A stretch of 64,000 nt of DNA from Acidimicrobiales bacterium (GTDB taxonomy: Bacteria > Actinomycetota > Acidimicrobiia > Acidimicrobiales > GCA-2861595), in the NCBI GenBank assembly GCA_036262515.1, contig DATAIT010000055.1, positions 1,532 to 65,531 of the forward strand, given 5' to 3'. The notes under the pieces are model-generated. The model did not search any database. It worked only from the letters and a program-made list of their open reading frames with translations, and was not told where the DNA came from. The position numbers and the translations under genes were made by a program. Positions 1 through 64,000 of this stretch are shown piece after piece (within the stretch, counting starts at the first letter, position 1; each line of letters begins with the position of its first letter).

Positions 1-1341
1 CGAGGCCGTGCCGATGAGGATGGGCTGGCCCTTCTCGTTGCGCTCCAGCACGTCGTCGACGACGGCGTCGAACTTGGCCTGCTCCGTCTTGTAGATGAGG
101 TCGCCCAGGTCCTTGCGCACCATGGGGCGGTGGGTCGGGATGGGAACCACCGGCAGGTCGTAGGTGTTGGCGAACTCGGAGGCCTCGGTCTCCGCCGTGC
201 CGGTCATCCCCGACAGCTTCTTGTAGAGGCGGAAGTAGTTTTGGAGGGTGACCGTGGCCCAGGTGTGGTTCTCCTCCTTGATCTTCACCCGCTCCTTGGC
301 CTCGACGGCCTGGTGCAGGCCGTCGGACCACCGCCGCCCCTCGAGGATGCGCCCGGTGAACTCGTCGACGATGCGGACCTCGCCCTCCATGACGACGTAG
401 TCCTTGTCCCGCTTGTACAGCTCCTTGGCCTTCAGCGCGTTCTGGAGCTGGTGGACGTAGTTGACGGAGACGGCGTCGTACATGTTCTCCACGCCGAGCT
501 CGCGCTCCACCCGTTCGATGCCCGCCTCGGTGGGGACGACGGTGCGCTTGTCCTCCTCGACCTCGTAGTCGCCGTCGCGCTGCAACGACCGCACGATGCC
601 GGCGAACTGGTAGTAGAGCCGGGCCGACTCGGCCGCCGGGCCGCTGATGATGAGAGGCGTGCGGGCCTCGTCGATGAGGATGGAGTCGACCTCGTCGACG
701 ATGCCGTAGATGTGCCCGCGTTGGGCCATGGCGTCGCGTGAGCGGGCCATGTTGTCGCGCAGGTAGTCGAATCCGAACTCGGTGTTGGTGCCGTAGGTGA
801 CGTCGCAGGCGTAGGCCTGGCGCTTGAGCTCCGGATCGTCGACGCCCGACTCGACGAGGCCGACGGTGACGCCCAGGAAGTTGTGGACGCGGCCCATCCA
901 CTCGGCGTCGCGCCTGGCCAGGTACTCGTTCACGGTGATGACGTGCATGCCCCGCGACGTGAGGCCGTTGAGGTACACGGGCAGGGTCGACACGAGGGTC
1001 TTGCCCTCACCCGTCTTCATCTCGGCGATCCACCCGAAGTGCAGGGCGGCGCCACCCATGAGCTGCACGTCGAAATGGCGCTGGCCGATGACCCGCCACG
1101 CCGCCTCCCGCACGACTGCGAACGCCTCCACGAGCATGTCGTTCATGGCCTCGTCGACGGAGACGCCGTCGGCGGTGGCCTGCGACAGGCGCTCCCGGAA
1201 CTCCACCGTCTTGTGGGCCAGATCGGCGTCGGACAGCGCCTTCATCTCCGGCTCGAGGGCGCTGATCTCGGGAACGATGGCCTGCAGGGCCCGGACCTTC
1301 TTGCCCTCGCCCGCGCGCAGGATCTTGCTGAAGACGCTCAT
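1..1341 (-). CDS. secA: Preprotein translocase ATPase SecA, N-terminal ~447 aa. The gene start lies in the window; the rest runs off the left edge.
   Basis: My own translation of the minus strand from ATG (1339-1341) gives [41 protein letters not shown]... It contains the SecA Walker A '[16 protein letters not shown]' and '[20 protein letters not shown]'. It is absent from the ORF track because it is open to the window edge. Plus-strand ORFs 130-741 and 824-2164 are antisense artefacts. Confidence 0.95.
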
Positions 1342-1402
1342 CGGTATCCCATCCTACGGGCGCTCCGGCGGAACGACCGTTGCGTCGGCCACGGGACGGC
1401 GG

Positions 1403-2095
1403 CTACGCCTCGCGGATGTCGAGCAGACGCTCCTTGACCGCGTAGATCACCGCTTCCATGCGATTGTGGAGGTGCAGCTTCTCCAGGATGTTGCGCACGT
1501 GGTTCTTCACCGTGTTCTCGGAGATGTAGAGCTCCTCGGCGATCTCCCGGTTGCTCATGCCCTTGGCCACGAGCTTGAGGACCTCGATCTCCCGGTTGGT
1601 GAGGGCGGGTGCCGGCAGCTGCTGGCGGTCCTCGGCCCGGCGGGCCAGGGCGTTGAACTCACTGAGCAGCTTCGACGCCATGGACGGGGAGATCAGGCTC
1701 TGGCCCTGCATGACGGCCCGGATGGCCTCGGCCACCTCCTCCACCGAGATCTCCTTGAGCAGGTAGCCGTTGGCGCCGGCCTTGATGGCCTCGTAGAGAT
1801 CCTCCTCCTCGTCGCTCACCGTGAGCATGAGGATCTTGGTGGACGGCAAGTCGGCGCGGATCCGGGCGGCGGCCTCGATGCCGTTCACCTTGGGCATGCG
1901 GACGTCCATGAGGACGACGTCGGGCGCCAGCTCGCGCGCCTTGTCGACGGCGTCCTCGCCGTTCTCCGCCTCGGCCACCACCTCGACGCCGTCCTCGGTG
2001 CCGAGCACGACGAACAGGCCGCGCCGGAACAGCGCCTGGTCGTCCGCGATCAGCACTCGAATGACGTCCGTGGTCACCGGCTCGTTCTCAGACAC
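1403..2095 (-). CDS. NarL/FixJ-family response regulator (receiver domain + LuxR-type HTH)
   Basis: 230-aa ORF. The receiver domain shows 'IRVLIADDQ', 'DVVLMDVRMP' and 'KILMLTVSDEE'. The C-terminal GerE/LuxR HTH is 'LTNREIEVLKLVAKGMSNREIAEELYISENTVKNHVRNILEKL'. No cognate histidine kinase is adjacent. Confidence 0.9.
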   Translation of the reverse strand: MSENEPVTTDVIRVLIADDQALFRRGLFVVLGTEDGVEVVAEAENGEDAVDKARELAPDVVLMDVRMPKVNGIEAAARIRADLPSTKILMLTVSDEEEDLYEAIKAGANGYLLKEISVEEVAEAIRAVMQGQSLISPSMASKLLSEFNALARRAEDRQQLPAPALTNREIEVLKLVAKGMSNREIAEELYISENTVKNHVRNILEKLHLHNRMEAVIYAVKERLLDIREA

Positions 2096-2147
2096 CGCTG
2101 TCGTCCTCCTCGGTGGGAGTGCTGCCCACGCCGTGCTTCATCGGCAG

Positions 2148-2708
2148 TTACGCACCGTCGATGAGCCCGATTTGACCATCCTTGCGTCGGTAGACGACGG
2201 CTGCTGCGCTGGTGTCCGCATTCGTGAAGAGGAAGAAGTCGTGGCTCAGCAGCTCCATCTGCAACGCCGCTTCCTCGGGCGTCATCGGCTTTATGGCGAA
2301 CTGCTTCGTCCTGACGATCCTGGACCGCCCCTCGTCCTCCTCGCCTTCGACTCCGACACCCCCGCGGCCGTTGAGGGAGTCTACCGATCCGTGGCGGCGC
2401 GGGTGGGTTCTTCCCGCCAGCTTCCCCTTGAGCTTCTCGATCCGGTGCTCCAGCTTGTCGACGACGCGGTCGACGGCCGCGAACGGGTCGCCTGCAGCGG
2501 CGCGGGCCCGGATCACGTGCCCGTGCCCGTGCATGGTGACCTCGCAGACCTCCTTGTCGGCGATGCGCGGGTTGCGTTCCTCCAGGAAGCGGACCTCGGC
2601 CCGGTCCATCCCGTCCAGGAAGCGCACGAGGCGCGACAGCTTGTCCTCCACCGCCCCCCGCAAGGGTTCCGACACCTCGAGATTGCGACCCTGGATCAGG
2701 ATGTCCAT
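2148..2708 (-). CDS. hpf: Ribosome hibernation promoting factor, long form
   Basis: ORF 2148-2855 trimmed to the ATG at 2706-2708 (MDILIQGRNLEVSEPLRGAVEDKLSRL...). It has an N-terminal YfiA/S30AE domain and the C-terminal dimerisation domain 'IVRTKQFAIKPMTPEEAALQMELLSHDFFLFTNADT'. Confidence 0.9.
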   Translation of the reverse strand: MDILIQGRNLEVSEPLRGAVEDKLSRLVRFLDGMDRAEVRFLEERNPRIADKEVCEVTMHGHGHVIRARAAAGDPFAAVDRVVDKLEHRIEKLKGKLAGRTHPRRHGSVDSLNGRGGVGVEGEEDEGRSRIVRTKQFAIKPMTPEEAALQMELLSHDFFLFTNADTSAAAVVYRRKDGQIGLIDGA

Positions 2709-3030
2709 GCGGTTCCTCTCGTCGTCGACGTTGCGGACGGACCGGGCCGCGTGCGGCTGACCTGGTCTTTGACCCCACACCCGCCTGCTGAGGAGCTGGC
2801 TCGCGCACCGGTGGCGGCTCGTGGCCCACACCGGCGTTGGTCGCGTGCTTCCCACCTTCTCCGGAGGGTGCCGCTCATCGGCGCTCGCCCGGGCAGGACT
2901 TACCTCTAAACCGCACCATGCTCAGCAACCAGGGGTTGCCTTACGTGGGTCGTTTCGCCTGCGGCTGGCATCGACTTGCAACCACAGACCCGCACGCGGC
3001 CCATGGAGCCAGTGTAGGCGGTCGGGTCGC

Positions 3031-3663
3031 TCACCGGCCGAGGAGGGCGTCGGGGTCGCCGGTGAAGCGGGAGCTGCGGCGGGCGGCCACGGCGGCGACG
3101 ACCCGCTTCGTGCCGGCCGACCGCAACAGCCCGGCGGCGGCGGCGAGGGTGGCACCGGTGGTGAGGACGTCGTCGACGAGGAGCACGCCGGCCGGCGGAG
3201 TCCTCGCGGGCCCCACGAGCGTGAGACGGGGACCGGCCAGGCGGGCGGCGCGCGTCGAGCCCGTCTGCGGAGGACCGGCGAGCCGCCGTACCAGCGGGCG
3301 GCACGGCAGCCCGAGTCGACGGGCGGCGGCGACGGCCAGGAGGCGGCCGTGGTCGAATCCGCGCGCCCGGCGCCGCGCCGCCGTGGTGGGCACCCAGGTG
3401 ACGACGTCGACGCCGGTCGTGCCCCGCAGCGCCACGAGGGCTGCCATCTCCGTCGCCAGCCACGGGAGGACGGAGCGTGCGTTGCGGTACTTGAGCCGGG
3501 CCACCAACTCGCGCCCCACGCCCTCGTACGCCATCACGGCGGTGCACCAGTCGAGGCCCGGCGGAGGGGGGAGGGCGGGCGCCGGGCGGACCAGGTCCCG
3601 GCAACGGGAGCACGGCGCAGGTCCGTGGGCGCCGCACGCGGGACACACCGTGGGGAGCAGCAC
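3031..3663 (-). CDS. ComF-family phosphoribosyltransferase-like protein
   Basis: This is the last ~210 aa of ORF 3031-4623, taken from the GTG at 3661-3663. It has N-terminal Cys pairs (CPACG...CSRC) and the PRPP-binding motif 'VLLVDDVLTTGATL'. secA-hpf-comF synteny is common in Actinomycetota. The start codon is uncertain. Confidence 0.75.
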   Translation of the reverse strand: MLLPTVCPACGAHGPAPCSRCRDLVRPAPALPPPPGLDWCTAVMAYEGVGRELVARLKYRNARSVLPWLATEMAALVALRGTTGVDVVTWVPTTAARRRARGFDHGRLLAVAAARRLGLPCRPLVRRLAGPPQTGSTRAARLAGPRLTLVGPARTPPAGVLLVDDVLTTGATLAAAAGLLRSAGTKRVVAAVAARRSSRFTGDPDALLGR

Positions 3664-3750
3664 GCTCCAAGGGTGGCGGGCGGGTGTGACATTTCCCGGG
3701 ACGTCAGCCGCCGACTGTCGGAAGAAGCACCCCGGCGACGGAGCCTGTCG

Positions 3751-3785
3751 CCCGCCGCACCCGGAAATTGCCTCGGGGACGGCGC
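3751..3785. repeat. Copy A of a ~35-bp direct repeat in the comF/yczE-like divergent intergenic region
   Basis: cccgccgcacccggaaattgcctcggggacggcgc. It matches copy B (3962-3995) apart from a few substitutions and one indel, and contains an AT-rich core GGAAATTGC that is unusual for this GC content. Confidence 0.8.
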
Positions 3786-3961
3786 CCCGGTGGCCGGCGC
3801 CGGAGTGGCCCGGTTGCTCCCACCCTGAGATGGCGCTGGCCCCGGGCGGCCCGGCTGCTCGCGCGCCCAGGGAGTTGCGCCGGCGCCGGGGGCAGCCCGG
3901 CGGCCGGCCGCGCCCGAGGCGGCGCTGTTGCCCGCGCCGGGGCGGCGCGGTTGTGTGTTGA

Positions 3962-3995
3962 CCCGTCCGCCCCCGGAAATTGCGTCGGGGACGGC
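3962..3995. repeat. Copy B of the ~35-bp direct repeat
   Basis: cccgtccgcccccggaaattgcgtcggggacggcg, about 211 bp downstream of copy A and about 27 bp upstream of the ATG at 4022. Confidence 0.8.
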
Positions 3996-4021
3996 GACGG
4001 CCGCCGCTACCGTCGATCCCC

Positions 4022-4639
4022 ATGCTGACGCTGCCGCCGCGGGCCGACCTGGGGCGGCGGCTGATCCAGCTGCTGCCAGGCCTGGGCTCGTGCGGGGTCG
4101 GGCTGGCGCTGATGGTGCTGGCCGACCTCGGGTTGGGCCCGTGGGAGGCGTTCCACCAGGGCCTGTCAGGGCGGATCGGAGTTCCCATCGGCACGACCGG
4201 GATCCTCGTCGGCTTCGCCGTGCTCATCGGCTGGGTGCCGCTCCGCCAACGGCCGGGGCTCGGCACCTTGTGCAACGTCGTCCTCATCGGCCTGGTGATC
4301 GACGCCGTGCTGGCGGTGGCGCCGCAGCCGGCCAACCTCGTCGCCCGGTCGGCGTGCCTGGGCGCCGGGATCGTGCTGGTGGGCCTGGGCTCCGGCCTGT
4401 ACATCGGCGCCGGGCTCGGACCGGGCCCGCGCGACGGCCTGATGACCGGGATGGCCGCCCGGGGCCACTCGCTGCGGTTCGTTCGCACGCTGATCGAGCT
4501 GTCCGCATTGGCCGCCGGCTGGGCGCTGGGCGGCTCGGTCGGCGTGGGCACCCTGGCCTTCGCCCTGTGCATCGGTCCCCTGGTGCAGGCCTTCCTCGGC
4601 CGCCTCACCCTCCCGGTCCTCACCGCCCCCGCCGAGTAG
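4022..4639 (+). CDS. YczE/YitT-like polytopic membrane protein
   Basis: ORF 3980-4639 trimmed to the ATG at 4022 (MLTLPPRADLGRRLIQLL...). It has about five hydrophobic segments and the 'GLGPWEAFHQGLSGRIGVPIGTTGILVG' motif typical of the YczE family. Confidence 0.55.
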   Translation: MLTLPPRADLGRRLIQLLPGLGSCGVGLALMVLADLGLGPWEAFHQGLSGRIGVPIGTTGILVGFAVLIGWVPLRQRPGLGTLCNVVLIGLVIDAVLAVAPQPANLVARSACLGAGIVLVGLGSGLYIGAGLGPGPRDGLMTGMAARGHSLRFVRTLIELSALAAGWALGGSVGVGTLAFALCIGPLVQAFLGRLTLPVLTAPAE

Positions 4640-4641
4640 GA

Positions 4642-4702
4642 GCCGCCCTTTCTTTTCCCGATTCACGACCTCAGGTGTCGTGAATACGGAAAAGAAGGCG
4701 GC
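4642..4702. terminator. Long imperfect stem-loop between convergent genes (possible bidirectional terminator)
   Basis: Left arm gccgccctttcttttcccgattcacgac, loop ctcaggt, right arm gtcgtgaatacggaaaagaaggcggc. The core 9 bp (attcacgac/gtcgtgaat) pair perfectly and the T/A runs sit inside the stem. It starts 3 nt after the TAG at 4637-4639. Confidence 0.5.
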
Positions 4703-4705
4703 GGC

Positions 4706-4857
4706 GGGCGGCTGCGCGGCGGGCCGGGCGAGGCGCAGGGTGCGGCTCAGGGGCGGGCGAGGCGGCGGAGGACGGCGGGCCGGCTCGGGGGCGGGCGAGG
4801 CGGCGGAGGGCGGCGGGCCGGCTCAGGGACGGGCGGCGGCGAGGGCGGCGGCGAGGG
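4706..4857. repeat. ~38-bp GC-rich tandem repeat (about 3.5 copies) spanning the mtnA stop codon
   Basis: Units at 4744-4781 (ggctcaggggcgggcgaggcggcggaggacggcgggcc) and 4782-4819 (ggctcgggggcgggcgaggcggcggagggcggcgggcc), with a third starting at 4820 (ggctcagggacgggcggcggcgagggcgg...) and a degenerate copy upstream. The third unit carries the real mtnA stop (tca at 4823-4825). Confidence 0.8.
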
Positions 4858-5836
4858 CGGCGGGGTAGGGCGGCGTCAGCACCCCCTCCTCGGTGACGAT
4901 CGCCGTGACCAGGTCGGCGGGCGTGACGTCGAAGGCGAGGTTCTCGGCCTCGACGCCGGCGGGGGTGACCCGGGCGCCGGCGACCTCGGAGACCTCGTCG
5001 CCGGAGCGGCGCTCGATCGGGATGTCTGCACCGGTGGGACAACGCAGGTCGATCGTGGAGGTGGGCGCGGCCACGTAGAACGGGACACCGTTGTGGTGGG
5101 CCAGCACGGCCAGCGGGTAGGTGCCCACCTTGTTGGCCACGTCGCCGTTGGCGGCCACCCGGTCGGCGCCGACGACGACGCAGTCGACCGCTCCCTCGGC
5201 CAGCAGCGAGCCGGCCCGCACGTCGGGGATCACCGTGACCGGGATCCCGAGGCGGTCGAGCTCCCACGCCGTGAGGCGGGCCCCCTGGAGCAGCGGGCGC
5301 GTCTCGTCCACCCACACGTGGGCGGCGCCGGCCGAGCGCACCACCCCCAGCGCAGTGCCGTACCCGGCACACGCGAGGGCGCCGGCATTGCAGTGGGTGA
5401 GGACCCGGGCGCCCGGCGGCAGCAGGTCGGCTCCGTGGTCGCCGAGACGACGGTTCCTGGCCACGTCCTCGGCTGCGATGGCGACGCCCTCGGCCACCGG
5501 GTCGGCCGCGCCCCGGGCCCGGGACACGCCCCACGCCAGGTTCACGGCGGTGGGTCGGGTGGCCATCAGCCGGGCCGCGGCATCGTCGAGGTCCTCCCCA
5601 GTGACGGCGGCCAGCGCCACACCCATGGCGCCCGCCACGCCCAGGGCCGGCGCGCCGCGAACGGCCAGGGTGCGGATCGCCTCGCACAGGTCCTCGACGG
5701 TGCGGGCGTCGAGGAACACCAGCCGGCCCGGGAGCATCCGCTGGTCGATCATGCGCACCACCCCGTCCACCCAGGCGATGGTGGGAGGGATCGGGTCGTC
5801 AGCCACGGGCGAGGGCGGCGCAGGTCGCCCGCACAC
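4823..5836 (-). CDS. mtnA: S-methyl-5-thioribose-1-phosphate isomerase (eIF-2B alpha/beta/delta-like family)
   Basis: 337-aa ORF: '...PTIAWVDGVVRMIDQRMLPGRLVFLDARTVEDLCEAIRTLAVRGAPALGVAGAMG', 'THCNAGALA', 'VWVDETRPLLQGARLTAWEL', 'VVVGADRVAANGDVANKVGTY'. An alternative GTG start at 5806 (VADDPIPPTIAW...) would reduce the overlap with the upstream gene to 8 nt. Confidence 0.9.
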   Translation of the reverse strand: MCGRPAPPSPVADDPIPPTIAWVDGVVRMIDQRMLPGRLVFLDARTVEDLCEAIRTLAVRGAPALGVAGAMGVALAAVTGEDLDDAAARLMATRPTAVNLAWGVSRARGAADPVAEGVAIAAEDVARNRRLGDHGADLLPPGARVLTHCNAGALACAGYGTALGVVRSAGAAHVWVDETRPLLQGARLTAWELDRLGIPVTVIPDVRAGSLLAEGAVDCVVVGADRVAANGDVANKVGTYPLAVLAHHNGVPFYVAAPTSTIDLRCPTGADIPIERRSGDEVSEVAGARVTPAGVEAENLAFDVTPADLVTAIVTEEGVLTPPYPAALAAALAAARP

Positions 5837-6809
5837 CGGCCTCGACGCCGCCGGGACGGCGGTAGGCGGCGGACCCCAGCAGCATGAGCAGGCCCGAACC
5901 GCCCGCCCGCTCGGCCTGGGCCCGGGCGTTGTCGGGTCCGATCCCGCCGCCGAGGACGGCCACGGGGACCGCAGCGCCGTCCACCGGGCGTCGCACGGCG
6001 TCGATCTGGGCCCGCACGTCGTCGTTGGTGTCGAAGAGCTTCCCGTCGAACGCGCCGACCTGCACGTAGTCGGCGCCCGCCAGCCGGGTCAGCAGGGCCA
6101 GCACGTGCCCGGCCACGCCGAAGCGGTCGTTGCGGACCCACGGTCCCGACCCGACCCGGTGGGCGAAGATCGGCACACCGAGGTCGGCGTCGCGCAGGGC
6201 ACGCACGGCGTCGAGCCCGGCGGTGAAGGCGTTCACCATGACGCCGGTGGCGCCCAGCTCCACGACCCGCCGCCCCCGTGTCACCAGTCCCTCGACCGGT
6301 CCGGTGACGTTGGCGCAGTACACGACGGACGGGTGCAGCATGGAGGCCACCGCCTCGACCCGCCGCTCCAGGGGACACCACGCCGGATCGCCCATCAGTT
6401 CATCGTCCTTCACCAGGCGGGCACCACCGGCGGCCAGCGCCGCCGCCACCGACGCCACCTCCGCCGGCCCCAGGCCCAGCGACGGCTTCACGATGGCGCC
6501 CACGCCGACGTCGGCGGGCGCCGCAAACGAAGGACCGGGCAGGAAGCCGGGAGGTAGCTCCAGGTCGACGAGGCGGCAGCGGCTGAACGTCCGGTCCTCC
6601 ACCCCCTCCCCCGCCACCAGCGACGACAGCAGCATGGGCAGGTTGCGGCCCCAGTTGCCCTCCGGGAACTCCAGCACGGCCCGCCCATCCGCCTCGGACA
6701 CGACCCGCCCGCGCACGAAGTCGGGCCCCTCGGGCATCCCGAGCGATTCCTCGAGCGCCAGCGCCTCGGCCGAGCCGTGCGGCTCCAACTCGAACGTCGC
6801 CCGGATCAT
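5799..6809 (-). CDS. RuBisCO-like protein (form IV large-subunit homologue), unusually short at 336 aa
   Basis: It carries 'IVKPSLGLGP' (equivalent to the KPKLGL motif) and, 26 residues later, 'RLVKDDELM' (the K-D-E metal/carbamate triad with the same spacing as K175/K201 in form I). It also has 'FAHRVGSG' and 'VLGGGIG'. Only ~107 aa precede the KPSLGL lysine. Confidence 0.8.
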   Translation of the reverse strand: MIRATFELEPHGSAEALALEESLGMPEGPDFVRGRVVSEADGRAVLEFPEGNWGRNLPMLLSSLVAGEGVEDRTFSRCRLVDLELPPGFLPGPSFAAPADVGVGAIVKPSLGLGPAEVASVAAALAAGGARLVKDDELMGDPAWCPLERRVEAVASMLHPSVVYCANVTGPVEGLVTRGRRVVELGATGVMVNAFTAGLDAVRALRDADLGVPIFAHRVGSGPWVRNDRFGVAGHVLALLTRLAGADYVQVGAFDGKLFDTNDDVRAQIDAVRRPVDGAAVPVAVLGGGIGPDNARAQAERAGGSGLLMLLGSAAYRRPGGVEAGVRATCAALARG

Positions 6810-6826
6810 GCGGTTTCCCTCGCTCC

Positions 6827-6865
6827 CGAGGAAATAGCTCGCCAGAATGGCGAGCTATTTCCTCG
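6827..6865 (-). terminator. Perfect 17-bp stem / 5-nt loop hairpin between ahcY and the RLP gene
   Basis: cgaggaaatagctcgcc-agaat-ggcgagctatttcctcg. It lies 6 nt after the ahcY stop (6872-6874) and 17 nt before the RLP ATG (6807-6809). There is no U-tract, so it could be an attenuator, a processing site or a stability element. Confidence 0.55.
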
Positions 6866-6871
6866 AAGTGG

Positions 6872-9178
<2,307 letters not shown>

Positions 9179-9182
<4 letters not shown>

Positions 9183-9427
9183 GGCGCTGTGTTGGGATCG
9201 AAGGTGGGGGTGATGCCGTCCGCCTCGGCCTTGGCGATGAGGCGGTCGTGCTCGGCGTCGTCGACGGTCTCGGCCTCGTCGATGAGCATCACCGGGATGT
9301 CGTCGCGGATGGCGTAGCGCCGCCGGAGCCGAGCGTTGTAGAGGGACTGCTCGTCCTCGAAGTAGAGCAGCGGCCCCTTGTCCTCGGGGCAGGCCAGGAT
9401 CTCGAGCAGCTGGGGGTCGAGGGCCAT
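9179..9427 (-). CDS. Trm112-family small protein
   Basis: ORF 9179-9565 trimmed to the ATG at 9425-9427: MALDPQLLEILACPEDKGPLLYFEDEQSLYNARLRRRYAIRDDIPVMLIDEA... This is the typical Trm112/UPF0434 signature. It overlaps the downstream gene by 4 nt. Confidence 0.8.
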
Positions 9428-9429
9428 GG

Positions 9430-10785
9430 TCAGCCCGCCTCGGCGTCGTCGCCCCGCAGGAGCGCCTGAACCTCGGCCACATGGGTATCGCAGTCGCCCC
9501 GAGTGGCCGCTTCGAGGTTGAGGCGCAGGAGCGGCTCGGTGTTCGACGCCCGGAGGTTGAACCACCAGTCGCCGTGGTCGACGGTGAGCCCGTCGGTGCG
9601 GTCGAGCTCGGCATCGGCATGGGCCTCGGCGACCCGGTCGAGCACGGCGCCGGGATCGTCGTCGACCCGCGTGTTGATCTCACCCGACATGGCGTAGCGC
9701 TCGAACGGCTTCCGCAGCGCGGACAACGGCTTGGCGGCCTTGCCCATGAGCTCGAGGATGACCACCGCCGCGATGAGCCCCGAGTCGGCCCGGTAGTTGT
9801 CCCGGAAGTAGTAGTGCCCGGAGTGCTCGCCGCCGAACACCGCGTCGGTGTCGGCCATCACCGCCTTGATGAACGAGTGTCCCACCCGCGTGCGCACCGG
9901 CGTGCCGCCGTTCTCGCGGATGACCTCCGGCACCGCCTTGGAGCAGATCAGGTTGTGGATGATGGTGGCGCCGGGGTGCTTCTCCAACATCGCCTTGGCG
10001 ACCATCGCCGTCGTCGTCGAACCGGACACCGGCTCCGCCTGCTCGTCGACGAGGAACACCCGGTCGGCGTCACCATCGAAGGCGAGCCCGACGTCGGCGC
10101 CCGCGTCGAGCACCCGGGCCTGCAGCGACTTCAGGTTCTCGGGCTGGATGGGGTCGGCAGGGTGGTTCGGGAAGTTGCCGTCGAGCTCCGGGAACAGCAC
10201 CTCGAGGTCGTACGGAATGCCCTCGAACACCCGGGGGACGACAAGGCCGCCCATGCCGTTGGCGGTGTCGGCCACGACCTTGAGGGGACGCAGTGCGCCG
10301 ACGTCGACGAAGGAGCGCACGTGGGCCGCGTAATCGCCGATGAGGTCGCGGTGGCTCGACGACCCGGTGCTGTCCGCCGCCGGCGGCGGATCCGCGACCA
10401 TGGCCTTGATCTCGGCCAGCCCGGTGTCGAGGCCCACCGGCCGTGCCCCGGACAGGCACAGCTTCACGCCGTTGTACTTGGCGGGGTTGTGCGACGCCGT
10501 GAACATCGCTCCCGGCGCGTCGAGCCGGCCGGCCGCGTAATACAACAGATCGGTGGAGGCGAGGTCCAGGAAGACGACGTCGACCCCCTGGCCCATCACC
10601 CCTTCGGCGAACGCAGCCGAGAGCTCCTCACCCGACGGACGCATGTCGCGCGCCACCAGGATCGTGGGTGCGCCGGCGAAGGATGCGAACGCCGCACCGA
10701 TGCGCCGGCACACGCCGGCATCGAGCTCGTCGGGGACGACGCCGCGGATGTCGTAGGCCTTGAAGATGGTGTCGAGGGTGCCCAT
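9430..10785 (-). CDS. manB: Phosphomannomutase/phosphoglucomutase
   Basis: ORF trimmed to MGTLDTIFKAYDIRGVVPDEL... The active-site loop is 'FTASHNPAKYNGVKL', the Mg site is 'GLAFDGDADR', and 'GGEHSGHYYF' is present. Confidence 0.92.
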   Translation of the reverse strand: MGTLDTIFKAYDIRGVVPDELDAGVCRRIGAAFASFAGAPTILVARDMRPSGEELSAAFAEGVMGQGVDVVFLDLASTDLLYYAAGRLDAPGAMFTASHNPAKYNGVKLCLSGARPVGLDTGLAEIKAMVADPPPAADSTGSSSHRDLIGDYAAHVRSFVDVGALRPLKVVADTANGMGGLVVPRVFEGIPYDLEVLFPELDGNFPNHPADPIQPENLKSLQARVLDAGADVGLAFDGDADRVFLVDEQAEPVSGSTTTAMVAKAMLEKHPGATIIHNLICSKAVPEVIRENGGTPVRTRVGHSFIKAVMADTDAVFGGEHSGHYYFRDNYRADSGLIAAVVILELMGKAAKPLSALRKPFERYAMSGEINTRVDDDPGAVLDRVAEAHADAELDRTDGLTVDHGDWWFNLRASNTEPLLRLNLEAATRGDCDTHVAEVQALLRGDDAEAG

Positions 10786-10839
10786 GCGGGGGCGCAGCCT
10801 AGCGGCTCGCGCTCCGGCGCCGCCCTGCGTCGGCAATAG

Positions 10840-11574
10840 TTGTCCGATGCGTCCCGGCCGCCGGCATTCCTCGTGATCTCGGTCGTGATGCCGGCGTTCA
10901 ACGAAGCCGATTTCCTCGACGCCTCCGTCCGCGACGTCGTCGCCGGGCTGGCTGCGCTCGGCCGCCGGGCCGAGGTGCTGGTGGTGGAGAACGGCTCCAC
11001 CGACGGGACCGCCTCCGTGGCCCGGAGGCTGGCCGACGAGCTCCCAGGCGTGCGGGCGTTGTCCCTCCCCGAGCCCGACTACGGCGCCGCCCTCCGGGCC
11101 GGGTTCCTGGCCGCCGAGGGCGATCTGGTGGCCAACTTCGACGTCGACTATTACGACGTGGCGTTCATCGAGCGGTGTCTCGGGCTCCTCACCGACGGGG
11201 GGCCGGTGATCGTGGTCGGCAGCAAGCGGGCGGAGGGTGCCGACGACCAGCGGGCCTGGCCCAGGCGGCTCATCACCTCAGCGTTCGCCGTCGTCCTCCG
11301 CCGAGGCTTCGGCCTCGGGGTCTCTGATACCCACGGGATGAAGATCATGCGGCGCCAACCGCTGGTCGGCGTGGTGGCGCGGTGCCGGTTCGGCACCGAC
11401 CTCTTCGACACCGAGCTCGTCCTCCGGGCCGAGCGGTCCGGGCTCGGCGTGGCCGAGGTCCCGGTGTCGGTCAGGGAGTCCCGCCCATCGAGGACGCCCA
11501 TCCTGCGGCGCGCCGTTCGAACCGTACGGGGGCTCGTCCGCCTGCGGCTGGCCCTCCGCAACGACGCCGGATGA
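10840..11574 (+). CDS. GT2-family glycosyltransferase (polyprenyl-phosphate glycosyl/mannosyl-transferase-like)
   Basis: 'ISVVMPAFNEADFL...VLVVENGSTDGT' is the GT-A DxD-type N-terminus, followed by 'ANFDVDYY'. It is divergent from manB, with only ~55 bp between the two start codons. Confidence 0.75.
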   Translation: MSDASRPPAFLVISVVMPAFNEADFLDASVRDVVAGLAALGRRAEVLVVENGSTDGTASVARRLADELPGVRALSLPEPDYGAALRAGFLAAEGDLVANFDVDYYDVAFIERCLGLLTDGGPVIVVGSKRAEGADDQRAWPRRLITSAFAVVLRRGFGLGVSDTHGMKIMRRQPLVGVVARCRFGTDLFDTELVLRAERSGLGVAEVPVSVRESRPSRTPILRRAVRTVRGLVRLRLALRNDAG

Positions 11575-14046
11575 GATCGCCCGTGGTGGCGCCGGAGGCT
11601 GCTCGCGCACTCGCATCCGGGCCACGACCACGAGGGCGAGGAGGCCGGCGGCGGTGAGGCCCATGCCGGCGTTGTCGACCGGCGTGCGGCCATAGTGCAG
11701 CTCCACGTGACGCCCGGTGGGCACGACGACCATGAGGTTGGGCGAGATCCGCCACGGCCCCTTCGCCCCCGAGGCCTGCCAGTTCGGGAAGTACGACATC
11801 TTCACGAGGATGGGCGTCCCCGGGGTGTCGACGTCGAAGGCGATCCGGTCGTCGCCCAATTCGAAGCCCGACACCGTGGCGACGGACGCCACCGGTCGGG
11901 TCGGCACCTCGGCCGCCGCCGTGCGCTCCACCCGCTTCCACCCCGGCGGGCCGCCGGCGGCCAGGTAGGTGCCCTGTCGCGCCGGGTCGAGGAACCAGGC
12001 CTCTGACACGTCGAGCCAGTCCGCCTCCTTGCCGACGTCCCGCACGACGACGGGCACGTTGGCCAACGGCTCCACAAGCTGCGAGCCCGCCACCTCGTAG
12101 ATCGACCAGCTGCGCTCGGCCTGCCCCGTGGGGTAGTTGACGGGGAAACCCTTGGTGGTCGCCACGAGCCGGAGGTCGGGGTTCTGGGCGGCCGCCGCCT
12201 TCGACTCGGCGGTGAACGCCATGTAGTACCGGCTCCCCAGCATCTGCAGGTGCCGGACGCCGGCGGCGATGTCGTAGTCCTTGTACTTCAGGCCCCGCTG
12301 CGGCCGGGACGCCTTGCGCGACAGCTCGGACGCCGACAGGAAGTGGTACGGCGTGGTGGCCGACGACTCGAAGTAGAGGCCCTCCATGGAGCCGATGCAG
12401 CCGTCGGTCCAGTACGGCAGGAGCATCAGGGCGAGGGGCGTACCCAGCTGGTCGAGCTCGGGCTCGTACTCCCAGTGGGCCCGCCCGCAGCCGATCGAAC
12501 GGCCGACGCTGGCCATCGTGTCGACGACCTCGCGGTACTCGGGATAGGAGTTCTTCCGCTCGTAGCCACTGAAGTTCCACTTCGCCCAGTCGGGCACGTA
12601 GCTGCGGTCTGTCGTCGAGTCGGGCACGAGCGGCAGCAGCTCGAGCGGCAGCCGCTCCACGAACGGGATGTGCAGCGGGATGGTGACGAAGATAAGCGTG
12701 GCGGCCAGCACCACGAGGGTCCCCGCGGCGGCGGCGTGGTCGTGGATCGCGGCCCGGGTCCGCCACGGGGACCGCACGACGCCGTCCTCGCCGACGTGGT
12801 GCTCGTCGACTGCCCGGACACCCGCCGGGACACGGCGGTCGTCCGCTCCGTCGCCGGCCCCGTCGTCCGCCTCGATCGGCCCGCCGGCCGGGCCGGCGGC
12901 GGCAACGGCGGCCGGGCCGGCGGTTGGCCATTCGAAGACGCCCCCACTCGGTCGATCATCGAGCGGCTGCTCCGCCCGCAGCACCAGGTCCCGCGCGCCG
13001 CGGGTGAGCCACATGACGAGCCAGGCCAGCGAGGCGGCGGCGATCCCGGCGAGGAGGGCCAGGCAGAGGAACCAGAACGGGAGCAGGCGCGGGTTCCAGA
13101 TCTTGCCCTGGGGCGCGAAGCGGAATCCGAGGGCGGACAGGCCGGCCATGACGGTGAGGAACGTTCCCACCCGGCACTGCCGGATCAGCGAGACCACGGC
13201 GCCGATCCCGGCCAGCAGCACCAACCAGCGCAGGTTCTCGGGCAGGAGGTTGTCGCGGTAGGTGACCATCTTCTCGTACGCCATGTCGTTCGTGTAGGGC
13301 AGGCGGACGACGAAGGGCAGCGCCCAGAAGGCGGTGAGCAGCCCGGCGAGGAGACCGACGATCATGGTGTTCGCCATGCGGCGGGTGCTCGGCCGCATGG
13401 CCACGAGCACGATTGCCCCGGCGACGGCGAAGAAGGTCGGCACCACGTGGGACAGCAGGGTCAGGGCCAGCAGCCCGCCGGCCAGCGCCCGGTGGCGGCC
13501 CGTGTCGAGCATGCGGGCGAACACGCCGAGGAACACGACGGCCAGGCTGAGGCTGATGGAGTACGAGAACTCGCCGGCGAGGGTCGAGGCGATGTTCCCG
13601 CCGTAGATGGTGAAGGTCCGGTCGAACAGGAAGGGCAGCGTGGCGACCGCCAGGCAGGCCGGCCCGGGCGTGCGCAGACCGGCCAGCTTGCCGAACCCCC
13701 ACGCCGCCACCGGCAGAGTGACCATCCCGGCCACCGCGATCAGCTTGAAGGCGACCTCGTAGGGCAGTACGAGCCCGACAATGACGATGAGCAGGCTCGG
13801 CAGCGGGAAGTAGAACGTCGGAAAGGCGAACCCGGCGTACCAGTCCGGGGCCCAGCCGGTGATGCGCCCGTGCGGCAGCAGGTGGTCCCGCATGAAGGCG
13901 GGTCCCCACACGTGCGCTCCCATGTCGCCGCCGTTGGGTGTGGTGGCCGCGAACAGCAACCTGGGCTGGAGCTGGACGAAGACGAACAGCGCCGCTCCGC
14001 CGACGGCCACCAGCGTGGCGAGCGAGGCAGCTGACGGCCGGCGCAC
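11278..14046 (-). CDS. Large polytopic membrane protein, probable GT-C-type glycosyl(mannosyl)transferase with a big extracytoplasmic domain
   Basis: 922-aa ORF. The N-terminal half has more than 10 hydrophobic helices with an early loop motif 'GGDMGAHVWGP'. The C-terminal half is a soluble domain followed by one last TM ('GMGLTAAGLLALVVVA'). The ~105-aa low-complexity tail is encoded antisense to the GT2 3' end. The functional call is inferred from topology and from the neighbouring manB and GT2. Confidence 0.55.
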   Translation of the reverse strand: MRRPSAASLATLVAVGGAALFVFVQLQPRLLFAATTPNGGDMGAHVWGPAFMRDHLLPHGRITGWAPDWYAGFAFPTFYFPLPSLLIVIVGLVLPYEVAFKLIAVAGMVTLPVAAWGFGKLAGLRTPGPACLAVATLPFLFDRTFTIYGGNIASTLAGEFSYSISLSLAVVFLGVFARMLDTGRHRALAGGLLALTLLSHVVPTFFAVAGAIVLVAMRPSTRRMANTMIVGLLAGLLTAFWALPFVVRLPYTNDMAYEKMVTYRDNLLPENLRWLVLLAGIGAVVSLIRQCRVGTFLTVMAGLSALGFRFAPQGKIWNPRLLPFWFLCLALLAGIAAASLAWLVMWLTRGARDLVLRAEQPLDDRPSGGVFEWPTAGPAAVAAAGPAGGPIEADDGAGDGADDRRVPAGVRAVDEHHVGEDGVVRSPWRTRAAIHDHAAAAGTLVVLAATLIFVTIPLHIPFVERLPLELLPLVPDSTTDRSYVPDWAKWNFSGYERKNSYPEYREVVDTMASVGRSIGCGRAHWEYEPELDQLGTPLALMLLPYWTDGCIGSMEGLYFESSATTPYHFLSASELSRKASRPQRGLKYKDYDIAAGVRHLQMLGSRYYMAFTAESKAAAAQNPDLRLVATTKGFPVNYPTGQAERSWSIYEVAGSQLVEPLANVPVVVRDVGKEADWLDVSEAWFLDPARQGTYLAAGGPPGWKRVERTAAAEVPTRPVASVATVSGFELGDDRIAFDVDTPGTPILVKMSYFPNWQASGAKGPWRISPNLMVVVPTGRHVELHYGRTPVDNAGMGLTAAGLLALVVVARMRVREQPPAPPRAISSGVVAEGQPQADEPPYGSNGAPQDGRPRWAGLPDRHRDLGHAEPGPLGPEDELGVEEVGAEPAPRHHADQRLAPHDLHPVGIRDPEAEASAEDDGER

Positions 14047-14101
14047 CGGCCCATTGTTGCCCGAACGCCGGCGGTGGCGGTGAGCGCCCCCGCCGTGTCG
14101 G

Positions 14102-14269
14102 CTAGCGCTGGGCCGCGAGCGCGAGCACGCCCGGCAGCCGCAGCGACTCGTCGCCGCTCCGCCACCAGCGGCTGTCGCAGCTCGAGCAGTTCTGCATCGT
14201 CACGGGGCGATCGGCGATCCTCAGGCTGATCTCGACCAGACCGGACTTCTTGCACTTGGGGCAGCTCAT
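14102..14269 (-). CDS. Small zinc-ribbon protein (55 aa), absent from the ORF track
   Basis: My own translation gives MSCPKCKKSGLVEISLRIADRPVTMQNCSSCDSRWWRSGDESLRLPGVLALAAQR. It has two CxxC pairs and a GGAGAG Shine-Dalgarno 9 nt upstream of the ATG. Confidence 0.55.
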   Translation of the reverse strand: MSCPKCKKSGLVEISLRIADRPVTMQNCSSCDSRWWRSGDESLRLPGVLALAAQR

Positions 14270-14378
14270 GACGCATCACTCTCCAGACGAGGGGCACCGT
14301 TGCCCGCCGTAATGATCGACCGGCCGGGGGCATCCCTTGAGGGTCAAACCGGCCCGCACGCGACATGACCCGCAATGA

Positions 14379-15107
14379 CTACCTGGTGATGAGCAGAATC
14401 ACCACGGTCGTGGCGTTGAAGGCCATGTGGGCCACGAGAGAGGGCCCCAGTCGCCCGGCCCGCTGGGCGAGCACGGCGAGGACGGCCCCGAAGGCGATGA
14501 GGCCGAGGAGCTGGACGGGTTGGAGATGGGCCAGCCCGAAGGCGACGGCGGAGAGGGCCACGGCGGCGCGGGGCTCGAAGCGCCGTTCGGCCGACCGCAG
14601 CAGGAGGCCGCGGAAGAAGAGCTCCTCCACGAGCGGCGCGACGATCACGATGCACGCCGCGATCAGGGCGATCCCGCCACCGTGGGCCACGTCGGTGACC
14701 TTCTTGGCCTCCCGGGAGACGTCGACGTTGCGGAAGAGCCAGTGCACCGGCAGGTACAGGATCGGGATCAGGACGAGCTGCGACAGCAACCCCGCCGCCA
14801 ACCCCACCGGGACGTCGCGCCACTCGACCCGGAGCCCGAAGTCGACGGCCAGGCTCCCGCTGCCCTTGCGGCGGCTGGCCCGGGCGACGGCGACCCCGAG
14901 GCCCAACCAGTTGCCGACGAAGCTTGCCGCCAAGGCCCCGACGGTGAGCACTTCGGTGCCCGTGGCCGAGACCCAGATCGACGCGAACAGGATCGACAGG
15001 AAGAAACCGGCCAGGTACCCCACCGCCGCGTCGCCCAGACCCCATCGCGCCCCCTCGGGGTGCCCGGCGGGCGGCGGCGGATCGCCGACCCCCGGTAGCT
15101 CCGTCAT
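14379..15107 (-). CDS. CPBP-family intramembrane metalloprotease (CAAX protease/Abi-like)
   Basis: Polytopic protein with the family motifs 'APLVEELFFRG', 'AFGLAH' and 'VAHMAFNA'. Confidence 0.85.
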   Translation of the reverse strand: MTELPGVGDPPPPAGHPEGARWGLGDAAVGYLAGFFLSILFASIWVSATGTEVLTVGALAASFVGNWLGLGVAVARASRRKGSGSLAVDFGLRVEWRDVPVGLAAGLLSQLVLIPILYLPVHWLFRNVDVSREAKKVTDVAHGGGIALIAACIVIVAPLVEELFFRGLLLRSAERRFEPRAAVALSAVAFGLAHLQPVQLLGLIAFGAVLAVLAQRAGRLGPSLVAHMAFNATTVVILLITR

Positions 15108-15170
15108 CCGCGGATCACGGAGCAGGCGAGGACCACGGCCGGGCAGCCTACGGCGACCGCCCCGAGGGCC

Positions 15171-15404
15171 CTAGACGGCGATGGAGGGCCGGATCGGGAT
15201 GATCGGGGTGCGACGGTCGTCGCACGCCCACCCGACCGGCACCTTGAGCGAGCCCGCATGGGTGGCGCACAGCCCCCACGCCGCCGTGGCGTCGGGCTCC
15301 TCACCAGGGCTGTCGAGCCACACGGTGCGGCTGGCGTAGTGGTAGGTCATGGTGGCGGTGGCCGACGCCGGGCACCCGGGGCGGGCGCAATGGCGGATGT
15401 CCAT
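15171..15404 (-). CDS. DUF3499-like small Cys-rich protein
   Basis: This is the last 77 aa of the artefactual 805-aa ORF: MDIRHCARPGCPASATATMTYHYASRTVWLDSPGEEPDATAAWGLCATHAGSLKVPVGWACDDRR. It fits the actinobacterial family pattern C..C...L.Y.Y......L.......DLC..H. Confidence 0.7.
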   Translation of the reverse strand: MDIRHCARPGCPASATATMTYHYASRTVWLDSPGEEPDATAAWGLCATHAGSLKVPVGWACDDRRTPIIPIRPSIAV

Positions 15405-15536
15405 GCCGATGAAGGTACCTGGCGGTGAGCCCTTTGCGGGGGACCCCTTGGCGGAATCTCGGTCTCCGCGCGCAGCCCCGCCGGGGCACCGGTCGCCATG
15501 CCGGGCAAGGACGAAGGTGGCGCCTAGCATTGTGGA

Positions 15537-17591
15537 ATGAGCCGCCAACCCGGGGACCTCCGGCCGGGCCGTCCCGAACGACCCCTGGCGCCGGGCGGGC
15601 CGGGCCAGGAGCCCACGTTCCGCTGGGCCATGATCGCCCTGTTCGCGCTCGTCGTGGCGGTGCTCGTGCTCCCGCCGCTGCTCGGGAGCGCGTCGCGGAC
15701 CGAGCTCGGCTACGGCGAGTTCCTTCGCAGGGCGGAGGAGGGCAAGGTCGCCAAGGCCGCCGTCAACAACGACACGGGCCGGATCACGGGCGACCTCAGC
15801 GACGGCACCCGCTTCACCGTCGACGGTCCGCGGCCGCTGCCCGACGCCGACTCCGCCACGCTGCGCTCCAAGATCCCGAAGCTCACCTTCGACAACTCGC
15901 AGCCCAACTTCTTCACGTCGCTGCTGCCCCTGCTGCTCCCCGTGGCCCTCCTCATCGGGTTCTTCGTCTGGATGAACAAGCGGGCCCAGGGCCAGATGTC
16001 GGGCATCATGTCCATCGGGCGCTCGAAGGCCAAGGTGTACACGACCGAGCGGCCTCGCACGACGTTCAGCGACGTGGCCGGCTACGAGGGGGTCAAGCAG
16101 GAGATCCGCGAAGTCGTCGACTTCCTCAGGTCGAAGGAGCGCTTCAAGGAGATCGGCGCCCGGATCCCCAAGGGCGTGCTGCTCGTGGGCCCGCCCGGCA
16201 CCGGCAAGACGCTGCTGGCGCGCGCCGTGGCCGGCGAAGCCGGCGTGCCGTTCCTGTCGGTCACCGGGTCCGACTTCATGGAGATGTTCGTCGGCGTCGG
16301 TGCGTCGCGGGTGCGCGACCTGTTCCAGACGGCCCGCAAGCAGGCGCCGGCCATCATCTTCGTCGACGAGGTCGACTCCATCGGTCGCAAGCGCGGGGCA
16401 GGTCTCGGTGGCGGCCACGACGAGCGCGAGCAGACGCTCAACCAGATGCTCTCGGAGATGGACGGGTTCGAGACCACCGAGGGCATCGTCATGATGGCGG
16501 CCACCAACCGGCCCGACATCCTCGACCCCGCCCTGCTGCGCCCGGGCCGCTTCGACCGCCAGATCGTGGTGCCCCTTCCCGACCTCGAAGAACGCCTTCC
16601 CATCCTCCAGGTGCACTGCAAGGACAAGCGCATCGCCCCCGACGTCGACCTCCAGGTCGTGGCCCGCGGCACGCCCGGGATGAGCGGCGCCGACCTGGCT
16701 AACCTGGTCAACGAGGCGGCCCTGCACGCCGTCCGGCGGGACTCCGACGCCGTGCACATGGAGGACTTCGAGGCGGCGCGCGACCGGGTCATCATGGGCC
16801 AGCGCCGGGAGTCCCTCGCCCTGTCCGACGAGGAGAAGGAGCGGGTCGCCTACCACGAGGGTGGGCACGCCGTGCTGGCGTATGTCCTCCCCCACGCCGA
16901 CCCGGTCCACAAGGTCACGATCCTGCCCACCGGGATGGCGCTGGGCGTCACCCAGCAGCTCCCCATGGAGGAGCGCCACATCTATCCCCGGGCCTACATC
17001 GAGGACAGCCTGGCCGTGCGGATGGGCGGCCGGGTCGCCGAGATGCTGGTGTATGGCGACCTCTCGACAGGGGCGAACAACGACCTGGTCGGCAACACGG
17101 AGCTGGCCCGCAAGATGGTCCGCGAGTGGGGGATGAGCGACCGGGTCGGTCCGATGGCATGGGGCTCCCAGGGCATGGTCTTCCTCGGTGAGGACCTGAT
17201 GCACACGCGCGACTACAGCGACGAGACCTCGCGGGTGATCGACGAGGAGGTGGAACGGATCCTCCGCGAGCAGGAGGAGCGGGCCACGACGGAGCTTTCC
17301 GGCCACCGTGGGGGGCTCGACGCAGTGGCCGCCGCCCTCCTCGAGAACGAGACCGTCGACGGCGCCGAGGTCAAGCGCCTGGTCGACGAGGCAGCCGGCC
17401 GCGAGGTCCACATGTACCCGGCCGACGAGACCGTTCCCATCTTCGCCGAACCCACGCCCGACGGCCGGCCCGACCCCGAGGCCACGCCGGCGCGCCCGCC
17501 GTCGCCGAGGGGCGCCGCCCCCGGCACGGGTGATGCCGCCCGGGCCCCGGCCGGCCGACCCGACGACGCTCCCCAGATCGTCGAGCACTGA
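15537..17591 (+). CDS. ftsH: ATP-dependent zinc metalloprotease FtsH
   Basis: 684 aa with two N-terminal TM segments. Walker A is '[22 protein letters not shown]', Walker B is 'IIFVDEVDS', the SRH is '[20 protein letters not shown]' and the zinc site is 'HEGGHAV'. Confidence 0.97.
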
Positions 17592-17659
17592 AGCGCGGAG
17601 CTCGGCGCGCCAGCTCCTCGGCCGGCACCCGTCGGCGCCAGCCCGGGCACCTTCTCAGA

Positions 17660-18037
17660 TCAGAGCGCAGCTGCGACGACCAGACCGGCGGCGGCCGCTG
17701 CGGCGCAGGCCACCAGGCTCACCGCCGCATTGAGGCAGCCGGCCGGTACGGCGCCGTCTTCGAGCAGGCGGATCGTCTCGACGGTGAAGGTCGAGAACGT
17801 GGTGAAGGCGCCACAGAAGCCGGTGCCGAGCACGATCCTCGGCGTCTCCGGGAGCGCGTGGTACAGGGCGGCGCCGCTCACGAGCCCGAGCACGAGCGAT
17901 CCGGTGACGTTCACCACGAGGATCCCCCACGGGATGGGGCCGGGCACGCGGTCGTGCACCACGCCGTCGAGCAGATGGCGCGCCGGGGCGCCGACGGCTC
18001 CCGCCGCGGCCAGCCCGGCCAGGACCGTTGCGCTCAC
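17660..18037 (-). CDS. crcB: Fluoride channel CrcB/FluC, second paralogue
   Basis: Starts at the GTG at 18035-18037 (VSATVLAGLAAAGAVGAPARHLL...). Motifs are 'PWGILVVNVTGSLVLG' and 'GFCGAFTTFSTF'. Its start overlaps the upstream crcB stop by 3 nt (18035-18036 plus 18037 boundary; GTGA arrangement). Confidence 0.85.
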   Translation of the reverse strand: MSATVLAGLAAAGAVGAPARHLLDGVVHDRVPGPIPWGILVVNVTGSLVLGLVSGAALYHALPETPRIVLGTGFCGAFTTFSTFTVETIRLLEDGAVPAGCLNAAVSLVACAAAAAAGLVVAAAL

Positions 18038-18507
18038 TCGGCTCCCTCGACCAGGAGAACCTCGTCGACGCCCTTGGCGTGCGCCGAGGAGCTGCGGCGG
18101 GCCACCAGCACGCCGCCCCAGGCAGCAGCGAGCCCGGCGAACACGCTGCCCAGCGCGTACACGACACCGGCGGCGGCGTGGCCGTCCTTGATGAGCAGGT
18201 CGGTGTCCACGGCCAGCGTGGAGAACGTGGTGAAGGCGCCGAGGAAGCCCGTGGCGAAGAACGGCCGGAGGTAGCGGCTGGGCGGGAAGCGGTCGATCAC
18301 CACGATCAGGAAGCATCCCAGGGCGAAGCTGCCGGACACGTTCGTCAGGAACGTCGCCCACGGGAACGCGCCGGGCGTCGGGGGGAGGAGCCGGGCGACG
18401 GCGTAGCGGGCGGGAGCACCGAGGGCGCCGCCGGCGGCGATGACGCCGAGGACGTCGAGCCGGATGCGCTCGGAACGGCGATGCGCCGGTACCCCCACGT
18501 CCTGCAT
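18034..18507 (-). CDS. crcB: Fluoride channel CrcB/FluC, first paralogue
   Basis: Starts at the ATG at 18505-18507 (MQDVGVPAHRRSERIRLDVLGVIAAGGALGAPARY...). Motifs are 'PWATFLTNVSGSFALG' and 'GFLGAFTTFSTL'. Its start codon shares one nucleotide with the DUF899 stop. Confidence 0.85.
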   Translation of the reverse strand: MQDVGVPAHRRSERIRLDVLGVIAAGGALGAPARYAVARLLPPTPGAFPWATFLTNVSGSFALGCFLIVVIDRFPPSRYLRPFFATGFLGAFTTFSTLAVDTDLLIKDGHAAAGVVYALGSVFAGLAAAWGGVLVARRSSSAHAKGVDEVLLVEGAE

Positions 18508-19250
18508 CAGGAGGCGAAATCGGGTCTGGCGGAGCGGACGTCGTCGCTGCGGCCCTTCGGCTCCTCCCAGTCCTCCTGGCGCCCCATCGCCGTGAGGTCG
18601 AGGAAGTAGTACGACCCGCCCGTCGACTCCAGCCCCCGTGCGTACTGCGAGTACGTGTGGAACACCCGGCCGTCCACCCGGAGAAAGCAGCTGCGACCGG
18701 GCATCTCGAAGGGTTGCTCGGCGTCGAAGAACGCCGAGCCCATCGCCTCGTACTCGGCTCGGGTGCGGAAGTTGTAGGCGGCCGGTCGGACGGATTCGTC
18801 GATGGTGACGCCGAAGTCGTAGTTGAAGTCGGTGCCGAAGGAGGAATACCACGGAAGGTCCCACCCCTTCGTCGCCTTCCATCTCTCGAGCTTGGCCAGA
18901 GGCGCCCGCGACACCATTGCGTAGGTGGTGTCGCGGGTGTGGAGGTGTTCCAGGAAGCCGGCGGACAGCTCGTCGGTTCCGGCAGAGCAGCTGGGGCAGC
19001 CGTCGTCCCACGCCGGATCGAACATGAAGTGGTAGACGATCAACTGTCGGCGACCCTCGAACAGGTCGGCCAGGTGCGCCGGTCCTCCGGCGCCCTCGAA
19101 GACGTACTGCTTGGTGATCTCCACCATGGGAAGGCTGCGCCGTCGCGTGTTCAGCTCGTCGCGCCGTCTGGTGAGCTCCTTCTCCTGGACCAGCAGGTCC
19201 TTTCGGGCGGTGAGCCACTCTTCCGGCGTGGCGATTCGGGGAAGGGTCAT
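18507..19250 (-). CDS. DUF899-family thioredoxin-fold protein
   Basis: ORF trimmed to MTLPRIATPEEWLTARKDLLVQEKELTRRRDELNTRRRSLPMVEITKQYVFEG... It contains 'LIVYHFMFDPAWDDGCPSCS', the typical DUF899 signature. Confidence 0.8.
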   Translation of the reverse strand: MTLPRIATPEEWLTARKDLLVQEKELTRRRDELNTRRRSLPMVEITKQYVFEGAGGPAHLADLFEGRRQLIVYHFMFDPAWDDGCPSCSAGTDELSAGFLEHLHTRDTTYAMVSRAPLAKLERWKATKGWDLPWYSSFGTDFNYDFGVTIDESVRPAAYNFRTRAEYEAMGSAFFDAEQPFEMPGRSCFLRVDGRVFHTYSQYARGLESTGGSYYFLDLTAMGRQEDWEEPKGRSDDVRSARPDFAS

Positions 19251-19422
19251 CACGCTCCTCTCGCTCTCTGGAGGTCGGTCCTGCAGCCGGCGGGCGCACC
19301 CGCCAACCCAGCGTCGCACCGCGTTCCGTGCCTCGGGCCGACCGGGACGCTACGCGCCCGTCCCGTCGCCGGGCGCCCTCGTCGCCTCGCCTCGGGCACG
19401 GCGGCGGGGACGACGTGCCACG

Positions 19423-19605
19423 ATGCGGTCCATGGTCTTCGAACAGATGTGCCCCAGGTGCGGGCGGAACTTCGACGGCGAGGACAAGGACGCGGTCGCC
19501 GATGCCGTCGCGGAGCACGCCAGAGCCGACCACCACCACGCCCTCGACAAGAACGTCGTCCTCGCCCACCTCGAACGTGTGCATCCCTACGAACGCGACG
19601 AATAG
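19423..19605 (+). CDS. Small hypothetical Cys/His-containing protein (DUF1059-like?)
   Basis: MRSMVFEQMCPRCGRNFDGEDKDAVADAVAEHARADHHHALDKNVVLAHLERVHPYERDE, with an alternative ATG at 19432. It resembles small metal-binding DUF1059 proteins, but that assignment is from memory only. Confidence 0.4.
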   Translation: MRSMVFEQMCPRCGRNFDGEDKDAVADAVAEHARADHHHALDKNVVLAHLERVHPYERDE

Positions 19606-19722
19606 CCCGGCCGGGGCGCCCCTGGCCGTCGGGCGGCGGATTCCCGGCCGTCGACTGTCGATCTGCGCGGATCCCGTTCGTCTCATCGGGGAGTCATCCG
19701 ACGAGGAGGAAGCATGAAGTAG

Positions 19723-20093
19723 GTGCAGGCCCAGATCGCGTCGCTGCACGCCGACGACCATCCCGACTGGGCGCGGATCGCCCATCTCTACGGGGAGCTC
19801 GCCGGCCTCACCGACTCGCCGGTCGTCCAGCTGAACCGTGCCGTTGCAGTGGCCGAGGCGAGGGCCCGGCGGCCGGCCTGCGCATCGTCGACGAGCTGCC
19901 TCTGGACGGCTACCGCTACCTGCACGCGACCCGAGCCGAGCTGCTGCACCGCCTCGGTCGCACGGACGAGGCGCTCGACGCCTATGACCGGGCCCTGACG
20001 CTCGTGGACGACGACGCCGAACGGCGGCTGTTCGAGCGGCGAAGGGCGGTGCTGGGCGGCGGGTCGGGCGCCGATCCTCGCCACGAGGATTGA
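19723..20093 (+). pseudogene. Remnant (C-terminal ~120 aa only, frameshifted) of an ECF-type sigma factor with a COG4941/DUF6596-like C-terminal domain
   Basis: One frame reads VQAQIASLHADDHPDWARIAHLYGELAGLTDSPVVQLNRAVAVAEA up to ~19860. Homology then continues in another frame as GPAAGLRIVDELPLDGYRYLHATRAELLHRLGRTDEALDAYDRALTLVDDDAERRLFERRRAVL, ending at 20093. No sigma2/sigma4 regions lie upstream. Confidence 0.6.
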
Positions 20094-20100
20094 GCTCCCG

Positions 20101-20139
20101 GGGCACGGCGCCGCGTGCGGCGCTACTGCCCGTCTTTTT
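20101..20139 (+). terminator. Intrinsic-terminator-like hairpin with a T-tract
   Basis: gggca-cg-gcgccg-cgtg-cggcgc-tac-tgccc followed by gtcttttt. It begins 8 nt after the TGA at 20091-20093. T-runs are rare in this sequence. Confidence 0.5.
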
Positions 20140-20453
20140 CGCGGCATTCGTCCGAACAATTCAGGCTGGCGACAGATGCCGTAGGCAAGATGTCAGGCGT
20201 CCTCCGGTGGCGGTCGCGTCCACATTGCAGGACACGTCAGGCAATTTCCGCGGTCGCCGGGGCCGGCGCCGAGTTCTCCACAGAGTCACTTGATTCCCTG
20301 GTTTATAGGCGGTACGTTCGAATGAGTACTCGCGTGGGGGCGGTGGTAATCAGTGTGGGAGCATTGGTATCGCGGCGTTGGTCGATACCCCGTCGGCGGT
20401 GGTCCGGCGCGTGCCCCATCGCCGCGCCTTCTTCCTCCACCGGACGGGTCACC

Positions 20454-21983
20454 ATGAGCGCGGGGCAGGGCTCGGTGGATCCCCGCGCATTCGGCATCGC
20501 CCTGGACGCGCCATCGCGCGACATCGGCACGGGATCGTTCGCGGCTACCGAGGTTCGGACACGGGTCGTTCCTCCACTGGCGACAGCCACCTCGCGCGCC
20601 CAACGGCTCACCATCGCGGCCGTCATGGCCGACGTGGTCGGCGTCATCGTCGGCTATGCCCTGGCCCGGCCGGTGCACCTGGCCACGGGAGCGGACCCCG
20701 CACCGTTCCTGCACGCCAGAGCCACACTTGCCTGGACCGTCGCGTTCTGGGCGCCGATCTTCGCCGCCTATCACCTGTACGACCGACGCCGGCTCGGAAG
20801 TCCTGCCGAGGAGGCCCGCCAGGTCCTCCATGCCGTCTGCGTGGCCACGGGCAGCGTCGTCGTCTTCACCTTCTTCGCCGGGGTGGAGCTCGAGCGGGGC
20901 AGCGTCGCCGCCATCTGGGCGACCTGCCTGCTCACCGTCGGCATCGTCCGGCTGGTCATGCGCAAGGTCGCCCACCGGCTGAACTCGAGAGGGTTCACCG
21001 CCGTGCGAGCCGTGGTCGTCGGCGTCAACGACGAGGCGAGGACGCTGGCCCGCATCCTCCAGCGCCAGCGTTGGCGGGGGTACGACGTGGCCGGTTTCGT
21101 CGCCGTCGAGCCGGCGGGATCCGCCTCGGTCGACGGACGGCCGGTCCTGGGTTCGGTGGAGGACATCGCCGCCGTCCTCGACCGCACCGATGCCGGGACG
21201 GTGCTCATCGCCGGCAGCGCCGTGTCGTCGGAGACGCGCTCGGAGCTGGATCGCCAGCTCCAGGCCTCGAACGTCGAGGTGCAGGTCTCGCTGGGACTGC
21301 CGAACCTGGCCGCCTCGAGGTTGTCGGTTCAGGGAATCGACGGCTTGGCCATGCTGTCCGTCCAGCCCAAGCGCCTGAGCCGTCGCCAGGTCGTCGGGAA
21401 GCGGATGTTCGACCTGGTGACTGCCGTGACGCTGGTGATCCTCACCGCTCCGGTCACCGCACTGATCGCTCTGGCCGTGCGCCTCAGTGGGCCCGGGCCG
21501 GTGCTGTTCCGCCAGGTCCGGGTGGGCGAAGGTGGTCGTCCGTTCACGTTGTTCAAGTTCCGCTCCATGGTGGTGCACACCGAGGTCCACCTCGACGAAC
21601 TGACGAGCCGCAACCAGGCGGACGGCCTCCTCTTCAAGATGGCCGACGACCCGCGGGTCACACGCGTCGGTCGCATCCTGCGACGGTTGAGCCTGGACGA
21701 ACTCCCCCAGCTGCTGAACGTCATCCGCGGTGAGATGAGCCTCGTCGGACCGCGGCCGGCCCTCCTCCAGGAAGCCCGCCGGTACGACGAGCAGCTCCGG
21801 AACAGGCTTCGTGTGAAGCCCGGCCTCACCGGCCTGTGGCAGGTCAACGGTCGCCATGCGCTCCCGTTCGAGGACTACGTTCGCTATGACCTCTTCTACG
21901 TGGAGAATTGGTCGCTGAGCCTGGACCTCTACATCATGGCCAAGACCATCCCGGCTCTCTTCAGCCGCCAGGGCGCCTACTGA
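20454..21983 (+). CDS. Polyprenyl-phosphate sugar-phosphate transferase (WbaP/CpsE-type priming glycosyltransferase)
   Basis: ORF 20115-21983; the start at 20454 (MSAGQGS...) is uncertain. TM helices are followed by the C-terminal catalytic domain 'RMFDLVTAV...PVLFRQVRVGEGGRPFTLFKFRSM...DELPQLLNVIRGEMSLVGPRP...KPGLTGLWQV'. Confidence 0.9.
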   Translation: MSAGQGSVDPRAFGIALDAPSRDIGTGSFAATEVRTRVVPPLATATSRAQRLTIAAVMADVVGVIVGYALARPVHLATGADPAPFLHARATLAWTVAFWAPIFAAYHLYDRRRLGSPAEEARQVLHAVCVATGSVVVFTFFAGVELERGSVAAIWATCLLTVGIVRLVMRKVAHRLNSRGFTAVRAVVVGVNDEARTLARILQRQRWRGYDVAGFVAVEPAGSASVDGRPVLGSVEDIAAVLDRTDAGTVLIAGSAVSSETRSELDRQLQASNVEVQVSLGLPNLAASRLSVQGIDGLAMLSVQPKRLSRRQVVGKRMFDLVTAVTLVILTAPVTALIALAVRLSGPGPVLFRQVRVGEGGRPFTLFKFRSMVVHTEVHLDELTSRNQADGLLFKMADDPRVTRVGRILRRLSLDELPQLLNVIRGEMSLVGPRPALLQEARRYDEQLRNRLRVKPGLTGLWQVNGRHALPFEDYVRYDLFYVENWSLSLDLYIMAKTIPALFSRQGAY

Positions 21984-22182
21984 GACGAGCCTCACGGGCA
22001 CGCCCTTTCGCGTCCCGGATCGAGGGCCGGATCGGAACCGGCCCGGCCCGGCCGGGCGCTGCGGTGCGGCGGGTGTGCGATGCTGGAGGGGCGTTGCCGG
22101 AGGCCTTCTCGATCGTCCGCATGGCGGGCGACATCTCGTCGTTCGACCGGGGCCGAGCCGGCGTGTCACGGGGTCGGCACCG

Positions 22183-23340
22183 TTGAGCGCCTCTCCGGCG
22201 GGCCACGAGGTCGCCGACGCCGAGGCTCATCTGGCGGCGGTGGCCGCCCACGGGCTTCCGACGACCATTGCGACGCCGTCGACGGTGCCGCTTCCCCTGG
22301 CGGAGTGGGACCATCTGCTTGCGCGGATACGCCAGGAGCGCCTCGAGGGGCTGCTGAACCGCGTGATCGCCGACGGCGCGCTGGCGGTCACGCCCCGCCA
22401 GGCCGAGGAGGCGGCGGCCGCCAACAGCGCGGCCGTGCGGCTGGTGCTGCGGCTGGAGGCGGTACTGCTCGACACCATCGACGTCCTCACTCGCGCCGGT
22501 GTCGAGTACCGGGTCCTCAAGGGCGCGGCGGTCGCCCGGCTCGACTATCCCGAGCCGACGCTGCGGTCGTTCGTCGACAGCGACGTCCTGGTCCGGTCGG
22601 ACCAGTTCGACCGTGCCGTCGCCGCCCTCATCGACGCCGGGCACCACCGGGCCTCGACCCCGCAGCTGCGGGAAGGGTTCGATCGCCGGTTCGCCAAGGG
22701 GGCGACGTTCCTCACCGCCGACGGCCTCGAGATCGACTTGCACCGGACGCTCGACCGGGGGCCGTTCGGGCTGGCACTGCGGCTTCCCGACCTGTGGGAG
22801 AGCTCGTCGACGTTCGTGCTGGCCGGACGCACCCTGACGTCGCTCCGGCCTGAGGGTCGGTTCCTCCACGCCTGCTACCACGCCGCCCTCGGAGACGTCA
22901 CCCCCCGGCTGGTGCCCCTGCGCGACGTCGCCCAGATGCTCCTCGACGGACGGCTCGATCTCGATCTCGTCCGGTACCTGTCATCGACCTGGCGCGCCAA
23001 TGTCGTCACGGCCCGAGCCGTCCGGCTCGCATGGACCCGCTTGGGCCTCGACGTCGAGACGCCGTTCAGCACGTGGGCCCTCACGTACCGTCCCAAGCGC
23101 TGGGAGGACAGGGCCATGAGCGTGTACCTCGACTCGCGCCGGACCGAGGCGGCCCGCTCGCTGGCCACCCTGCGGTTCATCCCCGGCGCCATGAACAGGC
23201 TCGCCTATCTCGGGGCCGTCGCCTTTCCGAGCCGGACGTACCTCGCGGCGCGGGGACGGGGGCGCTTCTCGCACTGGCGCCGCGCCCACTGGCCATGGCG
23301 GCGGACGTCGCTCGGGCGCGACGACCAGGGCCGGCGCTAG
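22183..23340 (+). CDS. Uncharacterised nucleotidyltransferase-family protein (NTP_transf_5 / PF14907-like)
   Basis: ORF 22075-23340; a TTG at 22183 is a possible start. Motifs are 'AGVEYRVLKGAAVARLDYPEPTLRSFVDSDVLV...' and 'GLEIDLHRTL'. This family is typically seen next to PqqD/HprK-like/lasso-type genes. Confidence 0.6.
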   Translation: MSASPAGHEVADAEAHLAAVAAHGLPTTIATPSTVPLPLAEWDHLLARIRQERLEGLLNRVIADGALAVTPRQAEEAAAANSAAVRLVLRLEAVLLDTIDVLTRAGVEYRVLKGAAVARLDYPEPTLRSFVDSDVLVRSDQFDRAVAALIDAGHHRASTPQLREGFDRRFAKGATFLTADGLEIDLHRTLDRGPFGLALRLPDLWESSSTFVLAGRTLTSLRPEGRFLHACYHAALGDVTPRLVPLRDVAQMLLDGRLDLDLVRYLSSTWRANVVTARAVRLAWTRLGLDVETPFSTWALTYRPKRWEDRAMSVYLDSRRTEAARSLATLRFIPGAMNRLAYLGAVAFPSRTYLAARGRGRFSHWRRAHWPWRRTSLGRDDQGRR

Positions 23341-23344
23341 CGCA

Positions 23345-24283
23345 TCAGGACGGGGCTGGCTGCCCGGCCGGCCTGCGCCACGCCGAGAGGTCGAGGTCGA
23401 GGAGGGACTCCGCCAGCCGCAGGTCGTCGGCGTAGAAGGCGCAGAGCCGGGCCTCCAGGTCGGGCGGGACCGACGGCTGCCGGTTCCCGAGCAGGCGGGC
23501 GAGGACCATCCGGTCGAAGCCCACCACAGCCGCGTTGGGCACGAAGGAGAACGGGCGGCGAAGCCGCCGCGGGCGGTAGCTGTACGTCGTCTCCGAGTCC
23601 CACGACCAGACGAACCTGCGTCGGGCTCGGAGGACCCGCAGCCGACGGCGGTCGTAGACCCCGGCGTTCGTCGTGCGCCCGAGTGTGGGCACGGGATGGT
23701 CGGCGGCCACGCCGAGGAACTGGTACACGCGCCCGAACGTGGCCGCGACGCGCAGGTCCTCCTGGCGCAGGACCAGCACCCGCCTGGGCCCGAAGACCTC
23801 GAGGTAGGACCGCAGGTGGGTGCCGTAGAGCCCGTATTCGAGGATGTCGGCGGCCCGGGGATAGGCCGGATCGGCCCAACCGTCCAAAAGCCTCGCCATG
23901 CCGACGTCGAGAGGAGCCAACGGCAGGAGTCCGAACTGCACGTACCAGAAGTACGCGGACACTGCCCGCGACACCGGTTCGCGGAGGACGGCCAGGATCC
24001 GGGCGTCCGGGGCCACGGCCTGGATCCGCCGGGCGCACCCGGGGGCGGCGAGGTACTCGGGCCGCTGGATGCCGAGGCGCTGTCCGGGGGCCGCCTCGGC
24101 GAAGACGCTCCGCAGCACGGACGGAGGGGTCGTCGAGAAGAACCGCTCCTCGAAGTAGGGCACCTCGTCAGGGCAGAGGAAGACCTCTGGATGGGTGTGG
24201 AGGCTGGCGTTCAGATGGGTCGACCCCGCCCGCTGAGCGCCGATGATGACGAAGTCGAGCGGCGCGTCGGAGACGCCCGTCAC
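23345..24283 (-). CDS. Sulfotransferase 1
   Basis: 312 aa. The 5'-PSB loop is 'FVIIGAQRAGSTHL' and the 3'-PB region is 'ILAVLREPVSRAVSAY'. Confidence 0.8.
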   Translation of the reverse strand: MTGVSDAPLDFVIIGAQRAGSTHLNASLHTHPEVFLCPDEVPYFEERFFSTTPPSVLRSVFAEAAPGQRLGIQRPEYLAAPGCARRIQAVAPDARILAVLREPVSRAVSAYFWYVQFGLLPLAPLDVGMARLLDGWADPAYPRAADILEYGLYGTHLRSYLEVFGPRRVLVLRQEDLRVAATFGRVYQFLGVAADHPVPTLGRTTNAGVYDRRRLRVLRARRRFVWSWDSETTYSYRPRRLRRPFSFVPNAAVVGFDRMVLARLLGNRQPSVPPDLEARLCAFYADDLRLAESLLDLDLSAWRRPAGQPAPS

Positions 24284-25128
24284 CGCCGCTCCAGCGAGCC
24301 GGCAGGAGGTGCCGCCACCGCGTACCCGGCGCCGGCGAGGGCGGTGGCACAGCGGCTCTCGAACGTCTCGCGGACCGGAGCGGGCACCAGCTCGTCCCAG
24401 ACCTTGCGCCGGTCCGACCGCACGAATGGCGTTCCGTCTGTCGCCTTCGACGCCAGGAAGGCGCTGGAGGCCTCCTTGGCCCGCATGCGATCCTTGGTGT
24501 TGGCCTCGACCGCCTCGGCGAGCCGGGCCGGCTCCACGGTGACGCCGAGGAAGGCCACGACCCGAGCGAGCTGGCCCACCGGATCGGTCCGGAGGTCCTC
24601 GTACTTCACCATCAGGAACGGTCCCGGGGTCGACCGGCCGAACTCGAGCGCAGCGGCGACATGGTCGTCCCAGGTGCCGTACCCATCGAGCTGGCCGGAC
24701 AGGAACAGGTCCAAGAACGCGTCGAGCTCGCCGTCGAACTGGAGATACCGGCGCTGGTGATCGAGGTAGGACAGGGCCACGTCGCGACCGTCGCGCACGA
24801 GGTAGACGACCGGGCGACCGCAGCGGCCCAGGGTGGGGCTGAGGGGCTCGTGTGACCGGATGACGCGGCCGCCCGAGGGAAGGAGGGCGGGTGCCCCTCT
24901 GTGGCGACCCACGGGAGGCACCGTGTCGCGGATGGAGTCGAAGTCGGCGTGGTGGTCCGTCAGGACATGGGCCAGGAGGAACCGGAGCCAGGTGCTGCCC
25001 GACTTGGGGTACGAGACCAACAGCGCATCCTCACGACGCAGTCCCCGGTGCCTCAGCCACACCAACTGGTGCCGGACCACGCGGCGGACGGGCGGGGGCA
25101 GCAGAGCTGCAGACCTCGACATCTCCAT
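24280..25128 (-). CDS. Sulfotransferase 2
   Basis: ORF trimmed to the ATG at 25126-25128 (MEMSRSAALLPPP...). The PAPS loop is 'LLVSYPKSGSTWLRFLL', with 'VVYLVRDGRDVALS' also present. It overlaps sulfotransferase 1 by 4 nt. Confidence 0.85.
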   Translation of the reverse strand: MEMSRSAALLPPPVRRVVRHQLVWLRHRGLRREDALLVSYPKSGSTWLRFLLAHVLTDHHADFDSIRDTVPPVGRHRGAPALLPSGGRVIRSHEPLSPTLGRCGRPVVYLVRDGRDVALSYLDHQRRYLQFDGELDAFLDLFLSGQLDGYGTWDDHVAAALEFGRSTPGPFLMVKYEDLRTDPVGQLARVVAFLGVTVEPARLAEAVEANTKDRMRAKEASSAFLASKATDGTPFVRSDRRKVWDELVPAPVRETFESRCATALAGAGYAVAAPPAGSLERR

Positions 25129-25460
25129 CGTTCCCCCCGGTCGCGTCGGCGGGCTGCAGGCCGTCGCACGGGCCCACCGTCTCTCATTGTGGCGATCACC
25201 TGCACCGTACACAAGGTCCCCGTGGCCCACTGGAAAAAGTTGAGCGAATTTCCGGCGACTTGTCGAAATCCCGGCTGGGCCCGGGTAAGATGGGCAGGTC
25301 TTGCAGGGGGCGGACGGGGGGAGACACGATGGGGAGGCCGGGTGCGGGAGCAGGTGTCTCGCCCATGCCGAGTCGTCGGACACCGTCTCATCCGCCGGAC
25401 GACGCGGTCCAGCCGGATGTCGGAACCTGACCCGATCATCGGCACCGAGATGGAGAACTG

Positions 25461-26519
25461 ATGCTCAAGCCCTCGAACTTCTCTCTTGACCCGTCGAAGC
25501 GCGTCCTGGTCACCGGCGCCGGAGGGTTCATCGGCGGCCATCTGATCGCACGGCTGAGGCGGGAGGGCTTCAGCCAGCTGCGGGCCGTGGACTGCAAGCC
25601 GCTCGACGAGTGGTACCTCTCGTTCGACGACGTCGAGCAACTCGTGCTCGACCTGTCCCACCCCGACGCGTGTGCGCGCGGCGCGCGCGGGGTCGATTAC
25701 GTCTTCCATCTCGCCGCCGACATGGGCGGCATGGGCTTCATCGAGAACAACAAGGCGCTGTGCATGCTGTCGGTGCTCACGAGCACGAACATGCTGGTCG
25801 CCGCCCAGGAGGCGGGGGCCCAGCGGTACTTCTACGCCTCGTCGGCCTGCGTGTACGCAGCCGACAAGCAGACCACTCCCGACGTGGCCCCGCTGCGCGA
25901 GGCCGACGCCTATCCGGCGATGCCGGAGGACGGCTACGGGTGGGAAAAGCTGTTCAGCGAGCGGATGGCTCGGCACTTCCTCGAAGACTTCGGGTTCGAG
26001 ACGCGGGTTGCCCGGTACCACAACGTCTACGGACCGCACGGCACCTACATGGGCGGCCGGGAGAAGGCGCCGGCCGCCATCTCGCGGAAGGTGGCGGAAG
26101 CGAAGCTCTCGGGCTCGGGCGAGATCGACATCTGGGGCGACGGCGAGCAGACGCGGAGCTTCACCTACGTCGACGACTGCGTGGAGGGCACGCTGCGGCT
26201 CATGTCGTCGTCGGTGGTCGACCCGTTGAACATCGGGAGCAGCGAGATGGTCACCATCAACGAGCTGGTCTCGATCACCGAGGAGATCGCCGGCGTCAAG
26301 CTTCGTCGCCGCTACACGCTGGATGCCCCACAGGGCGTCCGCGGCCGCAACAGCGACAACACCCGGATCCTCTCCGACCTCCACTGGGAACCTTCGACGC
26401 CGTTGAAGGACGGGATGGAAGTCGTCTACCGCTGGGTCTACGACCAGCTGGCGTCCTCCCGTCGCTGGAACGGCGCCGGGCTCGCCAACGGCGCCCTGCC
26501 GGGGCGGCGTGCCGGCTGA
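25461..26519 (+). CDS. GDP-mannose 3,5-epimerase-like NAD-dependent epimerase (extended SDR)
   Basis: The Rossmann motif is 'VLVTGAGGFIGGHL'. Long collinear similarity to plant/bacterial GME is recalled from memory: 'HLAADMGGMGFIENN', 'FYASSACVY', 'PEDGYGWEKLFSE', 'ARYHNVYGPHGTYMGGREKAPAA', 'IWGDGEQTRSFTYVDDCVEG', 'GVRGRNSDN'. Confidence 0.8.
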   Translation: MLKPSNFSLDPSKRVLVTGAGGFIGGHLIARLRREGFSQLRAVDCKPLDEWYLSFDDVEQLVLDLSHPDACARGARGVDYVFHLAADMGGMGFIENNKALCMLSVLTSTNMLVAAQEAGAQRYFYASSACVYAADKQTTPDVAPLREADAYPAMPEDGYGWEKLFSERMARHFLEDFGFETRVARYHNVYGPHGTYMGGREKAPAAISRKVAEAKLSGSGEIDIWGDGEQTRSFTYVDDCVEGTLRLMSSSVVDPLNIGSSEMVTINELVSITEEIAGVKLRRRYTLDAPQGVRGRNSDNTRILSDLHWEPSTPLKDGMEVVYRWVYDQLASSRRWNGAGLANGALPGRRAG

Positions 26520-27567
26520 CGGCCCACCTCGGGAAGCGCAGCGTTCGGCGGCGGAAACGACCGGAAGCCCTGACGGCCACAGCCCTGACCGGACCGGTCC
26601 GGCCTCGGCGGGGACGACGCAGGACGACGGTACCGGGCAGGAAGAGCCCCTTCGCATCGTCTATGTGGCCGGCACGCAGAACTCCGGCTCGACCCTGCTC
26701 GACACCATCCTCGGCAACGCGCCCGGCGTCTGGAGCCTCGGGGAGGTAGGCGGGTTCCACCGGTACACGTCTGAGCCCAGCTGCGACTGCGGCGAGCCGC
26801 CGGCGTCGTGCGCGCCGTGCCGGGCCGTCCTGGCGTCGCTCGACAAGAGCGGCGACGTCGAGACCCTCGACCGCCTCGGTCCGCTCCCGCTCAAGGAGCG
26901 GAGAGCGCACTGGGCCGTGGCCGGAAGCCGGGCCCGGGCCGAGTACGCCCGGGTGGCGGACATCGCATTCGCGGCGGTCGCGGCCGAGACGGGGAGCTCC
27001 GTCCTCGTCGACTCCTCGAAGAACGTGGCCCGTGCCGCCGCACTCGTCCACGACAGTCGCTACGACGTACGCGTGCTGCACCTCGTCCGGGACGGGCGAG
27101 GGTACCTGGCGTCCCGGCGGCGGCGGGCGCCCATGACGGGGCGCCGCTACGTCGCCCCCGTCGTGATGGCCGGGTGGCTGAGCAAGAACCTGTTCATCTC
27201 GGCGGTGCTCCGCCGTCAGATCCCCACCGGCCACTACCTCCTGTGCCGCTACGAGGACTTCGTCAGCGACCCCGTCGGCGAGCTCCGGCGCATCGGCGCC
27301 TTCGCCGGCGTCGACACGACCGGGCTCGCGGCGTCCGCCATGTCCGAAGGGCTCGAGCGGCACCACTTGTTCGAGCCCCGCCGGCGGGCGAACTACCACG
27401 TCGTGCGCATCGACACCGAACGGCTGCCCGGCCAACGGCTGCCCGTCATGCGCAACCTGGTGTACTGGCTCGGCGGTGGGTTCATCTCGGCGCGGTGGGG
27501 CTACGACCGTCGCCAGAGCTATCTGGACCACGTCGCCGGCCACCGGACCGCCACGGTCGGCGACTGA
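26509..27567 (+). CDS. Sulfotransferase 3
   Basis: It has 'IVYVAGTQNSGSTLLDTIL' (P-loop-like PAPS site), 'VLVDSSKN' and 'HLVRDGRGYLAS'. A low-complexity N-terminus makes the start (GTG 26509) uncertain. Confidence 0.7.
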   Translation: MPADGPPREAQRSAAETTGSPDGHSPDRTGPASAGTTQDDGTGQEEPLRIVYVAGTQNSGSTLLDTILGNAPGVWSLGEVGGFHRYTSEPSCDCGEPPASCAPCRAVLASLDKSGDVETLDRLGPLPLKERRAHWAVAGSRARAEYARVADIAFAAVAAETGSSVLVDSSKNVARAAALVHDSRYDVRVLHLVRDGRGYLASRRRRAPMTGRRYVAPVVMAGWLSKNLFISAVLRRQIPTGHYLLCRYEDFVSDPVGELRRIGAFAGVDTTGLAASAMSEGLERHHLFEPRRRANYHVVRIDTERLPGQRLPVMRNLVYWLGGGFISARWGYDRRQSYLDHVAGHRTATVGD

Positions 27568-27579
27568 CGGCCCACCGAC

Positions 27580-28812
27580 TCAGGCGCGGGTCCCGCGGCT
27601 GCCGTCAGAGCCGTTGGTGCGGGCCGCCCGCGCCAGGATGTCCTCGAACCGGTCAGTGATGGCGTCGATGTCGAACGACCGCTCGGCGTACTGGCGGGCC
27701 CGCTCGCCGGCGCTGCGGCGGAGATCGGCATCCCCCACGAACGCCTCGGCAGCGGCGATGAAGCGGTCGCGATTGCCCGGGTCGACGACGACGCCCGCTC
27801 CGGCCCGTTCGACGGTTCGCGTCGCCAGGTTCGATCTTGGCATGGCGGCCACGATCGGCCGCTGCGCGCAGAGGTACGTCAAGACCTTGGACGGCACGGA
27901 GAAGATCCCGGCGTCGGGCTCGAGCAGGGCCAGCAGCACGTCGGCCGTTCCCAGCATCTCGGGGACCTGCTCGTAGGGCTGGTACGGCAGGAGCAGCAGG
28001 TTGGCGAGAGGTCGGGCCGCCGTCTCGGCGGCCAGCCAGTCCCGGCCCCGACCCTCGGACACCACGACCACGCGGACGCGGTCGTCCGCCCGGAACCGCT
28101 CGGCCAGGGCGACCAGGAGACCGGGATCGTGCTTGAGGCCGAGGGTCCCCGAATACAGGAACACCAGCCGGTCGTGGAGCCCGTGGCGCCGGGCCCAGGC
28201 ATTGTCCTTGGGAAGTGGACGCAGCTCGTCCAGGGGCGCCCAGTTCTCGACCACGTGGCACCGCTGATCGGGAACCCCCCAGGAGCGGAGCATGGGACGG
28301 AAGTCGTCGGTGATGGCCACGACGGCGGCCGCATGACGGAGCAGGCTGCGCTCGATGCCGCCGAAGAACCACCCAAGGGCCGGGCCGGCGAAACCGAACC
28401 TGTGCCCGAGGTACTTGGCCATGGCCTGGCTGTACACGTCCTGGAGCCAAAAGACCCACGGGGTGCGCGAGCGGGCACACCAGGCGGCCGCCCGGGCCTT
28501 GGCGAAGAGCGGATCGTTGCTGGAGAGGATCACGTCGGGGCGGACGGCGCCGGCCCAGCGGTTGAACCGCCCGCCGTACTCGAGCTCCTGGCCGAGGCGG
28601 CGGCCGATCGAGTAGCGGTCGAAGGTCTGCCCGAGCTGGATCGCCTCGATCCGCAACGTGTCGGGGTCGTCGTCGGTGCGCGTCACCGCGCCCTTCCCGG
28701 TCTGGTACGACGCGCAGTGGACGTGCAGCACCTCGTGGCGGCGAGCGGCCAGGGCGCGGCTGAGCTGCATCTGGAAGGGATGCCCGGAGTAGTCGTGGAC
28801 GAGGATCCGCAC
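27580..28812 (-). CDS. GT4-family glycosyltransferase (WcaI-like)
   Basis: Starts at the GTG at 28810-28812 (VRILVHDYSGHPFQMQLSRALA...). The GT-B C-terminal half reads 'LVFLYSGTLGLKHD...' and 'SKVLTYLCAQRPIVA'. Confidence 0.8.
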   Translation of the reverse strand: MRILVHDYSGHPFQMQLSRALAARRHEVLHVHCASYQTGKGAVTRTDDDPDTLRIEAIQLGQTFDRYSIGRRLGQELEYGGRFNRWAGAVRPDVILSSNDPLFAKARAAAWCARSRTPWVFWLQDVYSQAMAKYLGHRFGFAGPALGWFFGGIERSLLRHAAAVVAITDDFRPMLRSWGVPDQRCHVVENWAPLDELRPLPKDNAWARRHGLHDRLVFLYSGTLGLKHDPGLLVALAERFRADDRVRVVVVSEGRGRDWLAAETAARPLANLLLLPYQPYEQVPEMLGTADVLLALLEPDAGIFSVPSKVLTYLCAQRPIVAAMPRSNLATRTVERAGAGVVVDPGNRDRFIAAAEAFVGDADLRRSAGERARQYAERSFDIDAITDRFEDILARAARTNGSDGSRGTRA

Positions 28813-28852
28813 GGCCTCTAGGCCCAACTCGCAGGGTGCCGGTGGCCGATGG

Positions 28853-29983
28853 TCACGCCACCAGCTCGGCGTACAGCTTGGTCCGCCGGGTGACGAATGC
28901 GCTCTGCGCGTACCTGTCGCAGAAGAGGCTGCGGCAGTGCGCTCGCAGCGCATCGAAGCCCCGGTGCCCCTCCTCCAGGGACGACGCCAGGGAGCCCCAC
29001 GACGCCACGAGGCCGGTGCCGTCGCGCTCGACGGAATCGGCGACGACGTTCGGCCGGAAGGCGACGACGGGCAGACCGGCGGCCAGTGCCTCGAGGTACA
29101 CGAGCGAGATCGTCTCGTACCACAGGCTCGGCATCACCAAGCCGAACGACTCCCGCATGGCCATGAGCACTTCCGGCCTCGACAGGCGCCCGGCGAAGCG
29201 GATGTCCTTTCCCTTGGCCGCCTGCTCCAGCGACGAGCGCATCGGCCCGTCGCCGACGACGAGCAGCGGGACCGACGCCGGCCACTCGTCGACCAGCGGG
29301 GCGATGCCCTTCTCCTCGGTCAGGCGGCCGACGAACACCCACCGCTCGTCTCTGTCCGTGCCGTACCCCGGATCGTGGCTGTCTGGCACGAAGTGCCAGT
29401 CGCGGTGCAGCTTCGACTCAGGGACCCCGGCCTCGGCAAAGACGGACCGGGCTCGTTCCGACAAGACCAGGACCCGGCGGGCCGCCACCACCAGAGGATC
29501 GCTGGCGGCACCCTTTCGCCCGGCCCACGCCAACGGCAACGTGGCCAGCCGCGAGCCCCGATAGCACCCATGACGAACCCCGGACCAGCGCCGCCCGCTC
29601 GGGCACAACGTGCAAACGTCTCCCGCTCGGTACAGGTACCCGTTGGCGCACAGCGGTCGGTAGCTGTGCATGGTGGCGACCACCGGTTGCTCCACGTTCT
29701 GCAACCACCGGTGGCCGAGGTAGGGAAAGAGGTTGTGGACGTGGATGACGTCGGGCTCGAAGCTGTCGAGCATGCGGATGGGTGAGATCCCGAAACCCGT
29801 CGCGATCGTCGAGATCGCCCTCAGGCGGTGCAGAGGACGCGCGTTCTGTTCGTCGTTGGTGACCGCCACCACCCGGACGTCGACGCCGGCCTCTCGGAGA
29901 GCTGCCGCCTCCGCGTCGACAACCTCGTTCTCGCCGCTGGGCGAGTCGCTGCTGTGGAAGTCGTGGACGAGCGCGACCCTCAT
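28853..29983 (-). CDS. GT4-family glycosyltransferase
   Basis: MRVALVHDFHSSDSPSGENEVV..., with 'WVFVGRLTEEKGI' and the E-x7-E-like region 'PSLWYETISLVYLEALAAGLPVVA'. Confidence 0.8.
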   Translation of the reverse strand: MRVALVHDFHSSDSPSGENEVVDAEAAALREAGVDVRVVAVTNDEQNARPLHRLRAISTIATGFGISPIRMLDSFEPDVIHVHNLFPYLGHRWLQNVEQPVVATMHSYRPLCANGYLYRAGDVCTLCPSGRRWSGVRHGCYRGSRLATLPLAWAGRKGAASDPLVVAARRVLVLSERARSVFAEAGVPESKLHRDWHFVPDSHDPGYGTDRDERWVFVGRLTEEKGIAPLVDEWPASVPLLVVGDGPMRSSLEQAAKGKDIRFAGRLSRPEVLMAMRESFGLVMPSLWYETISLVYLEALAAGLPVVAFRPNVVADSVERDGTGLVASWGSLASSLEEGHRGFDALRAHCRSLFCDRYAQSAFVTRRTKLYAELVA

Positions 29984-30052
29984 CGATCACTCTCGGAGCA
30001 CGCGCGGATCGAAGTGACGCTCCGGAGAACCGCGGGCATTGCGGAGGTTCCC

Positions 30053-31480
30053 CTAAGCCCCGGCACGGGCCAGCGACTGGTCGACGAGGAAGACCGCGTC
30101 GTTGCCGGGGACCGTCACGCGCGACCCCGCCGCCACCTGCCCGACGACCTTGCCGTCCTGCACTCGTTCCCAGGCCTTGTGGACGACGACCGAGCCGGGT
30201 TCCGCCCCGAGGTTCACGTACACGACGCCGTGCTCGAAGTCCCGATGGTCGATGCTGCCCTCCGTGCTGGCTCGGCCGGCGGGGTTGCCGAGGTTCACGT
30301 CGACGTCGGGATGGCGATCCTCCAGCTGTCTGGTGGTGTAGTCCGGCCCGCTCTGGTAGTACGAGAATCCCGGGCGCCATGCCATCAGGAATGCGCCCAG
30401 GCAGAAGCGCTCCAGGCGGTTCGGGTCGTCGGCATCCCGGATGTTGACTCGCATGAAGAACCGGTCCGGCGAGTCGCTGCTCAACAGCGAGAGATCCTCC
30501 TGGACGTAGTTCAGGCTGGCTCGGACGGTCACGCAGAAGCGCTCGTCGAACGTCCCGTCCGCCACCTCCAGCAGCTTGGTGTTGCGATCCGGGCCCTTGA
30601 GATGGAAGTTCGGGGCGATGCCGTTGTAGTAGACGGTCCGTTGCGGTCCGACCAGGCGCTTGGCCGCGGCGAGGAGCTCGCGCATCCCGTCGTTGTACGC
30701 TGCGACCCGATCGGGCCCAAGGAGCCCCTCCCACTCCGCCTGGTTCTCCTGGTCGCCTTGGCCGAGGGGCACGGCGGCGTCGAATGCGACGCCCGCGTAC
30801 GGCGCGGCTCGCAACCACGTGTCCAGGACACCGATGGCCCAGGAGCGGTACGCGGGATTGGCCAGGTCGAGATAGGTGGCGACCTGCACCTCCTTTCCCT
30901 CACGGTTCTTCAGCTTCGGGACCAGCTGGCCGTCCTTGTCCCGCAGGAACCAGGCAGGATCCGGCTCGACACCCCACTTGTTGTTGTCGAACCAGTACTT
31001 GGTGGAGAAGTACGGGAAGACACGAATGTCCGGGCGGAGAGCGACGAGGCGCCGTGCCGCCTCGTGGTGCTTGGTGATGTCGAACCGAGCATGGAACTTG
31101 GCGATGACCACCACGTCGTAATCCTTGACGATCGATGCGTAATCCGCCTCGGAGAACTGTGGCTCCTCCGTCTCACCGATCCAGATGAACGAGCGCCCGG
31201 GCTGCGGAGCGTAGGGTCCTGCGGCGGTCGGCCGGGCGCTGGGCGACGAGGGCTGTCCCGGCGCGTTGGACGTCGGGCCGGACGGGATCGTCGTCGCCTC
31301 CGACACCCGGCTCGTCGTCGACGTGCTCGTGGCCGATCGGTCCTTCTCGTCACGGGAGAGCGTGGTCGCGAGCACGATGGTGGCGAGCACGGCCGCTCCG
31401 ACACCCCAGGCGACGAGCTTCGTCCGCCGGCTCTTCGCGCCCGGCGGTCGCCCGGGCTCCTGGCGCGGCTCTGGGTTCAC
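30053..31480 (-). CDS. Membrane-anchored extracytoplasmic protein, possible glycoside-hydrolase-like (GHL-type TIM barrel) enzyme
   Basis: 475 aa with an N-terminal TM ('LVAWGVGAAVLATIVLATTL'), a Ser/Thr/Pro linker, then a globular domain ('VVVIAKFHARFD...', 'YLDLANPAYRSW', 'GVAFDAA'). The family assignment is tentative. Confidence 0.35.
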   Translation of the reverse strand: MNPEPRQEPGRPPGAKSRRTKLVAWGVGAAVLATIVLATTLSRDEKDRSATSTSTTSRVSEATTIPSGPTSNAPGQPSSPSARPTAAGPYAPQPGRSFIWIGETEEPQFSEADYASIVKDYDVVVIAKFHARFDITKHHEAARRLVALRPDIRVFPYFSTKYWFDNNKWGVEPDPAWFLRDKDGQLVPKLKNREGKEVQVATYLDLANPAYRSWAIGVLDTWLRAAPYAGVAFDAAVPLGQGDQENQAEWEGLLGPDRVAAYNDGMRELLAAAKRLVGPQRTVYYNGIAPNFHLKGPDRNTKLLEVADGTFDERFCVTVRASLNYVQEDLSLLSSDSPDRFFMRVNIRDADDPNRLERFCLGAFLMAWRPGFSYYQSGPDYTTRQLEDRHPDVDVNLGNPAGRASTEGSIDHRDFEHGVVYVNLGAEPGSVVVHKAWERVQDGKVVGQVAAGSRVTVPGNDAVFLVDQSLARAGA

Positions 31481-31647
31481 TGTCGCAACTCCTGGGATCG
31501 GGTCTATCGAAGCCTGCCGATCCGTTCGGCCAGCGGTGGCAGCGCAGTCGAGGCTAGCGCGGCCGCGGTCGAATCAGACCGCGCCCAGCACCCCCCACGG
31601 GCTCCAATCGCCACCGCCGCGCCCACCGATGGAAGGCGCGCCCGAAG

Positions 31648-33993
31648 TCACCCCGTTGCCGCCAGGGTGTCGAAGTGCTGGTCTTTCCCCAGCGTGGTGC
31701 CGCCGGCGTTCGTGGCGACCAGCCGGTAGTGGTAGGTCGTCCCGGTACTGAGCCCGCTGATCGGCTCGGCCACCTGTAGGTCGCTGACCGTGGTGGCCAC
31801 GTCGTGCACCGGCGTGCTGGCGCCATAGGCAGTGGTCTTGCCCCATTCGAAGTGATACGTGGTCGCCGCGCCGTTCGGTGACAGCCGGGCACGGATCACG
31901 GCCGAATCCGTGTCGACCAGTTTCGGCCGGCTGGTGTCGACCCCCGGAGGCAGGAGCGGGATGGCCTCGATGCGGGTGGTCGACACCGTGCTGCGGCCTG
32001 ACGCGTCCGTGACCGTCAGCGTCGCCGCATACCTCCCGGTGGCCGGATACGTGTGGCGAGCAGTGGTCGCCGGAGGCGGACCGAGCCCACTGGTGGGCGC
32101 CGTCCCGTCCCCGGGGTCGAATGTCCAGGACGCGACAGGGGAGGCCACGCCGACGCTGGCCGAGCCGTCGAACTGCACGTCGAGCGGCGCCGCGCCGATC
32201 GTCGGGTACCCGGCCAGCCACGCCTTGGGCGAAGGGGCGGAGACGGTGATGGGGATCCGCTTCACGGCCGTGGCACCGGCGTCGTCCTTGACGCGGAGGC
32301 TCGCCGTGTACGCGCCGGGAGTCGTGTAGGTGTGCGTCGTCGACGACGGTGCCGGACCCACGCCGAGGGCATCCGGGGAGCCGTCCCCGAAGGTCAGACG
32401 CCACGCAACGATGCTGCCATCGGGGTCATAGCTGGCCGAGCCGTCGAAGCGAACCTCGAGCGGAGCGACCCCGGAGAAGCCGTTGGTCGATGCGGCGGCC
32501 GTGGTGGTGGCCTGGGTGGTGGCCGCGTCGGACGTCGGTGCCATGCCCGCCGGTTGGAGCCAGGCGCTCGTGGGCGACGTGGATGCGGGCCGCTCGGGGA
32601 GGATCATCGGCGGGCGGGGCGCCTGGGTGAAGTCGAACGCCTGCCGCAGGTCGCCCAGCTGCGGGGCAGCCTCACGTACCGTCGGACGGGGGTCCGGGCG
32701 ACCGTCGGTTGCGGGGTCGAGGCGCTCTCCGCCCAGGAAGCGGTCCTCGATGAACTTCGTATACGCATCGAAGCTCAACGTCTGGTGATCGACGTAGCCG
32801 TGCTTGGCGTAGGGGCTTATCACCATGGCCGGAACCCTGATCCCGTAGCCGTTCGCATCGACCTTGGGCGGCACGGCATGGTCGTAGAACCCACCCCAGT
32901 CGTCCCATGCCACGAAGATGGCCGTCGAGCTCCACTCCGGCGATTGCATGACGGAGTTGATGACGCTGGTCACCCACGCCTGGCCGTCCTGAGGCGTCGA
33001 CCCCGGCGGGTGCTCGCTGTTGAGGTTGTTCGGCATCACCCACGACACCGCCGGCAACGTACCGCCGGCCGCCGACGTGAGGAAGTTCTGGGCGCTTTGG
33101 ATGTTGCCGAGCTGCCCGCTCTGGCGAACGGTCTGGAACCCCGGCAGCGGGTTCCACAGGCTTGTGGTCGTGTTGCCCTGCGTGATCGGCGGGCACCAGG
33201 CCTCGGACGGATCCTGGCAGTCCGGTTCGCTCCCGTCGAAGACGTAATAGCCCCAGCTCACGCCGTGGCGCCGCAGGAGATGGGTGAGGTCGGTCCACCC
33301 GTAATACGGCCGGTCGCGCTTGATCTGCTCGGGCTCCCCCAGGGCGTTCTGGCAGGTGTCGGCGTTCTTGGGATCGGCGCACGCCGCCGACCACTCGGAG
33401 ACGAGGTAGAGGTGAACGGGGAGGCTGTAGGACGCCACCGAAGAGAACATCCGGTCATTGAGCACGAAGTTCTGGGCGTAGCTCCAGTAGTTCGGGATCT
33501 CTCGCGCATCGTGATAACCGATGACGTCAACCTTGCTGTTGAAGCAAGCCGGGAGGTGTGGATCGCAGACGTCGTCGCCCGTGTACCGCTCCAATTGGGA
33601 GACCAGGAAGCCGTCCATACGCCCGCCATCGACGCTGATGTTGTGCGCCAGGTCGTTGTGCGGCCCCCCCAGGCTGGCGATGTCCGGGTCGTGGAACGGG
33701 CGGACGCAGCTCCCGACGGGGTTCGGGACGCATACCGTGGGAACGCCGTTGGAGTCGACCGGTATGCCGTCGGCACCGGGATAGGTGCCGAAGTAGTGGT
33801 CGAAGGACCGGTTCTCCTGCATGACCACCACGACGTGTTCGATCTTCTCGATGCCGTCGGTCGAACCGGCCGACAAAACGGCCACAGGAGGCGTATTCGT
33901 CGCCTGTGCGCGTACGGGCTGCGGAGCCACGAGAAGCGCGACGAGACCCACCAAACCTGCGATTTTCGAACCGCCCCGAACAGATCGCAGCAT
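31648..33993 (-). CDS. Secreted phosphoesterase-family protein (phospholipase C / AcpA-like) with C-terminal PKD/Ig-like repeats
   Basis: It has a signal peptide ('IAGLVGLVALLVAPQPVRAQA') and the hallmark 'IEHVVVVMQENRSFDHYFGTYPGADGIP'. The C-terminal repeats include 'GVAPLEVRFDGSASYDPDGSIVAWRLTFGDGS' and 'GAAPLDVQFDGSAS...WTFDPGDG'. Confidence 0.85.
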   Translation of the reverse strand: MLRSVRGGSKIAGLVGLVALLVAPQPVRAQATNTPPVAVLSAGSTDGIEKIEHVVVVMQENRSFDHYFGTYPGADGIPVDSNGVPTVCVPNPVGSCVRPFHDPDIASLGGPHNDLAHNISVDGGRMDGFLVSQLERYTGDDVCDPHLPACFNSKVDVIGYHDAREIPNYWSYAQNFVLNDRMFSSVASYSLPVHLYLVSEWSAACADPKNADTCQNALGEPEQIKRDRPYYGWTDLTHLLRRHGVSWGYYVFDGSEPDCQDPSEAWCPPITQGNTTTSLWNPLPGFQTVRQSGQLGNIQSAQNFLTSAAGGTLPAVSWVMPNNLNSEHPPGSTPQDGQAWVTSVINSVMQSPEWSSTAIFVAWDDWGGFYDHAVPPKVDANGYGIRVPAMVISPYAKHGYVDHQTLSFDAYTKFIEDRFLGGERLDPATDGRPDPRPTVREAAPQLGDLRQAFDFTQAPRPPMILPERPASTSPTSAWLQPAGMAPTSDAATTQATTTAAASTNGFSGVAPLEVRFDGSASYDPDGSIVAWRLTFGDGSPDALGVGPAPSSTTHTYTTPGAYTASLRVKDDAGATAVKRIPITVSAPSPKAWLAGYPTIGAAPLDVQFDGSASVGVASPVASWTFDPGDGTAPTSGLGPPPATTARHTYPATGRYAATLTVTDASGRSTVSTTRIEAIPLLPPGVDTSRPKLVDTDSAVIRARLSPNGAATTYHFEWGKTTAYGASTPVHDVATTVSDLQVAEPISGLSTGTTYHYRLVATNAGGTTLGKDQHFDTLAATG

Positions 33994-34086
33994 CCGACCA
34001 GGCCCCCCCGTGCCGAGACAACGACTTGCAACATATCACAATGGGTGACTTGTCTCGTTCAGCGGTCGTCATTACCCTCATTTCCG

Positions 34087-35097
34087 GTGCGGCATGCAAG
34101 ACGGTGGGCCCTTCCGGCGGCTGGTGCCGTCGCCGTTCTTCTCGTTCCGGCGGTCGTCGTCATGACGTCGAGGAGCGCTGGGCGAGATGCCGCGAGGGTG
34201 GGCGGCACCCCCATATCGAGCCGAGCGGTCGAGGGGGAGACGCAGGAGGTTCTCGCCAACGCCGCGTACCGCGCAGGTCTGGCCGCCCAGCGCCCCGACG
34301 TCTCCGGCGATGCTCGCGCCTTCACGGCGGCGATCACCCATCAGGTGCTGAACCGGTTGATCTACACGGGCGTCGTACATCAGGAGTTTCGACGCCGACA
34401 TCTGGTTCCCGACGAGGTCTCCAGATCCGAGGGGAGAGCCCGGCTGATCGAAGAGCTCGGTCACGACTTCTCCGGCGGGGACACCAGCGTGGAACGCGGC
34501 GAGCGGATCTTGCACGGATTCTCGCCGGCCTACCGCCGCGTGCTGATCCAACGACAGGTGGAGCAGCTCCTCGTGGAGAAGGCCGTCGCGAAGATCGAAG
34601 TGGACGACCAGGCGACCACTGGCTACTACGACACCCATCTCGACGAGTTCACGCAGGTGTGCGCGCGCCACGTGCTCCTCGACACGGAGGCCGAGGCGGC
34701 CGCGGTCAGGCGGGACCTCCAGACCGGCGCAGACTTCCCCGCCGTGGCACAGCTGCGATCGAGGGATGCGCAAACAGCCGACCAAGGCGGCGACGTCGGC
34801 TGCTCGTCCCCCAGCACCTATCCTGCGCCTTTCGCCGAGGCTCTGCGAACGCAGCCCGTCGGCGACGTCGGTGCGCCGGTGTCGACGTCGCTCGGCTGGC
34901 ATGTCATACAGGTGCTCAGCCGTCAGGTCACGCCGCTCGCGACGGCGCGTTCCGAGATCGTGACCCGATTGTCCGACGCACGTCGCCGAGCCTTCGAGGC
35001 TTGGCTCGAGCAGGCGGTGCGGAAGACCGACGTCGATGTGGACGGGCGGTTCGGCACCTTCGACCTCACCCGACCCGTCCCCCAGGTGGTGCCCTGA
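34087..35097 (+). CDS. Membrane-anchored parvulin-type peptidyl-prolyl isomerase (SurA/PrsA-like)
   Basis: This is the last 336 aa of ORF 32053-35097, from the GTG at 34087. It has an N-terminal TM, 'ARHVLLDTEAEAAAVRRDLQTGADFPAVAQLRS' and 'GWHVIQV'. Confidence 0.75.
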   Translation: MRHARRWALPAAGAVAVLLVPAVVVMTSRSAGRDAARVGGTPISSRAVEGETQEVLANAAYRAGLAAQRPDVSGDARAFTAAITHQVLNRLIYTGVVHQEFRRRHLVPDEVSRSEGRARLIEELGHDFSGGDTSVERGERILHGFSPAYRRVLIQRQVEQLLVEKAVAKIEVDDQATTGYYDTHLDEFTQVCARHVLLDTEAEAAAVRRDLQTGADFPAVAQLRSRDAQTADQGGDVGCSSPSTYPAPFAEALRTQPVGDVGAPVSTSLGWHVIQVLSRQVTPLATARSEIVTRLSDARRRAFEAWLEQAVRKTDVDVDGRFGTFDLTRPVPQVVP

Positions 35098-35127
35098 GGC
35101 CACCGGCCACTCGCGCGGCCGCCGGGG

Positions 35128-36555
35128 TCAGGCCTGGCTCTTGGACGCGGACGCTTCGCTCCGGAGAGATAGCGGCCGGAGCGAAGGTGCGGCATCCGGA
35201 CGGGCCGCGCGGCGTGCCGCCGTCTGGGCGGCGAGCTCGCGCTTGTTGGCGGAGATCGTGCCGACGAAGACGCCGATGGCCGTCCACTCGATCATGTGCG
35301 CCTGGTTTCCTGACGTCACCGCCCGCACGATCGGAATGATCCCGACACCGAGGAGCCAGAGCTGACTCACGGGCAACACCCACCCGGGCGCTCCCCTGAG
35401 ATACCGCCACGCCTCCTTCAGCCAGAGCCGCACGAGCGACGCGAAGAGCACCAACGCGCAGATCGAGGCCAGCAGCCCGCCCGCCAGCCAGGCATCGAGG
35501 ATGAGATTGTGGGGCGATTTGCTGACGTTGTCCTTGTCGGCTCCGAACAGGATCGCCGCCTGGAACTCGTCGACTTGGGAGCTGGCCTCGATACGGCCCG
35601 AGTACGAGCCGGTGCTCGAGAACCGCTCGGAGAGCAGGCCACCGACCGGCGACACCGCAACCAGCACCACCATCGCCGCAGCCACGCCGAGGACGGCCAT
35701 GTTCCTCGGCGCGGACCGGAACCGGACGAAGGCACGCAGTGGGAACAGGATCAGCGTGCCGACGAGGCACAGCGTGACCGATCGACTGAGGGAGAGAACG
35801 ACAACGGCCATCCCGATGATCGACGCTCCGACGAGGGCGCCTCGTGCTCCCCGACGGCGGGCCTGCACACCGGGCAGGTAGGCAAGCCCGACGAACACGC
35901 ACAGGAGCAGACCACCGAACACCTTGTGCCGGAGGTTGGCGCCCACGTCGGCGAAATCGGATTGGGACCGGAACGCGGACCGCAGCAGGTGGAAGCTGAC
36001 GATGTCCGGATCCCTCTTCTGTATGGCCTCGAGCAGCACCTTCGGCGCGTCGACACCGCTGCCGTACAGGGCCAGGGCGAGACCGCCGATGAGGACGGTG
36101 ACGCCGACGAGGCCCGACCATGCGAGGACGCGGGCCCGGGGTCTCGCCGCCAAGCGGTGGAACGCACCGGCGACGATCACCGACGTCCCGGCATAGAAGA
36201 GCTGCCGCATCAACTCCGCCGCGCCCCGGTACGGGTGGGCATGAACGAGACCGGTCGACAAGGCCAGCCCCAGAAGGAGGATGTAGGCGCCGTAGATCGT
36301 CACGTAGCGGTGGATCGTCGGGAGGGCCAGATATCGCCACTGGGCCGCGCACAGGGCCATGAACACGAGGGCCGTGACGTGGAACGGCTTGACGAAACCG
36401 CCGGCCAGACCCGAAAGGGCGACCCACTCCAGGATCAACGACGCCGAGAACGCCATGAAGCTGAGGGTGACCAGCGCGTCCAGCGGCATGCCCGCGCCCC
36501 GTCGACCGCGCATCACCGACTCGGCGGACGGGGAGGCGTCGATGGTCATCGTCAT
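35128..36555 (-). CDS. O-antigen ligase/polymerase-family (Wzy_C-like) polytopic membrane protein
   Basis: 475 aa with ~10-12 TM helices and the family motif 'SPHNLILDAWLAGGLL' near the large loop. Confidence 0.7.
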   Translation of the reverse strand: MTMTIDASPSAESVMRGRRGAGMPLDALVTLSFMAFSASLILEWVALSGLAGGFVKPFHVTALVFMALCAAQWRYLALPTIHRYVTIYGAYILLLGLALSTGLVHAHPYRGAAELMRQLFYAGTSVIVAGAFHRLAARPRARVLAWSGLVGVTVLIGGLALALYGSGVDAPKVLLEAIQKRDPDIVSFHLLRSAFRSQSDFADVGANLRHKVFGGLLLCVFVGLAYLPGVQARRRGARGALVGASIIGMAVVVLSLSRSVTLCLVGTLILFPLRAFVRFRSAPRNMAVLGVAAAMVVLVAVSPVGGLLSERFSSTGSYSGRIEASSQVDEFQAAILFGADKDNVSKSPHNLILDAWLAGGLLASICALVLFASLVRLWLKEAWRYLRGAPGWVLPVSQLWLLGVGIIPIVRAVTSGNQAHMIEWTAIGVFVGTISANKRELAAQTAARRAARPDAAPSLRPLSLRSEASASKSQA

Positions 36556-36568
36556 GCCGACACCGATC

Positions 36569-37477
36569 TCATGGCAGCCCGAGGCCCGCCGCCCGGCTGG
36601 GCGGGCGTACGTCCTCGGCGCCGGCCTCGGGATAACCGAGCCAGCTGTTGGCGGGCATCACGTAGGGGGCGACGATCGCCCGCTCGTCGTCGGTCAAGGA
36701 GCTCTGCCTACGGGCGGAGTCCAGCCGGTAGTGCTCGCGAAACCCGTCGAGCACGGCGCCGGACGGCGCCAGGCCGCAGAACTCGAGCATCCCTGCCATG
36801 ACATCGGCGTCAAGGGTCTCGAGCTTCACCTCGAGGTACCGGTTCGGCGGAAGGTTTCGTCCGAAGGTCGACGTCTGGTCCACGCACGCCCGCCACTGCA
36901 TCGCCGCAGCCTCGAGCACGCCCAGCTCGTCGGCTGCCGCCTGGAGGCCGGCCAGGTGCGGCCCGTACAGCGGGACATGGGAGCTCCACCGGGCGTACGT
37001 CCGCCGGCCGAGCTCGGGGAGGTAGTACCGCAACTGCGAGAGGGAGACCTCACGAAGCCGGCGCTTCATTTTGCGCAGCTGCTTTGCGTCGAATCCGGTA
37101 CCCCGTCGAGCCCAGAACGTCCGCATCGACGGGACCGCTCCCCACCCGTTGCGCGTGATGTGCACGTAGCGGGCGTCCGGGAAGACAGCTTCCACGAACC
37201 GCGGCCGGACAGAGTTGGCGGGCGTCTTCTCGACGAGCCGCGTCGCCCCCTGGTCGCGCAGCAGCGCTGCGAACCGGCCATGGAGGTGGTCGGCGACCGA
37301 TGCCGTGGCGTGCTCGGGGCGCAGCTGGTCGGAACGCCGGTCGTTCCCATATCGCCACACCAGGCGCGGCTCGACGCTGGCTGCGACGTCGGCGTGACGA
37401 TCGAGCAGCGACTGGAGCAACGTCGTACCCGATCGAGGTGCACCGAGCAGGATGATCGGTTCGTGGACGCGGGCCAT
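36569..37477 (-). CDS. Sulfotransferase 4
   Basis: 'IILLGAPRSGTTLLQSLL' is the PAPS loop; 'YVHITRNG' is also present. Confidence 0.8.
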   Translation of the reverse strand: MARVHEPIILLGAPRSGTTLLQSLLDRHADVAASVEPRLVWRYGNDRRSDQLRPEHATASVADHLHGRFAALLRDQGATRLVEKTPANSVRPRFVEAVFPDARYVHITRNGWGAVPSMRTFWARRGTGFDAKQLRKMKRRLREVSLSQLRYYLPELGRRTYARWSSHVPLYGPHLAGLQAAADELGVLEAAAMQWRACVDQTSTFGRNLPPNRYLEVKLETLDADVMAGMLEFCGLAPSGAVLDGFREHYRLDSARRQSSLTDDERAIVAPYVMPANSWLGYPEAGAEDVRPPSRAAGLGLP

Positions 37478-37878
37478 CCCGCTCTAGTGCGCTCCGTGGC
37501 CGGCAAAGGGGAACGTGGCGCCCTCCCCCGAGCGGACCTGCCTGGCTGACCGACGACGCTCCTCGTGCTCGGCATCGACCACGTGGCGATGGTACCTCGC
37601 CGACCCGGGGCTCCAGCGGGCGGCTGCGGTGACGCACCGTCCCGACGTCCGGAGACCTGAACCGAACCTTGTCGACCAGCGACCCGCCGTGCGCTCACGG
37701 CCGAGCTGGGCGACCTCGACGTGCGGCCCACCCCGATTACTCTGACCCGCACGTGCGCGGTGCCCCGTTGCGGGGAGCAGGCCGCGGCCGCCAGGAAGGT
37801 GAGGAGATGGACGGAGACCGTGCGGGGCTGTGCTGCAGATCTCTCGGCGCCCACCGGAACTGACCCGGGGCGGACGCG

Positions 37879-39024
37879 ATGGACTTCGCCTGGAGTGATG
37901 AGCAGCTCGCCTTTCGCGAGGTCGTGATCCGGTTCGCGCAACGCGAGCTGGGCGACGACCTGGCCGATCGGGAACGGGACAGCTCCCTGTCCACGGAGGC
38001 GTGGCGGAAGTGCGCCGAGTTCGGCATCCAGGGTCTTCCCGTGCCCGCCGAGTACGGCGGTGGCGGCGCCGACACGTTGACCGTGATCCTCGCCATGGAG
38101 GCGCTGGGCTACGGGTGCAGCGACAACGGCCTGCTGTTCTCGCTCAACGCCCAGATGTGGGCGTGTCAGGATCCGATCATCCGGTTCGGTACTGACGAGC
38201 AGAAGCACCGGTACCTGCCCGGTCTGTGCGACGGATCCTTGATAGCGGCGCACGGGATGACCGAGCCAGAATCCGGATCGGACGCGTTCTCACTCCGGAC
38301 GACCGCGGTCGCGACGGATGACCACTACACGCTCAACGGCTCCAAGATCTTCGTGACCAACGGCCCTGTCGCCGATCTGTTCGTCGTCTTCGCCACGACC
38401 GACAGGAGTCGTGGCTTCGCCGGCCTGTGCGGTTTCCTCGTCGAGAAGGACACGCCGGGGTTCACCCTGGGAACGCCGCTGCACAAGATGGGACTGCGGA
38501 CCTCGCCGATGTGCGAGCTGTTCTTCGACGACTGCGTCGTTCCCGCCGGAAATCTCCTGGGCAAGCGGGGCGGCGGGATGGCCGTCTTCAGCGCGTCGAT
38601 GAAGCGAGAGCGCAGCCTCATCCTGGCCAGCACGATCGGCTCCATGGAGCGGAACGTCGAGCGCTGCATCGAGTACGCCCGCGGGCGAAAGCAGTTCGGT
38701 ACGTCGATCGCCGCGTTCCAAGCCGTCTCCCACCGCATCGTCGACATGAAGCTGCGTCTCGAGACGGCGCGCCTGCTGCTCTACCGGCTCGGCTGGCTGA
38801 TGGACCAGAACAGGCCGACCGATCTCGAGTCGGCCATGGCCAAGGTGCACCTGAGCGAGTCCTTCGTGCAGTCCAGCCTCGATGCGTTGCAGATCCACGG
38901 TGGCTACGGCTACATGACCGAGTACGGCCTGGAGCGTGACGTCCGGGATGCCATCGGGAGCCGAATCTATTCTGGGACGTCGGAGATCCAGAAGAACATC
39001 GTGGCCCGGGCGATGGGCCTGTGA
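37879..39024 (+). CDS. Acyl-CoA dehydrogenase-family flavoprotein
   Basis: MDFAWSDEQLAFREVVIRFAQ..., 'AHGMTEPESGSDAFSL', 'GSKIFVTNG', 'QIHGGYGYMTEYGLERDVRDA...IYSGTSEIQKNIVA'. Confidence 0.9.
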   Translation: MDFAWSDEQLAFREVVIRFAQRELGDDLADRERDSSLSTEAWRKCAEFGIQGLPVPAEYGGGGADTLTVILAMEALGYGCSDNGLLFSLNAQMWACQDPIIRFGTDEQKHRYLPGLCDGSLIAAHGMTEPESGSDAFSLRTTAVATDDHYTLNGSKIFVTNGPVADLFVVFATTDRSRGFAGLCGFLVEKDTPGFTLGTPLHKMGLRTSPMCELFFDDCVVPAGNLLGKRGGGMAVFSASMKRERSLILASTIGSMERNVERCIEYARGRKQFGTSIAAFQAVSHRIVDMKLRLETARLLLYRLGWLMDQNRPTDLESAMAKVHLSESFVQSSLDALQIHGGYGYMTEYGLERDVRDAIGSRIYSGTSEIQKNIVARAMGL

Positions 39025-39067
39025 CGGTGCTGATCGTCGGCCCGAAGACGCAGGAAAGGACGTGGTC

Positions 39068-39322
39068 GTGAACGCCAGCGACGTCGAGAACGGGCTTCGG
39101 ACATTCATCGTCCAGCAGCTCGGATGGCATGGGCAGGAGCTCACCAGTGACCTGTCTCTCATCGAGAACCAGGTCATCGACTCACTCGGGATCTTCGAGA
39201 TCGTCAACCATCTCGAGGCGCAGTACAACGTGGAGATCGGTGACGAGGACCTGGTGCCGGACAACTTCGAGACCCTCGACGCCCTCGCGCGCCTGGTCGT
39301 GGCAAAGAGCCAGGCGCCGTGA
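39068..39322 (+). CDS. Acyl/peptidyl carrier protein
   Basis: 84 aa starting at the GTG at 39068, preceded by AGGAAAGGA. The phosphopantetheine site is 'VIDSLGIFEIV'. Confidence 0.85.
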   Translation: MNASDVENGLRTFIVQQLGWHGQELTSDLSLIENQVIDSLGIFEIVNHLEAQYNVEIGDEDLVPDNFETLDALARLVVAKSQAP

Positions 39323-40926
39323 GCTACCTGCTCTCGCACCTGCTGACGGAGGCTTCCCTGCGGAACCCGGCGGGAGTGGCCGTGGTGGACGGAGCGAGGA
39401 GCCTCACCTACGAGGGGCTCGAGAAGCGTGCGAACCAGGTGGCCAACCTCCTCGAGGAGCTGGGCGTGGGCCCCGGCGACCGAGTGGCCCTCTACCTCGA
39501 CAAGTCGCTGGACTCGGTCGTGGGGATCTACGGGATCCTGCGGGCGGGCGCCGCGTACGTACCGCTCGACCCGGACGCACCTGTCCACCGTCTGGCGTTC
39601 ATCGTGCAGAACTGCGGGGTGGCGGTCGTGCTCACCGGAGCCGAGAAGCGCGAGCGGTGGCCCGACCTCTGCGCCGCGGCGCCGACGATCCGTCATCTCG
39701 TCGTCCTCAACGCCAAGGCGACCGAGGTGTCCGACGGCGACGACACGATCGTCCGTGCCGGGCTCTCCGAGCTCGACTCCCAGGCGACGTCGGCTGCCGC
39801 TTCCGGCGCCATCAGCCTGGATCTGGCGTACATCCTCTACACCTCCGGCTCCACCGGTGACCCCAAGGGGGTCATGCTCACCCACGACAACGCCCTGGCT
39901 TTCGTGACCTGGGCCGCCCGGGAGTTCTCGGTGTCGACGGACGACCGGCTCTCCAGCCATGCTCCGCTGCACTTCGACTTGTCGGTGTTCGACCTGTTCG
40001 CGGCATCTCTGGCGGGTGCCGCCGTCGTGCTGGTCCCCCGGACGGCGTCGATCTTCCCGACGAAGCTGGCTTCCTTCATCGCGCAGGCGGAGATCAGCGT
40101 CTGGTACTCCGTCCCGTCCATCCTCAGCATGCTCGCCCTGAGGGGAGGGTTGAAGCCCGGCGACCTCCCGGTCCTTCGGACCGTGCTCTTCGCCGGCGAG
40201 GTGTTCCCTACGAAGTATCTCAGGAAGCTGATGCAGTCGCTTCCCGGCGTCCGCTTCGCCAATCTGTACGGGCCGACAGAGACGAACGTGTGCACGTGGT
40301 ACGACGTCCCCCCTCTTGCCGACGAGGCCGTCGAAGCGATCCCGATCGGAAAGCCGATCGACGACGTCGAAGTCTTCGTCGTCGGGGACGACGGTCGCCC
40401 CGTCGAGCGGGGTGGGACCGGCGAACTGCTCGTGCGGGGACGCACGGTCATGCGCGGGTACTGGGGCGATCGAGAGCGGTCGGCGAAGGGGCTGGTACCC
40501 GATCCTCTCGGGCGCGAGACCGGAGATCTCGTCTACCGCACCGGTGATCTCGTGCAGCAACGTGACGACGGGAACTACCGCTACCTGGGGCGGCGCGACT
40601 CGCAGATCAAGAGCCGGGGCTACAGGATCGAGCTGGGCGACATCGAAGCGGCGTTGTACGCCCATCCCGCCGTCGAGGAGTGCGCCGTGATCGCGGTGCC
40701 CGACGAGCTCGTCAGCAACCGCCTGCGGGCCTATGTGGTCCGGCGTGGGGATGCTTCCGAGGCCGAGCTGGCCAGATTCTGCGCGGAGCGCCTTCCCGGG
40801 TACATGGTCCCCGAGACCTTCTCGTTCCGGGAGGCGCTGACGAAGACCTCGACGGGGAAGATCGACCGTCGATCGTTGGCGGCCGAGGCGAACGACCAGG
40901 TCACCGCACCGCCAGATTCCGCATGA
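39319..40926 (+). CDS. Stand-alone adenylation enzyme (amino-acid adenylation / DltA-like)
   Basis: Core motifs are 'LAYILYTSGSTGDPKGV' (A3), 'FDLSVFD' (A4), 'NLYGPTETNV' (A5), 'YRTGDLV' (A8-like) and 'GRRDSQIKSRGYRIELGDIE...TSTGKIDR'. It overlaps the PCP stop by 4 nt. Confidence 0.9.
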   Translation: MSYLLSHLLTEASLRNPAGVAVVDGARSLTYEGLEKRANQVANLLEELGVGPGDRVALYLDKSLDSVVGIYGILRAGAAYVPLDPDAPVHRLAFIVQNCGVAVVLTGAEKRERWPDLCAAAPTIRHLVVLNAKATEVSDGDDTIVRAGLSELDSQATSAAASGAISLDLAYILYTSGSTGDPKGVMLTHDNALAFVTWAAREFSVSTDDRLSSHAPLHFDLSVFDLFAASLAGAAVVLVPRTASIFPTKLASFIAQAEISVWYSVPSILSMLALRGGLKPGDLPVLRTVLFAGEVFPTKYLRKLMQSLPGVRFANLYGPTETNVCTWYDVPPLADEAVEAIPIGKPIDDVEVFVVGDDGRPVERGGTGELLVRGRTVMRGYWGDRERSAKGLVPDPLGRETGDLVYRTGDLVQQRDDGNYRYLGRRDSQIKSRGYRIELGDIEAALYAHPAVEECAVIAVPDELVSNRLRAYVVRRGDASEAELARFCAERLPGYMVPETFSFREALTKTSTGKIDRRSLAAEANDQVTAPPDSA

Positions 40927-40969
40927 CCCCGTGTCGCGCCCGCATCCTGCGGGCGCCCGGCGGGAGCTG

Positions 40970-42232
40970 ATGCGGGTCCTTCGACGACAACGAAGCGCTT
41001 TCCTCGTCGGCGCCGTGGTGGCAATCGGGATGATGACATGCCTGCCGTCCCCTGCCCCGGCAGCCGACTGCGCCAGGACGTCCACCGGCGCCGTGCCCCT
41101 CACGGATCTCGGCACACGGACGTACCGTGACACGCAGGGCGGCCTCTACCCAGGTGGTGCCAACGTTCGCCCGCCGGCGCACGAAGCCCTCGGCGCGCGC
41201 CTCGCCACGACGGTCGCGCCGCTCAACCCGGCGGGCAAGCCCGACCCGGAAGGCCGGTATGTCCTGCTCTCCATCGGGATGTCGAACGCCAGCTTCGAGT
41301 TCCGTGCACTGGAGACGCTGACCACACCCGACCCCGACAGGGACGCGCATCTCGTCGTCGTGGACGGCGCCCAAGGCTCTGCCGACGCGTCCAAGTGGGC
41401 CAACCCGACGAACGCTGCCTGGGGTGAAGTCGACAACCGCCTGGCCACCGCTGGTGTCACGCGAGGGCAGGTCGCCGTTGCGTGGGTCAAGCTGGCGGAG
41501 GCGGAACCGACCGGCGCGTGGCCCGACTCCGCGCTGGAGCTGGAGGCAAACCTGGAACGGGTGGCGCGCAACCTGCGTGTCAGGTACCCGAACCTCCGGC
41601 TCGCCTACTTCTCGAGTCGAACCTACGGCGGCTACGCAACGACGAAGCTGAGCCCGGAACCGTACGCCTACGAGAGCGGATTCTCGGTGAAGCTGCGCGT
41701 CCAGAAGCAGCTCGACCGCGACCCGGAGCTCAATCCCGACCCGCTCCTCGGCCCCGTGGTGGCGCCCTGGATCGCGTGGGGGCCGTACCTGTGGGCGGAC
41801 GGCCTCCGACCGCGAGGAGACGGCTTGACGTGGGCGTGCACGGATTTCGCCGAGGATGGGACGAACCCTGCCGTCCCCGGCCGCCAGAAGGTCGCCGCTC
41901 TGCTCCTCAACTTCTTCAAGACTGACTCGACCGCCCGTCAGTGGTACCTCGCCACACCGGGTCCAGCTCCTCCGTCGACTCCTCCGACGACGTCGACTGC
42001 GCCGGTCACCACCAAGGCGCCGCCGACGACCTCCACGACGTCACCGGCGTCGGCCCCCGCCACGACCGCTGGGACGACGACGGAGCCGGTCGGCGACGGA
42101 GCCTCTCAGGACACATCCCGCCGTCCGGGACGTCCGAAGCCGCGCCGTGTCCTGTGGATCGTCGGGGCCTTTGCCGCCGGGGGCATGTATCTCGTCCTGG
42201 GAGCCGCATGGCGAGCACGACGGATCGATTAG
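40970..42232 (+). CDS. Exported protein with a possible SGNH/SASA-like esterase or acyltransferase domain, a Pro/Thr-rich linker and a C-terminal TM anchor
   Basis: ORF 40931-42232; the likely start is MRVLRRQRSAFLVGAVVAIGMM... (signal peptide). 'YVLLSIGMSNA' resembles the GxSN nucleophile block of sialate-O-acetylesterase-like folds. The linker is 'PAPPSTPPTTSTAPVTTKAPPTTSTTSP' and the terminal TM is 'VLWIVGAFAAGGMYLVLGAAW'. Confidence 0.4.
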   Translation: MRVLRRQRSAFLVGAVVAIGMMTCLPSPAPAADCARTSTGAVPLTDLGTRTYRDTQGGLYPGGANVRPPAHEALGARLATTVAPLNPAGKPDPEGRYVLLSIGMSNASFEFRALETLTTPDPDRDAHLVVVDGAQGSADASKWANPTNAAWGEVDNRLATAGVTRGQVAVAWVKLAEAEPTGAWPDSALELEANLERVARNLRVRYPNLRLAYFSSRTYGGYATTKLSPEPYAYESGFSVKLRVQKQLDRDPELNPDPLLGPVVAPWIAWGPYLWADGLRPRGDGLTWACTDFAEDGTNPAVPGRQKVAALLLNFFKTDSTARQWYLATPGPAPPSTPPTTSTAPVTTKAPPTTSTTSPASAPATTAGTTTEPVGDGASQDTSRRPGRPKPRRVLWIVGAFAAGGMYLVLGAAWRARRID

Positions 42233-42257
42233 GGCCTCGAGCGAGGCGGAGGACGCG

Positions 42258-43982
42258 CTAGTCCCCTGCCCTGATCGGCACGCCCGTCGTGTCCCGATCC
42301 ATCGCTGCCTCCGACCTCGGCGCGACCGAGGGCCTGGCGGCTGGCGCTCCGAGATTCCAGCGCCTTCCGCGTGGTGCGTACGGGTTCCGGCTCAGGGTCA
42401 ACCGTCGTCGGGGCAGCTGCGCCTTGTTGAGCACTGCACCGATCAGGCGCCCCTTGACCTGGGCGAGCATCTCCAGCGAGGCCTCGAGGTCGGCGCGGTG
42501 GGTACGCCCGGCGCTGACGACGATCACGACGGCGTCGACCGCCTCGGCGAGCACGGTTGCATCGGTTATCGGCAGGACGGGCGGACTGTCCACGATGACG
42601 ATGTCCGCGCCGTCGGCGATGGTGGTGAGCACGTGGCGCAGGGGTCCCTTCGAGAGGAGCTCACCCGGGTTCGTCGGGATGGGGCCCGACGCGAGGATGC
42701 GCAGGAGCGGTTCGTCCGGGACGGTCTGCAGCGCCGCCTCGAGCGGGGCGTCACCGGCCAGCACGGTGCTCAACCCCACGCCGTTCCCGGCGGCGAAGAA
42801 CTCATGTGCCCGCGGGTGGCGCAGATTGCCGTCCACCAGCGTCACCCGACGGCCGGCCCGCGCGAGGGACAACGCGAGGTTGGCGGACGTCGCTGACTTT
42901 CCCTCGCCATGGTTTGGACTGGTGATCTGGGCGATGCGAGCCGACTCGGCTCCCATGCTGAAGGCGAACGCCGTGCGGAGCCGCCTGTACGCCTCGGCCG
43001 CCTGCGATGCGGGGGCCACCAATGACACGAGATACGGAGTCTTCCGCTTGTGCCAGCCGCGAGCGGTCGGAACCAGCGCCAGCGCGGGGAGCGCCGGCCA
43101 GCCGCGCTCGAAGTCGTCCTTGCTCCTCAGGGTGTCGTCGAAGTGCTCTCGCGTGAACGCAGCGACGACTCCCAGGATGAGTCCGAGGGCGAAGCCCATC
43201 ACCAGCCAACGGCGCTTGTTGGTGCCCTGCCGGGCCGGCTCGCTGGCGGCCGACAGGATCTGCGCCCCGCCCGTCTTCGTGAGGTTCGATGCCAACCGCA
43301 ACTGGTCGAGCTGCTCCTGGAAGGCCTCACGGCGGCTGAGCGGACCGCTGCGTTGGTCGACGAGGGCGTCACGCTCGGCTTGGAGCTGGCTCCGGCGCAC
43401 GGGATCGAAGGTCGCGAGGATCTGCGCGTTGAGATCGCGGAGCGGACCGTCGGACTGCGCGATCTGCGCGTCGAGGGCGGTGATCTCCTGCTGGACGATG
43501 TCGATCGCCCCGAGGAAGTTGCTGACGAGCTGCTCCCGGCGGACCGTGACGTACGTGTCGGAGTACACCTGCGCAGCGCGACGCGCTTGTTCCTTGTTGC
43601 GGCTGCGAGCGGTGACGACCACCACGTTCGTGTCGCCGACCTGCGTGATCGACACGTCTGGATCGGCACCGAGCGTCTTGGCCGCCGCGCTCCGCACGGA
43701 CTCCGAGGCCATGACCTCGATCTCGGTGCGGACGCTCGGTTCCGCGTTGCGGGAGTCGGACTCCCCGAGCACCTGCTCGGACGAGCTCGCCTGCACGAGC
43801 ACTTCGGCGGTCGAGCGGTAGGAGCCCTTCTTCCCGGACACGTTGACGAACACCAAGGCGACGATGACGACCACCGTCAGGAGGAGCACCCTCCATCGCC
43901 GCCACAGGACACCCAGGTAGTTGCGAAACTCGATTTCATCGCCGTCCGGCACCGTGTACACGACATCCGATGGTACTGGCAC
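42258..43982 (-). CDS. Polysaccharide co-polymerase (Wzz domain) fused to a BY-kinase-like P-loop ATPase
   Basis: It has the N-terminal 'EIEFRNYLGVLWRRWRVLLLTVVV', a coiled periplasmic region and a second TM. Walker A is 'SPNHGEGKSATSANLA', A' is 'VTLVDGNLR' and Walker B is 'IVIVDSPPV'. The C-terminal tail has only one Tyr, so there is no obvious Tyr cluster. Confidence 0.85.
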   Translation of the reverse strand: MPVPSDVVYTVPDGDEIEFRNYLGVLWRRWRVLLLTVVVIVALVFVNVSGKKGSYRSTAEVLVQASSSEQVLGESDSRNAEPSVRTEIEVMASESVRSAAAKTLGADPDVSITQVGDTNVVVVTARSRNKEQARRAAQVYSDTYVTVRREQLVSNFLGAIDIVQQEITALDAQIAQSDGPLRDLNAQILATFDPVRRSQLQAERDALVDQRSGPLSRREAFQEQLDQLRLASNLTKTGGAQILSAASEPARQGTNKRRWLVMGFALGLILGVVAAFTREHFDDTLRSKDDFERGWPALPALALVPTARGWHKRKTPYLVSLVAPASQAAEAYRRLRTAFAFSMGAESARIAQITSPNHGEGKSATSANLALSLARAGRRVTLVDGNLRHPRAHEFFAAGNGVGLSTVLAGDAPLEAALQTVPDEPLLRILASGPIPTNPGELLSKGPLRHVLTTIADGADIVIVDSPPVLPITDATVLAEAVDAVVIVVSAGRTHRADLEASLEMLAQVKGRLIGAVLNKAQLPRRRLTLSRNPYAPRGRRWNLGAPAARPSVAPRSEAAMDRDTTGVPIRAGD

Positions 43983-44077
43983 TGATGGAGTCGATTTCCG
44001 TCAGGGCGCCGATGGCGTCACGGGAGCACGCAGGGCGCAAGCGAACCCGGCGCCGCCCTGGCGACAAACGGTGCACA

Positions 44078-44971
44078 TCAGTCGTCCGGCGCGTCGACCT
44101 CTCGCGCCGCTCCCTCCCGCCATGCCTGGATGGGCCGGCCGATCAAGGCTTCGAGCCGGGCGTTCGGCTCCTCGAAGTAGATGCGCAGCTCGCGCTCGAC
44201 TCCGGCGCCGATCGGCGGAGGCCGGAACCCCACCTCGTTGACCCGCCGGTACTGCCGGCGGAATGCCGCTCGTATGCTCATGGGGAGCAGCCGCCTGGTC
44301 ACGTCCTTGACCGCTGGATGGGTGGAGAGCCTCGAGAGGACCTTCGAGCGGGCGCGGCCGCCGCTGTTCTCGCTGGGCATGTCCCGGCCCAGCCCCGCAC
44401 CGTCGAGCCCGCAGGAGGCGAGCAAGGGGACGACCGTGGTCGCCGGATCGGCGGCAAACTCCTCGAAGATCGCCACGTGCACGGCGTCGGCGCCGAAGGT
44501 CTCCTGAAGGCGCTCGATGTACGGGGCATACGAGCTCCATCCGAGGTAGTCCCAACGCTCGACGTTCCGGGCGTCGCCGAAGCGGTCGGCGCTCGCGTGG
44601 ATGGCGTCCTCGAAGGTCTCGATCGGCTCGTGGCCCCGGCGACGGGCATGCCAGTACGACGAGTAGGCGCGCCCGACCGGCTCTCGCAGGATGGCGATCG
44701 TCCGCACGGTCGGATTGTGCTCCCGGAGCCGGCGGACGGCTTCGGCGTGATACATCAGGCCGGCCAGCTTTCCCAGGCGCAGGCGACCGTCTCCGACGTC
44801 GGCACCGAAGTAGAAGTCCGTGGGGAACGGGCGGCCAGCCAGGTCGGCGTCCGAGAACCATGTCATCTCGGGCCGGATCTGCGCCGTGATCGCCGGATGG
44901 CGAGCGAGGTAGGCGAGGAGGCTCGTCGTGCCGCTCTTCTGCGATCCGACGATCATGAGGTCGACGGGCAT
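44078..44971 (-). CDS. Sulfotransferase 5
   Basis: 'LMIVGSQKSGTTSLLAYL' is the PAPS loop; the 3'-PB region is 'AILREPVGRAYSSYWH'. Confidence 0.85.
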   Translation of the reverse strand: MPVDLMIVGSQKSGTTSLLAYLARHPAITAQIRPEMTWFSDADLAGRPFPTDFYFGADVGDGRLRLGKLAGLMYHAEAVRRLREHNPTVRTIAILREPVGRAYSSYWHARRRGHEPIETFEDAIHASADRFGDARNVERWDYLGWSSYAPYIERLQETFGADAVHVAIFEEFAADPATTVVPLLASCGLDGAGLGRDMPSENSGGRARSKVLSRLSTHPAVKDVTRRLLPMSIRAAFRRQYRRVNEVGFRPPPIGAGVERELRIYFEEPNARLEALIGRPIQAWREGAAREVDAPDD

Positions 44972-45095
44972 CTCTCCTCGTCAGCGCCGGCACACCACTG
45001 TGCGCCTCGGGGGCCGTAGCGTACCGGCCTCCACAGCAGTACACCACGCCCTCCACGCCGAACCCGACGACGCCGGGGTGTCGTAGCGTGGGCGG

Positions 45096-46058
45096 GTGAC
45101 AGCGGCCGTTCCTTTTCCGTTCTTCGTCGGCGTCGGCCGCTCCGGCACGACCCTTCTGCGGTCGATCTTCAACGCCCACTCAGAGCTCGCCGTGGCCCAC
45201 GAGTCACGGTTCGTGGCCGAGGTGGCCCGCCATCCCGATCGCTACGACCGAGCCGGTTCATTCGACGTCGACCGATTCGTCGACGACGTCCTGGAGGACC
45301 GGAAGATCTCCCGTATCCCCGAATGGGGCATCGACGTCGAGGTGTTCCGCCACGCCGTGCAGCGGTCGGGGGCGGACAACCCGGCTGTCGCAGTGCGGTT
45401 GATCTATCGGGCCTACGCCGACGTCAACGGCAAGCCGCGCTACGGCGACAAGACGCCGGGATACGTGCGGTTCCTGACCTCGATCGGGGACCTGCTCCCC
45501 GAGGCCCGCTTCGTGCACCTCGTGCGTGACGGCCGCGACGTGGCCCTCTCCTCGAACGACGTCGACTTCGGCGCCGCCAACCTGGTACAGGCTGCCCATC
45601 GTTGGGCAGAACGGACCCGTCGAGCCCAGGACATGGGACGCCACCTCGGCCCGGCGCGGTATCTCCTTCTTCGCTACGAAGACCTGATCGACGAACCGGA
45701 ACGGGAGGTACAGAAGGCGTGCGACTTCCTCGAGTTCACCTACGAGCCGGCCATGCTCCGTTACTTCGAGGACGTCGATCGGGTGTTCGGCGGTCTCGCC
45801 GGCCAGGAGCACCATGAGCGGCTTCGGCTTCCGGTCACCAAGGGCCTCAGGGACTGGCGCCGCCAGATGCCCCCGGACGACGTTCGTCGCTTCGAGGTCG
45901 TCGCCGGGGACATGCTGTCGGAGCTGGGCTACGAGCTCACGGCGCCCGTCGACGCACGCACGACGGCGGAGCGGACGGTCACGGCCCTGCGGGTCCTGCA
46001 GGGCAGGGCCGTGGCTGCCTATCGAGCCAGGCGCCGCGCCGGCGACAAGCGCTCCTGA
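45096..46058 (+). CDS. Sulfotransferase 6
   Basis: 'FFVGVGRSGTTLLRSIF' and 'HLVRDGRDVALS'. Confidence 0.8.
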   Translation: MTAAVPFPFFVGVGRSGTTLLRSIFNAHSELAVAHESRFVAEVARHPDRYDRAGSFDVDRFVDDVLEDRKISRIPEWGIDVEVFRHAVQRSGADNPAVAVRLIYRAYADVNGKPRYGDKTPGYVRFLTSIGDLLPEARFVHLVRDGRDVALSSNDVDFGAANLVQAAHRWAERTRRAQDMGRHLGPARYLLLRYEDLIDEPEREVQKACDFLEFTYEPAMLRYFEDVDRVFGGLAGQEHHERLRLPVTKGLRDWRRQMPPDDVRRFEVVAGDMLSELGYELTAPVDARTTAERTVTALRVLQGRAVAAYRARRRAGDKRS

Positions 46059-46079
46059 CGTCGCCCGCCCAGGGGGCTG

Positions 46080-48224
46080 TCAGGGATTGATCGTGCCGAC
46101 GCCTACGCCGTCTTGCAACAGCGCGCCGTCGACACCCGAGAGGCGCACCTCCATCGTCTCCACCGACTCGCCCACGGAGTCTGCGTTCGCCAGGACGTTG
46201 ATCGTCCTCGACGTCGTCCCGGCCGCGAAGGTGAGGGTACCGGAGGCGGCGGCGTAATCCCCTGGGGCGACGGCCGTGCGGTCCGCCGCTGCCCAGGCGA
46301 AGGAGACGGCCCTGCCGCTCACCGTCGACATGGTCACCGTGAAGGTCATCCTCTTCGTCCCGGTGGCCGGCTCGGTCACTGCGACGTCGGAGATGGAGAG
46401 GAGCGGGAGGGGCTCGTCATCAACGATCTCGGCACGCCCCGTCTCGTCCATCAGGGTGGCGTTCGCGGCGTTGGTCAGCACGACCTGGAAGTGTTCGTTG
46501 TCCTCGGGCAGACCGTCCTCGATGGTCGGCACGACGATGGTCCCGGACGTCGCTCCGGCGCTGATCGTCAGCCTCCCGGTGGTCTTCGAGTAGTCCACCC
46601 CGGCGGCGGCGCCGGCGTCCACCGTGGCGTAGTCGACAGTCACCGGCGCGGACGCCGGAGACGAGAGCGAGACGACGAATCTCTCCGCGACGCCCTCCTC
46701 GGCCGAAGCGTCGCCCACGCTGAGCTTGGGCGTCGTCTTCGGATCGCTGATCGTCATGCGGGCGACACCGTCGGCGATCGTGAGGTGCTGGGGGTTCGAG
46801 AGGACGACGGAAAGGTCCTCGGTCCCCTCGGTGAAGTCGCTGTCGGGGTTCACCTTCACCACGACGTTCTTCGAACGGACACCGGGACGGAAGGAGATGG
46901 TCCCCGAGGTGGCCGTGTAATCGCCCGGAGGAGTTGCCGTTCCGGGGACCGTCGTGAAATCCACGCTGACAGTGGTCTCGGTTGCCTTGTCGAGCACGAG
47001 CTTGCACGTGAGGTTCGACGTCCCGTCCAGCAGCTCGAAGGCGGACCCGTCTATGGCCTTGACGGACGGAGGAGCATCGTTGTCGTCGATCGTCCCCGTT
47101 GCGGTACCTCCGACGATGGCGGCGTTCTCGGCCGACGTGAGCCCGAAGATGAGGGTCTCCGGTGCCTCGTAGACGTTGTCGTCGACGGTCGGGATCAGCA
47201 CCGTGGCACTGGTCTGTCCCGCAGGGATGGTGACGCTGCCGGTTGTCGCCGGGTAGTCGATGTCGGCACCGGCCGTCCTGCCGGTCGTCGTGTAGTTCAC
47301 CGTGACCGGAAACAGGATCGACTCGCCGAGGCTGATGGTGAACCGCAGGCTTGCGCCCTCCGTGGCCTGGGATCCCGCCACCCGGAGATCGGCGTTCCTG
47401 CAGATTTGCTGCTTGCGAAGGCAGGTGTCGACCAGGGACAGGAGACGCGTCGGCTGCCACACGTTGAAGAAGTCGGCGTGGCCGGAGTAGATGCCTCCCG
47501 AGGCCAGGTCGTACCCGGTGCCGCCCTTGAGATCGTCGAAGTGCACGATCTGGAGCAGCGTGGGCAGCAGCGTGGGATGTGTGGCCGGGCACGTGCCCGT
47601 CTTCGGCATGTACGCCATGTGGCTCTTGTGGTCCGCGCTGTCGAGGTTCGTGCCGTCCCAGCACTCAGGGAAGATGATGCGGAGGCGGAGGTGCTGGCCG
47701 TCCCCGCAGGTCGGGATCTCCTGGGCCGGGTCGGTCCTCTCAGCGTCGTCGGAGTCCTGCGCGCAGGACCACGATGCGATGTTGACCGATTGCGGGGACG
47801 TGGCCTTCGAGTCGCCGGCGATCATTCGGAGCCCCTGAGGGTAGGGCTGCACGATCGTGGGGTCGGTGCCGGCTGCGGTGTAGTAGGCGGCGATCCGCTG
47901 CGGCCGGTGCACCACACCGTCGACGGTCAGCGAGGGAGCCCAGTACGCGGACAGATCCTCTTCGAAGTCGCAGGTGGTGCCGGCCGCCTGGAGCGACGAG
48001 AGGGTCGAAAACGCATCGGTCGAGACGTTGCCGAAGAAGTCGTGGCTGTGACTGGTGCCGGGGCGCTGGGGGGCGACGATCGGGTCATCGGTGAGCGAGC
48101 GGCCGTACGTGCAGACCGTCTTGAAGCTCGGAACGGAGTCGATCGTCGCGTGCGCCGGCGACAAGGGGGCCAGCGGAAGAAGACCGGCAAGCAGGGAGGT
48201 TACGGTGATGACGAGTCGTTTCAA
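46080..48224 (-). CDS. Secreted DUF1996-domain protein with four Calx-beta repeats
   Basis: The signal peptide is 'MKRLVITVTSLLAGLLPLAPLSPAHA' and the DUF1996 signature is 'DDPIVAPQRPGTSHSHDFFGN'. Four ~100-aa repeats follow, each with '...Y.T..GTA.AG.DY....G.L.F..G......I.V...DD...E..E'. Confidence 0.8.
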   Translation of the reverse strand: MKRLVITVTSLLAGLLPLAPLSPAHATIDSVPSFKTVCTYGRSLTDDPIVAPQRPGTSHSHDFFGNVSTDAFSTLSSLQAAGTTCDFEEDLSAYWAPSLTVDGVVHRPQRIAAYYTAAGTDPTIVQPYPQGLRMIAGDSKATSPQSVNIASWSCAQDSDDAERTDPAQEIPTCGDGQHLRLRIIFPECWDGTNLDSADHKSHMAYMPKTGTCPATHPTLLPTLLQIVHFDDLKGGTGYDLASGGIYSGHADFFNVWQPTRLLSLVDTCLRKQQICRNADLRVAGSQATEGASLRFTISLGESILFPVTVNYTTTGRTAGADIDYPATTGSVTIPAGQTSATVLIPTVDDNVYEAPETLIFGLTSAENAAIVGGTATGTIDDNDAPPSVKAIDGSAFELLDGTSNLTCKLVLDKATETTVSVDFTTVPGTATPPGDYTATSGTISFRPGVRSKNVVVKVNPDSDFTEGTEDLSVVLSNPQHLTIADGVARMTISDPKTTPKLSVGDASAEEGVAERFVVSLSSPASAPVTVDYATVDAGAAAGVDYSKTTGRLTISAGATSGTIVVPTIEDGLPEDNEHFQVVLTNAANATLMDETGRAEIVDDEPLPLLSISDVAVTEPATGTKRMTFTVTMSTVSGRAVSFAWAAADRTAVAPGDYAAASGTLTFAAGTTSRTINVLANADSVGESVETMEVRLSGVDGALLQDGVGVGTINP

Positions 48225-48367
48225 GGCGGTTTCTCCATGCGTCGGACAGCGGCTCCGCCTAACGTCGGCCTCCGCGGATGTCCTCTTGAGGAGCGACCGG
48301 CGGGGCCCGCGCGCTAGCCGCGTCGAGATCGCTACGCTTGTCCGAGGACGGCAGCAGGGGGAGAGAC

Positions 48368-49270
48368 ATGGGTTCGGCCAACTTCGATCTGGGTGTCGCC
48401 GGCTCCCGGAGGGTCGACCGCGTGACCGGCGTCGTGGAACAGGCGGCGTTCGTCCCTCAGGACGACGGCACGCAGCTGTTCGTCATGGTGCATGAGCCGC
48501 CCGCCGAGCCTCGCGGCGGGGTTCTCATGTTCTCGTCGATCCTGGCCGACTTCATGTCGAACTACCAACGCGAGGTCCATCTCGCGCGCAGCCTCGCGGC
48601 GGCCGGCTTGGTGGTGATGAGGTTCCACTATCGCGGCACCGGGAACAGCGACGGCGACGCGGCGGACGTCACGCTCGGGTCGCTGCAGGACGATGGTCGT
48701 TGGTCGGTCGACTTCATGGGCAGCCGGCTCGGCAACCTGCCCCTCGGACTTCTCGGGACCCGCTGGGGTTCGCTGGCGGCGGCCGCCGCCGCCCGTGACC
48801 TCCCCACCGGGCCGGTGGTGCTCTGCGAACCGGTCGTCGATGCGTCGCGGTACTTCGTGGAGGCGTGGCGCAGCCGGGCCATGAGTGCCGTCGCCCTCGG
48901 CAGGACGGCCGGCACGGGCGAGCGTCTGGCCGACGTCATCGTTCGCCAGGGCTACGCGGACGTGGTGGGGAACGTCATCCACCGCGCGCTCTTCGACAGC
49001 GCAGCGGGCGGCGGCACGCTCGACGAGTACGACCTGGCCCGGCGCCCGGTCCTCGTCGTGCAGTTCGGTGGGAACGAGTTGCGGCCGGCGAACCGGACGC
49101 TTCGTGACCATCTCGACGGCAACGGCGCGGCGGTCGAGACGTCGACGGTCGACCTCCAGGAGAGCTGGTGGTTCCGCTCCGGCCCGCGAATCGTCCTCCA
49201 CCCCGAGCTCAACCGCCTGATCGCGGGCTGGTTCGTCTCGCAGGTGACGACCACCGAGGTCGGCCGATGA
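48368..49270 (+). CDS. Alpha/beta-hydrolase-fold protein with Arg at the nucleophile-elbow position
   Basis: ORF 48338-49270; the ATG at 48368 is preceded by GGGGGAGAG. The elbow-like motif 'LLGTRWGSLAAAAAA' reads G-x-R-x-G instead of G-x-S-x-G. Confidence 0.55.
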   Translation: MGSANFDLGVAGSRRVDRVTGVVEQAAFVPQDDGTQLFVMVHEPPAEPRGGVLMFSSILADFMSNYQREVHLARSLAAAGLVVMRFHYRGTGNSDGDAADVTLGSLQDDGRWSVDFMGSRLGNLPLGLLGTRWGSLAAAAAARDLPTGPVVLCEPVVDASRYFVEAWRSRAMSAVALGRTAGTGERLADVIVRQGYADVVGNVIHRALFDSAAGGGTLDEYDLARRPVLVVQFGGNELRPANRTLRDHLDGNGAAVETSTVDLQESWWFRSGPRIVLHPELNRLIAGWFVSQVTTTEVGR

Positions 49271-50175
49271 GTGTGACCTCGCGTCAGGAGTCGCCGGTCA
49301 TCTTCGAGGCGGCGGGAGAAGACCTGTTCGGAATCTTCACCCGACCCTTGGTCTCCAATGGCACGGCGGTCCTCGCATTGTGGGGCGCCGGCGGCTTTCC
49401 CACGTTCGGGAAGAACCAGGTGCGGATCCGACTCGCCCGCCAGCTCGCCGAAAACGGGTTCCACGTGCTCCGCGCTGATTACCGCGGCGTCGGGGAGAGC
49501 GGAGGGGAGTCCCGGGACGTCGACCTGTCGAAGCCCTGGATCGACGACGCCCTCGGCGCCGTCCGCTGGCTGGAGTCGCAGGGCTTCGAGCGGATCGCCA
49601 TCGTCGGGAACTGCTTCGGGTCGCGGACCGGACTGGCCGCCGCGTCCAGCATCCCCGGACTGGTGGGGCTCGCGTTGGTGGCTGCTCCGGTCAGCGAGGC
49701 CGATCACCGCGAGGCGATCCTCGGGCACTCCTTGTCGTGGTACCTGAAGCGGGCTCGCTCGATGCGAACCTTGCGGCTCCTGGTCTCGGGTGGCCTCGCC
49801 AAGCGGGTCCGCAGCGTGCTGAAGGCGAAGGTGCGCCGATCCGTACGGCCATCGAAGGCAGCGGACGCACCCGCGTCCGGCACCGCCAGTGAGCAGTACT
49901 TGCAGCCGCTCGAGGGCGTGCTGGCGCGGCGGATTCCGGTCCTGCTCCTCTACGGGCGGGGCGACGACTTCTATCCCGAGTTCGAGCGGGCCATGGACGG
50001 TCCGCTCGGTCGCATGCTCGACGGCGCAGGCGACCTCGTGACGCTCCGGGTGGTCGACGACCGGATCGGGGGGATGGCTAGCATCGAGGCGCAGAACACC
50101 TTCCTCGAGACCGTGACCGCCTGGCTCGATCGCGTGGCGGGGTCGTCAGACCATGACGTGGCACGTGACGGGTGA
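49267..50175 (+). CDS. Alpha/beta-hydrolase-fold protein with a Cys nucleophile elbow
   Basis: Starts at the ATG at 49267 (an ATGA overlap with the upstream gene): MSVTSRQESPVIFEAAGEDLFGIF... The elbow 'IAIVGNCFGSRTG' reads G-x-C-x-G. Confidence 0.6.
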   Translation: MSVTSRQESPVIFEAAGEDLFGIFTRPLVSNGTAVLALWGAGGFPTFGKNQVRIRLARQLAENGFHVLRADYRGVGESGGESRDVDLSKPWIDDALGAVRWLESQGFERIAIVGNCFGSRTGLAAASSIPGLVGLALVAAPVSEADHREAILGHSLSWYLKRARSMRTLRLLVSGGLAKRVRSVLKAKVRRSVRPSKAADAPASGTASEQYLQPLEGVLARRIPVLLLYGRGDDFYPEFERAMDGPLGRMLDGAGDLVTLRVVDDRIGGMASIEAQNTFLETVTAWLDRVAGSSDHDVARDG

Positions 50176-50258
50176 GCATGGGGCGCAGGGCACACTGATC
50201 CGATGCAGGAACGCCGAGGTATGTCGAGCACGCCGGACGCATTGACCCTGGAGCCCCG

Positions 50259-52163
50259 TTGATCCGGTTCGCGAGGCGGACCTTCATCGTCCTCGACCGG
50301 GCGGCCAGGGTCCGGTTCATCCTGTTCGCCCTCGGCTCCGTGGTGATCGCCGCCATCGAGGGTGTGGGCGTGGCGCTGGTGGTCCCCCTGACGCAGATGC
50401 AGGTCGGCAAGCACGGGGGGAAACTTCCCACCGCAGCCCGCTTCGTCAGCCGGCTCTTCGATCTGAAGACCGAGGGCCAGGCCACCCTGGCGCTGGCGAT
50501 CCTCGTCGTGATCTCGTTCTCGGTGAAGGCCATCGGCGCCATCGAGCTGCTGTGGTGGGGCATCGGCAACTCCCTCGATCAAGAGGCCCGCATCGCCCGC
50601 CGGTTGTTCACGCGCTACCTCACCGCGCCGCGGACCTACCACCTGGCCCACAACTCGGCCGAGATCCAGCGGACGTTGAACGAGGCGCTTCTCATCGTCT
50701 TCCGCCGGTCGCTGCCTTTCGTCCTGGCGGCGGCGGCCGATGCCTTCACGCTCGTGGCGGTGGCCGCCGTGATCGTCGTCAGCGACCCGGTGATCGCTTC
50801 GGTCGCCATCGTGTACTTCGGGCTCGTCGCCGTCGTGTACCAACTGTGGATCGGCGGCCGTCAGCGAGCGGCCGCCATCGCCGCCCACGCCGAGATCGCG
50901 CTTCGCTACCAGCAGGTCCAGGAGGCGATGCGGGCCACCAAGGAGCTGGCCATCCTCCACCGGGAGGAGCACTTCATCTCCCGCTTCTACAAGACGAAGA
51001 TCGAGCTGGCGAGCAAGCAGCGGCTCCTCATCCTCTACCAGCTCCTCCCGCGCCAGTTCCTCGATCTCGCGTTCGTGCTGGGCGCCGCCCTCATGGCCGC
51101 GTTCGCGTTCGCGACCCGAACGAACGAGCAGGCGTTGGCCAGCGTGGGCCTCTTCCTCACGGCCAGCTTCCGGCTCGTGGCGCCGCTGAACCGCGTCATG
51201 GGGGCGACCACCGTCACCCGGACGGCCCAGCCGGCGATCGACCAGGTCGTGAACGACCTTGCCGAGCTCGACGCCCTGCACGGCCTGCGGGCGCACGCCG
51301 ACGTGGATCCGCTCGGACCCGTGCCGCTCGAGCTGACGGACGTGCACTTCCGCTACGGCGAGGATCTGCCCGACGTGCTCCAGCGCATCTCGATGACGAT
51401 CGCCCCTGGGGAGGACGTCGCCATCGTCGGGACCACGGGTGCGGGCAAGTCCACACTGCTCGACATCATGCTCGGCCTCCTCGACCCGCAGACGGGGGAG
51501 ATCAAGGTCGGTGGACGGCCATTGCACGAGTGTCGAACCGCATGGCAGCTCACCATCGGCTACGTCCCGCAGGACATCGTCCTCATCGACGACACGATCC
51601 GGGCGAACGTGGCCTTCGGCATCGACCGCGCCGACATCGACGACGACAAGGTGTGGGAGGCCTTGCGAATCGCCCAGATCGACACGTTCGTCGCCTCTCT
51701 CTCCGGGGGTATCGACAACGTGGTCGGCGAGCAGGGCGTCCGGCTGTCGGGCGGGCAGCGCCAGCGGCTCGGCCTGGCGCGGGCCATGTACGACGGCCCG
51801 GCGGTGCTCGTGCTCGACGAGGCGACGTCGTCGCTGGACTCCAGCACCGAGGCTCGGATCATCGAGACGATCGCATCGCTGCGAGGCCGCCTCACCATTA
51901 TCACGGTGTCACATCGCCTCAGCACGCTGAAGCACTGCGACCGCATCTACTACCTCCGCGACGGCTCGGTCGTCGCCGTGGGCACGTTGGACGAGTTGCG
52001 GGCCTGCGACCGGGAGTTCGCCGAGCTCGTGACGTTCGCCGAGCTCGGCACCAGTCGGCCGTCCCGCGACGTGGCTGCCGGCGTCAACGGCGAAGGGGAC
52101 CCGGCCGATGTCTCGTCGGAGCGGCCCGGGTGGAAGCGCGGCATCCCGCGCCGGCGACCCTGA
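50259..52163 (+). CDS. Fused permease/ATPase ABC exporter (MsbA/type I exporter-like)
   Basis: 634 aa with six N-terminal TM helices. Walker A is 'GTTGAGKSTLLD', the signature is 'LSGGQRQRLGLARA' and Walker B is 'VLVLDEATS'. The start is a TTG. Confidence 0.9.
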   Translation: MIRFARRTFIVLDRAARVRFILFALGSVVIAAIEGVGVALVVPLTQMQVGKHGGKLPTAARFVSRLFDLKTEGQATLALAILVVISFSVKAIGAIELLWWGIGNSLDQEARIARRLFTRYLTAPRTYHLAHNSAEIQRTLNEALLIVFRRSLPFVLAAAADAFTLVAVAAVIVVSDPVIASVAIVYFGLVAVVYQLWIGGRQRAAAIAAHAEIALRYQQVQEAMRATKELAILHREEHFISRFYKTKIELASKQRLLILYQLLPRQFLDLAFVLGAALMAAFAFATRTNEQALASVGLFLTASFRLVAPLNRVMGATTVTRTAQPAIDQVVNDLAELDALHGLRAHADVDPLGPVPLELTDVHFRYGEDLPDVLQRISMTIAPGEDVAIVGTTGAGKSTLLDIMLGLLDPQTGEIKVGGRPLHECRTAWQLTIGYVPQDIVLIDDTIRANVAFGIDRADIDDDKVWEALRIAQIDTFVASLSGGIDNVVGEQGVRLSGGQRQRLGLARAMYDGPAVLVLDEATSSLDSSTEARIIETIASLRGRLTIITVSHRLSTLKHCDRIYYLRDGSVVAVGTLDELRACDREFAELVTFAELGTSRPSRDVAAGVNGEGDPADVSSERPGWKRGIPRRRP

Positions 52164-52385
52164 CCGGCTCGAACGTCGCAGAAAAGACGCCGGGACGGTG
52201 CCCGGGTGCGAACCGGCGCCGACTGCCGGAGGAGCAGCCTCAGCCGGGCCGCTACCGGGGCCGCGAGCCGGTGCGTGCAGCGGGCGGGACGAGCTCAGCC
52301 GGACGCGGAAACTCGCCGGTCGACGACGCCGACCGGCTCACCGTGACGGCGCGGGCCGTCAGGGAAGAGTTCCGCCTGAGACATC

Positions 52386-52413
52386 GATGAGGGCCCCAGC
52401 CGGGGCTCTCATC
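52386..52413 (-). terminator. GC-rich hairpin 10 nt downstream of the precursor-peptide stop
   Basis: gatgagggcccc-agcc-ggggctctcatc. This is 11 of 12 stem pairs with a tetraloop. Such a hairpin could act as an attenuator or stabiliser after a RiPP precursor gene. Confidence 0.5.
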
Positions 52414-52422
52414 AAGACCGAT

Positions 52423-52593
52423 TTAGTGTTTGTGTCCGCCGCAGCTGCCCGGGCCAGACACGCAGGAGAAGTTCGACAGGAACGCCGACGAGTCGTGCAC
52501 GGTGCCCGTCTTGCCTGGAGGTGCCGGCATCCTCGTCAGTTCAGAGACCAGCCCCAGCACTCGCATGTCCGGAGCCTCATACCTGGAGTCCAT
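52423..52593 (-). CDS. Candidate lasso-type RiPP precursor peptide (56 aa; below the ORF-track size cutoff)
   Basis: My own codon-by-codon translation gives MDSRYEAPDMRVLGLVSELTRMPAPPGKTGTVHDSSAFLSNFSCVSGPGSCGGHKH. The leader motif Y-x-x-P-x-(L/M)-x3-G-x5-T-x has exactly the lasso-leader spacing. GGGGGGA lies 3 nt upstream of the ATG, a promoter-like element is upstream, a hairpin is downstream, and the maturation genes are adjacent. Confidence 0.7.
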   Translation of the reverse strand: MDSRYEAPDMRVLGLVSELTRMPAPPGKTGTVHDSSAFLSNFSCVSGPGSCGGHKH

Positions 52594-52649
52594 CGTCCCC
52601 CCCTGTGGGTCCTTCAGCCGCTCCGGTCATGGTTGACCGGTTGCGGGTA

Positions 52650-52678
52650 ATGATAGAGCCCGGTTCCTCCCATGTCCA
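52650..52678 (-). promoter_or_regulatory. Sigma70/SigA-like promoter for the precursor gene
   Basis: On the minus strand, -35 TGGACA (52673-52678) is separated by a 17-nt spacer from -10 TATCAT (52650-52655). The -35 hexamer overlaps the ATG (52672-52674) of the divergent kinase-like gene. Confidence 0.45.
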
Positions 52679-53535
52679 CCTTTCCCTTGCCCTCCTCGTC
52701 CGATGCCGTGGGCGGGCAGTGCCCGGGGGCCTACGGCCTGGGCTTCTCGGGGCTCGCCGACCCTTCCTTCCTCGCCACCGCCGCCCCCCACTGGCCGGTC
52801 GTCGAAGTCGTGCGCCGGCGAGGGCGCGTGACCGACGCCCGCACGACGCTCGACGGACGTGGAGCGCAGTTCGAGCTCACGGAGGGGGGCAGCCTCGTCA
52901 TCGAGCGGGCGGCGCGGCGGTCGGTGTTCACCACACCCGACGAGCTGTCCGACCCGGAGCTGGTCCACCCCCACCTGGCGCCTGTCGGAGCCGCCTTCGC
53001 CTGGTGGGCCCAGCATGAGGCGTTCCATGCTGGCGCCGTCGCCGTCGACGGAGGGGCGTGGGCGATCCTCGGCGACCGGAGCGCAGGCAAGAGCTCGACG
53101 CTCGCGCAGCTCGCCCTGGCCGGGCACGACGTCATCTGCGACGACATGCTCGTCATCGATCACGGCCGCGCCCTGGCCGGCCCCCGCTGCGTCGACCTCC
53201 GTCTGGCGACGGCCGAGGGCTTGGGGATCGGCAAGCCGATGGTGATCCGCGGCGGGCGGGAGCGGTGGCGGGTGGCGCTCGGCCCGGTACCGGCGGAGCT
53301 TCCATTTCGCGGGTGGATCTTCCTCGCCTGGGGCGACGACCTCAGCGCCGACCGCCTCCCGGGCGGCGAGCGCCTGGCCCTGCTGGCGGGCCATCGAAGC
53401 GTCATGATCGAGCCGACCGACCCGTCCACGCTGCTCGAGCTGGCGTCCCTTCCGGCGTGGTGCCTGACGCGCCCGAAGCAGCTCTCGTCGCTACCGGTTG
53501 CCGTCGACCGGCTGCTCGACCTCACGATGTCGTGA
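52672..53535 (+). CDS. HPr-kinase-like P-loop protein (HprK-related kinase)
   Basis: 287 aa. 'WAILGDRSAGKSSTLAQLALAGHDVICDDMLVI' matches the HprK C-terminal-domain P-loop plus the following Asp pattern. It is convergent with, and overlaps by 45 nt, the Asn-synthetase-like gene. Confidence 0.65.
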   Translation: MSTFPLPSSSDAVGGQCPGAYGLGFSGLADPSFLATAAPHWPVVEVVRRRGRVTDARTTLDGRGAQFELTEGGSLVIERAARRSVFTTPDELSDPELVHPHLAPVGAAFAWWAQHEAFHAGAVAVDGGAWAILGDRSAGKSSTLAQLALAGHDVICDDMLVIDHGRALAGPRCVDLRLATAEGLGIGKPMVIRGGRERWRVALGPVPAELPFRGWIFLAWGDDLSADRLPGGERLALLAGHRSVMIEPTDPSTLLELASLPAWCLTRPKQLSSLPVAVDRLLDLTMS

Positions 53536-54693
53536 GGTCGGGGCCCCCGCGGCCGTCTCGGCGAGCCACGCCGACTGGATGAGGAGCGAGCTGCGTGCGT
53601 CGGGTTGCTCGTCGAGCCACTCGCGCCGCAGGGCGGCGTGGTCGACCAGGCCGGGATCCACGCCCCCACCGTGCCAGGACCGGGCGAACGACCGGCTGTG
53701 CTCGGTCCAGAATGCGGCGTTGAACGGCGCCTTGGTGCGGCGCCGCAGGATCGCCTCGGGCAGGGCATCGCCGAACAGCCGCTCCATCCACGCAGTGCGG
53801 TCGCCGATGCCGAAGCGCCCGCCGTCGGAGGCCATGGCGGCGAGGAAGCGGTCGTCGGCGAGCGGGTGCACGGCCAGGGCGCCTGCGTCGCGAGCGAGCA
53901 GGTCGAAGCTGTGGATGGTGAGCCGGAGTCCTCGAAGGCGCGCCCACCATCGCACCCGCCGGTCCCACCGCAGCGGCTCGGCGGATCCGGAGGCAGCCCA
54001 GGCCCGGTTGACGGCGCGCGCCGCAGGAGCCCGCAGCCACGGGAGCGGCGGTCCCTTCCCGTCCATGAGAAGGCCCACTGCCCGGATCGGCCGAGGCGAC
54101 AGGGCGAGCCCGAGGCGGACCACGTCACGGGGGATGGGACGAGCCCGCCCGGCCAAGACGGCGGCCGCCCTCGCCCAGCGCCAGGACGCGAGCAGCCCGT
54201 CCCCGTCGATCCCCGTCAGGACCGAGCCTCCCTTGCACGCGTCGAGCACCGGCACGTGGAAGTGGGAGTTGGCCGGCCAGAGAACCCCGTGTCGTCCGAG
54301 GACCTTCTGCGCGATCGGTCCGACCAGGTCGAGCTCGTCGTCGAAGTCGACCCGGGACCAGTCGTCCAGGCCGAGGTGGCGGACGACGGTCTCCTGCCAG
54401 TCCGTCTCGTCGGTCTCGGGGGCTCCCGGGAACCGGTGGGTCACGGGGATCGGGAGAGGAAGCCCTTCCTTCCTCGCCACGGAGGTGGCCACGGCCAGGA
54501 CGGCCGACGAGTCGCGCCCACCCGAGAAGCTGACGACGCACGGCGGCCGCCGGAGCGCCGAAAGGACAGCCGACTCGAAGCAGGACAGCGGCGTCGCTCC
54601 CGCGATCGCGCCGGGAACAGCGGGACCGGGGACCAGTCCAATGGGGGATCCCGAGACGAGATCGAGCGGGCTCAGGGCGTACGGGTCATCCAT
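53491..54693 (-). CDS. Asparagine-synthetase-like PP-loop ATP pyrophosphatase (lasso-cyclase homologue lacking the N-terminal domain)
   Basis: 400 aa with the PP-loop 'VVSFSGGRDSSAVL' at residues ~53-66. There is no Ntn/glutaminase-like domain, and its start overlaps the B2 stop by 8 nt. Confidence 0.75.
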   Translation of the reverse strand: MDDPYALSPLDLVSGSPIGLVPGPAVPGAIAGATPLSCFESAVLSALRRPPCVVSFSGGRDSSAVLAVATSVARKEGLPLPIPVTHRFPGAPETDETDWQETVVRHLGLDDWSRVDFDDELDLVGPIAQKVLGRHGVLWPANSHFHVPVLDACKGGSVLTGIDGDGLLASWRWARAAAVLAGRARPIPRDVVRLGLALSPRPIRAVGLLMDGKGPPLPWLRAPAARAVNRAWAASGSAEPLRWDRRVRWWARLRGLRLTIHSFDLLARDAGALAVHPLADDRFLAAMASDGGRFGIGDRTAWMERLFGDALPEAILRRRTKAPFNAAFWTEHSRSFARSWHGGGVDPGLVDHAALRREWLDEQPDARSSLLIQSAWLAETAAGAPTSRHREVEQPVDGNR

Positions 54694-55060
54694 GGCTGTA
54701 GTCGGATGGCGCTATCGACATCAGCCCGTCGAACGACTCCTCGTGGCACGAGGCGTGACCCTCGAGCCATGCGTGTGCGCTGAAGTCGGCGCTGGAGCCC
54801 CTCACGCCCACGACGACGTTGTGCAACCGGCCGTGCGCGCTGTGCCAGGCCTGCAACAGCAGGCTGCGCTCCAGGCACGTATGGCGGCGGCGCCGCAGTA
54901 CGGCGCCGACACCCCGCAGGGCGTTCTCCGGCAGGGGCGGCGGAGGCGGGACCACGATCCGGTCCACCCGCTGCGTCCGCAGCTGCTGGCGCAGGCGGGG
55001 CAGCGTGCGGTACGCCCACAGCGCAGCCCGGAGGTCGCTCCGGGTGATCCGGCGCGTCAC
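54686..55060 (-). CDS. Lasso-peptide B2-type transglutaminase-like cysteine protease
   Basis: These are the last 124 aa of ORF 54686-56713, from the GTG at 55058-55060: '...RRRRHTCLERSLLLQAWHSAHGRLHNVVVGVRGSSADFSAHAWLEG'. This shows the Cys...His signature of the PF13471 family. It forms a GTGA overlap with the PqqD stop. Confidence 0.8.
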   Translation of the reverse strand: MTRRITRSDLRAALWAYRTLPRLRQQLRTQRVDRIVVPPPPPLPENALRGVGAVLRRRRHTCLERSLLLQAWHSAHGRLHNVVVGVRGSSADFSAHAWLEGHASCHEESFDGLMSIAPSDYSHG

Positions 55061-55323
55061 GGCCCGTCGAGCAGGCCCCGCTTCCGGAGCTCCTCCAAGA
55101 AGTGGTCGACGTCGCGTGACGCCGTCTCGGGATCGATGCCGAACTCGTCCACCACACGGGCCACGAGCTCGTCCGTTCGAGCGCCTTCGGCCAACGCCTC
55201 CCACAACAGCGCGGCGGTGTGGTTCCCCGCCAGGTAGACCCGTCCCGGCACGTCGAGGACGATGACCTCGCCGTCGACCACGCGCCACGTCAGACCATCG
55301 GTTCGCAATTGCACCTGCTCCAT
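55057..55323 (-). CDS. PqqD-family RiPP recognition element (lasso B1)
   Basis: Starts at the ATG at 55321-55323: MEQVQLRTDGLTWRVVDGEVIVLDVPGRVYLAGNHTAALLWEALAEGARTDELVARVVDEFGIDPETASRDVDHFLEELRKRGLL. This is the classical PqqD pattern. Confidence 0.85.
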   Translation of the reverse strand: MEQVQLRTDGLTWRVVDGEVIVLDVPGRVYLAGNHTAALLWEALAEGARTDELVARVVDEFGIDPETASRDVDHFLEELRKRGLLDGP

Positions 55324-55395
55324 GTCCGCCCCCGCGTTTGAGCTGTGCCACAGGAGAGTACCGGACGCCCGGACCTCCGCCGACAAGGGGGAGGC

Positions 55396-56250
55396 TCAAT
55401 AGACGCCGAGGGTGCCGAGGCGTCGTTCGCGCTGCAACGCCAGGCGGAAAACCACGTGGCCCACGCACAGCGACAACACCGCCATGGGGACGAGCACGGC
55501 AATGTCGTCGACGATGCTCGCCCACCCCGCCCCGTTGAGCAGTGCATGGCGCATGGCCTGGAGGGCGATGGCGACGGGACTGTGCTGCACCACCCGAGCC
55601 GCGCCTGACGGGAGGAGCCCGATCGGAAAATAGGCGCCCGACCCGACGGTCAGCGCCGAGGCGGCGAGGCCCACGAAGCCGGACCCCCGGCGGATGGTGA
55701 GCACGGAGGCGGCGCACAAGCTCCCCAGGCCCCAGACGAAGGGGATGAGTGCGAGGAGCACGACCGTCGCCGGTAGCAGCCCGGCCAGCGAGAAGTCGAC
55801 GCCCAGGGTGACGGAGACCAGCAGCAGGAAGATCGCCGTCCGGATCGGCACGTAGAGCAGGTCGTAGATGACGAGCCCCAGTTGCAGGGTGGCGGCAGAC
55901 GTGGGCGTCACGAGGAGCGCCTCGAGCGTGCCGGTCAACTGCTCGCTGCGCATCTGGCTCGTCACCTGCACGAGCGCGACCTGGATGAAGCCCGCCACTG
56001 CGATCCCGATCGTCACGAAGCCGAGGTAGCTCGCCCGGGTCGCCCCGACGCCCTGGATGCGGGCGGGATCGACGAGACGGCTCACGAAGTAGAAGGTGAA
56101 GATCTGGAGAACGAGGCCCAAGGCGTCCTGCAGGTACGCCAGGCGGTAGCTCCAGGCGATGAGCAGGTCCCGGCGGACGAAGGCTCCCAGCTTCCGGGGC
56201 TCGGGAACGATGCCGCCGAACTGGTCGTGCGCCGACGCGGCCTCGGACAT
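55396..56250 (-). CDS. ABC-2-type transporter permease
   Basis: Starts at the ATG at 56248-56250 (MSEAASAHDQFGGIVPEPRKLGAFVRRDLLIAWSYRLAYL...). It has six hydrophobic segments and forms an ATGA overlap with the ATPase gene. Confidence 0.8.
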   Translation of the reverse strand: MSEAASAHDQFGGIVPEPRKLGAFVRRDLLIAWSYRLAYLQDALGLVLQIFTFYFVSRLVDPARIQGVGATRASYLGFVTIGIAVAGFIQVALVQVTSQMRSEQLTGTLEALLVTPTSAATLQLGLVIYDLLYVPIRTAIFLLLVSVTLGVDFSLAGLLPATVVLLALIPFVWGLGSLCAASVLTIRRGSGFVGLAASALTVGSGAYFPIGLLPSGAARVVQHSPVAIALQAMRHALLNGAGWASIVDDIAVLVPMAVLSLCVGHVVFRLALQRERRLGTLGVY

Positions 56251-57296
56251 CACGGCGGTCCCTCCGAGACGAGCCGGAGGAAGGCCTGCTCGATGCCCGA
56301 GCCCTCCTCCTCGCAACCGAGCACCTGGTACCCGTTTCCGGTGAGAGCGGAGATGGGATCGCCCAAGACCGCGTCCCCGCTGAGGGTGAGCGCGTAGCGG
56401 TCGATGCCGGAGCGGTCGCCCCCGACGGGGACCATCGTGGCCATCCCGGTGACAACGTCGGCGGGAGGACGCGGCTTCTGCGCCGTCGGGCCTGCCCGGA
56501 GCGTGACCATGTATCTCCTCGTCCCGGCCGTCGACGCCAGGCCCTCGACCGTGCCGCTGTAGCGGAGCTCCCCGCCCGCGAGCACCAGGACCCGGTCGGC
56601 GAAGTTGCGGAGCTCCTCCAGGCGTTGGGTGACCCACATCGCCGCCGCCCCGTGCGCGACGGCTTCCCGCACCAGCCCCTGGACCTGCCCCCTCGCGTTT
56701 GGATCCAGGTCATGCGTGGCCTCGTCGCAGAGGAGCAGCTTCGGCTCGACGAGGAAGGCCCGGGCCAGGACCAGCCGCTTCTGCATCCCGTGTGAGTACA
56801 GACCGACGCGGACGCGGGCTGCCTCCGAGAGGCCGACCTGGGCGAGAACCTCCTCGGCCCGCACGACCGCCTCCCGGTAGCGCTGCCCGTTGAGGCGGGC
56901 GAAGAAGACGAGGTTCTCCAGGCCCGACATCCGCAGGTAGAAGGTGCGATCGACGCCGGGCGCCCACCCCGTGAGCTGTCGTGCCGCCAGCTGGCCCGGC
57001 TGGTGCCCGAACACCCGCACTCGTCCGTAGGAGGGCTCCACCAGCCCGGTCAGGATGCGAAGGAGGGTGCTCTTGCCGGCGCCGTTGGCGCCGACGAGGC
57101 CGACGATCTCCCCCGGGGGCACGTCCAATGAGATGCCTCGCAGGACGGTTTTGGCACCGAAGCGCTGCACGACGTCGACCGCCTCTATGGCCGGCACCTC
57201 GCGAGACGGCGCCGGGATGGGCGCCGGCGTTCCGGGCATCACCGCTGCGGCATCGACTTCTGCAGCCACCGACCCAGCACCTCTCGCCTGGTCCAC
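56250..57296 (-). CDS. ABC transporter ATP-binding protein
   Basis: Walker A is 'GANGAGKSTLLR', the signature-like motif is 'YSHGMQKRLVLARA' and Walker B is 'LLLCDEATHDLD'. The start is uncertain (ATG at 57296 or 57240). Confidence 0.9.
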   Translation of the reverse strand: MDQARGAGSVAAEVDAAAVMPGTPAPIPAPSREVPAIEAVDVVQRFGAKTVLRGISLDVPPGEIVGLVGANGAGKSTLLRILTGLVEPSYGRVRVFGHQPGQLAARQLTGWAPGVDRTFYLRMSGLENLVFFARLNGQRYREAVVRAEEVLAQVGLSEAARVRVGLYSHGMQKRLVLARAFLVEPKLLLCDEATHDLDPNARGQVQGLVREAVAHGAAAMWVTQRLEELRNFADRVLVLAGGELRYSGTVEGLASTAGTRRYMVTLRAGPTAQKPRPPADVVTGMATMVPVGGDRSGIDRYALTLSGDAVLGDPISALTGNGYQVLGCEEEGSGIEQAFLRLVSEGPP

Positions 57297-57520
57297 CCGC
57301 TCACGGGCACCCGCCTCGTACTCCGTGCTCGGCGCGCCCGTCGCCCACAGCGTGGTTCACCGCACCCGGGCGCGCAAACGAGCGCGCACCCGCGCGCAGC
57401 GACGACCGGCCGATCGGCGGCACCTCCATCGGATTGCACACGCGTGGACAATTGGGCGGAAACGTGCGCACCATAGGGCCGGAAGGGAAGCGGCGGTCGC
57501 TTCCGGGACAGGGGGTAGAG

Positions 57521-58810
57521 ATGGCGCACGCCAAACATCTGTCGAGGTCGGGGCGCGGACGGGTCTCCACGGCTGCGACAACTGCGGCGTTGCTGGGCAC
57601 GATGCTCTTCATAGCGCCCGGTGCGGCCACGGCCGCTGGCGGAGGCTACGCCTACAGCGGCCGTGCCTACGGCACGTCGGTCAATGTGGGCAACCTCGTC
57701 ACATCCGGCCCGTCGTCGGTCGTCGGTGTCGGATGCACCGACGAGGCGGGGATTCACAAGACGAACACGCTGGCCACGATCGACGTGTCGCCGATCGTCA
57801 CCTCCGGGACGATCAACACGTCCGTCGACACGAGTGCCACAGCCACGAGCCAGCAGTCACAGTCGACCTCCGAGGTCCAGAACGTCTCGTTGCTGGACGG
57901 GCTCATCACGGCCGATGCCGTTCGAGCAGTCAGCACCACGTCGCACGACGGATCCGGGTTCCACAGCACCGGCGCCGGGTCCACCTTGGTGAACCTGAAG
58001 ATCGGCCTGACGACCATCGGGGCCACCCCGGCACCCAACACCACCGTGCCTCTCGTCGGGCTCGGCTCAGTCGTCCTGAACGAGCAGACGTCGAAGGTCA
58101 CGAACAAGGGTGCGTCCTACAGCGTCAACATGATCCACGTCTTCATCACGACCCAGAACCTGCTCGGCATCCCCGTGGGCACAGACATCGTCGTCGCCCA
58201 CGCCAAGAGCGACCTGCACGGCCCGACGCTCGCCATCCTCGACGGGCGGGCCTACGGCACGTCGGCCAATGTCGGCGAACTCGTCGAGTCCGGTCCGACT
58301 GCGCTGGTCTCCATGCCGTGCCTGGGCACCAAGGGAATCCTTCACGGCAACGACGTCCTCGGGGTCAACCTGCCCGGCATCCTGACGTCGGGGACTGTGG
58401 CCACAACGGCCGAGGGGTCGATCCGCAAGACGAGGGCGGACGGCGAGACGACAGCCACCGTCGAGGGCCTCGACCTGCTCGACGGCCTCGTGACGGCAAC
58501 GGTCATCAAGGCCGATGCGCATGCATCCATGAGCGGGGGCACGCTCACCTTCAGCGACGAGGGATCCACCTTCGCCGACCTCCAGGTGGCGGGCCATCCC
58601 GAGATCACGGCGGATGCCGCCCGGAACACCAGGATCGACCTGCTCGGACTGGGCACCCTGTGGCTGCATCGGGTGATCCAGGGTTCGAACCGGATCGAGG
58701 TGCGGATGGTCGAGCTGATCATCACCGAGCCGGGGAACGTCCTCGGGCTGGCCGTCGGCACGGACGTGCGGGTGGCCGTGGCCGAGGCGTCGGTCCACCC
58801 GTCGACCTAG
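57521..58810 (+). CDS. Secreted protein built from two tandem ~190-aa repeats (possibly the 'choice-of-anchor P'-like family)
   Basis: Starts at the ATG at 57521, preceded by GGGGGTAGAG, with a signal peptide ('TTAALLGTMLFIAPGAATA'). Repeat 1 is 'GRAYGTSVNVGNLVTSGPSSVVGVGC...LLDGLITADAVRA...' and repeat 2 is 'GRAYGTSANVGELVESGPTALVSMPC...LLDGLVTATVIKA...'. Confidence 0.6.
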   Translation: MAHAKHLSRSGRGRVSTAATTAALLGTMLFIAPGAATAAGGGYAYSGRAYGTSVNVGNLVTSGPSSVVGVGCTDEAGIHKTNTLATIDVSPIVTSGTINTSVDTSATATSQQSQSTSEVQNVSLLDGLITADAVRAVSTTSHDGSGFHSTGAGSTLVNLKIGLTTIGATPAPNTTVPLVGLGSVVLNEQTSKVTNKGASYSVNMIHVFITTQNLLGIPVGTDIVVAHAKSDLHGPTLAILDGRAYGTSANVGELVESGPTALVSMPCLGTKGILHGNDVLGVNLPGILTSGTVATTAEGSIRKTRADGETTATVEGLDLLDGLVTATVIKADAHASMSGGTLTFSDEGSTFADLQVAGHPEITADAARNTRIDLLGLGTLWLHRVIQGSNRIEVRMVELIITEPGNVLGLAVGTDVRVAVAEASVHPST

Positions 58811-58825
58811 GGATCATGCCTGGGC

Positions 58826-58845
58826 GAGCCGCACGCGTGCGGCTC
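58826..58845 (+). terminator. Perfect palindromic hairpin after the secreted repeat-protein gene and upstream of cysD
   Basis: gagccgcac-gc-gtgcggctc, located 16 nt after the TAG at 58808-58810. There is no T-tract, so it could be a terminator or an operator. Confidence 0.35.
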
Positions 58846-58907
58846 GTCCAGGCGCTCCCGGCCCTTCCACGGGCCGGCCGGGGACCGACGCTCCTAGAGT
58901 CTCCGGT

Positions 58908-59840
58908 GTGACGGACAGCCACGCGATGACGGCACATCCGTTCGAGTTGAGCCACCTCGAGGAGCTCGAGGCAGAAGCCGTCTTCGTGATGCGCGAGGTG
59001 GCGGCCGAGCTGAAGCGACCGGTCCTGTTGTTCAGCGGGGGAAAGGACTCGGTCGTCCTCCTGCGCCTGGCCGAGAAGGCCTTCCGCCCCGCCGGGTTCC
59101 CGTTCCCGATCATGCACATCGACACGGGTCACAACTTCCCGGAGGTGCTCGAGTTCCGGGACCGACGGGTCGCCGAGCTGGGCGAACGCCTCATCGTGGC
59201 CAGCGTCCAGGAGTCCATCGACCGCGGACGCGTGATCGACGAGACCGGTCCGCGGGCGTCCAGGAACCGGCTCCAGACGACCACGCTCCTCGACGCCATC
59301 GAGGAGCACGGCTTCGACGCCTGCTTCGGCGGGGCACGCCGCGACGAGGAGAAGGCCCGCGCCAAGGAACGCTTCTTCTCGTTCCGGGACGAGTTCGGCC
59401 AGTGGGACCCTCGGAACCAGCGACCGGAGCTCTGGCACGTCTACAACGGCCGGGTCCGCGAGGGTGAGCACATCCGTGCCTTCCCGATCTCCAACTGGAC
59501 CGAGCTCGACGTCTGGCAGTACATCGCCCGCGAGGGCCTCGAGCTGCCGTCGATGTATTTCGCCCACAAGCGGGAGGTCGTCGAGCGTGACGGGATGCTG
59601 CTGGCCACCGGTCCGCACCTGCCGGCGGTCGACGACGAAGCGCCGTTCGTCGCCACGGTGCGCTACCGGACGGTCGGTGACATGTCGTGCACCGGCGCCG
59701 TCGTCTCCTCGGCGTCGACGCTGGAGGAGGTCATCGCCGAGGTCAGCGCCACTCGGGTGACCGAGCGAGGAGCGACGCGCGCCGACGACAAGTTCTCCGA
59801 GGCGGCCATGGAGGACCGCAAGAAGGAGGGGTACTTCTAG
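58908..59840 (+). CDS. cysD: Sulfate adenylyltransferase subunit 2
   Basis: GTG start. The PAPS-reductase-like PP-loop is 'VLLFSGGKDSVVLLRLA', with 'GARRDEEKARAKERFFSFRD', 'ISNWTELDVWQYI' and the C-terminal 'RKKEGYF'. Confidence 0.95.
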   Translation: MTDSHAMTAHPFELSHLEELEAEAVFVMREVAAELKRPVLLFSGGKDSVVLLRLAEKAFRPAGFPFPIMHIDTGHNFPEVLEFRDRRVAELGERLIVASVQESIDRGRVIDETGPRASRNRLQTTTLLDAIEEHGFDACFGGARRDEEKARAKERFFSFRDEFGQWDPRNQRPELWHVYNGRVREGEHIRAFPISNWTELDVWQYIAREGLELPSMYFAHKREVVERDGMLLATGPHLPAVDDEAPFVATVRYRTVGDMSCTGAVVSSASTLEEVIAEVSATRVTERGATRADDKFSEAAMEDRKKEGYF

Positions 59841-61091
59841 ATGGACCTCCTGCGCTTTGCCACCGCCGGCTCGGTGGACGACGGGAAGAGCACGCTCATC
59901 GGCAGGCTGCTCTACGACTCGAAGCAGATCTTCGAGGACCAGCTCGAGGCGGTCGAGCGGGCCAGCTCGCAGCGCGGGCTGGACTACGTGAACCTGGCCC
60001 TGCTCACCGACGGGCTGCGGGCCGAGCGCGAGCAGGGCATCACCATCGACGTGGCCTACCGCTACTTCGCCACGCCGCGGCGGAAGTTCATCATCGCCGA
60101 CACCCCCGGGCACGTGCAGTACACGCGCAACATGGTGACCGGGGCGTCCACGGCCGACCTCGCCCTCGTGCTGGTCGACGCGCGCCGGGGCCTCCTCGAG
60201 CAGTCCAGGCGCCATGCGTTCATCGCCACGCTGCTCCGGATACCGCACCTCGTCGTCTGTGTGAACAAGATGGACCTGGTCGAATGGGACGAGGACGTGT
60301 TCAACCGGATCAGGGACGACTTCCGCGCCTTCGCGACCCGGCTGGACATCGCCGATCTGACGTTCATCCCGATCTCTGCGCTGCAGGGCGACAACGTGGT
60401 CGATCGCTCCTCCAACATGCCCTGGTACACCGGGCTCCCGCTGCTGGCCCACCTCGAGAACGTCCACATCGCCTCGGACCGCAACCTCGTCGACAGCCGG
60501 TTCGCCGTGCAGTACGTCATCCGGCCCACGCCCGAGCGCCGCCGGGACTACTGCGCCTTCGCAGGCCAGGTGATGGGCGGGTTCTTCCGGCCCGGTGACG
60601 ATGTCGTCGTCCTGCCGTCCGGCCTGACCTCCACCATCGCGTCGGTCGAGACCTTCGACGGTCCGTTGCAGGAGGTCTTTCCCCCGATGTCGGTCGCCAT
60701 CCGCCTGGACGACGACATCGACGTGTCCCGAGGCGACTTCATCGTCCGACCGGGGAACCAGCCCGAGGTGGGCCAGGACCTCGACGCCATGATCTGCTGG
60801 CTCACCGAGCAGCCGCTCGTCGAGCACGAGACATATCTGCTCAAGCACACGACACGCTGGAGCCAGACGGTCGTCCGCGACCTGCGCTACCGGCTCGACA
60901 TCAACACGCTCCACCGCGACGAGAAGGCCGAACGGTTGGACCTCAACGAGATCGGCCGGGTCACGCTGCGCACGACGACGCCGCTGATGTTCGACGACTA
61001 CCGGCGCAACCGGTCGACGGGCAGCTTCATCCTCGTCCACCGAGCGACGAACGCCACGGTGGGCGCCGGCATCATCCTCGCCTCCGCCTGA
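59841..61091 (+). CDS. cysN: Sulfate adenylyltransferase subunit 1 (GTPase), without a fused APS-kinase domain
   Basis: G1 is 'TAGSVDDGKSTLIGRLL', G3 is 'DTPGHVQY' and G4 is 'NKMDL'. It is 416 aa and ends '...TNATVGAGIILASA', with no CysC P-loop domain. Confidence 0.95.
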   Translation: MDLLRFATAGSVDDGKSTLIGRLLYDSKQIFEDQLEAVERASSQRGLDYVNLALLTDGLRAEREQGITIDVAYRYFATPRRKFIIADTPGHVQYTRNMVTGASTADLALVLVDARRGLLEQSRRHAFIATLLRIPHLVVCVNKMDLVEWDEDVFNRIRDDFRAFATRLDIADLTFIPISALQGDNVVDRSSNMPWYTGLPLLAHLENVHIASDRNLVDSRFAVQYVIRPTPERRRDYCAFAGQVMGGFFRPGDDVVVLPSGLTSTIASVETFDGPLQEVFPPMSVAIRLDDDIDVSRGDFIVRPGNQPEVGQDLDAMICWLTEQPLVEHETYLLKHTTRWSQTVVRDLRYRLDINTLHRDEKAERLDLNEIGRVTLRTTTPLMFDDYRRNRSTGSFILVHRATNATVGAGIILASA

Positions 61092-61255
61092 CAGCGGTGC
61101 TCGGGCGATGGCGCGCAGCCATTGAGGGCCCCATTCACTGGTCTTGTGTGTCGTCGTCCCGATCGTCGCGCCAGTCTGGGATCAGGACACGAGGGGTAAG
61201 AAGGGGAAGCGCTCGTGACCCCGCTCATGCCGCCAGACCAGGAACGACACGTGCG

Positions 61256-61390
61256 ATGACCGCGGTGCTCCTGCACGCCCGGGCCCACCTGCGGGCCCGG
61301 TGGTCGAGGTGGCCGGGGCTGGCGCTCCTGATCGCCCTTGGAGCCGGGGCCCGGCGCACCGACAGCGCGTACGCACGCTTCGACTACCCG
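61256..61390 (+). pseudogene. Possible remnant of the N-terminus of an FtsX-like ABC permease
   Basis: MTAVLLHARAHLRARWSRWPGLALLIALGAGARRTDSAYARFD resembles the conserved N-terminus ('...GARRTDSAYxRF') of actinobacterial FtsX-family permeases, but with a shortened TM1. Similarity is lost afterwards, and the opposite strand then encodes the OppF-like gene. Confidence 0.3.
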
Positions 61391-61476
61391 ACGGTGTCAG
61401 CTGCTCAGCCGTGCCGCCGCGTCGGCGGTAGGCCCCCCCCAGGACAGCCGCGGGCTCGGGGCCCGATCGCGAGGGC

Positions 61477-62772
61477 TCAGGGGTCCCCCGCCCCGCCCGC
61501 GTCCGTGACCCCGTGGAGGTGGCAGGCGACGAGGCGGCTGTCCACCTCCTGGAGCGCCGGCTCCGGCCCGGGCCCGAAGCGCACGGTGACGGACGGACCC
61601 CGCACCTCCACGCCCACCACCGCGCTCCACAGCCCGCCGCCCGGGGCATCGGCGCGGATGCGCTCCAGCAGGGCAGCGAGCTCGTCCCCGCCACGAGGGA
61701 ACACGGCTGCTTCGGGCGTCACCGCCACCCGGGCGAGGGGCCCGACCAGCTGGTCCTCCTCGGCGTGGGCGGCCGGGTCGGCCGCCCACCGGGCTTCGAA
61801 CAGGTCGACCAGGTCGCGCCCCTCCCACCCGCAGGGGGCGAAGGCCCGGGGGCAGCGGGGATGGAACCGGCACCCCCGGGGCGGGTGCAACGCGTCGGGG
61901 ACCTCCCCCTCGGGAAGCTCCTTGGCCGAGGCGCTGCGCCCGGGGTCGGGCCGGGGCACGGCGGACAGCAGGGCGGAGGTGTAGGGGTGGGCCGGCCCGC
62001 CGTAGATCGGCTGGGACGGGCCCATCTCCGCCACCCGTCCGAGGTACATGATGGCGATGCGGTCGCACACGAACTTGGCCGTGGCCAGGTCGTGGGTGAT
62101 GAAGACGTATGTGAGCCCGAACTCGCGCTGGAGGTCGAGCAGAAGCTCGAGGATCATGGCCCGCACGCTCATGTCGAGCATGGCCACCGGCTCGTCGGCC
62201 ACCACCAGCCGGGGTCTGGTGATCAGGGCCCGGGCGATCACCACCCGCTGCTTCTGCCCCCCGGAGAGGTCGTCGGGATAGCGGTCGAGAAAGGCGCCGG
62301 CGGGGGCGATGCCCACCCGCTCGAGCATCTCGGCCGCCTGCCGGCGGGCGTCGGCCTTCGACGACGCCATCTGGTGGATCCGCAGGGGATGGGCCACGCC
62401 GTCGCCGATGGTCATGGCCGGGTTCAGGGCGGCGTTGGGGTCCTGGAAGATGAGCTGGAGCTGCCGGCGGAGGGGCCGCAGCCGGGCCTCGTTCCAGTGG
62501 GCGATGTCCTGCCCGTCGAACTCGACGGTGCCGGAAAGCGGCTCGACCATCCGGAGGATGGTGCGGCCCAGCGTGGTCTTGCCACTGCCGCTCTCGCCCA
62601 CCAGGCCGAAGATCTCGCCCGGGTAGACGTCGAGGTCGACGCCGTCGACGGCCTTCACCCAGTCCGACGCCGACCCCAGCAGGGACCCGAAGAAGCCGGA
62701 ACGAACCGGGAAGTGGGTCCGCACACCCCGCAGGCGGACCAGGGGCGCGGCGCCCTCGGCCGGCGCGCTCAC
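61477..62772 (-). CDS. Oligopeptide/dipeptide ABC transporter ATP-binding protein (OppF/DppF-like) with a ~100-aa C-terminal extension
   Basis: Walker A is 'GESGSGKTTLGR', the signature is 'LSGGQKQRVVIARA' and Walker B is 'LVVADEPVAMLD'. The oligopeptide C-terminal motif is 'HPYTSALLSAVP...PPRGCRFHPRCP'. Confidence 0.9.
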   Translation of the reverse strand: MSAPAEGAAPLVRLRGVRTHFPVRSGFFGSLLGSASDWVKAVDGVDLDVYPGEIFGLVGESGSGKTTLGRTILRMVEPLSGTVEFDGQDIAHWNEARLRPLRRQLQLIFQDPNAALNPAMTIGDGVAHPLRIHQMASSKADARRQAAEMLERVGIAPAGAFLDRYPDDLSGGQKQRVVIARALITRPRLVVADEPVAMLDMSVRAMILELLLDLQREFGLTYVFITHDLATAKFVCDRIAIMYLGRVAEMGPSQPIYGGPAHPYTSALLSAVPRPDPGRSASAKELPEGEVPDALHPPRGCRFHPRCPRAFAPCGWEGRDLVDLFEARWAADPAAHAEEDQLVGPLARVAVTPEAAVFPRGGDELAALLERIRADAPGGGLWSAVVGVEVRGPSVTVRFGPGPEPALQEVDSRLVACHLHGVTDAGGAGDP

Positions 62773-63809
62773 TCCCCCACCGCGCCTTTCTGCACGGCCG
62801 ACAGGGGTGGGTCGTCGAGGCTGGTGCGCCGGCCGTCGGGCACCCAGGCCAGCTCGGGATGTCGAGGGTCGGCGCCGGCATGGAGGTGGCAGGCCACCCG
62901 GGTGCCGGCGGCGGTGGTGGCCAGACGAGGCTCAACCGCTGTGCACACCTCCATGGCGAACGGGCAGCGTCGGGCGAAGCGGCAGCCCGGCGGCGGGTCC
63001 AGAAGGTCGGGGGGCGTGCCCGGGATCGACGACAGGCGCACGGTGTCCAGGCTGATGACGCTGGCCAGCAGACCCTCGGTGTAGGGATGGCGCGGCGAGG
63101 CGAACACGGCACCGACGGGACCGAGCTCCACGATCTTCCCTGCGTACATCACCGCCATGCGGTCGCACGTCTCGGCCACCACGCCGAGGTTGTGGCTGAT
63201 GAGGACCAGGCCCATGTCGCGGGCGCACAACCCATCGAGGATCTCGAGGATCTGGGCCTCGACGATGACGTCGAGGCTGGTGGTGGGCTCGTCGGCGATG
63301 AGGACGGCGGGCTCCAGCACGATCGCCAGGGCGATCATGATGCGCTGGCGCATCCCGCCCGAGAACTCGTGCGGATAGTTGCGGGCCCGGGTGGGCGGGA
63401 TGCGGACGGCGGCCAGGGCGTTCCGGGCCATGGCGCGCGCCTCCCGCCGGGACACCTTGCGGTGAGCCCGGATGGTCTCCACGAAGTGGGCCTCGACCCG
63501 CTGGAGGGGGTCGAGGCGGGTCATCGGCTCCTGGAAGACCAGGGCGACCTTCTCGCCCCGACGCCGGCGCCGCTCGCCGGCGTCCAACGTCGTGAGGTCC
63601 TCGCCGTCGAGACGCACGTGGCCGGTGATGTCGGCGCCCTCGGGCAGCACGCCGATGATGGCCCGGCCCAGGGTCGACTTCCCGCAACCACTCTCCCCCA
63701 CCAGCCCCAGACTCTCGCCGGGCCGCAGGTCGAGGTCCACTCCGTCGACCGCCGTCACCCTCCCGCGGGCCGAGCCGTACGTGACGCGCAGGTCGCGCAC
63801 CTCGAGCAC
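62769..63809 (-). CDS. Oligopeptide/dipeptide ABC transporter ATP-binding protein (OppD/DppD-like)
   Basis: GTG start (VLEVRDLRVTYGS...). Walker A is 'GESGCGKSTLGR', the signature is 'FSGGMRQRIMIALA' and Walker B is 'VLIADEPTTSLD', followed by 'HPYTEGLLASV...PPGCRFARRCP'. The frame stays open upstream to the window edge, so the start is not certain. Confidence 0.88.
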   Translation of the reverse strand: MLEVRDLRVTYGSARGRVTAVDGVDLDLRPGESLGLVGESGCGKSTLGRAIIGVLPEGADITGHVRLDGEDLTTLDAGERRRRRGEKVALVFQEPMTRLDPLQRVEAHFVETIRAHRKVSRREARAMARNALAAVRIPPTRARNYPHEFSGGMRQRIMIALAIVLEPAVLIADEPTTSLDVIVEAQILEILDGLCARDMGLVLISHNLGVVAETCDRMAVMYAGKIVELGPVGAVFASPRHPYTEGLLASVISLDTVRLSSIPGTPPDLLDPPPGCRFARRCPFAMEVCTAVEPRLATTAAGTRVACHLHAGADPRHPELAWVPDGRRTSLDDPPLSAVQKGAVGE

Positions 63810-64000
63810 GTTGCCACCCGCCCGGCGGAGGCTGATGGTCGCCGGCGCGGCGCGTGGGGCCGGAAGGTCGGGAAGGCGCTCGTCGGTGGGCCCGGCGAGG
63901 TAGTCCAGGGTGGCCTCGTCGCCGACCGGGCCCAGCGCCCGCGGTCCGTCCAGTGCGCCCAGCGCGTCGAGCTCGTCCAGGACGTCGACCCGCGTCTCGG

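Follow-up and report, generated by a model that had tools for sequence, protein, structure and literature searches.

A conserved actinobacterial locus with six sulfotransferases, likely for assembly of a densely sulfated polysaccharide

We analysed a 64-kb stretch of DNA of metagenome origin (the window) and found at positions 20,454-52,163 a coherent glycan locus of ~32 kb (Table 1). The first-pass annotation had proposed a 41-kb island. That extent was not borne out: the span merges the ~32-kb locus with an unrelated lasso-peptide-like RiPP cluster at 52.4-57.3 kb and a secreted protein. An island in the sense of horizontal transfer was not supported either: G+C is nearly uniform, no tRNA was found by scanning, a search for flanking repeats gave none, and no integrase or transposase family occurs among the Pfam-scanned genes. 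A terminator scan gave nothing at ~20.1 kb, where a terminator had been placed; the site has just a weak 6-bp GC hairpin with TCTTTTT ~10 nt on. The gene coordinates previously given for the priming transferase, the GT4 enzymes, the Wzz/BY-kinase, the MsbA-like exporter and cysDN were all reproduced.

Table 1. Features of the sulfotransferase-rich locus and of cysDN (positions in the window).
Feature	Coordinates	Strand	Basis
Polyprenyl-phosphate glycosylphosphotransferase (priming)	20454..21983	+	Bac_transf 222 bits, CoA_binding_3
NTP_transf_5 nucleotidyltransferase, accessory	22075..23340	+	PF14907 101 bits
ST1 sulfotransferase	23345..24283	-	Sulfotransfer_3 41 bits, Sulfotransfer_1 28.5 bits, both above cut-off
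ST2 sulfotransferase	24280..25128	-	Sulfotransfer_1 101 bits
GDP-mannose 3,5-epimerase (predicted)	25461..26519	+	Plant GDP-mannose 3,5-epimerases 8sg0 311 bits, 2c59 305 bits
ST3 sulfotransferase	26509..27567	+	Sulfotransfer_3 53 bits
GT4a glycosyltransferase, weakly WcaI-like	27580..28953	-	Glyco_trans_4_4, Glycos_transf_1
GT4b glycosyltransferase	28853..29983	-	Glyco_trans_1_4 69.6 bits
Membrane-anchored GHL15 glycoside-hydrolase-like protein	30053..31480	-	PF14885 50 bits
Secreted phosphoesterase (PLC/acid-phosphatase family) with PKD domains, accessory	31648..33993	-	Phosphoesterase 232 bits, PKD x2
PpiC-type peptidyl-prolyl isomerase, accessory	34198..35097	+	Rotamase 56 bits
Polytopic WaaL/Wzy-fold membrane protein, putative polymerase	35128..36555	-	Predicted fold (WaaL)
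ST4 sulfotransferase	36569..37477	-	Sulfotransfer_3 82 bits
FAD-dependent prolyl-carrier-protein dehydrogenase (predicted)	37879..39024	+	PigA 464.6 bits, RedW 445.8 bits, both just below cut-off
Peptidyl/acyl carrier protein	39062..39322	+	PP-binding 29 bits (cut-off 20.8); DSLG serine present
Stand-alone proline-specific adenylation enzyme, PltF-like (predicted)	39319..40926	+	TIGR01733 410.8 bits, above cut-off
Membrane-anchored extracytoplasmic SGNH-fold esterase/acyltransferase-like protein	40931..42232	+	Predicted fold
Wzz co-polymerase fused to BY-kinase-type P-loop ATPase	42258..43982	-	Wzz 35 bits, AAA_31, ParA
ST5 sulfotransferase	44078..44971	-	Sulfotransfer_3 47 bits, Sulfotransfer_1 29.8 bits
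ST6 sulfotransferase	45096..46058	+	Sulfotransfer_3 110.7 bits
Secreted DUF1996 protein with four Calx-beta repeats	46080..48224	-	DUF1996 161.7 bits, Calx-beta x4
Alpha/beta hydrolase 2	48338..49270	+	Hydrolase_4; hydr2_PEP 65 bits (weak, below cut-off)
Alpha/beta hydrolase 1	49273..50175	+	Abhydrolase_1, Hydrolase_4; hydr1_PEP 68 bits (weak, below cut-off)
MsbA/PglK/HepA-type ABC half-transporter, proposed glycan flippase/exporter	50259..52163	+	ABC_membrane, ABC_tran
cysD and cysN (ATP sulfurylase)	58908..61091	+	CysD 459 bits, CysN TIGR02034 552 bits

For comparison, 16 related loci (L001-L016) from Acidimicrobiales/Actinomycetota metagenome bins were searched by tblastn. L001-L013, which come from independently assembled metagenomes of soil and other sources, hold sulfotransferase orthologs linked with GT4a, GT4b, the Wzy-like protein, the ABC exporter, the Wzz/kinase, the epimerase, and the GHL15 and DUF1996 proteins. 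The compact L006 carries seven sulfotransferases, two GT4s and the priming enzyme within 20 kb, a stretch in which no MOP flippase was found. The nucleotidyltransferase, phosphoesterase, isomerase and SGNH-fold protein had no match in the 16 loci. Given this lack of conservation and the metagenomic origin of the window, the clustering might be an artefact of assembly or a mosaic whose genes are unrelated and share no product. We regard the chance of this as next to negligible: at least 13 independent contigs, long-read bins included, show the linked gene set, codon-position G+C does not vary along the locus, and near-identical DNA turned up in at least 7 runs of soil metagenomes, drawn from 4 studies. 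The region is probably a chromosomal locus for polysaccharide assembly from an uncultured Acidimicrobiales-like actinobacterium of soil, and one of a small conserved locus family.

All six ORFs annotated as sulfotransferases pass the Pfam gathering score for Sulfotransfer_1 and/or Sulfotransfer_3, and each contains both PAPS-binding motifs (GAQRAGST and REPVSRAVS in ST1, PKSGSTW and RDGRDVALS in ST2, GAPRSGTT and RNGWGAVPS in ST4, GSQKSGTT and REPVGRAYS in ST5). An N-terminal signal or TM segment was found in none of the six. Their pairwise identity is at most 36%, over partial alignments, and they are therefore not recent duplicates; each has instead a separate ortholog in the related loci at 37-65% identity. 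Orthologs were detected for ST1 in 9 loci (56-65% identity), for ST2 in 8 (56-61%), for ST3 in 13 of the 13 loci found via the Wzy-like protein (53-63%), for ST4 in 12 (57-65%), for ST5 in 5 (37-57%) and for ST6 in 5 (47-59%), as well as in L014 and L016 (41-45%). Translation of ST3 more likely starts near 26665 than at 26509, as indicated by GC3 and by orthologs that align from about residue 50. The earlier proposal that six distinct sulfotransferases in a polysaccharide-assembly locus imply dense, regiospecific sulfation is strengthened by the finding of an own ortholog for each in independent assemblies.

The closest solved structures to ST2 are the small-molecule sulfotransferases Teg12, StaL and cytosolic SULTs; those to ST6 are the protein-tyrosine sulfotransferases TPST1/2 and the CurM sulfotransferase. 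Such resemblances would suit a reading in which some or all of the enzymes act on non-carbohydrates, for instance the neighbouring lasso-like peptide or a small molecule derived from proline, and the locus makes a sulfated natural product instead of a glycan. Lasso clusters that include genes for an HPr-kinase homolog, a nucleotidyltransferase and a sulfotransferase are on record (PMC8498205), and the window has genes of all three kinds. However, the lasso-like cluster lies 6-30 kb from the six sulfotransferases, whose orthologs all reside in glycan-assembly loci with no lasso genes in the examined sequence; conserved partners are the GT4s, the priming transferase, Wzz and the Wzy-like protein. 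A non-glycan product is thus highly improbable.

The cysD and cysN genes, reported as the locus's own sulfate-activation genes, are present and score above the NCBIfam cut-offs, but their linkage to the locus did not hold: they lie 6.7 kb away, beyond the lasso-like cluster, and no homolog occurs in the examined sequence of any of the 16 related loci. CysN, 416 aa long, matches the bifunctional CysNC model (632 positions) only from 23 to 432, without the kinase half, and no APS kinase is encoded anywhere in the window. PAPS could therefore not be made by cysDN alone, and its supply is unaccounted for by the window genes. It is possible that cysDN serve as the APS source, although membership of the locus is not demonstrable. 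In L009, an APS kinase gene lies immediately upstream of ST2-ST1.

The priming enzyme scores 432.5 bits with TIGR03025 (cut-off 295.6) and has an ortholog in L006 (42% identity). Its earlier annotation as a priming transferase was upheld; with the equivalog models for WbaP and WcaJ it does not reach the cut-offs. Both GT4 enzymes were confirmed by Pfam glycosyltransferase matches. GT4a reaches 130.7 bits with the WcaI-family model, below its cut-off of 276, and has orthologs in 10 loci (49-65%); GT4b also has orthologs in 10 loci (55-65%), mostly encoded directly upstream of the Wzy-like gene, and a weaker match in L003 (30%). Overlooked at first pass was the predicted GDP-mannose 3,5-epimerase. 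Its matches to the plant enzymes are full-length, other SDR families all score at most 104 bits, the SSACxY, YGxEK and GGREKAPAA motifs are conserved, and orthologs occur in 7 loci (52-73%). The enzyme would be a source of GDP-L-galactose or GDP-L-gulose, and the glycan probably contains one of these sugars. Of the 'heparin/fucoidan-like' polyanion guessed earlier, the fucoidan-like half is the more apt because of this epimerase.

The putative polymerase, previously called Wzy_C-like, gave no significant Pfam or NCBIfam match (Wzy_C E=1.2, sub-threshold in the same region of three family members). What stood was the WaaL/Wzy fold: a confident AF2 model (pLDDT 84.6, pTM 0.86) has the WaaL O-antigen ligase 7tpg_B as its sole significant PDB match (E=3.6e-4, TM 0.47/0.53). 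Its homologs, 22 at 39-50% identity and one 99% near-duplicate of the window's own protein, are all metagenomic. The Wzz/BY-kinase call was upheld by TIGR01007 (150.5 bits, cut-off 108). This protein has two TM segments and lacks a C-terminal Tyr cluster, with one Tyr in the C-terminal tail; orthologs are found in 10 loci (32-44%) and, more weakly, in L014 and L016 (27-32%). The MsbA-like exporter likewise has the expected domains. It matches MsbA (231 bits), HepA (225 bits) and PglK (207 bits), missing all NCBIfam equivalog cut-offs, and its orthologs in 9 loci (57-68%), whose examined sequence shows no lasso genes, are encoded 0-1 genes from the Wzy-like gene or GT4a. As noted before, no MOP/Wzx flippase is among the called genes, and no gap is large enough for one. 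The ABC protein could alternatively export other cargo or the finished polymer.

Wzy and WaaL have the same fold, and the WaaL match therefore cannot tell a polymerase from a ligase. In the Campylobacter Pgl pathway, an ABC flippase is combined with en bloc transfer. By that architecture, the exporter, with PglK among its best NCBIfam matches, would flip a sulfated oligosaccharide, and the WaaL-fold protein would be a WaaL/PglL-like ligase or oligosaccharyltransferase that moves it en bloc to protein, lipid or cell wall, giving a glycoconjugate rather than an exopolysaccharide. The WaaL ligase is indeed the only significant structural match, at a moderate TM-score, and one homolog is labelled 'O-antigen ligase family protein' at NCBI. 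A co-polymerase of the Wzz/BY-kinase type conserved in the locus family fits a polymerase, however, and no second Wzy_C-type protein is present for polymerising, which makes a ligase unlikely here.

A chain finished and sulfated in the cytoplasm on a lipid carrier and exported whole, with the WaaL-fold protein merely attaching or terminating it, would agree with the missing Wzx and with the whole-glycan exporters of the HepA and ChvA/NdvA type among the exporter's matches. In L014 and L016, the dehydrogenase, two hydrolases and sulfotransferases do occur together with a GT2 and an ABC-2 transporter resembling Wzm/Wzt. The exporter in the window is a fused MsbA/PglK-type half-transporter and not an ABC-2 protein, though, the locus encodes just two GT4s and lacks a processive GT2 synthase, and the pairing of a Wzy-fold protein with Wzz is characteristic of block polymerisation. 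We consider this ABC-transporter-dependent route very unlikely.

Also missed by the first-pass annotation were a predicted proline-activating cassette (PltF-like ligase, carrier protein and prolyl-carrier dehydrogenase) and a pair of alpha/beta hydrolases found repeatedly alongside it in related loci. The dehydrogenase matches prolyl-ACP dehydrogenase 4irn (458 bits) and L-prolyl-PCP dehydrogenase 5zw0 (331 bits), and its orthologs in L014-L016 (70-72%) lie beside hydrolases and sulfotransferases. The adenylation enzyme aligns full-length with PltF 6o6e (374 bits) and shares 8 of 9 specificity residues with it (DLFYLALVC vs DLLYLALVC); orthologs occur in L004 and L015 (59-61%). Carrier protein orthologs (47-53%) were detected in L001, L009, L010 and L015, as were those of hydrolase 2 (50-57%), which also has weaker ones in L003, L014 and L016 (32-38%). 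Hydrolase 1 has orthologs in the same loci (49-59%), invariably paired with hydrolase 2; in neither is a classic GxSxG nucleophile elbow present where it normally lies. The order in L015 is hydrolase-hydrolase-dehydrogenase-carrier-ligase-Wzz/kinase-GT4a-ABC-ST6. The cassette is absent from the examined sequence of several related loci.

The SGNH-fold protein has no Pfam match; its AF2 model (pLDDT 78) matches the SsfX3 acyltransferase, the OafB and OatA SGNH domains and sialate O-acetylesterases in Foldseek. GMSN is invariant, and the block V His is replaced by Asn (N312; His in 30 of 31 homologs). The GHL15 protein has one N-terminal TM segment and orthologs in 5 loci (40-53%), and the DUF1996 part of the secreted protein is kept in L006 and L008 (46-49%).

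We consider it likely that the locus encodes a Wzy-type pathway, with an ABC protein as its flippase, for a densely sulfated polysaccharide, possibly acylated with a proline-derived group. Of the Wzy-dependent-like pathway first suggested, the priming enzyme, GT4s, Wzz/kinase and exporter stand, and the putative polymerase is assigned by its fold. From the observed family assignments, conservation and gene linkage, we infer the step order, the repeat-unit size and the acceptor of each sulfotransferase, as well as that the ABC protein acts as a flippase, that the WaaL-fold protein polymerises rather than ligates, and that acylation takes place. The glycosylphosphotransferase would prime polyprenyl phosphate, and the two GT4s would extend it to a short repeat unit, probably of three sugars if each transferase acts once and none is encoded elsewhere, at least one being L-galactose or L-gulose supplied by the locus's own epimerase. 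The six divergent, signal-less PAPS-type sulfotransferases would then modify different positions of the lipid-linked unit at the cytoplasmic face. The highly anionic unit would cross the membrane via the MsbA/PglK-type half-transporter, not Wzx, and be polymerised by the WaaL/Wzy-fold protein under the Wzz/BY-kinase-like co-polymerase; extracellular processing may follow by the membrane-anchored GHL15 and secreted DUF1996 proteins. An accessory module of the proline ligase, carrier protein, prolyl-carrier dehydrogenase and two hydrolases probably decorates the glycan with an acyl group made from proline, either pyrrole-2-carboxyl or dehydroprolyl. If this pathway is true, six sulfotransferases against only three sugar-adding enzymes would make the product an unusually sulfated bacterial glycan.

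Because the window is about 70% G+C, most of its listed open reading frames are spurious; genes were called by codon-position G+C, and the called genes were scanned against Pfam and NCBIfam. All parts named by the first-pass annotation (priming enzyme, GT4 glycosyltransferases, Wzy-like protein, Wzz/kinase, exporter, sulfotransferases and cysDN) were recovered at the positions listed in the table. The Pfam check proposed there for the six sulfotransferases (ST1-ST6) was run, and all six scored above the gathering score of Sulfotransfer_1 and/or Sulfotransfer_3, at 41-111 bits. Inspection located both PAPS-binding motifs in each protein: the 5'-phosphosulfate-binding loop, with the pattern xxGST/GTT close to the N-terminus, and the 3'-phosphate-binding motif R(D/E/N)(G/P)xxxxxS. 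The six share at most 36% identity with one another, in partial alignments, and none has a signal peptide. NCBIfam gave them no informative name; two had weak NoeE matches only, far under the cut-off. A 42-nt stretch of ST2 (minus strand, 24768-24809) is 88% complementary to one of ST6 (plus strand, 45511-45552); it encodes the common (Y/H)LVRDGRDVALS 3'-phosphate-binding motif, and the proteins overall are only about 33% identical. None of the RNA runs searched contained the sulfotransferase genes.

Features of the polysaccharide-assembly locus and its surroundings (window positions)
Feature	Position	Strand	Remarks
AdoHcy hydrolase, PGI/PMI-type SIS protein, phosphomannomutase	6872-10785		10 kb upstream
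Short coding-like stretch	19723-20093		reading-frame change near 19870; no plausible N-terminal part
Priming transferase	20454-21983		
NTP_transf_5 nucleotidyltransferase	22075-23340		between priming enzyme and ST1
Sulfotransferases (six)	23345-24283, 24280-25128, 26509-27567, 36569-37477, 44078-44971, 45096-46058		
Epimerase	25461-26519	+	
GT4 glycosyltransferases (two)	27580-28953, 28853-29983		
Wzy-like protein	35128-36555	-	
Proline cassette	37879-40926	+	dehydrogenase, carrier protein, ligase
SGNH-fold protein	40931-42232		directly after proline ligase
Wzz/kinase	42258-43982	-	
Hydrolases 2 and 1	48338-50175	+	
ABC exporter	50259-52163	+	
Lasso-peptide-like cluster	52423-57296		
Candidate lasso precursor	52423-52593	-	MDSRYEAPDMRVLGLVSELTRMPAPPGKTGTVHDSSAFLSNFSCVSGPGSCGGHKH; leader motif YxxPxLxxxGxxxxxTx
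HPr-kinase-like gene	52687-53535		divergent
Asn-synthetase-like protein	within 52.4-57.3 kb		unusually short, 400 aa; 17 bits vs 525 on cyclase model
Lasso B2 protease, transglutaminase-like	within 52.4-57.3 kb		passes NF033537, 39.9 vs 33
PqqD protein (B1)	within 52.4-57.3 kb		passes Pfam; fails lasso-specific models, 43 vs 70
ABC-2 transporter pair (ABC ATPase and ABC-2 permease)	within 52.4-57.3 kb		
Choice-of-anchor-P family protein	57686-58810		344.6 bits; the codon-bias start lacks a signal peptide
cysDN	58908-61091		

Thirteen related loci (L001-L013) were assembled from the contexts of homologs of the Wzy-like protein and from a scan of species-representative genomes, in which the single sequence retrieved no relative and an alignment of the family retrieved six; three more (L014-L016) were reached through the dehydrogenase of the proline cassette. 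Those of L001-L013 that carry an organism label come from Acidimicrobiales/Actinomycetota bins and one Nocardioidaceae bin. When all window proteins were compared with the related loci by tblastn, each of ST1-ST6 had its own ortholog there, at 37-65% identity and mostly at least 47%. The genes recur as blocks: ST2-ST1; epimerase-ST4-ST3-GT4b-Wzy-like protein; ST6; ABC exporter; ST5; GT4a; and Wzz/kinase. GHL15, DUF1996 and the priming enzyme accompany the recurring sulfotransferase/GT4 blocks, and several loci hold a seventh sulfotransferase type. One of them, L006, packs seven sulfotransferases, two GT4s and a priming enzyme, with no MOP flippase, into 20 kb. At least seven soil-metagenome runs, drawn from four studies, contained near-identical DNA. 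That the clustering is an artefact of assembly, or of chance, is ruled out by the separate orthologs of each sulfotransferase in recurring blocks. The window locus is a real, conserved glycan locus that is unusually rich in sulfotransferases, and the separate orthologs of each argue for a conserved sulfation pattern. In L002 the orthologous genes are split into many short frames (GT4b into four pieces, the ABC exporter into six), more likely through uncorrected sequencing error than through decay.

A less probable rival reading gives these enzymes non-carbohydrate acceptors: the nearest solved relatives of the locus sulfotransferases examined act on small molecules or tyrosine, and a carbohydrate acceptor is predicted from gene context only. 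The priming transferase, called WbaP-type in the first-pass annotation, scored 432.5 bits (cut-off 295.6) on TIGR03025, the model for exopolysaccharide polyprenyl glycosylphosphotransferases, and 222 bits on Bac_transf, and fell under the WbaP and WcaJ equivalog cut-offs. Both GT4 enzymes were found, GT4a being weakly WcaI-like. The Wzz/BY-kinase is likewise as first described, a Wzz domain (35.3 bits vs 25.5) fused to a P-loop domain (TIGR01007, 150.5 vs 108). Walker A, A' and B motifs are present in its BY-kinase-type domain, whose C-terminal tail holds a single Tyr; the usual cluster of autophosphorylated Tyr residues seems to be missing.

The putative polymerase had been described as Wzy_C-like. 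Its Pfam match was not significant (Wzy_C, E=1.2; E=0.009-0.046 for two homologs). The protein is a polytopic membrane protein with 22 homologs at 39-50% identity and one 99% near-duplicate, all metagenomic, and its family profile retrieved just 440 representatives from 1.84 billion proteins. The profile had no match among PDB sequences, and only the fold search gave one: an alignment-based AlphaFold model (pLDDT 84.6, pTM 0.86) had the WaaL O-antigen ligase as its sole significant structural match (E=3.6e-4, TM 0.47/0.53), which on the model places the protein in the WaaL/Wzy fold. It could thus be a ligase rather than a polymerase; NCBI names one homolog 'O-antigen ligase family protein [Acidimicrobiales bacterium]', and the fold is common to both readings.

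No MOP/Wzx flippase had been recognized at first, and none was found here: the called genes between 20 and 61 kb have no Polysacc_synt, MurJ or MATE match, no unassigned gap in the locus is big enough for such a gene, and the annotated relatives L001 and L003-L006 gave no MOP match. The MsbA-like exporter is an ABC half-transporter with the ABC_membrane and ABC_tran architecture of PglK, MsbA and HepA. These are its best NCBIfam matches (207-231 bits), and it scores under every equivalog cut-off and so lies outside all named families. PglK flips a lipid-linked oligosaccharide, taking the place of a Wzx. Export of the whole chain by the ABC protein is a rival reading; best supported is a pathway of the Wzy type with cytoplasmic sulfation and the ABC half-transporter in place of Wzx. 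The sulfotransferases would decorate the lipid-linked repeat unit in the cytoplasm, where they are placed because PAPS is cytoplasmic and they lack export signals; the half-transporter would then stand in for Wzx, and polymerization by the WaaL/Wzy-fold protein with Wzz would follow outside the cell.

Sulfate activation had been credited to the locus itself, by way of cysDN. Both genes are authentic and begin 6.7 kb past the locus end, and the window CysN lacks an APS kinase half. No APS kinase was detected in the window by tblastn, and cysDN was absent from the available sequence of all 16 related loci; the assignment is not supported. In L009 an APS kinase gene, cysC (1151-1777, 44% identity to E. 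coli CysC), lies directly upstream of ST2-ST1, and none was found in the available sequence of the other 15. PAPS-supply genes sometimes join such loci, then, but have not joined the window locus. An exact look-up of the window CysN in the assembly collection gave no match.

Two components were overlooked in the first-pass annotation, an epimerase and a proline cassette. The epimerase matched plant GDP-mannose 3,5-epimerases at 311 (8sg0, residues 13-334) and 305 bits, against at most 104 for other SDR families, and is kept in seven related loci. Its SSACVY, YGWEK and GGREKAPAA motifs, which hold the catalytic Cys, Tyr-x3-Lys and Lys, align with the plant enzyme. The expected product is GDP-L-galactose or GDP-L-gulose (PMC8787198). 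The plant enzyme serves ascorbate and cell-wall synthesis, and the sole characterized bacterial one, from Methylacidiphilum, is tied to lipopolysaccharide (PMC6678494, PMC8787198); the window enzyme shows full-length similarity at 311 bits with the catalytic motifs kept, and differs in being set in a putative sulfated-glycan locus of Actinomycetota.

The proline cassette is one three-gene operon. The dehydrogenase, which probably acts on a prolyl-carrier protein, scored 464.6 bits vs 500 on the PigA model and 445.8 vs 650 on RedW, with AnaB (4irn, 458) as the best solved match; the stand-alone ligase matched PltF (6o6e) at 374 bits over its full length, with eight of nine specificity residues identical and a pocket region scoring 135 bits against PltF and at most 76 against non-proline enzymes. 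The predicted dehydrogenase product is either pyrrolyl (four-electron oxidation) or pyrrolinyl (two-electron), which sequence does not distinguish. A proline ligase, carrier protein and FAD dehydrogenase likewise share an operon in PltF/PltL/PltE, RedM/O/W, PigI/G/A and AnaC/AnaD/AnaB; known proline-to-pyrrole cassettes supply pathways to polyketides, alkaloids or aminocoumarins, whereas this one is followed by no PKS/NRPS and has as neighbours sulfotransferases, a pair of alpha/beta hydrolases and genes for glycan assembly. The exosortase-A-associated cassette (TIGR03098, TIGR03100, TIGR03101) likewise sets an AMP-forming ligase, a carrier protein and paired alpha/beta hydrolases within an exopolysaccharide locus; the window scores on those models are weak and far under the cut-offs (328 vs 592, 68 vs 168, 65 vs 203), and the window locus has no exosortase or PEP-CTERM gene.

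Dehydrogenase orthologs are abundant in Actinomycetota bins and, in all three contexts sampled, lie beside paired alpha/beta hydrolases, sulfotransferases and glycan-assembly genes. The gene order in L015 is hydrolase-hydrolase-dehydrogenase-carrier-ligase-Wzz/kinase-GT4a-ABC exporter-ST6, and the two window hydrolases correspond to this pair. Such recurring linkage suggests that the glycan may receive an acyl group derived from proline; hydrolase 1 matched only generic alpha/beta hydrolases among solved structures, and no acyltransferase was assigned. L014 and L016 form a second locus type in Actinomycetota bins, ordered prolyl-carrier dehydrogenase, ABC-2 permease/ATPase, GT2, two hydrolases, sulfotransferase, a gene of no assigned function, GMC oxidoreductase and sulfotransferase; upstream lie a response regulator, a PqqD protein and a Polysacc_synt_2 dehydratase. 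The membrane-anchored, extracytoplasmic SGNH-fold protein of the window was not found in the related loci. Its block V residue is Asn, at a position occupied by His in 30 of 31 homologs; the family is secreted, has no Pfam model and gave more than 2,400 matches across Acidobacteria, Chloroflexi and Planctomycetota.

The extent of the locus had to be revised. The 41 kb first proposed do not hold, as the conserved partners stop at the ABC exporter (52,163); a separate lasso-peptide-like RiPP cluster, the choice-of-anchor-P protein and cysDN follow. The core start of the candidate lasso precursor is atypical, with Met after the leader motif and no Asp/Glu at core position 7-9; a Gly...Asp ring five residues later is possible. 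McjD and other lasso exporters share the transporter type of the ABC exporter. Service of the exporter to the lasso-like cluster was rejected, since in nine loci without lasso genes in the available sequence its orthologs neighbour GT4a or the Wzy-like gene, and since the cluster owns an ABC-2 pair. Sulfotransferases as lasso-tailoring enzymes were likewise rejected, on their synteny with glycan-assembly genes in loci without lasso genes in the available sequence. The NTP_transf_5 gene, of a family that accompanies HPr-kinase-type lasso clusters (PMC8498205), is 30 kb from the lasso-like genes and missing from the related loci.

At the left edge, the terminator reported at about 20.1 kb is a weak hairpin that the pattern scan did not call as a terminator. 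The coding-like stretch beside it may be a gene remnant; a sigma-factor-associated gene broken by a frameshift was suspected, and Pfam gave only sub-threshold TPR matches. G+C is near-uniform, no tRNAs or boundary repeats were found and the upstream genes are housekeeping, so the locus is chromosomal with no evident island; a horizontally acquired island was dropped on these grounds, together with the missing pattern-scan terminator. The upstream SIS protein and phosphomannomutase could feed GDP-mannose, their appearance being that of ordinary housekeeping synteny.

Sulfated polysaccharides have been described as scarce in bacteria outside cyanobacteria, and genetically defined clusters hold two or three sulfotransferases (PMC13390465, PMC8205485, PMC11641403); sulfated anionic glycoconjugates are reported to be common in environmental biofilm matrices (PMC10483923). 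Our literature search found no paper joining Acidimicrobiia, sulfotransferases and polysaccharides, nor one joining pyrrole-2-carboxyl groups to polysaccharide sulfation. The window locus resembles synechan xss of Synechocystis sp. PCC 6803 in probably coding for a Wzy-type extracellular polysaccharide, and in having its own PAPS-type sulfotransferases of distinct subfamilies and a PCP co-polymerase. xss has two sulfotransferases for eight glycosyltransferases plus a Wzx (PMC8205485), whereas the window locus, in another phylum and cell envelope, has six (seven in relatives) for two GT4s and a priming enzyme, an ABC half-transporter rather than Wzx, and the GDP-mannose 3,5-epimerase and proline cassette. 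By gene content it is also like wps-1 of Actinoplanes missouriensis, a Wzy-type locus of an actinobacterium in which sulfotransferases are joined by a glycoside hydrolase and a Wzz-like protein; wps-1 differs in its two sulfotransferases and a Wzx, and its sulfated product is predicted (PMC13390465). The Vibrio sp. KMM 8419 capsule cluster, whose sulfated product has a solved structure, similarly joins sulfotransferases and sulfate-activation genes in a polysaccharide locus, with full cysNDC, KpsMT-type ABC export and three sulfotransferases over about 80 genes (PMC11641403). By comparison the window has no cysC, its cysDN does not recur with the locus in relatives, and its sulfotransferase density is far higher.

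Three sugar transferases against six or seven sulfotransferases could give about two sulfates per sugar, assuming that each transferase acts once and none is encoded elsewhere. A fuller reading, which we put forward as doubtful, is that the locus family makes an undescribed class of bacterial polyanion. Its repeat would comprise roughly three sugars, L-galactose or L-gulose among them, with regiospecific sulfate esters numbering as many as six or seven (about two per sugar, more than in heparin) and a proline-derived pyrrole-2-carboxyl or dehydroprolyl ester. Assembly would be Wzy-type, with an ATP-driven ABC flippase in place of Wzx on account of the very high charge of the unit. The conserved, compact locus (20 kb in L006) of widespread soil Actinomycetota is a concrete, clonable candidate that unites six or seven orthologous sulfotransferases, an L-sugar-forming epimerase and just three sugar transferases. 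Should the product match the prediction, fucoidan/heparin-like polyanions would have a microbial source, and the locus would offer regiospecific carbohydrate sulfotransferases as a set and a test of whether ABC flippases replace Wzx for highly charged repeat units, and the proline cassette would represent a new kind of glycan acylation.

Follow-up and report, generated by a model that had tools for sequence, protein, structure and literature searches.

The window, i.e. the whole stretch of 64,000 nucleotides analysed here, very probably carries a genuine lasso-type RiPP cluster with a 56-residue precursor peptide (A), and we estimate a probability of roughly 0.8 that the explanation holds as a whole, as a functional lasso-type RiPP cluster. 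It rests on which gene families are present and on their synteny, on a precursor conserved among relatives and on a transcript-like trace over the precursor gene. A lasso-type locus had been proposed in the first-pass annotation, an interpretation supported by family HMMs and by the conserved syntenic precursor, and an ORF scan bore out all of the ORF coordinates listed there.

The operon runs on the minus strand and starts with a DrrA-like ABC ATPase (56250..57296; PF00005, 99.3 bits; 161.8 bits with TIGR01188 drrA, under its cut-off), which is syntenic in relatives, followed by an ABC-2 type permease (55396..56250; PF01061, 38.8 bits) that is syntenic in 40 of 80 related loci. The genes for B1 (55057..55323), B2 (54686..55060, GTG start) and the PP-loop enzyme C (53491..54693) follow, and the kinase gene K (52672..53535, plus strand) is convergent with C, overlapping it by 45 nt. 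The tight coupling described earlier was recovered as start/stop overlaps of 1 nt (ATPase/permease), 4 nt (B1/B2) and 8 nt (B2/C), and the gap between the permease and B1 is 72 nt. The order ATPase-permease-(NTP_transf_5)-B1-B2-C with a convergent K recurs across the 80 loci, all from Actinomycetota, with B1 present in 65 and K in 73. The cluster is a member of a large family from soil actinobacteria that is still uncharacterised and for which placement in polysaccharide loci is a recurrent trait; the polysaccharide and sulfation surroundings described for the window are real.

B1 (88 aa) is a PqqD-type RiPP recognition element, scoring 60.7 bits with PF05402 (GA 23.4) and 43.8 bits with NF033530 (lasso_PqqD), under the cut-off of 70. 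The product of the B2 gene (124 aa) is a transglutaminase-like cysteine protease and the predicted leader peptidase; it matched PF13471 (Transglut_core3) with 40.3 bits (GA 26) and the NCBIfam lasso B2 model NF033537 with 39.9 bits, over the cut-off of 33, and its catalytic Cys62 and His96 are invariant in 59 homologs. The family placements suggested in the first pass held for PqqD, transglutaminase-like and Asn_synthase but not for Hpr_kinase_C, as K (287 aa) scored 18.2 bits with PF07475 (threshold 33.3) and 15 bits with TIGR04352. Calling K HPr-kinase-like was nevertheless correct at the level of fold: its AlphaFold model (pLDDT 93.4) identifies a P-loop kinase of the PEPCK/HPr-kinase fold, with Foldseek matches to PEPCK (E 5e-8) and HPrK/P (E 1e-5), and G139-K140-S141, D157-D158, R172, D175 and R177 are invariant among 62 homologs.

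Two further genes may contribute. A fused TMD-NBD ABC exporter of 634 aa (50259..52163, plus strand; MsbA/HepA-like; PF00664 and PF00005) is convergent with A, has the same placement in loci L039, L045, L057, L072 and L082, and is probably the cluster's second exporter or immunity pump. An NTP_transf_5 nucleotidyltransferase gene is found near C in 61 of the 80 relatives, between the permease and B1 in those examined (L004 and L045), and is absent from the operon of the window. The window encodes such an enzyme at 21919..23340 (stop-to-stop, plus strand; PF14907, 100.7 bits), directly behind a priming sugar transferase; this is possibly a displaced 'N' tailoring gene, its link to the peptide being conjectural.

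The precursor gene A (52423..52593, minus strand) was identified by the ORF scan and by the synteny of small ORFs, and both the coordinates and the sequence first reported for the 56-aa ORF match exactly. Its divergence from K, also reported, is seen in the window and is usual in relatives. The codon-position GC of A (0.56/0.54/0.79) is compatible with coding, giving a weaker signal than the large cluster genes, for which coding is supported by GC3 values of 0.87–0.93. The TGGACA-17-TATCAT element claimed upstream of A was located at 52678..52650 on the minus strand; this sigma-70-like promoter candidate, a consensus match only, agrees with the consensus at 10 of 12 positions (0 occurrences in 50 shuffles) and extends into the opening codons of K, which is divergently oriented. 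A G-rich Shine-Dalgarno sequence was likewise confirmed as GGGGGGA, 3–4 nt ahead of the ATG. The GC-rich hairpin said to follow the stop codon is present (approx. 52379..52419, minus strand; dG −22.8 kcal/mol, z −2.49, with 5 of 200 shuffles folding equally well), although at an offset of about 4–7 nt instead of 10 nt; it has no T-run and is a candidate terminator or stabiliser. In a near-identical strain (99.8%), A carries a single synonymous substitution and has lost 6 nt in frame, whereby the C-terminus ...GGHKH becomes ...GGH. Furthermore, a soil metatranscriptome contains just one long near-identical piece of the surrounding 20-kb stretch, and this piece lies over A (52453–52618); it is an unstranded contig of 166 nt with a depth of 3.3, for which DNA carry-over is possible.

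Co-occurrence of the small ORF with B1 and B2 genes, put forward earlier as a check, was found, next to homologous B1, B2, C and K genes, in 66 of the 80 loci, which were defined by a homolog of C; the leader-bearing ORFs lie nearly all at the same position beside K; the search pattern comprised the leader only and left the core unconstrained. Additional contigs retrieved with the 56-aa peptide as query also contained members of the precursor family. Tyr5, Pro8, Gly14, Thr20 and Asp34 are invariant in 42 aligned precursor peptides, 41 of which match the NCBIfam lasso-leader model NF033521; the window peptide scores 12.5 bits, under the cut-off of 19. The predicted leader of A, assigned by motif register, comprises residues 1–21 (nt 52531–52593, minus strand), with landmarks at Tyr5 (−17), Pro8 (−14), Met10 (−12), Gly14 and Thr20 (−2), and the spacing of Tyr5, Pro8, Met10 and Thr20 is exactly that of the published lasso register Y(-17)xxP(-14)xL(-12)...T(-2) (PMC10368454). 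Such conservation identifies the 56-aa ORF as a genuine precursor gene.

The core is less conventional than the leader. Canonical lasso cores have Gly, Ala, Ser or Cys at position 1 and Asp or Glu at position 7, 8 or 9, joined via the alpha-amine. The predicted core of A (residues 22–56; nt 52426–52530, minus strand; MPAPPGKTGTVHDSSAFLSNFSCVSGPGSCGGHKH), if cut after Arg21, starts with Met, has Lys, Thr and Gly at positions 7–9 and has its sole early Asp at position 13, and since it fails the canonical rule the product is not filed as a canonical lasso peptide. A K-x5-D motif was instead found in 65 of 84 cores, whereas 1000 rounds of shuffling the cores gave 6 on average and never more than 16; related sequences rather than independent events are counted here. 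The motif is present in 61 of 64 non-canonical cores, and 16 cores that lack it have the canonical G1...D8/9 arrangement. The position of T(−2) is constant, whereas LTx and the Lys are anywhere from 1 to 16 residues apart. Additionally, a Cys in the linker and a Cys in the C-terminal region co-occur (both in 25 peptides, neither in 32, only one in 4; Fisher p = 9e-13), an indication that the product still contains the linker. The clades of C follow core type.

In this family, ring closure thus appears to involve a Lys side chain rather than the N-terminus. Given Met1, no Asp or Glu at positions 7–9, and K-x5-D in relatives with a broken register, we infer the Lys28 epsilon-amine to be the nucleophile in the window, although a side-chain ring between Lys28 (nt 52510–52512) and Asp34 (nt 52492–52494) is an assignment we hold at a little under even odds. 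In the proposed pathway, B1 would bind the leader and present the precursor to B2, which would cut after Arg21 as judged from the register. C would then adenylate the Asp34 side-chain carboxylate, and attack by the Lys28 epsilon-amine, not the alpha-amine, would give a macrolactam of 7 residues and 26 atoms, equal in atom count to the canonical 8-residue Gly1-Glu8 lasso ring. The product, presumably threaded, would keep the residues MPAPPG as a free N-terminal arm and end in a tail of 22 residues, in which the conserved Cys44 and Cys51 probably form a disulfide. K probably phosphorylates a Ser or Thr of the precursor, by analogy with paeninodin-type clusters, and export of the product would fall to one of the ABC systems or to both. 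A glutaminase-less AsnB-type cyclase, a Lys-Asp ring of 26 atoms, a free and often disulfide-locked arm, and decoration by kinase, nucleotidyltransferase, sugar transferase or sulfotransferase could together define an undescribed topological lasso-like class, a suggestion made with considerable reserve. If the explanation is true, the peptide may be linked to the sulfated-polysaccharide genes around it, and a RiPP would be tied to exopolysaccharide machinery in soil Actinomycetota.

In a rather unlikely alternative, the product would be a canonical lasso peptide closed through the alpha-amine behind an unusually long spacer, and the alpha-amine of Gly27 and Asp34 would form an ordinary 8-residue ring. 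B2 would remove the preceding residues by cutting at PP/G, or they would be trimmed off once the LTR cut has been made, and the conserved Lys would be ring residue 2, serving target binding or kinase recognition. Such a ring is possible because Gly always directly precedes the Lys in the window's subfamily (the window, L001, L021, L043 and 14 additional precursors, the latter all with PPGKxGxxHD behind linkers of differing length), and G-K-x5-D reads as G1...D8 in all precursors of this type; 16 representative relatives have a window-type core. The window C both adjoins the canonical-core clades and shares their residues at the clade-separating positions 163 and 166. On the other hand, Thr20 is fixed at −2 while the Gly lies 3–10 residues beyond it at a variable distance, so that the known recognition element would be off the cut. 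The larger K-type clades have Asp, Glu, Asn, Pro, Thr, Lys or Trp in front of the Lys and not Gly, Ala, Ser or Cys, and a Gly start is therefore not a family-wide rule. The covariation of linker and tail Cys also speaks against loss of the linker.

C (400 aa) is predicted to be an ATP-dependent macrolactam-forming cyclase. Canonical lasso cyclases are two-domain Asn-synthetase homologs of roughly 500–650 aa, and to our knowledge every characterised lasso cyclase has the N-terminal domain. C is a synthetase domain alone, with PF00733 matching residues 49–364 (39.7 bits, GA 21); the entire N-terminal domain is absent, and no glutaminase domain was found, the Pfam match being to the synthetase domain only. 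This agrees with the earlier remark that several components of the locus are non-canonical. There are at least 1436 homologs of C, most of them approx. 380–440 aa among the 120 listed, and Cys52 and the intact PP-loop SFSGGRDSS are invariant. The predicted structure (pLDDT 94.6) has the AsnB-synthetase fold, and the best PDB folds for the model are TsnB9, beta-lactam synthetase, ASNS, CarA and AsnB. C scored only 17 bits with the lasso cyclase model NF033535 (668 positions; cut-off 525), limited to residues 37–111 (model positions 243–318). With a score far too low and the N-terminal domain absent, C could catalyse something else, such as another carboxylate activation (side-chain or C-terminal amidation, or use of another amine) yielding a linear or differently cross-linked product. 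C is very remote from lasso cyclases, even a profile search gave no PDB sequence match to it, and AsnB-like enzymes do perform other RiPP chemistry, e.g. as reported in the nitrilobacillin preprint. We nonetheless regard such an activity as improbable, as C lacks a glutaminase domain that would provide ammonia, 16 relatives combine the short C with textbook G1...D8/9 cores behind T(−2), and the only core residue that never varies is an Asp, at a fixed spacing from an amine.

ABC-2 transporters and AsnB-like amidotransferases are also found in glycan pathways, and with the locus inside a large EPS/sulfation island and the GC3 of A below that of its neighbours, the enzymes might serve polysaccharide biosynthesis (e.g. 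sugar amidation or export) beside an ORF present by chance in an extended intergenic stretch; this most improbable reading is effectively refuted by a small ORF conserved in position and leader in 66 of 80 loci, by its invariant residues and the matches of its family to the curated model NF033521, by the peptide-handling nature of B1 and B2, and by a strain variant that preserves the reading frame.

Side-chain macrolactams in which the omega-amide joins Lys to Asp or Glu are known from graspetides and microviridins, and the linkage predicted for the window peptide, from Lys to an Asp side chain, resembles these. In contrast, graspetides are made by ATP-grasp ligases, whereas the only candidate in the window is the PP-loop AsnB-type enzyme and none of the eight cluster ORFs scanned contained an ATP-grasp domain. 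With the canonical actinobacterial lasso peptides of classes I–IV (lariatin, siamycin, BI-32169, LP2006), the window family shares the A/B1/B2/C/D logic and an Asp acceptor ahead of a bulky tail rich in aromatic residues. The conserved Cys pairs of the family recall the disulfides of classes I, III and IV. The window family differs in that a Lys side chain probably acts as nucleophile for the ring and the N-terminal arm is kept, and in the variable distance between cleavage motif and ring. Class V peptides (lariocidin B, gelatinamin A) also use the epsilon-amine of a Lys for macrocyclisation, but in these a canonical first ring is joined by a second one, in which a clostripain-like transpeptidase links the Lys to the C-terminus (PMC13178200); a domain scan of the cluster ORFs revealed no clostripain-like peptidase.

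Phosphorylated and phosphoglycosylated lasso clusters are known from Firmicutes and Proteobacteria, represented by paeninodin, pseudomycoidin and Bradymonas BsfA (PMC8498205, PMC10368454). The window cluster resembles this type in its split B1/B2, AsnB-type enzyme, HPr-kinase-like kinase and ABC exporter, and in the leader, with YxxPxL at −17 to −12 and Thr at −2 (PMC8498205, PMC10368454); most relatives of the window cluster also encode an NTP_transf-type 'N' gene and sometimes a sulfotransferase. The window operon itself is without the N gene, its cyclase is short, single-domain and remote from the NCBIfam model, and its core deviates from the canonical rule. The window peptide also lacks the C-terminal Ser phospho-acceptor, whereas many relatives end in Ser, and phosphorylation of an internal Ser has a precedent in the kinase BsfK, which modifies Ser3 (PMC10368454). 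Finally, the host of the window cluster is an uncultured soil actinobacterium, and the locus lies within a polysaccharide island.

The reading of this locus as a lasso-type RiPP cluster with a 56-aa precursor, put forward in the first-pass annotation, was supported by gene families, synteny and the precursor family. The window DNA, of soil metagenome origin, has a high GC content (~70%), and all listed ORFs were located in it with coordinates and sequences matching. The product of B1 (55057–55323, −) contains a PqqD domain (60.7 bits), and that of B2 (54686–55060, −) is a transglutaminase-like protease matching Transglut_core3 (40.3 bits) as well as the NCBIfam lasso B2 model (39.9 bits, above the cut-off of 33), with Cys62 and His96 invariant in 59 homologues. 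The two transporter genes encode, as proposed, an ABC ATPase (56250–57296, −) and an ABC-2 permease (55396–56250, −). A tightly coupled operon with overlaps between most genes had been described; these overlaps occur between ATPase and permease (1 nt), B1 and B2 (4 nt), and B2 and the 400-aa Asn_synthase-like enzyme C (53491–54693, −; 8 nt), and permease and B1 are separated by 72 nt. The plus-strand kinase-like gene K (52672–53535) is convergent with C and overlaps it by 45 nt.

Scanning species-representative genomes for C gave 314 encoding stretches, and nearly all sources of the family are uncultured Thermoleophilia, Gaiellales, Acidimicrobiia and their relatives. The best 80 of the 314 loci stem from Thermoleophilia, Gaiellales, Solirubrobacterales, Acidimicrobiia and Egibacteraceae, with a single cultured host, Blastococcus aurantiacus DSM 44268 (locus L076), which has a precursor of the 'DK..G.SDGFTF' type. 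Comparison with the window proteins by tblastn revealed a recurrent order of ABC ATPase, ABC-2 permease, a gene of ~1.1 kb, B1, B2, C and convergent K, with K found in 73, B1 in 65 and B2 in 58 of the 80 loci. The ~1.1-kb extra gene of the relatives encodes an NTP_transf_5 nucleotidyltransferase, present near C in 61/80 loci and, in both loci checked (L004 and L045), located between permease and B1 inside the lasso-type operon. A nucleotidyltransferase was looked for in the window's operon and none was found; one is encoded 30 kb away, in the 20094–23340 region (PF14907, 100.7 bits), directly 3′ of a priming sugar transferase (Bac_transf and CoA_binding_3) with which it overlaps in stop-to-stop coordinates. 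The small precursor gene of Acidimicrobiia-type loci has a fused TMD-NBD exporter gene convergent with it, and the window gene at 50259–52163 was counted into the cluster because it has the same position. Two alpha/beta-hydrolases (48290–50175) and a secreted protein (57503–58810) were excluded, as neither has homologues in the 80 loci. Many Thermoleophilia-type loci carry a LuxR/NarL-type response regulator (Response_reg and GerE; 10 of 121 flanking genes) ~1.2 kb past the precursor, e.g. at 13380–14102 in L004, 13391–14203 in L006, 13350–14024 in L008, 13391–14098 in L017 and 13391–14188 in L020; none was seen beside the window's cluster.

The precursor gene A (52423–52593, −) belongs to a family that is visible only via its relatives, since the lone 56-aa peptide has no NCBIfam or Pfam match at E ≤ 0.01; a word-index protein search with it returned the strain variant only. 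Its co-occurrence with the lasso-type genes was likewise found by tblastn in one locus only (E 1e-3), but phmmer and a leader pattern recovered the family beside K. Dozens of weak phmmer matches came from six-frame ORFs in the 80 loci, nearly all just past K and divergent from it, and the pattern, which constrains the leader only, retrieved 85 small ORFs, spread over 66 of these loci and the window. Five residues (Y5, P8, G14, T20 and D34, window numbering) are invariant in 42 aligned peptides, and the NCBIfam family NF033521 ("lasso RiPP family leader peptide-containing protein") matches 41 of 42 relatives (best E 2.6e-8); the window peptide scores 12.5 bits, under the 19-bit cut-off, and is therefore unlabelled. 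The leader spacing is identical to the published lasso-leader register Y(-17)xxP(-14)xL(-12)...T(-2) (PMC10368454). When 1.8 billion representative proteins were searched exhaustively, 16 relatives of the window-type peptide were recovered. The contigs of three of these (P0243, P0248 and P0256) have a kinase-sized gene without Pfam match divergent from the peptide gene, one of them with NTP_transf_5, PqqD and Asn_synthase and another with an exporter; a fourth, P0242, is too fragmentary to judge. Furthermore, a forest-soil strain with 99.78% identity over 11.6 kb of the window has two differences in A, one synonymous and the other an in-frame 6-nt deletion removing the last two residues.

The expression signals proposed for A were all recovered: a promoter-like TGGACA-17-TATCAT element at 52678..52650 (−; 10/12 matches, 0 in 50 shuffles), a GGGGGGA Shine-Dalgarno sequence upstream of the ATG, and a hairpin 3′ of the stop (−22.8 kcal/mol, z = −2.5). 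GC3 is 0.79 in the 56-aa ORF, whereas it is 0.87–0.93 in the six large genes. In one soil metatranscriptome, the sole long piece with ≥98% identity to 44001–64000 is a contig of 166 nt, mismatched at one position and spanning 52453–52618 (the ORF and 25 nt upstream), which is unstranded and possibly DNA carry-over; a random fragment would land on A with a chance of ~2% by rough estimate. The view of the 56-aa ORF as spurious was rejected.

In many relatives, two tandem precursor genes occur in partly overlapping frames with different core types, one '...QDKMYGSSDGFTFMGTSITNASP' and the other '...IPCFWTKTIGPPDYFTFIPIANCSS', both with Lys-x5-Asp (L029 10551–10936; L062 7334–7671; L068 12041–12378; L071 12040–12377; L023 11968–12354). 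L077 encodes a third leader-bearing small ORF (19592–19819) ~8 kb from the cluster, with a His-rich core, HHVSWHHDHPHGHGHGGFHHHGSM, that has neither Lys-x5-Asp nor canonical ring residues. In two further precursors (L059 7833–8009, KDSGHAND; L073 7901–8032, KGTGKAKD) the register is canonical, with Asp at 8, but Lys1 directly follows LTQ.

Within C, the Asn_synthase match expected from the first-pass annotation is confined to residues 49–364, and the enzyme has no glutaminase-type N-terminal domain. The NCBIfam lasso-cyclase model (668 positions) aligned at positions 243–318 only, with 17 bits against a cut-off of 525. Searching PDB sequences with a profile from the cyclase alignment gave no match, and a fold search was needed; the model of C (pLDDT 94.6) resembles the synthetase domains of TsnB9, beta-lactam synthetase, human ASNS, carbapenam synthetase and AsnB at 13–16% identity, with no lasso-cyclase structure among the fold-search matches. 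At least 1436 homologues exist; the 120 listed are mostly 380–440 aa and, where named, annotated as "asparagine synthase-related protein", and the closest non-self match among those listed has 60% identity. In a cyclase tree, loci with canonical cores were separated from loci with Lys cores, and the window grouped with L001, L021 and L043, all of its core type.

The "HPr-kinase-like" label of K found little support in Pfam (PF07475, 18.2 bits against a gathering threshold of 33.3), and the best 120 homologues are all annotated "hypothetical" without a Pfam domain; the structure was therefore modelled (pLDDT 93.4), and the fold did agree with the label. Foldseek matched ATP-dependent PEP carboxykinases (E 5e-8, TM ~0.5) and HPr kinase/phosphatases (E 1e-5 to 1e-4), which have a common P-loop kinase fold. 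As G139-K140-S141, D157-D158, R172, D175 and R177 do not vary among 62 homologues, K is likely an active kinase. Known lasso kinases phosphorylate a C-terminal Ser or Ser3 (PMC8498205, PMC10368454).

Lasso peptides are defined by a ring from the alpha-amine to Asp/Glu, closed by a two-domain cyclase. With the canonical cut after Arg21, the window core begins with Met1, has K, T and G at positions 7–9 and its first Asp at 13. Textbook cores (G1...D8/9 directly after LTx, without Lys-x5-Asp) numbered 16, mostly from Acidimicrobiia-type loci, and 61 of the 64 rule-breaking cores contain Lys-x5-Asp. This pattern occurs in 65/84 cores, whereas 1000 shuffles gave 6 on average and never more than 16; the spacing from LTx to Lys is 1–16 residues, with Thr(-2) fixed throughout. 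A linker Cys, usually two residues before Lys, and a Cys in the C-terminal region are both present in 25 cores, both absent in 32 and found alone in 4 (Fisher p = 9e-13); such pairing is expected if the linker is kept in the product and disulfide-bonded to the tail. As the sequences behind all of these core counts are related, the p-values overstate independence. The window subfamily core (14 further representatives) reads PPG-K-x-G-x-x-H-D-[GAS]-S-x-F-x-x-N-F-S-C-V...C with a variable linker before PPGK. By our count, closing Lys-x5-Asp through N-zeta and C-gamma would give a 26-membered ring, equal in size to that of a Gly1-Glu8 lasso peptide.

From these patterns, our preferred candidate is a Lys28–Asp34 side-chain ring, to which we give a probability of roughly 0.45. 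B1 would bind the leader, B2 would cleave after R21, and C would adenylate Asp34 for ring closure by the Lys28 epsilon-amine, leaving an MPAPPG arm and a 22-residue tail with a C44–C51 disulfide; K would then phosphorylate Ser/Thr, and the ABC systems would export the product. An ordinary Gly27–Asp34 alpha-amine ring, formed once the linker is removed, is the main rival for the window subfamily and somewhat less probable; it draws on the Gly that always precedes Lys there and on the likeness of the window's C to the canonical clade at positions 163 and 166. These two, together with 145, are the three positions separating canonical from Lys-type cyclases, and they were rejected as chemistry markers, since they follow phylogeny and the window's C is canonical-type at two of them. 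That C performs another reaction appears improbable, and that the locus is not a RiPP at all most improbable; the operon as a mere glycan pathway was rejected.

The cluster is surrounded by a polysaccharide and sulfation island (~20–61 kb), as had been described, which besides the priming sugar transferase and NTP_transf_5 encodes an epimerase, two GT4 glycosyltransferases, a Wzz/tyrosine-kinase protein, and CysD and CysN for PAPS supply (58908–61091). Five sulfotransferase-family genes are located at 24280–25464, 26407–27567, 36569–37483, 44078–44980 and 45087–46058, with a sixth Sulfotransfer_3 match on the 26407–27567 ORF, and their occurrence with CysD/CysN in one island points to a sulfated exopolysaccharide. 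Other loci share the polysaccharide setting: 22/80 have a Bac_transf homologue ≤10 kb from C, and GT4, GDP-mannose dehydratase/epimerase, Bac_transf, WecG and GT2 are among the commonest flanking families (121 genes, 28 loci), as are LuxR-type response regulators. One window-type relative has GT4, a faint sulfotransferase match, MurJ and Wzy genes after the cluster, and a sulfotransferase is directly upstream of C in L056, L066 and L069, in L066 between B1 and C. The peptide may be glycosylated or sulfated, or merely co-located with glycan genes.

Acyl-CoA dehydrogenase genes also recur near the cluster (window 37864–40926, adjoined by an AMP-binding enzyme; L045 5848–8305, two genes directly upstream of NTP_transf_5), with homologues in 10/80 loci, which may hint at acylation chemistry. 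Four sizeable coding-like ORFs had no Pfam match (11278–14199, −; 35128–36657, −; 40841–42232, +; and 57503–58810, +), the last being repeat-rich with a signal-peptide-like start. Between sulfotransferases and alpha/beta-hydrolases, the gene at 46080–48482 (−) encodes a large secreted-type protein that has a DUF1996 domain and four Calx-beta domains; its conservation is limited to the near-identical strain variant.

Lasso peptides are valued both as antibiotics and for the ultra-stable scaffolds that they offer. If the Lys–Asp reading is true, the N-terminal cyclase domain is dispensable and a side-chain amine is usable, which would allow branched lasso architectures with two arms and make a simpler cyclase available to engineer. 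In practice, standard lasso-core rules would miss or mis-predict the precursors of this family. The recurrence in polysaccharide and sulfation loci raises the possibility that some RiPPs are glycan-decorated or work with cell-surface polysaccharide rather than as free antibiotics. The literature searched, of incomplete coverage and thus weak evidence, held no description of a Lys–Asp lasso ring, a short lasso cyclase or a lasso–exopolysaccharide link. Among known systems, the window family comes closest to the lasso clusters of paeninodin, pseudomycoidin and BsfA, which carry kinase and nucleotidyltransferase genes; it differs from them in its cyclase without N-terminal domain, its broken core rule and its polysaccharide setting. 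In class V lasso peptides, a Lys side chain is joined to the C-terminus by a clostripain-like transpeptidase (PMC13178200); the proposed ring would share the use of a Lys side chain with this class but differ from it in both the partner and the enzyme making the bond.

What the first reader, a model, noticed from the sequence alone, without database searches (positions are those of the whole stretch)
52423..52593. The leader obeys the lasso recognition code exactly, but the predicted core cannot form a canonical 7-9-residue macrolactam
If cleavage occurs after R21, the peptide has Tyr at -17, Pro at -14, Met (normally Leu) at -12 and Thr at -2. Those are the positions used by PqqD-like RREs and B2 proteases in characterised lasso systems (YxxPxL...Tx). 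That fixes the core as MPAPPGKTGTVHDSSAFLSNFSCVSGPGSCGGHKH (35 aa). Known lasso rings join the residue-1 amine to Asp/Glu at core position 7, 8 or 9. In this core the only acidic side chain is D13, residue 1 is Met, and positions 2-5 are P-A-P-P. An alternative core starting at G27 (GKTGTVHD, with Asp at position 8) would look canonical but would violate the Thr(-2) rule and leave a 'MPAPP' spacer. Either way the product should be new. Possibilities include a 13-membered ring, a Lys7 or Lys34 isopeptide, C-terminal activation, a Cys23-Cys30 disulfide, or Ser phosphorylation by the adjacent kinase.
Basis: partly seen in the sequence, partly recalled or inferred. Interest (0 to 1): 0.85.

Follow-up and report, generated by a model that had tools for sequence, protein, structure and literature searches.

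The report
Lasso-type peptide with internal Lys–Asp ring
This small gene encodes the precursor of a lasso-peptide-like natural product from a soil actinobacterium, and comparison with about 170 relatives suggests its ring is closed from an internal lysine rather than from the peptide's first residue, a ring chemistry I could not find described.

Summary
The ORF at 52423-52593 (-) encodes a 56-aa peptide with a lasso-type leader (Y-17, P-14, M-12, G-8, T-2). Its 35-aa core has one acidic residue, D13 of the core (D34 of the precursor). The gene is real: it has homologues, synonymous changes, a ribosome-binding site, a promoter-like site and a terminator-like hairpin, and a metatranscriptome contig covers it.

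It lies in a conserved cluster: ABC ATPase, ABC-2 permease, PqqD (B1), cysteine protease (B2), a short 400-aa AsnB-type enzyme with the synthetase domain only, an antisense HPr-kinase-like gene, then the precursor. This short enzyme defines a large uncharacterised family in soil Actinomycetota (more than 1,400 proteins, 314 genome loci).

Among 103 non-redundant associated cores, 71 carry K-x5-D. Lys sits 0-19 residues after the Thr-x site. About 25 cores are canonical (G1 with D8 or D9, no Lys). Cysteines occur in pairs, often one in the N-terminal spacer and one in the tail, so the spacer is probably kept.

My best reading (about 0.5): cleavage after R21, a Lys28 Nε to Asp34 isopeptide ring (26 atoms, the G1-E8 size), and a Cys44-Cys51 disulfide. 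The ring chemistry, threading and kinase target are inferred. I rate it a new variant of a known kind.

The parts
52423..52593 (-). Precursor peptide gene (56 aa plus stop)
   Evidence: Translation. Coding signal and synonymous changes relative to homologues. 18 close homologues. A metatranscriptome contig covers 52453-52618.
52531..52593 (-). Leader, M1-R21: Y5-x2-P8-x-M10-x3-G14-x5-T20-R21
   Evidence: NF033521 lasso_leader_L3 aligns to residues 5-21. Y, P, G and T are invariant in alignment A4.
52513..52530 (-). N-terminal spacer of the core, M22-P-A-P-P-G27. It is probably kept as a free N-terminal tail.
   Evidence: Spacer length is 3-9 residues in the sub-branch and always ends in ..PPG-K. 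In the wider family the spacer is 0-19 residues and often carries a Cys paired with a tail Cys.
52492..52512 (-). K28-T-G-T-V-H-D34, the predicted 7-residue (26-atom) Lys N-epsilon to Asp C-gamma isopeptide ring
   Evidence: K28 and D34 are invariant in the sub-branch. K at D-6 was counted 71 times, against 13 or fewer at any other offset. K-x5-D occurs in 71 of 103 cores against 6.5 +/- 2.4 in shuffles. The codons were checked directly in the sequence.
52441..52464 (-). C44...C51, a predicted tail-tail disulfide loop (CVSGPGSC)
   Evidence: Cores have 0 or 2 Cys: 38 with two and only 2 with one. The NFSC...C pattern is conserved in 12 sub-branch homologues.
52650..52678 (-). Sigma-70-like promoter candidate for the precursor (TGGACA-17-TATCAT)
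   Evidence: 10 of 12 matches, with 0.0 expected in shuffles. This is a consensus match only.
52379..52419 (-). Stable hairpin 4 nt after the precursor stop codon, a candidate terminator between convergent genes
   Evidence: -27.6 kcal/mol, z = -2.6. There is no T-run.
52672..53535 (+). HPr-kinase/PEPCK-fold P-loop kinase-like gene. It is antisense to the biosynthetic operon, and its 3' end overlaps the cyclase 3' end by 45 nt.
   Evidence: Weak Pfam Hpr_kinase_C hit. The AF2 model has pLDDT 92.5 and its best Foldseek matches are PEPCK and HprK/P. H99, H119, K140, D157 and D158 are invariant. The antisense position is conserved in relatives.
53491..54693 (-). Short (400-aa) AsnB-type synthetase-domain-only enzyme, the putative macrolactam synthetase (C)
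   Evidence: Pfam Asn_synthase at 39.7 bits. The lasso cyclase model NF033535 scores only 17 bits against a 525-bit cutoff. The PP-loop SFSGGRDSS is at residues 55-63. The AF2 model has pLDDT 92.8, and its best matches are TsnB9, asparagine synthetase, beta-lactam synthetase and carbapenam synthetase.
54686..55060 (-). Lasso B2 leader peptidase (transglutaminase-like Cys protease, 124 aa)
   Evidence: NF033537 scores 39.1 bits against a 33-bit cutoff, and Pfam Transglut_core3 also hits. The TCLERS and HAW motifs are present.
55057..55323 (-). Lasso B1, a PqqD-like RiPP recognition element (88 aa)
   Evidence: Pfam PqqD, E = 1.8e-16. NCBIfam lasso_PqqD models hit below their cutoffs.
55396..57296 (-). 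ABC-2 permease (55396-56250) and DrrA-like ABC ATPase (56250-57296), for export or immunity
   Evidence: They are conserved upstream of B1 in most relatives.
50259..52163 (+). MsbA-like fused ABC exporter, convergent with the precursor
   Evidence: A homologous exporter sits next to the precursor in L081 and in the canonical-core clade.

Best explanation
The ORF is the precursor (A) of a lasso-type RiPP cluster.

Shown by sequence:
- The leader carries the B1/B2 recognition code.
- B1, B2, a PP-loop AsnB-type enzyme, a kinase-like protein and two ABC systems are adjacent, in a synteny conserved across hundreds of Actinomycetota.

Inferred pathway:
1. B1 binds Y5/P8/M10, and B2 cuts after T20-R21.
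2. The short AsnB-type enzyme adenylates the Asp34 side chain. The epsilon-amine of Lys28 attacks it, not the new alpha-amine. This closes a 7-residue, 26-atom isopeptide ring, the same atom count as a canonical Gly1-Glu8 lasso ring.
3. The Pro-rich N-terminal hexapeptide MPAPPG stays as a free tail.
4. The 22-residue C-terminal segment is probably threaded through the ring. Cys44-Cys51 forms a tail-tail disulfide loop that could act as the plug.
5. The kinase-like enzyme probably phosphorylates a Ser of the precursor. Invariant S36 is a candidate, because the usual C-terminal Ser is absent.
6. The ABC systems export the product and/or protect the producer.

Predicted monoisotopic mass of the neutral product (lactam plus disulfide) is 3433.54 Da, with +79.97 Da per phosphate.
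For: Cluster and leader.

Conserved synteny, including the antisense kinase, is seen across the 80 genome loci examined (314 family loci detected).

Evidence for the K-D ring:
- K at D-6 was counted 71 times, against 13 or fewer at any other offset. K-x5-D occurs in 71 of 103 non-redundant cores, against 6.5 +/- 2.4 (maximum 15) in shuffles.
- The Lys position counted from the Thr-x site ranges from 1 to 20, so the distance from the N-terminus to Asp is 7-26, while the Y-to-T spacing is fixed.
- Position 1 of K-type cores takes 17 different residues.
- The non-K cores attached to the same enzyme family are canonical (G1 with D8 or D9). Their cyclases cluster together in a neighbour-joining tree.
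- Sister clades differ by one N-terminal residue (K1-x5-D7 against E1-K2-x5-D8) yet keep the K-D spacing.

Evidence that the spacer is kept: Cys come in pairs, and 26 cores pair a spacer Cys with a tail Cys.

Sub-branch invariants are Y5, P8, G14, T20, G27, K28, D34, S36 and F38 in 19 sequences, 14 of which were found without any motif filter.

The enzyme fold matches carboxylate-adenylating, amide-forming synthetases, including the intramolecular lactam formers beta-lactam synthetase and carbapenam synthetase.

The kinase fold and its invariant H, K, D, D residues parallel the His-Lys-Asp-Asp motif and the PsmK D158/D159 site of known lasso kinases (PMC9266682; PMC6993621).

The ring-atom count is my own arithmetic.
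Against: There is no chemical evidence, so the nucleophile, the threading and the phosphorylation site are all inferred.

- Within the window's own sub-branch G27 is invariant, so a canonical G27(alpha)-D34 8-residue ring after spacer removal cannot be excluded from these sequences alone.
- Locus L103 mixes K-x5-D cores with a K-less G1-D8 core under one cyclase. At least some family members therefore probably use the alpha-amine.
- The cyclase tree is a simple neighbour-joining tree, and the canonical-core set is essentially one clade, so type and phylogeny are confounded.
- Most precursors were collected with a leader regex, so conservation of P(-14) and T(-2) in that set is by construction. 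Only the 14 phmmer hits and the NCBIfam hits are independent.
- The peptide lacks the C-terminal Ser that known lasso kinases modify.
- The RNA evidence is a single short contig without strand information.
Confidence: 0.5

Rival explanations
1. Canonical 8-residue lasso ring after a second trimming. The spacer MPAPP is removed, either by a shifted B2 cut or by another peptidase. The alpha-amine of G27 is then joined to D34, giving GKTGTVHD as the ring.
For: G27 is invariant and PPG-K is conserved in all 19 sub-branch sequences. G1-D8 is the commonest lasso ring type. The same enzyme family serves G1-D8/D9 cores. Two alpha/beta-hydrolase genes with weak hits to proline-specific peptidase families lie nearby.
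Against: Spacer length varies from 3 to 9 residues in the sub-branch and from 0 to 19 in the family, while the Y-to-T distance is fixed. A B1-anchored protease could not reach a PP|G site at a constant distance. Family-wide, the residue before Lys is D (36), G (16), N (14), E (9) or T (7). Spacer Cys pairs with tail Cys in 26 cores. The hydrolases are absent from 80 relatives and from L165. No extra protease is conserved in the synteny block.
Confidence: 0.17
2. Seven-residue canonical ring from Lys itself. Cleavage occurs directly before K28, and the K28 alpha-amine is joined to D34, as in 7-membered lasso rings.
For: It would explain the constant K-x5-D spacing. In L066 and L069, Lys follows Thr-Gln directly (K1-x5-D7).
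Against: There is no Thr or Ile at position -2 relative to Lys. The residues at K-2 are W, C, I, Q or L. The paired spacer-tail cysteines would be wasted. Lys is not a known first residue for lasso cyclases (my own knowledge).
Confidence: 0.07
3. Large head-to-side-chain macrolactam. The alpha-amine of M22 is joined to D34, giving a 13-residue ring, and Lys is conserved for another reason such as binding or charge.
For: It follows the canonical chemistry (alpha-amine plus Asp) and the canonical Thr-x cleavage site.
Against: Ring size would then range from 7 to 26 residues among close relatives of one enzyme family. Position 1 is unconstrained, taking 17 residue types. Known lasso cyclases accept rings of about 7-10 residues (review PMC13352647). 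The strict K at D-6 would be left unexplained.
Confidence: 0.05
4. The short AsnB-type enzyme does not make a ring in the peptide at all. It might, for example, amidate or otherwise derivatise Asp34 or the C-terminus. K-x5-D would then be a recognition motif, and the product would be a linear or disulfide-only modified peptide.
For: The enzyme lacks the N-terminal domain of canonical lasso cyclases and scores only 17 bits against the curated lasso cyclase model. Its best structural match, TsnB9, is an intermolecular amidotransferase.
Against: The system has B1, B2 and a lasso leader, and about a quarter of the family's cores are textbook G1-D8/D9 lasso cores with suitable tails. No glutaminase domain or other amine-donor gene is conserved.
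Confidence: 0.1

Closest known systems
Paeninodin / pseudomycoidin-type phosphorylated lasso peptides (pade and psm clusters; PMC9266682, PMC6993621)
   Same: Both have split B1/B2, an AsnB-type C enzyme, an HPr-kinase-like tailoring kinase with a DD metal site, and ABC export. Relatives of the window locus also carry the same uncharacterised nucleotidyltransferase (NTP_transf_5, the PsmN family) and sulfotransferases. 89 of 104 K-type cores have Ser in their last three residues.
   Different: Those peptides have canonical rings (Ala1-Asp9). Here the core has an N-terminal spacer plus K-x5-D, the C enzyme is a 400-aa single-domain form, and the kinase gene is antisense. The window peptide has no C-terminal Ser, and the window has no NTP_transf_5 gene.
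Class IV lasso peptides (LP2006, felipeptins; PMC7689547) and class III lasso peptides (tail-ring disulfide; PMC13352647)
   Same: The window peptide has two Cys in the tail, as in the class IV tail-tail disulfide. Relatives L001, L021 and L083 have one Cys in the ring segment and one in the tail, as in class III.
   Different: Their ring is made from the residue-1 alpha-amine. None has an N-terminal extension, and none has a disulfide from an N-terminal extension to the tail, which is predicted for 26 cores of this family.
Class V lasso peptides (gelatinamin A, lariocidin B; PMC13178200)
   Same: A Lys epsilon-amine takes part in an isopeptide bond in a lasso peptide.
   Different: In class V the Lys bond is a second macrocycle to the C-terminus. 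It is made after export by a clostripain-like transpeptidase, on top of a canonical N-terminus-to-Asp8 ring. No such peptidase was found among the ORFs scanned here, and here Lys would form the primary ring.
Graspetides / microviridins (side-chain omega-amide Lys-Asp/Glu lactams)
   Same: The predicted bond, Lys N-epsilon to Asp C-gamma between side chains, is chemically the same.
   Different: Those bonds are made by ATP-grasp ligases through acyl phosphates, on a different leader system. No ATP-grasp gene was found among the ORFs scanned. Here the enzyme is a PP-loop adenylating AsnB homologue working with lasso B1/B2.
Beta-lactam synthetase / carbapenam synthetase / asparagine synthetase B synthetase domains
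   Same: The fold and the PP-loop are shared. The chemistry is carboxylate adenylation followed by amide formation, and it is intramolecular in beta-lactam synthetase and carbapenam synthetase.
   Different: Those enzymes keep an N-terminal (pseudo)glutaminase domain and act on small molecules. Sequence identity is only 12-18%.

Membership tests
Lasso peptide biosynthetic system | Leader with YxxPxLx3Gx5Tx, including Thr at -2 | tested here: met
   Y5, P8, M10, G14 and T20 are present. NF033521 aligns to residues 5-21 at 12.5 bits, below the 19-bit cutoff, and five of seven family relatives tested pass it at 20.5-30.4 bits. These residues are invariant in A4.
Lasso peptide biosynthetic system | PqqD-like RRE (B1) | tested here: met
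   Pfam PqqD scores 60.7 bits against a 23.4-bit cutoff. The NCBIfam lasso_PqqD models score 43.8 and 33.4 bits, below their cutoffs of 70 and 80.
Lasso peptide biosynthetic system | Transglutaminase-like Cys protease (B2) | tested here: met
   NF033537 scores 39.1 bits against a 33-bit cutoff. The Cys (TCLERS) and His (HAW) motifs are present.
Lasso peptide biosynthetic system | Two-domain AsnB-homologous lasso cyclase (C) matching the curated model | tested here: not met
   NF033535 scores 17.2 bits against a 525-bit cutoff and matches only around the PP-loop. The protein is 400 aa, with SGGRDS at residues 57-62, so the N-terminal domain of about 200 aa is absent. Homologues are likewise 365-465 aa, mostly 380-430.
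Lasso peptide biosynthetic system | ATP-dependent carboxylate-adenylating synthetase domain | tested here: met
   Pfam Asn_synthase scores 39.7 bits against a 21-bit cutoff. The AF2 model has pLDDT 92.8 and matches the synthetase domains of TsnB9, asparagine synthetase, beta-lactam synthetase and carbapenam synthetase.
Lasso peptide biosynthetic system | Core with a small residue at position 1 and Asp/Glu at position 7, 8 or 9 | tested here: not met
   The core is MPAPPGKTGTVHD..., and its only acidic residue is at position 13. 61 of 103 non-redundant relatives also fail this rule.
Lasso peptide biosynthetic system | Threaded (rotaxane) topology | not testable with these tools
   This needs MS/MS, carboxypeptidase or thermal unthreading assays, or NMR.
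Phosphorylated lasso peptides (paeninodin type) | HPr-kinase-like kinase with conserved His-Lys-Asp-Asp | tested here: met
   The fold matches PEPCK and HprK/P. H99, H119, K140, D157 and D158 are invariant. The Pfam HprK hit is sub-threshold, 18.2 bits against 33.3. The motif itself is taken from PMC9266682 and PMC6993621.
Phosphorylated lasso peptides (paeninodin type) | Conserved C-terminal Ser in the precursor | tested here: not met
   The window peptide ends ...GGHKH. The feature is met in 89 of 104 K-type relatives, counting Ser in the last three residues.
Class V lasso peptides | Clostripain-like transpeptidase and a canonical N-terminus-to-Asp8 ring | tested here: not met
   No such peptidase was found among the ORFs scanned from 37.8 to 62.8 kb, and there is no canonical ring.
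Graspetides | ATP-grasp ligase next to the precursor | tested here: not met
   There is no ATP-grasp hit in any ORF scanned.

The most novel reading that the evidence does not exclude
A large, unstudied family of soil Actinomycetota RiPPs may form a new lasso class. The family has more than 1,400 short AsnB-type enzymes and was found in 314 of about 186,000 species-representative genomes. In this reading, a single-domain cyclase closes the ring through an internal Lys epsilon-amine onto Asp (K-x5-D, 26 atoms). That leaves a free N-terminal tail of variable length. In many members the tail would be disulfide-locked to the threaded C-terminal tail, giving a two-tailed or figure-of-eight interlocked topology not among classes I-V.
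Probability: 0.45. Interest if true: 0.88.

Novelty: new variant of a known kind. Interest (0 to 1): 0.78.

Why it matters
Every characterised lasso peptide closes its ring with the alpha-amine of residue 1. That rule is built into mining tools and into current reviews (PMC13352647, June 2026). It is also why leader removal and cyclisation are thought to be coupled.

A family that uses an internal Lys would matter in four ways:
- It would break the rule.
- It would add a free N-terminal handle and new disulfide topologies to a scaffold valued for stability and drug design.
- It would show that a minimal 400-aa synthetase domain is enough for lasso-type cyclisation.
- It would explain why hundreds of clusters that look like lasso clusters yield no acceptable core under current scoring.

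The prediction can be tested directly with one heterologous expression and MS/MS.

Tried and rejected
- A word-indexed protein search with the 56-aa peptide found only the peptide itself, as a 54-aa allele. Homologues came instead from neighbourhood mining and from exhaustive phmmer.
- Eight of the nine literature searches found no description of a Lys-ring lasso, of a short lasso cyclase or of these core motifs. The ninth was used only to locate the pseudomycoidin paper. The library lacks most subscription journals, and Zhu et al. 2016 (PMC4919450) was not held. Absence of a report is therefore not proven.
- I considered that the two neighbouring alpha/beta hydrolases trim the Pro-rich spacer. 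I rejected this because they are absent from all 80 genome relatives and from L165.
- I considered class V chemistry (Lys to C-terminus). I rejected it because there is no clostripain-like gene and K55 is missing in an allele.
- I looked for NTP_transf_5 in the window and found no hit.
- The context look-up for phmmer hit P0246 returned only contigs under 700 bp.
- Sequence-only PDB searches gave just marginal hits, so fold searches were needed.
- I did not try to map clade-specific cyclase residues onto the model, because no coordinates were available to scripts.
Full report
**1. The observation**

The minus-strand ORF at 52423-52593 translates to MDSRYEAPDMRVLGLVSELTRMPAPPGKTGTVHDSSAFLSNFSCVSGPGSCGGHKH. 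If cleavage follows R21, the leader has Y at -17, P at -14, M at -12, G at -8 and T at -2. The 35-aa core then begins MPAPP, and its only acidic residue is D13 of the core (D34 of the precursor).

The curated NCBIfam lasso-leader model NF033521 aligns to residues 5-21. The score is 12.5 bits, below the 19-bit cutoff. Five of seven family relatives tested, including close homologue L082, pass it at 20.5-30.4 bits.

The ORF is a real gene:
- GC by codon position is 0.56/0.54/0.79.
- Twelve codons differ synonymously from the L082 homologue.
- Each homologue has a purine-rich ribosome-binding site.
- A promoter-like site, TGGACA-17-TATCAT, lies at 52678-52650 (-).
- A hairpin of -27.6 kcal/mol starts 4 nt after the stop codon.

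The window comes from a soil-metagenome organism. In a soil metatranscriptome (X12), the only full-length contig matching the 7.2-kb cluster is a 166-nt piece covering 52453-52618. A second run (X10) holds a 207-nt contig over 52392-52604. This is modest evidence of expression, because the contigs carry no strand information and DNA carry-over is possible.

**2. Surroundings**

The window is 70% GC, and GC3 frame analysis was used to call genes. Pfam and NCBIfam give the following on the minus strand:
- DrrA-like ABC ATPase, 56250-57296
- ABC-2 permease, 55396-56250
- PqqD (B1), 55057-55323
- lasso B2 protease, 54686-55060, with NF033537 above its cutoff
- a 400-aa Asn_synthase-domain protein, 53491-54693

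An HPr-kinase-like gene follows on the plus strand at 52672-53535. Its 3' end overlaps the previous gene by 45 nt. The precursor comes next, and a convergent MsbA-like ABC exporter lies at 50259-52163.

The AsnB-like enzyme is not a standard lasso cyclase. Its PP-loop SGGRDS sits at residues 57-62, so the N-terminal domain of about 200 aa is missing. The curated lasso cyclase model NF033535 scores 17 bits against a 525-bit cutoff. A confident AF2 model (pLDDT 92.8) matches the synthetase domains of TsnB9, asparagine synthetase, beta-lactam synthetase and carbapenam synthetase. This supports carboxylate adenylation followed by amide formation.

The kinase-like protein has no Pfam assignment above threshold. 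It folds confidently (pLDDT 92.5) into the PEPCK/HprK P-loop kinase fold. Its invariant H99, H119, K140, D157 and D158 parallel the His-Lys-Asp-Asp motif of lasso kinases and the D158/D159 metal site of PsmK (PMC9266682, PMC6993621).

**3. Relatives**

The short enzyme defines a large family:
- 1,436 proteins at E < 1e-5, the 120 best listed being 347-465 aa
- 314 loci among about 186,000 species-representative genomes
- 381 loci in JGI metagenomes

Almost all come from uncultured soil Actinomycetota: Thermoleophilia, Gaiellaceae, Solirubrobacterales and Acidimicrobiia. One cultured example is Blastococcus aurantiacus DSM 44268.

Synteny is conserved: ATPase, permease, often an NTP_transf_5 gene, B1, B2, the short C enzyme, the antisense kinase, then one to five precursors. 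The NTP_transf_5 gene (PsmN family), the sulfotransferases and the kinase tie the family to the paeninodin/pseudomycoidin type of lasso cluster.

**4. The precursors**

A leader-motif scan of 164 loci gave 157 unique peptides and 103 non-redundant cores.
- 71 of the 103 cores contain K-x5-D, against 6.5 +/- 2.4 (maximum 15) in shuffled cores.
- K at D-6 was counted 71 times, against 13 or fewer at any other offset.
- Lys lies 0-19 residues after the Thr-x site, so the distance from the N-terminus to Asp ranges from 7 to 26, while the Y-to-T spacing is fixed.
- Position 1 of these cores takes 17 different residues.
- About 24 cores have no Lys and are textbook lasso cores, such as GVGLASTDG... 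and GGTGIIHGD... (G1 with D8 or D9).
- The cyclases of those canonical cores cluster together in a neighbour-joining tree. The window's cyclase groups with L081, L082, L083, L043, L127 and L021, all of the K type.
- Cysteines come in pairs: 38 cores have two and 2 have one. In 26 cores one Cys is in the spacer before Lys and the other is near the C-terminus (GCDK...CTSS, TGCYWNK...NCSS). Cores without a spacer Cys end ...NASP.

Exhaustive phmmer with the window peptide over 1.84 billion representative proteins used no motif filter. It found 14 more close homologues. In the 19-sequence alignment the invariant residues are Y5, P8, G14, T20, G27, K28, D34, S36 and F38. The spacer varies from 3 to 9 residues and always ends in ..PPG-K. 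Three further findings follow:
- K55 is lost in a natural 6-nt deletion allele.
- The two tail Cys (NFSC...C) are conserved in 12 homologues.

**5. Mechanism**

The fixed distance from Y/P to T argues that B1-guided B2 cleavage occurs after T20-R21, as in other lasso systems. This is an inference.

A ring partner that stays six residues from Asp while the N-terminus moves by up to 19 residues points to Lys as the nucleophile. The paired spacer-tail cysteines show that the spacer belongs to the mature product. That argues against trimming back to G27 or K28.

A Lys(i) N-epsilon to Asp(i+6) C-gamma ring has 26 atoms by my own count. That equals a Gly1-Glu8 ring and lies between the 25 and 28 atoms of the G1-D8 and G1-D9 rings made in the canonical clade of the same enzyme family. 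One active-site geometry could therefore serve both.

For the window peptide I propose three features: a K28-D34 isopeptide, a free MPAPPG tail, and a C44-C51 loop in the 22-residue tail that may be threaded. This is class IV-like in its disulfide but not in its ring.

The kinase probably acts on the precursor, as PadeK and PsmK do. However, the usual C-terminal Ser is absent here, although it is present in 89 of 104 K-type relatives. The invariant S36 is a candidate target and nothing more.

Overall confidence in the Lys-ring model is about 0.5. The main rival, at about 0.17, is a canonical G27-D34 ring after spacer removal. The sub-branch alone cannot exclude it, because G27 is invariant there. 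Locus L103, which has five precursors including one without Lys, shows that some members probably still use the alpha-amine.

**6. Comparison with known systems and novelty**

The system works like a split-B lasso pathway of the paeninodin/pseudomycoidin type. It fails two defining tests for a canonical lasso: the core rule (small residue 1, Asp/Glu at 7-9) and the two-domain cyclase.

Class V lasso peptides also use a Lys epsilon-amine. There, however, the bond is a second ring to the C-terminus made by a clostripain-like transpeptidase (PMC13178200), and no such gene is present here. Graspetides make the same bond type with ATP-grasp ligases, which are also absent here.

Eight of the nine full-text searches, and a June 2026 review that still defines lasso rings by N-terminal attack (PMC13352647), turned up no description of this family. 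The ninth search was used only to locate the pseudomycoidin paper. The library is incomplete, so prior description elsewhere cannot be ruled out.

I classify the finding as a new variant of a known kind, with interest 0.78.

Noticed in passing
window 44078-44971 (-), 45096-46058 (+), 58908-59840 (+), 59841-61091 (+): Two sulfotransferase genes and a CysD/CysN-like sulfate-activation pair flank the cluster. Relative L082 has a sulfotransferase and a GT4 glycosyltransferase directly upstream of B1. Sulfation of the peptide, or of a co-produced polysaccharide, is possible.
   Followed up: partly
window 52672-53535 (+) against 53491-54693 (-); relatives L002-L080: The kinase-like gene is antisense to the B1-B2-C operon in most (61 of 69) genome loci where it was detected. 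It sits between C and the precursor, and in the window and many relatives its 3' end overlaps the 3' end of C (45 nt in the window). The precursor therefore needs its own promoter, and convergent transcription may regulate the kinase or C.
   Followed up: partly
window 52426-52431: There is a natural allele with a 6-nt deletion that removes the last two codons, so the peptide ends ...CGGH. It was seen in another run (X10) and as protein P0001.
   Followed up: yes
window 48365-49270 (+), 49267-50175 (+): Two tandem alpha/beta-hydrolase genes, with weak hits to the S33, S15 and S9 peptidase families, lie upstream of the ABC exporter in the same orientation. They are not found next to the cluster in 80 relatives.
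   Followed up: partly
window 42258-44000 (-); L083 1-3462: A Wzz chain-length determinant fused to a ParA/BY-kinase-like ATPase lies near the cluster. L083 has Wzy_C, CbiA/AAA_31 and NTP_transf_5 next to its cluster. The window clade thus tends to sit beside exopolysaccharide genes.
   Followed up: no
window 46080-48224 (-): A large secreted-looking protein with a DUF1996 domain and four Calx-beta domains. It seems unrelated to the cluster.
   Followed up: no
window 57500-58810 (+): An ORF with an N-terminal signal-like segment and two internally similar halves (…GRAYGTSxNVGxLVxSGP…). It has no Pfam family.
   Followed up: no
L103 1314-3122: Five tandem precursors lie behind one short cyclase. 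Four have K-x5-D within a canonical-looking core starting with G1 or A1. One (GFETGGLDSISQGTV) has no Lys. This may be a transitional state between alpha-amine and Lys-type rings.
   Followed up: partly
L016, L025, L029, L062, L068, L071 and others, about 10050-10400: Many loci encode two different precursor types side by side. One has a short spacer and ends ..K..G.SDGFTF...NASP. The other has a long Cys-containing spacer and ends ..C.W.KTIGPPDY...NCSS.
   Followed up: no
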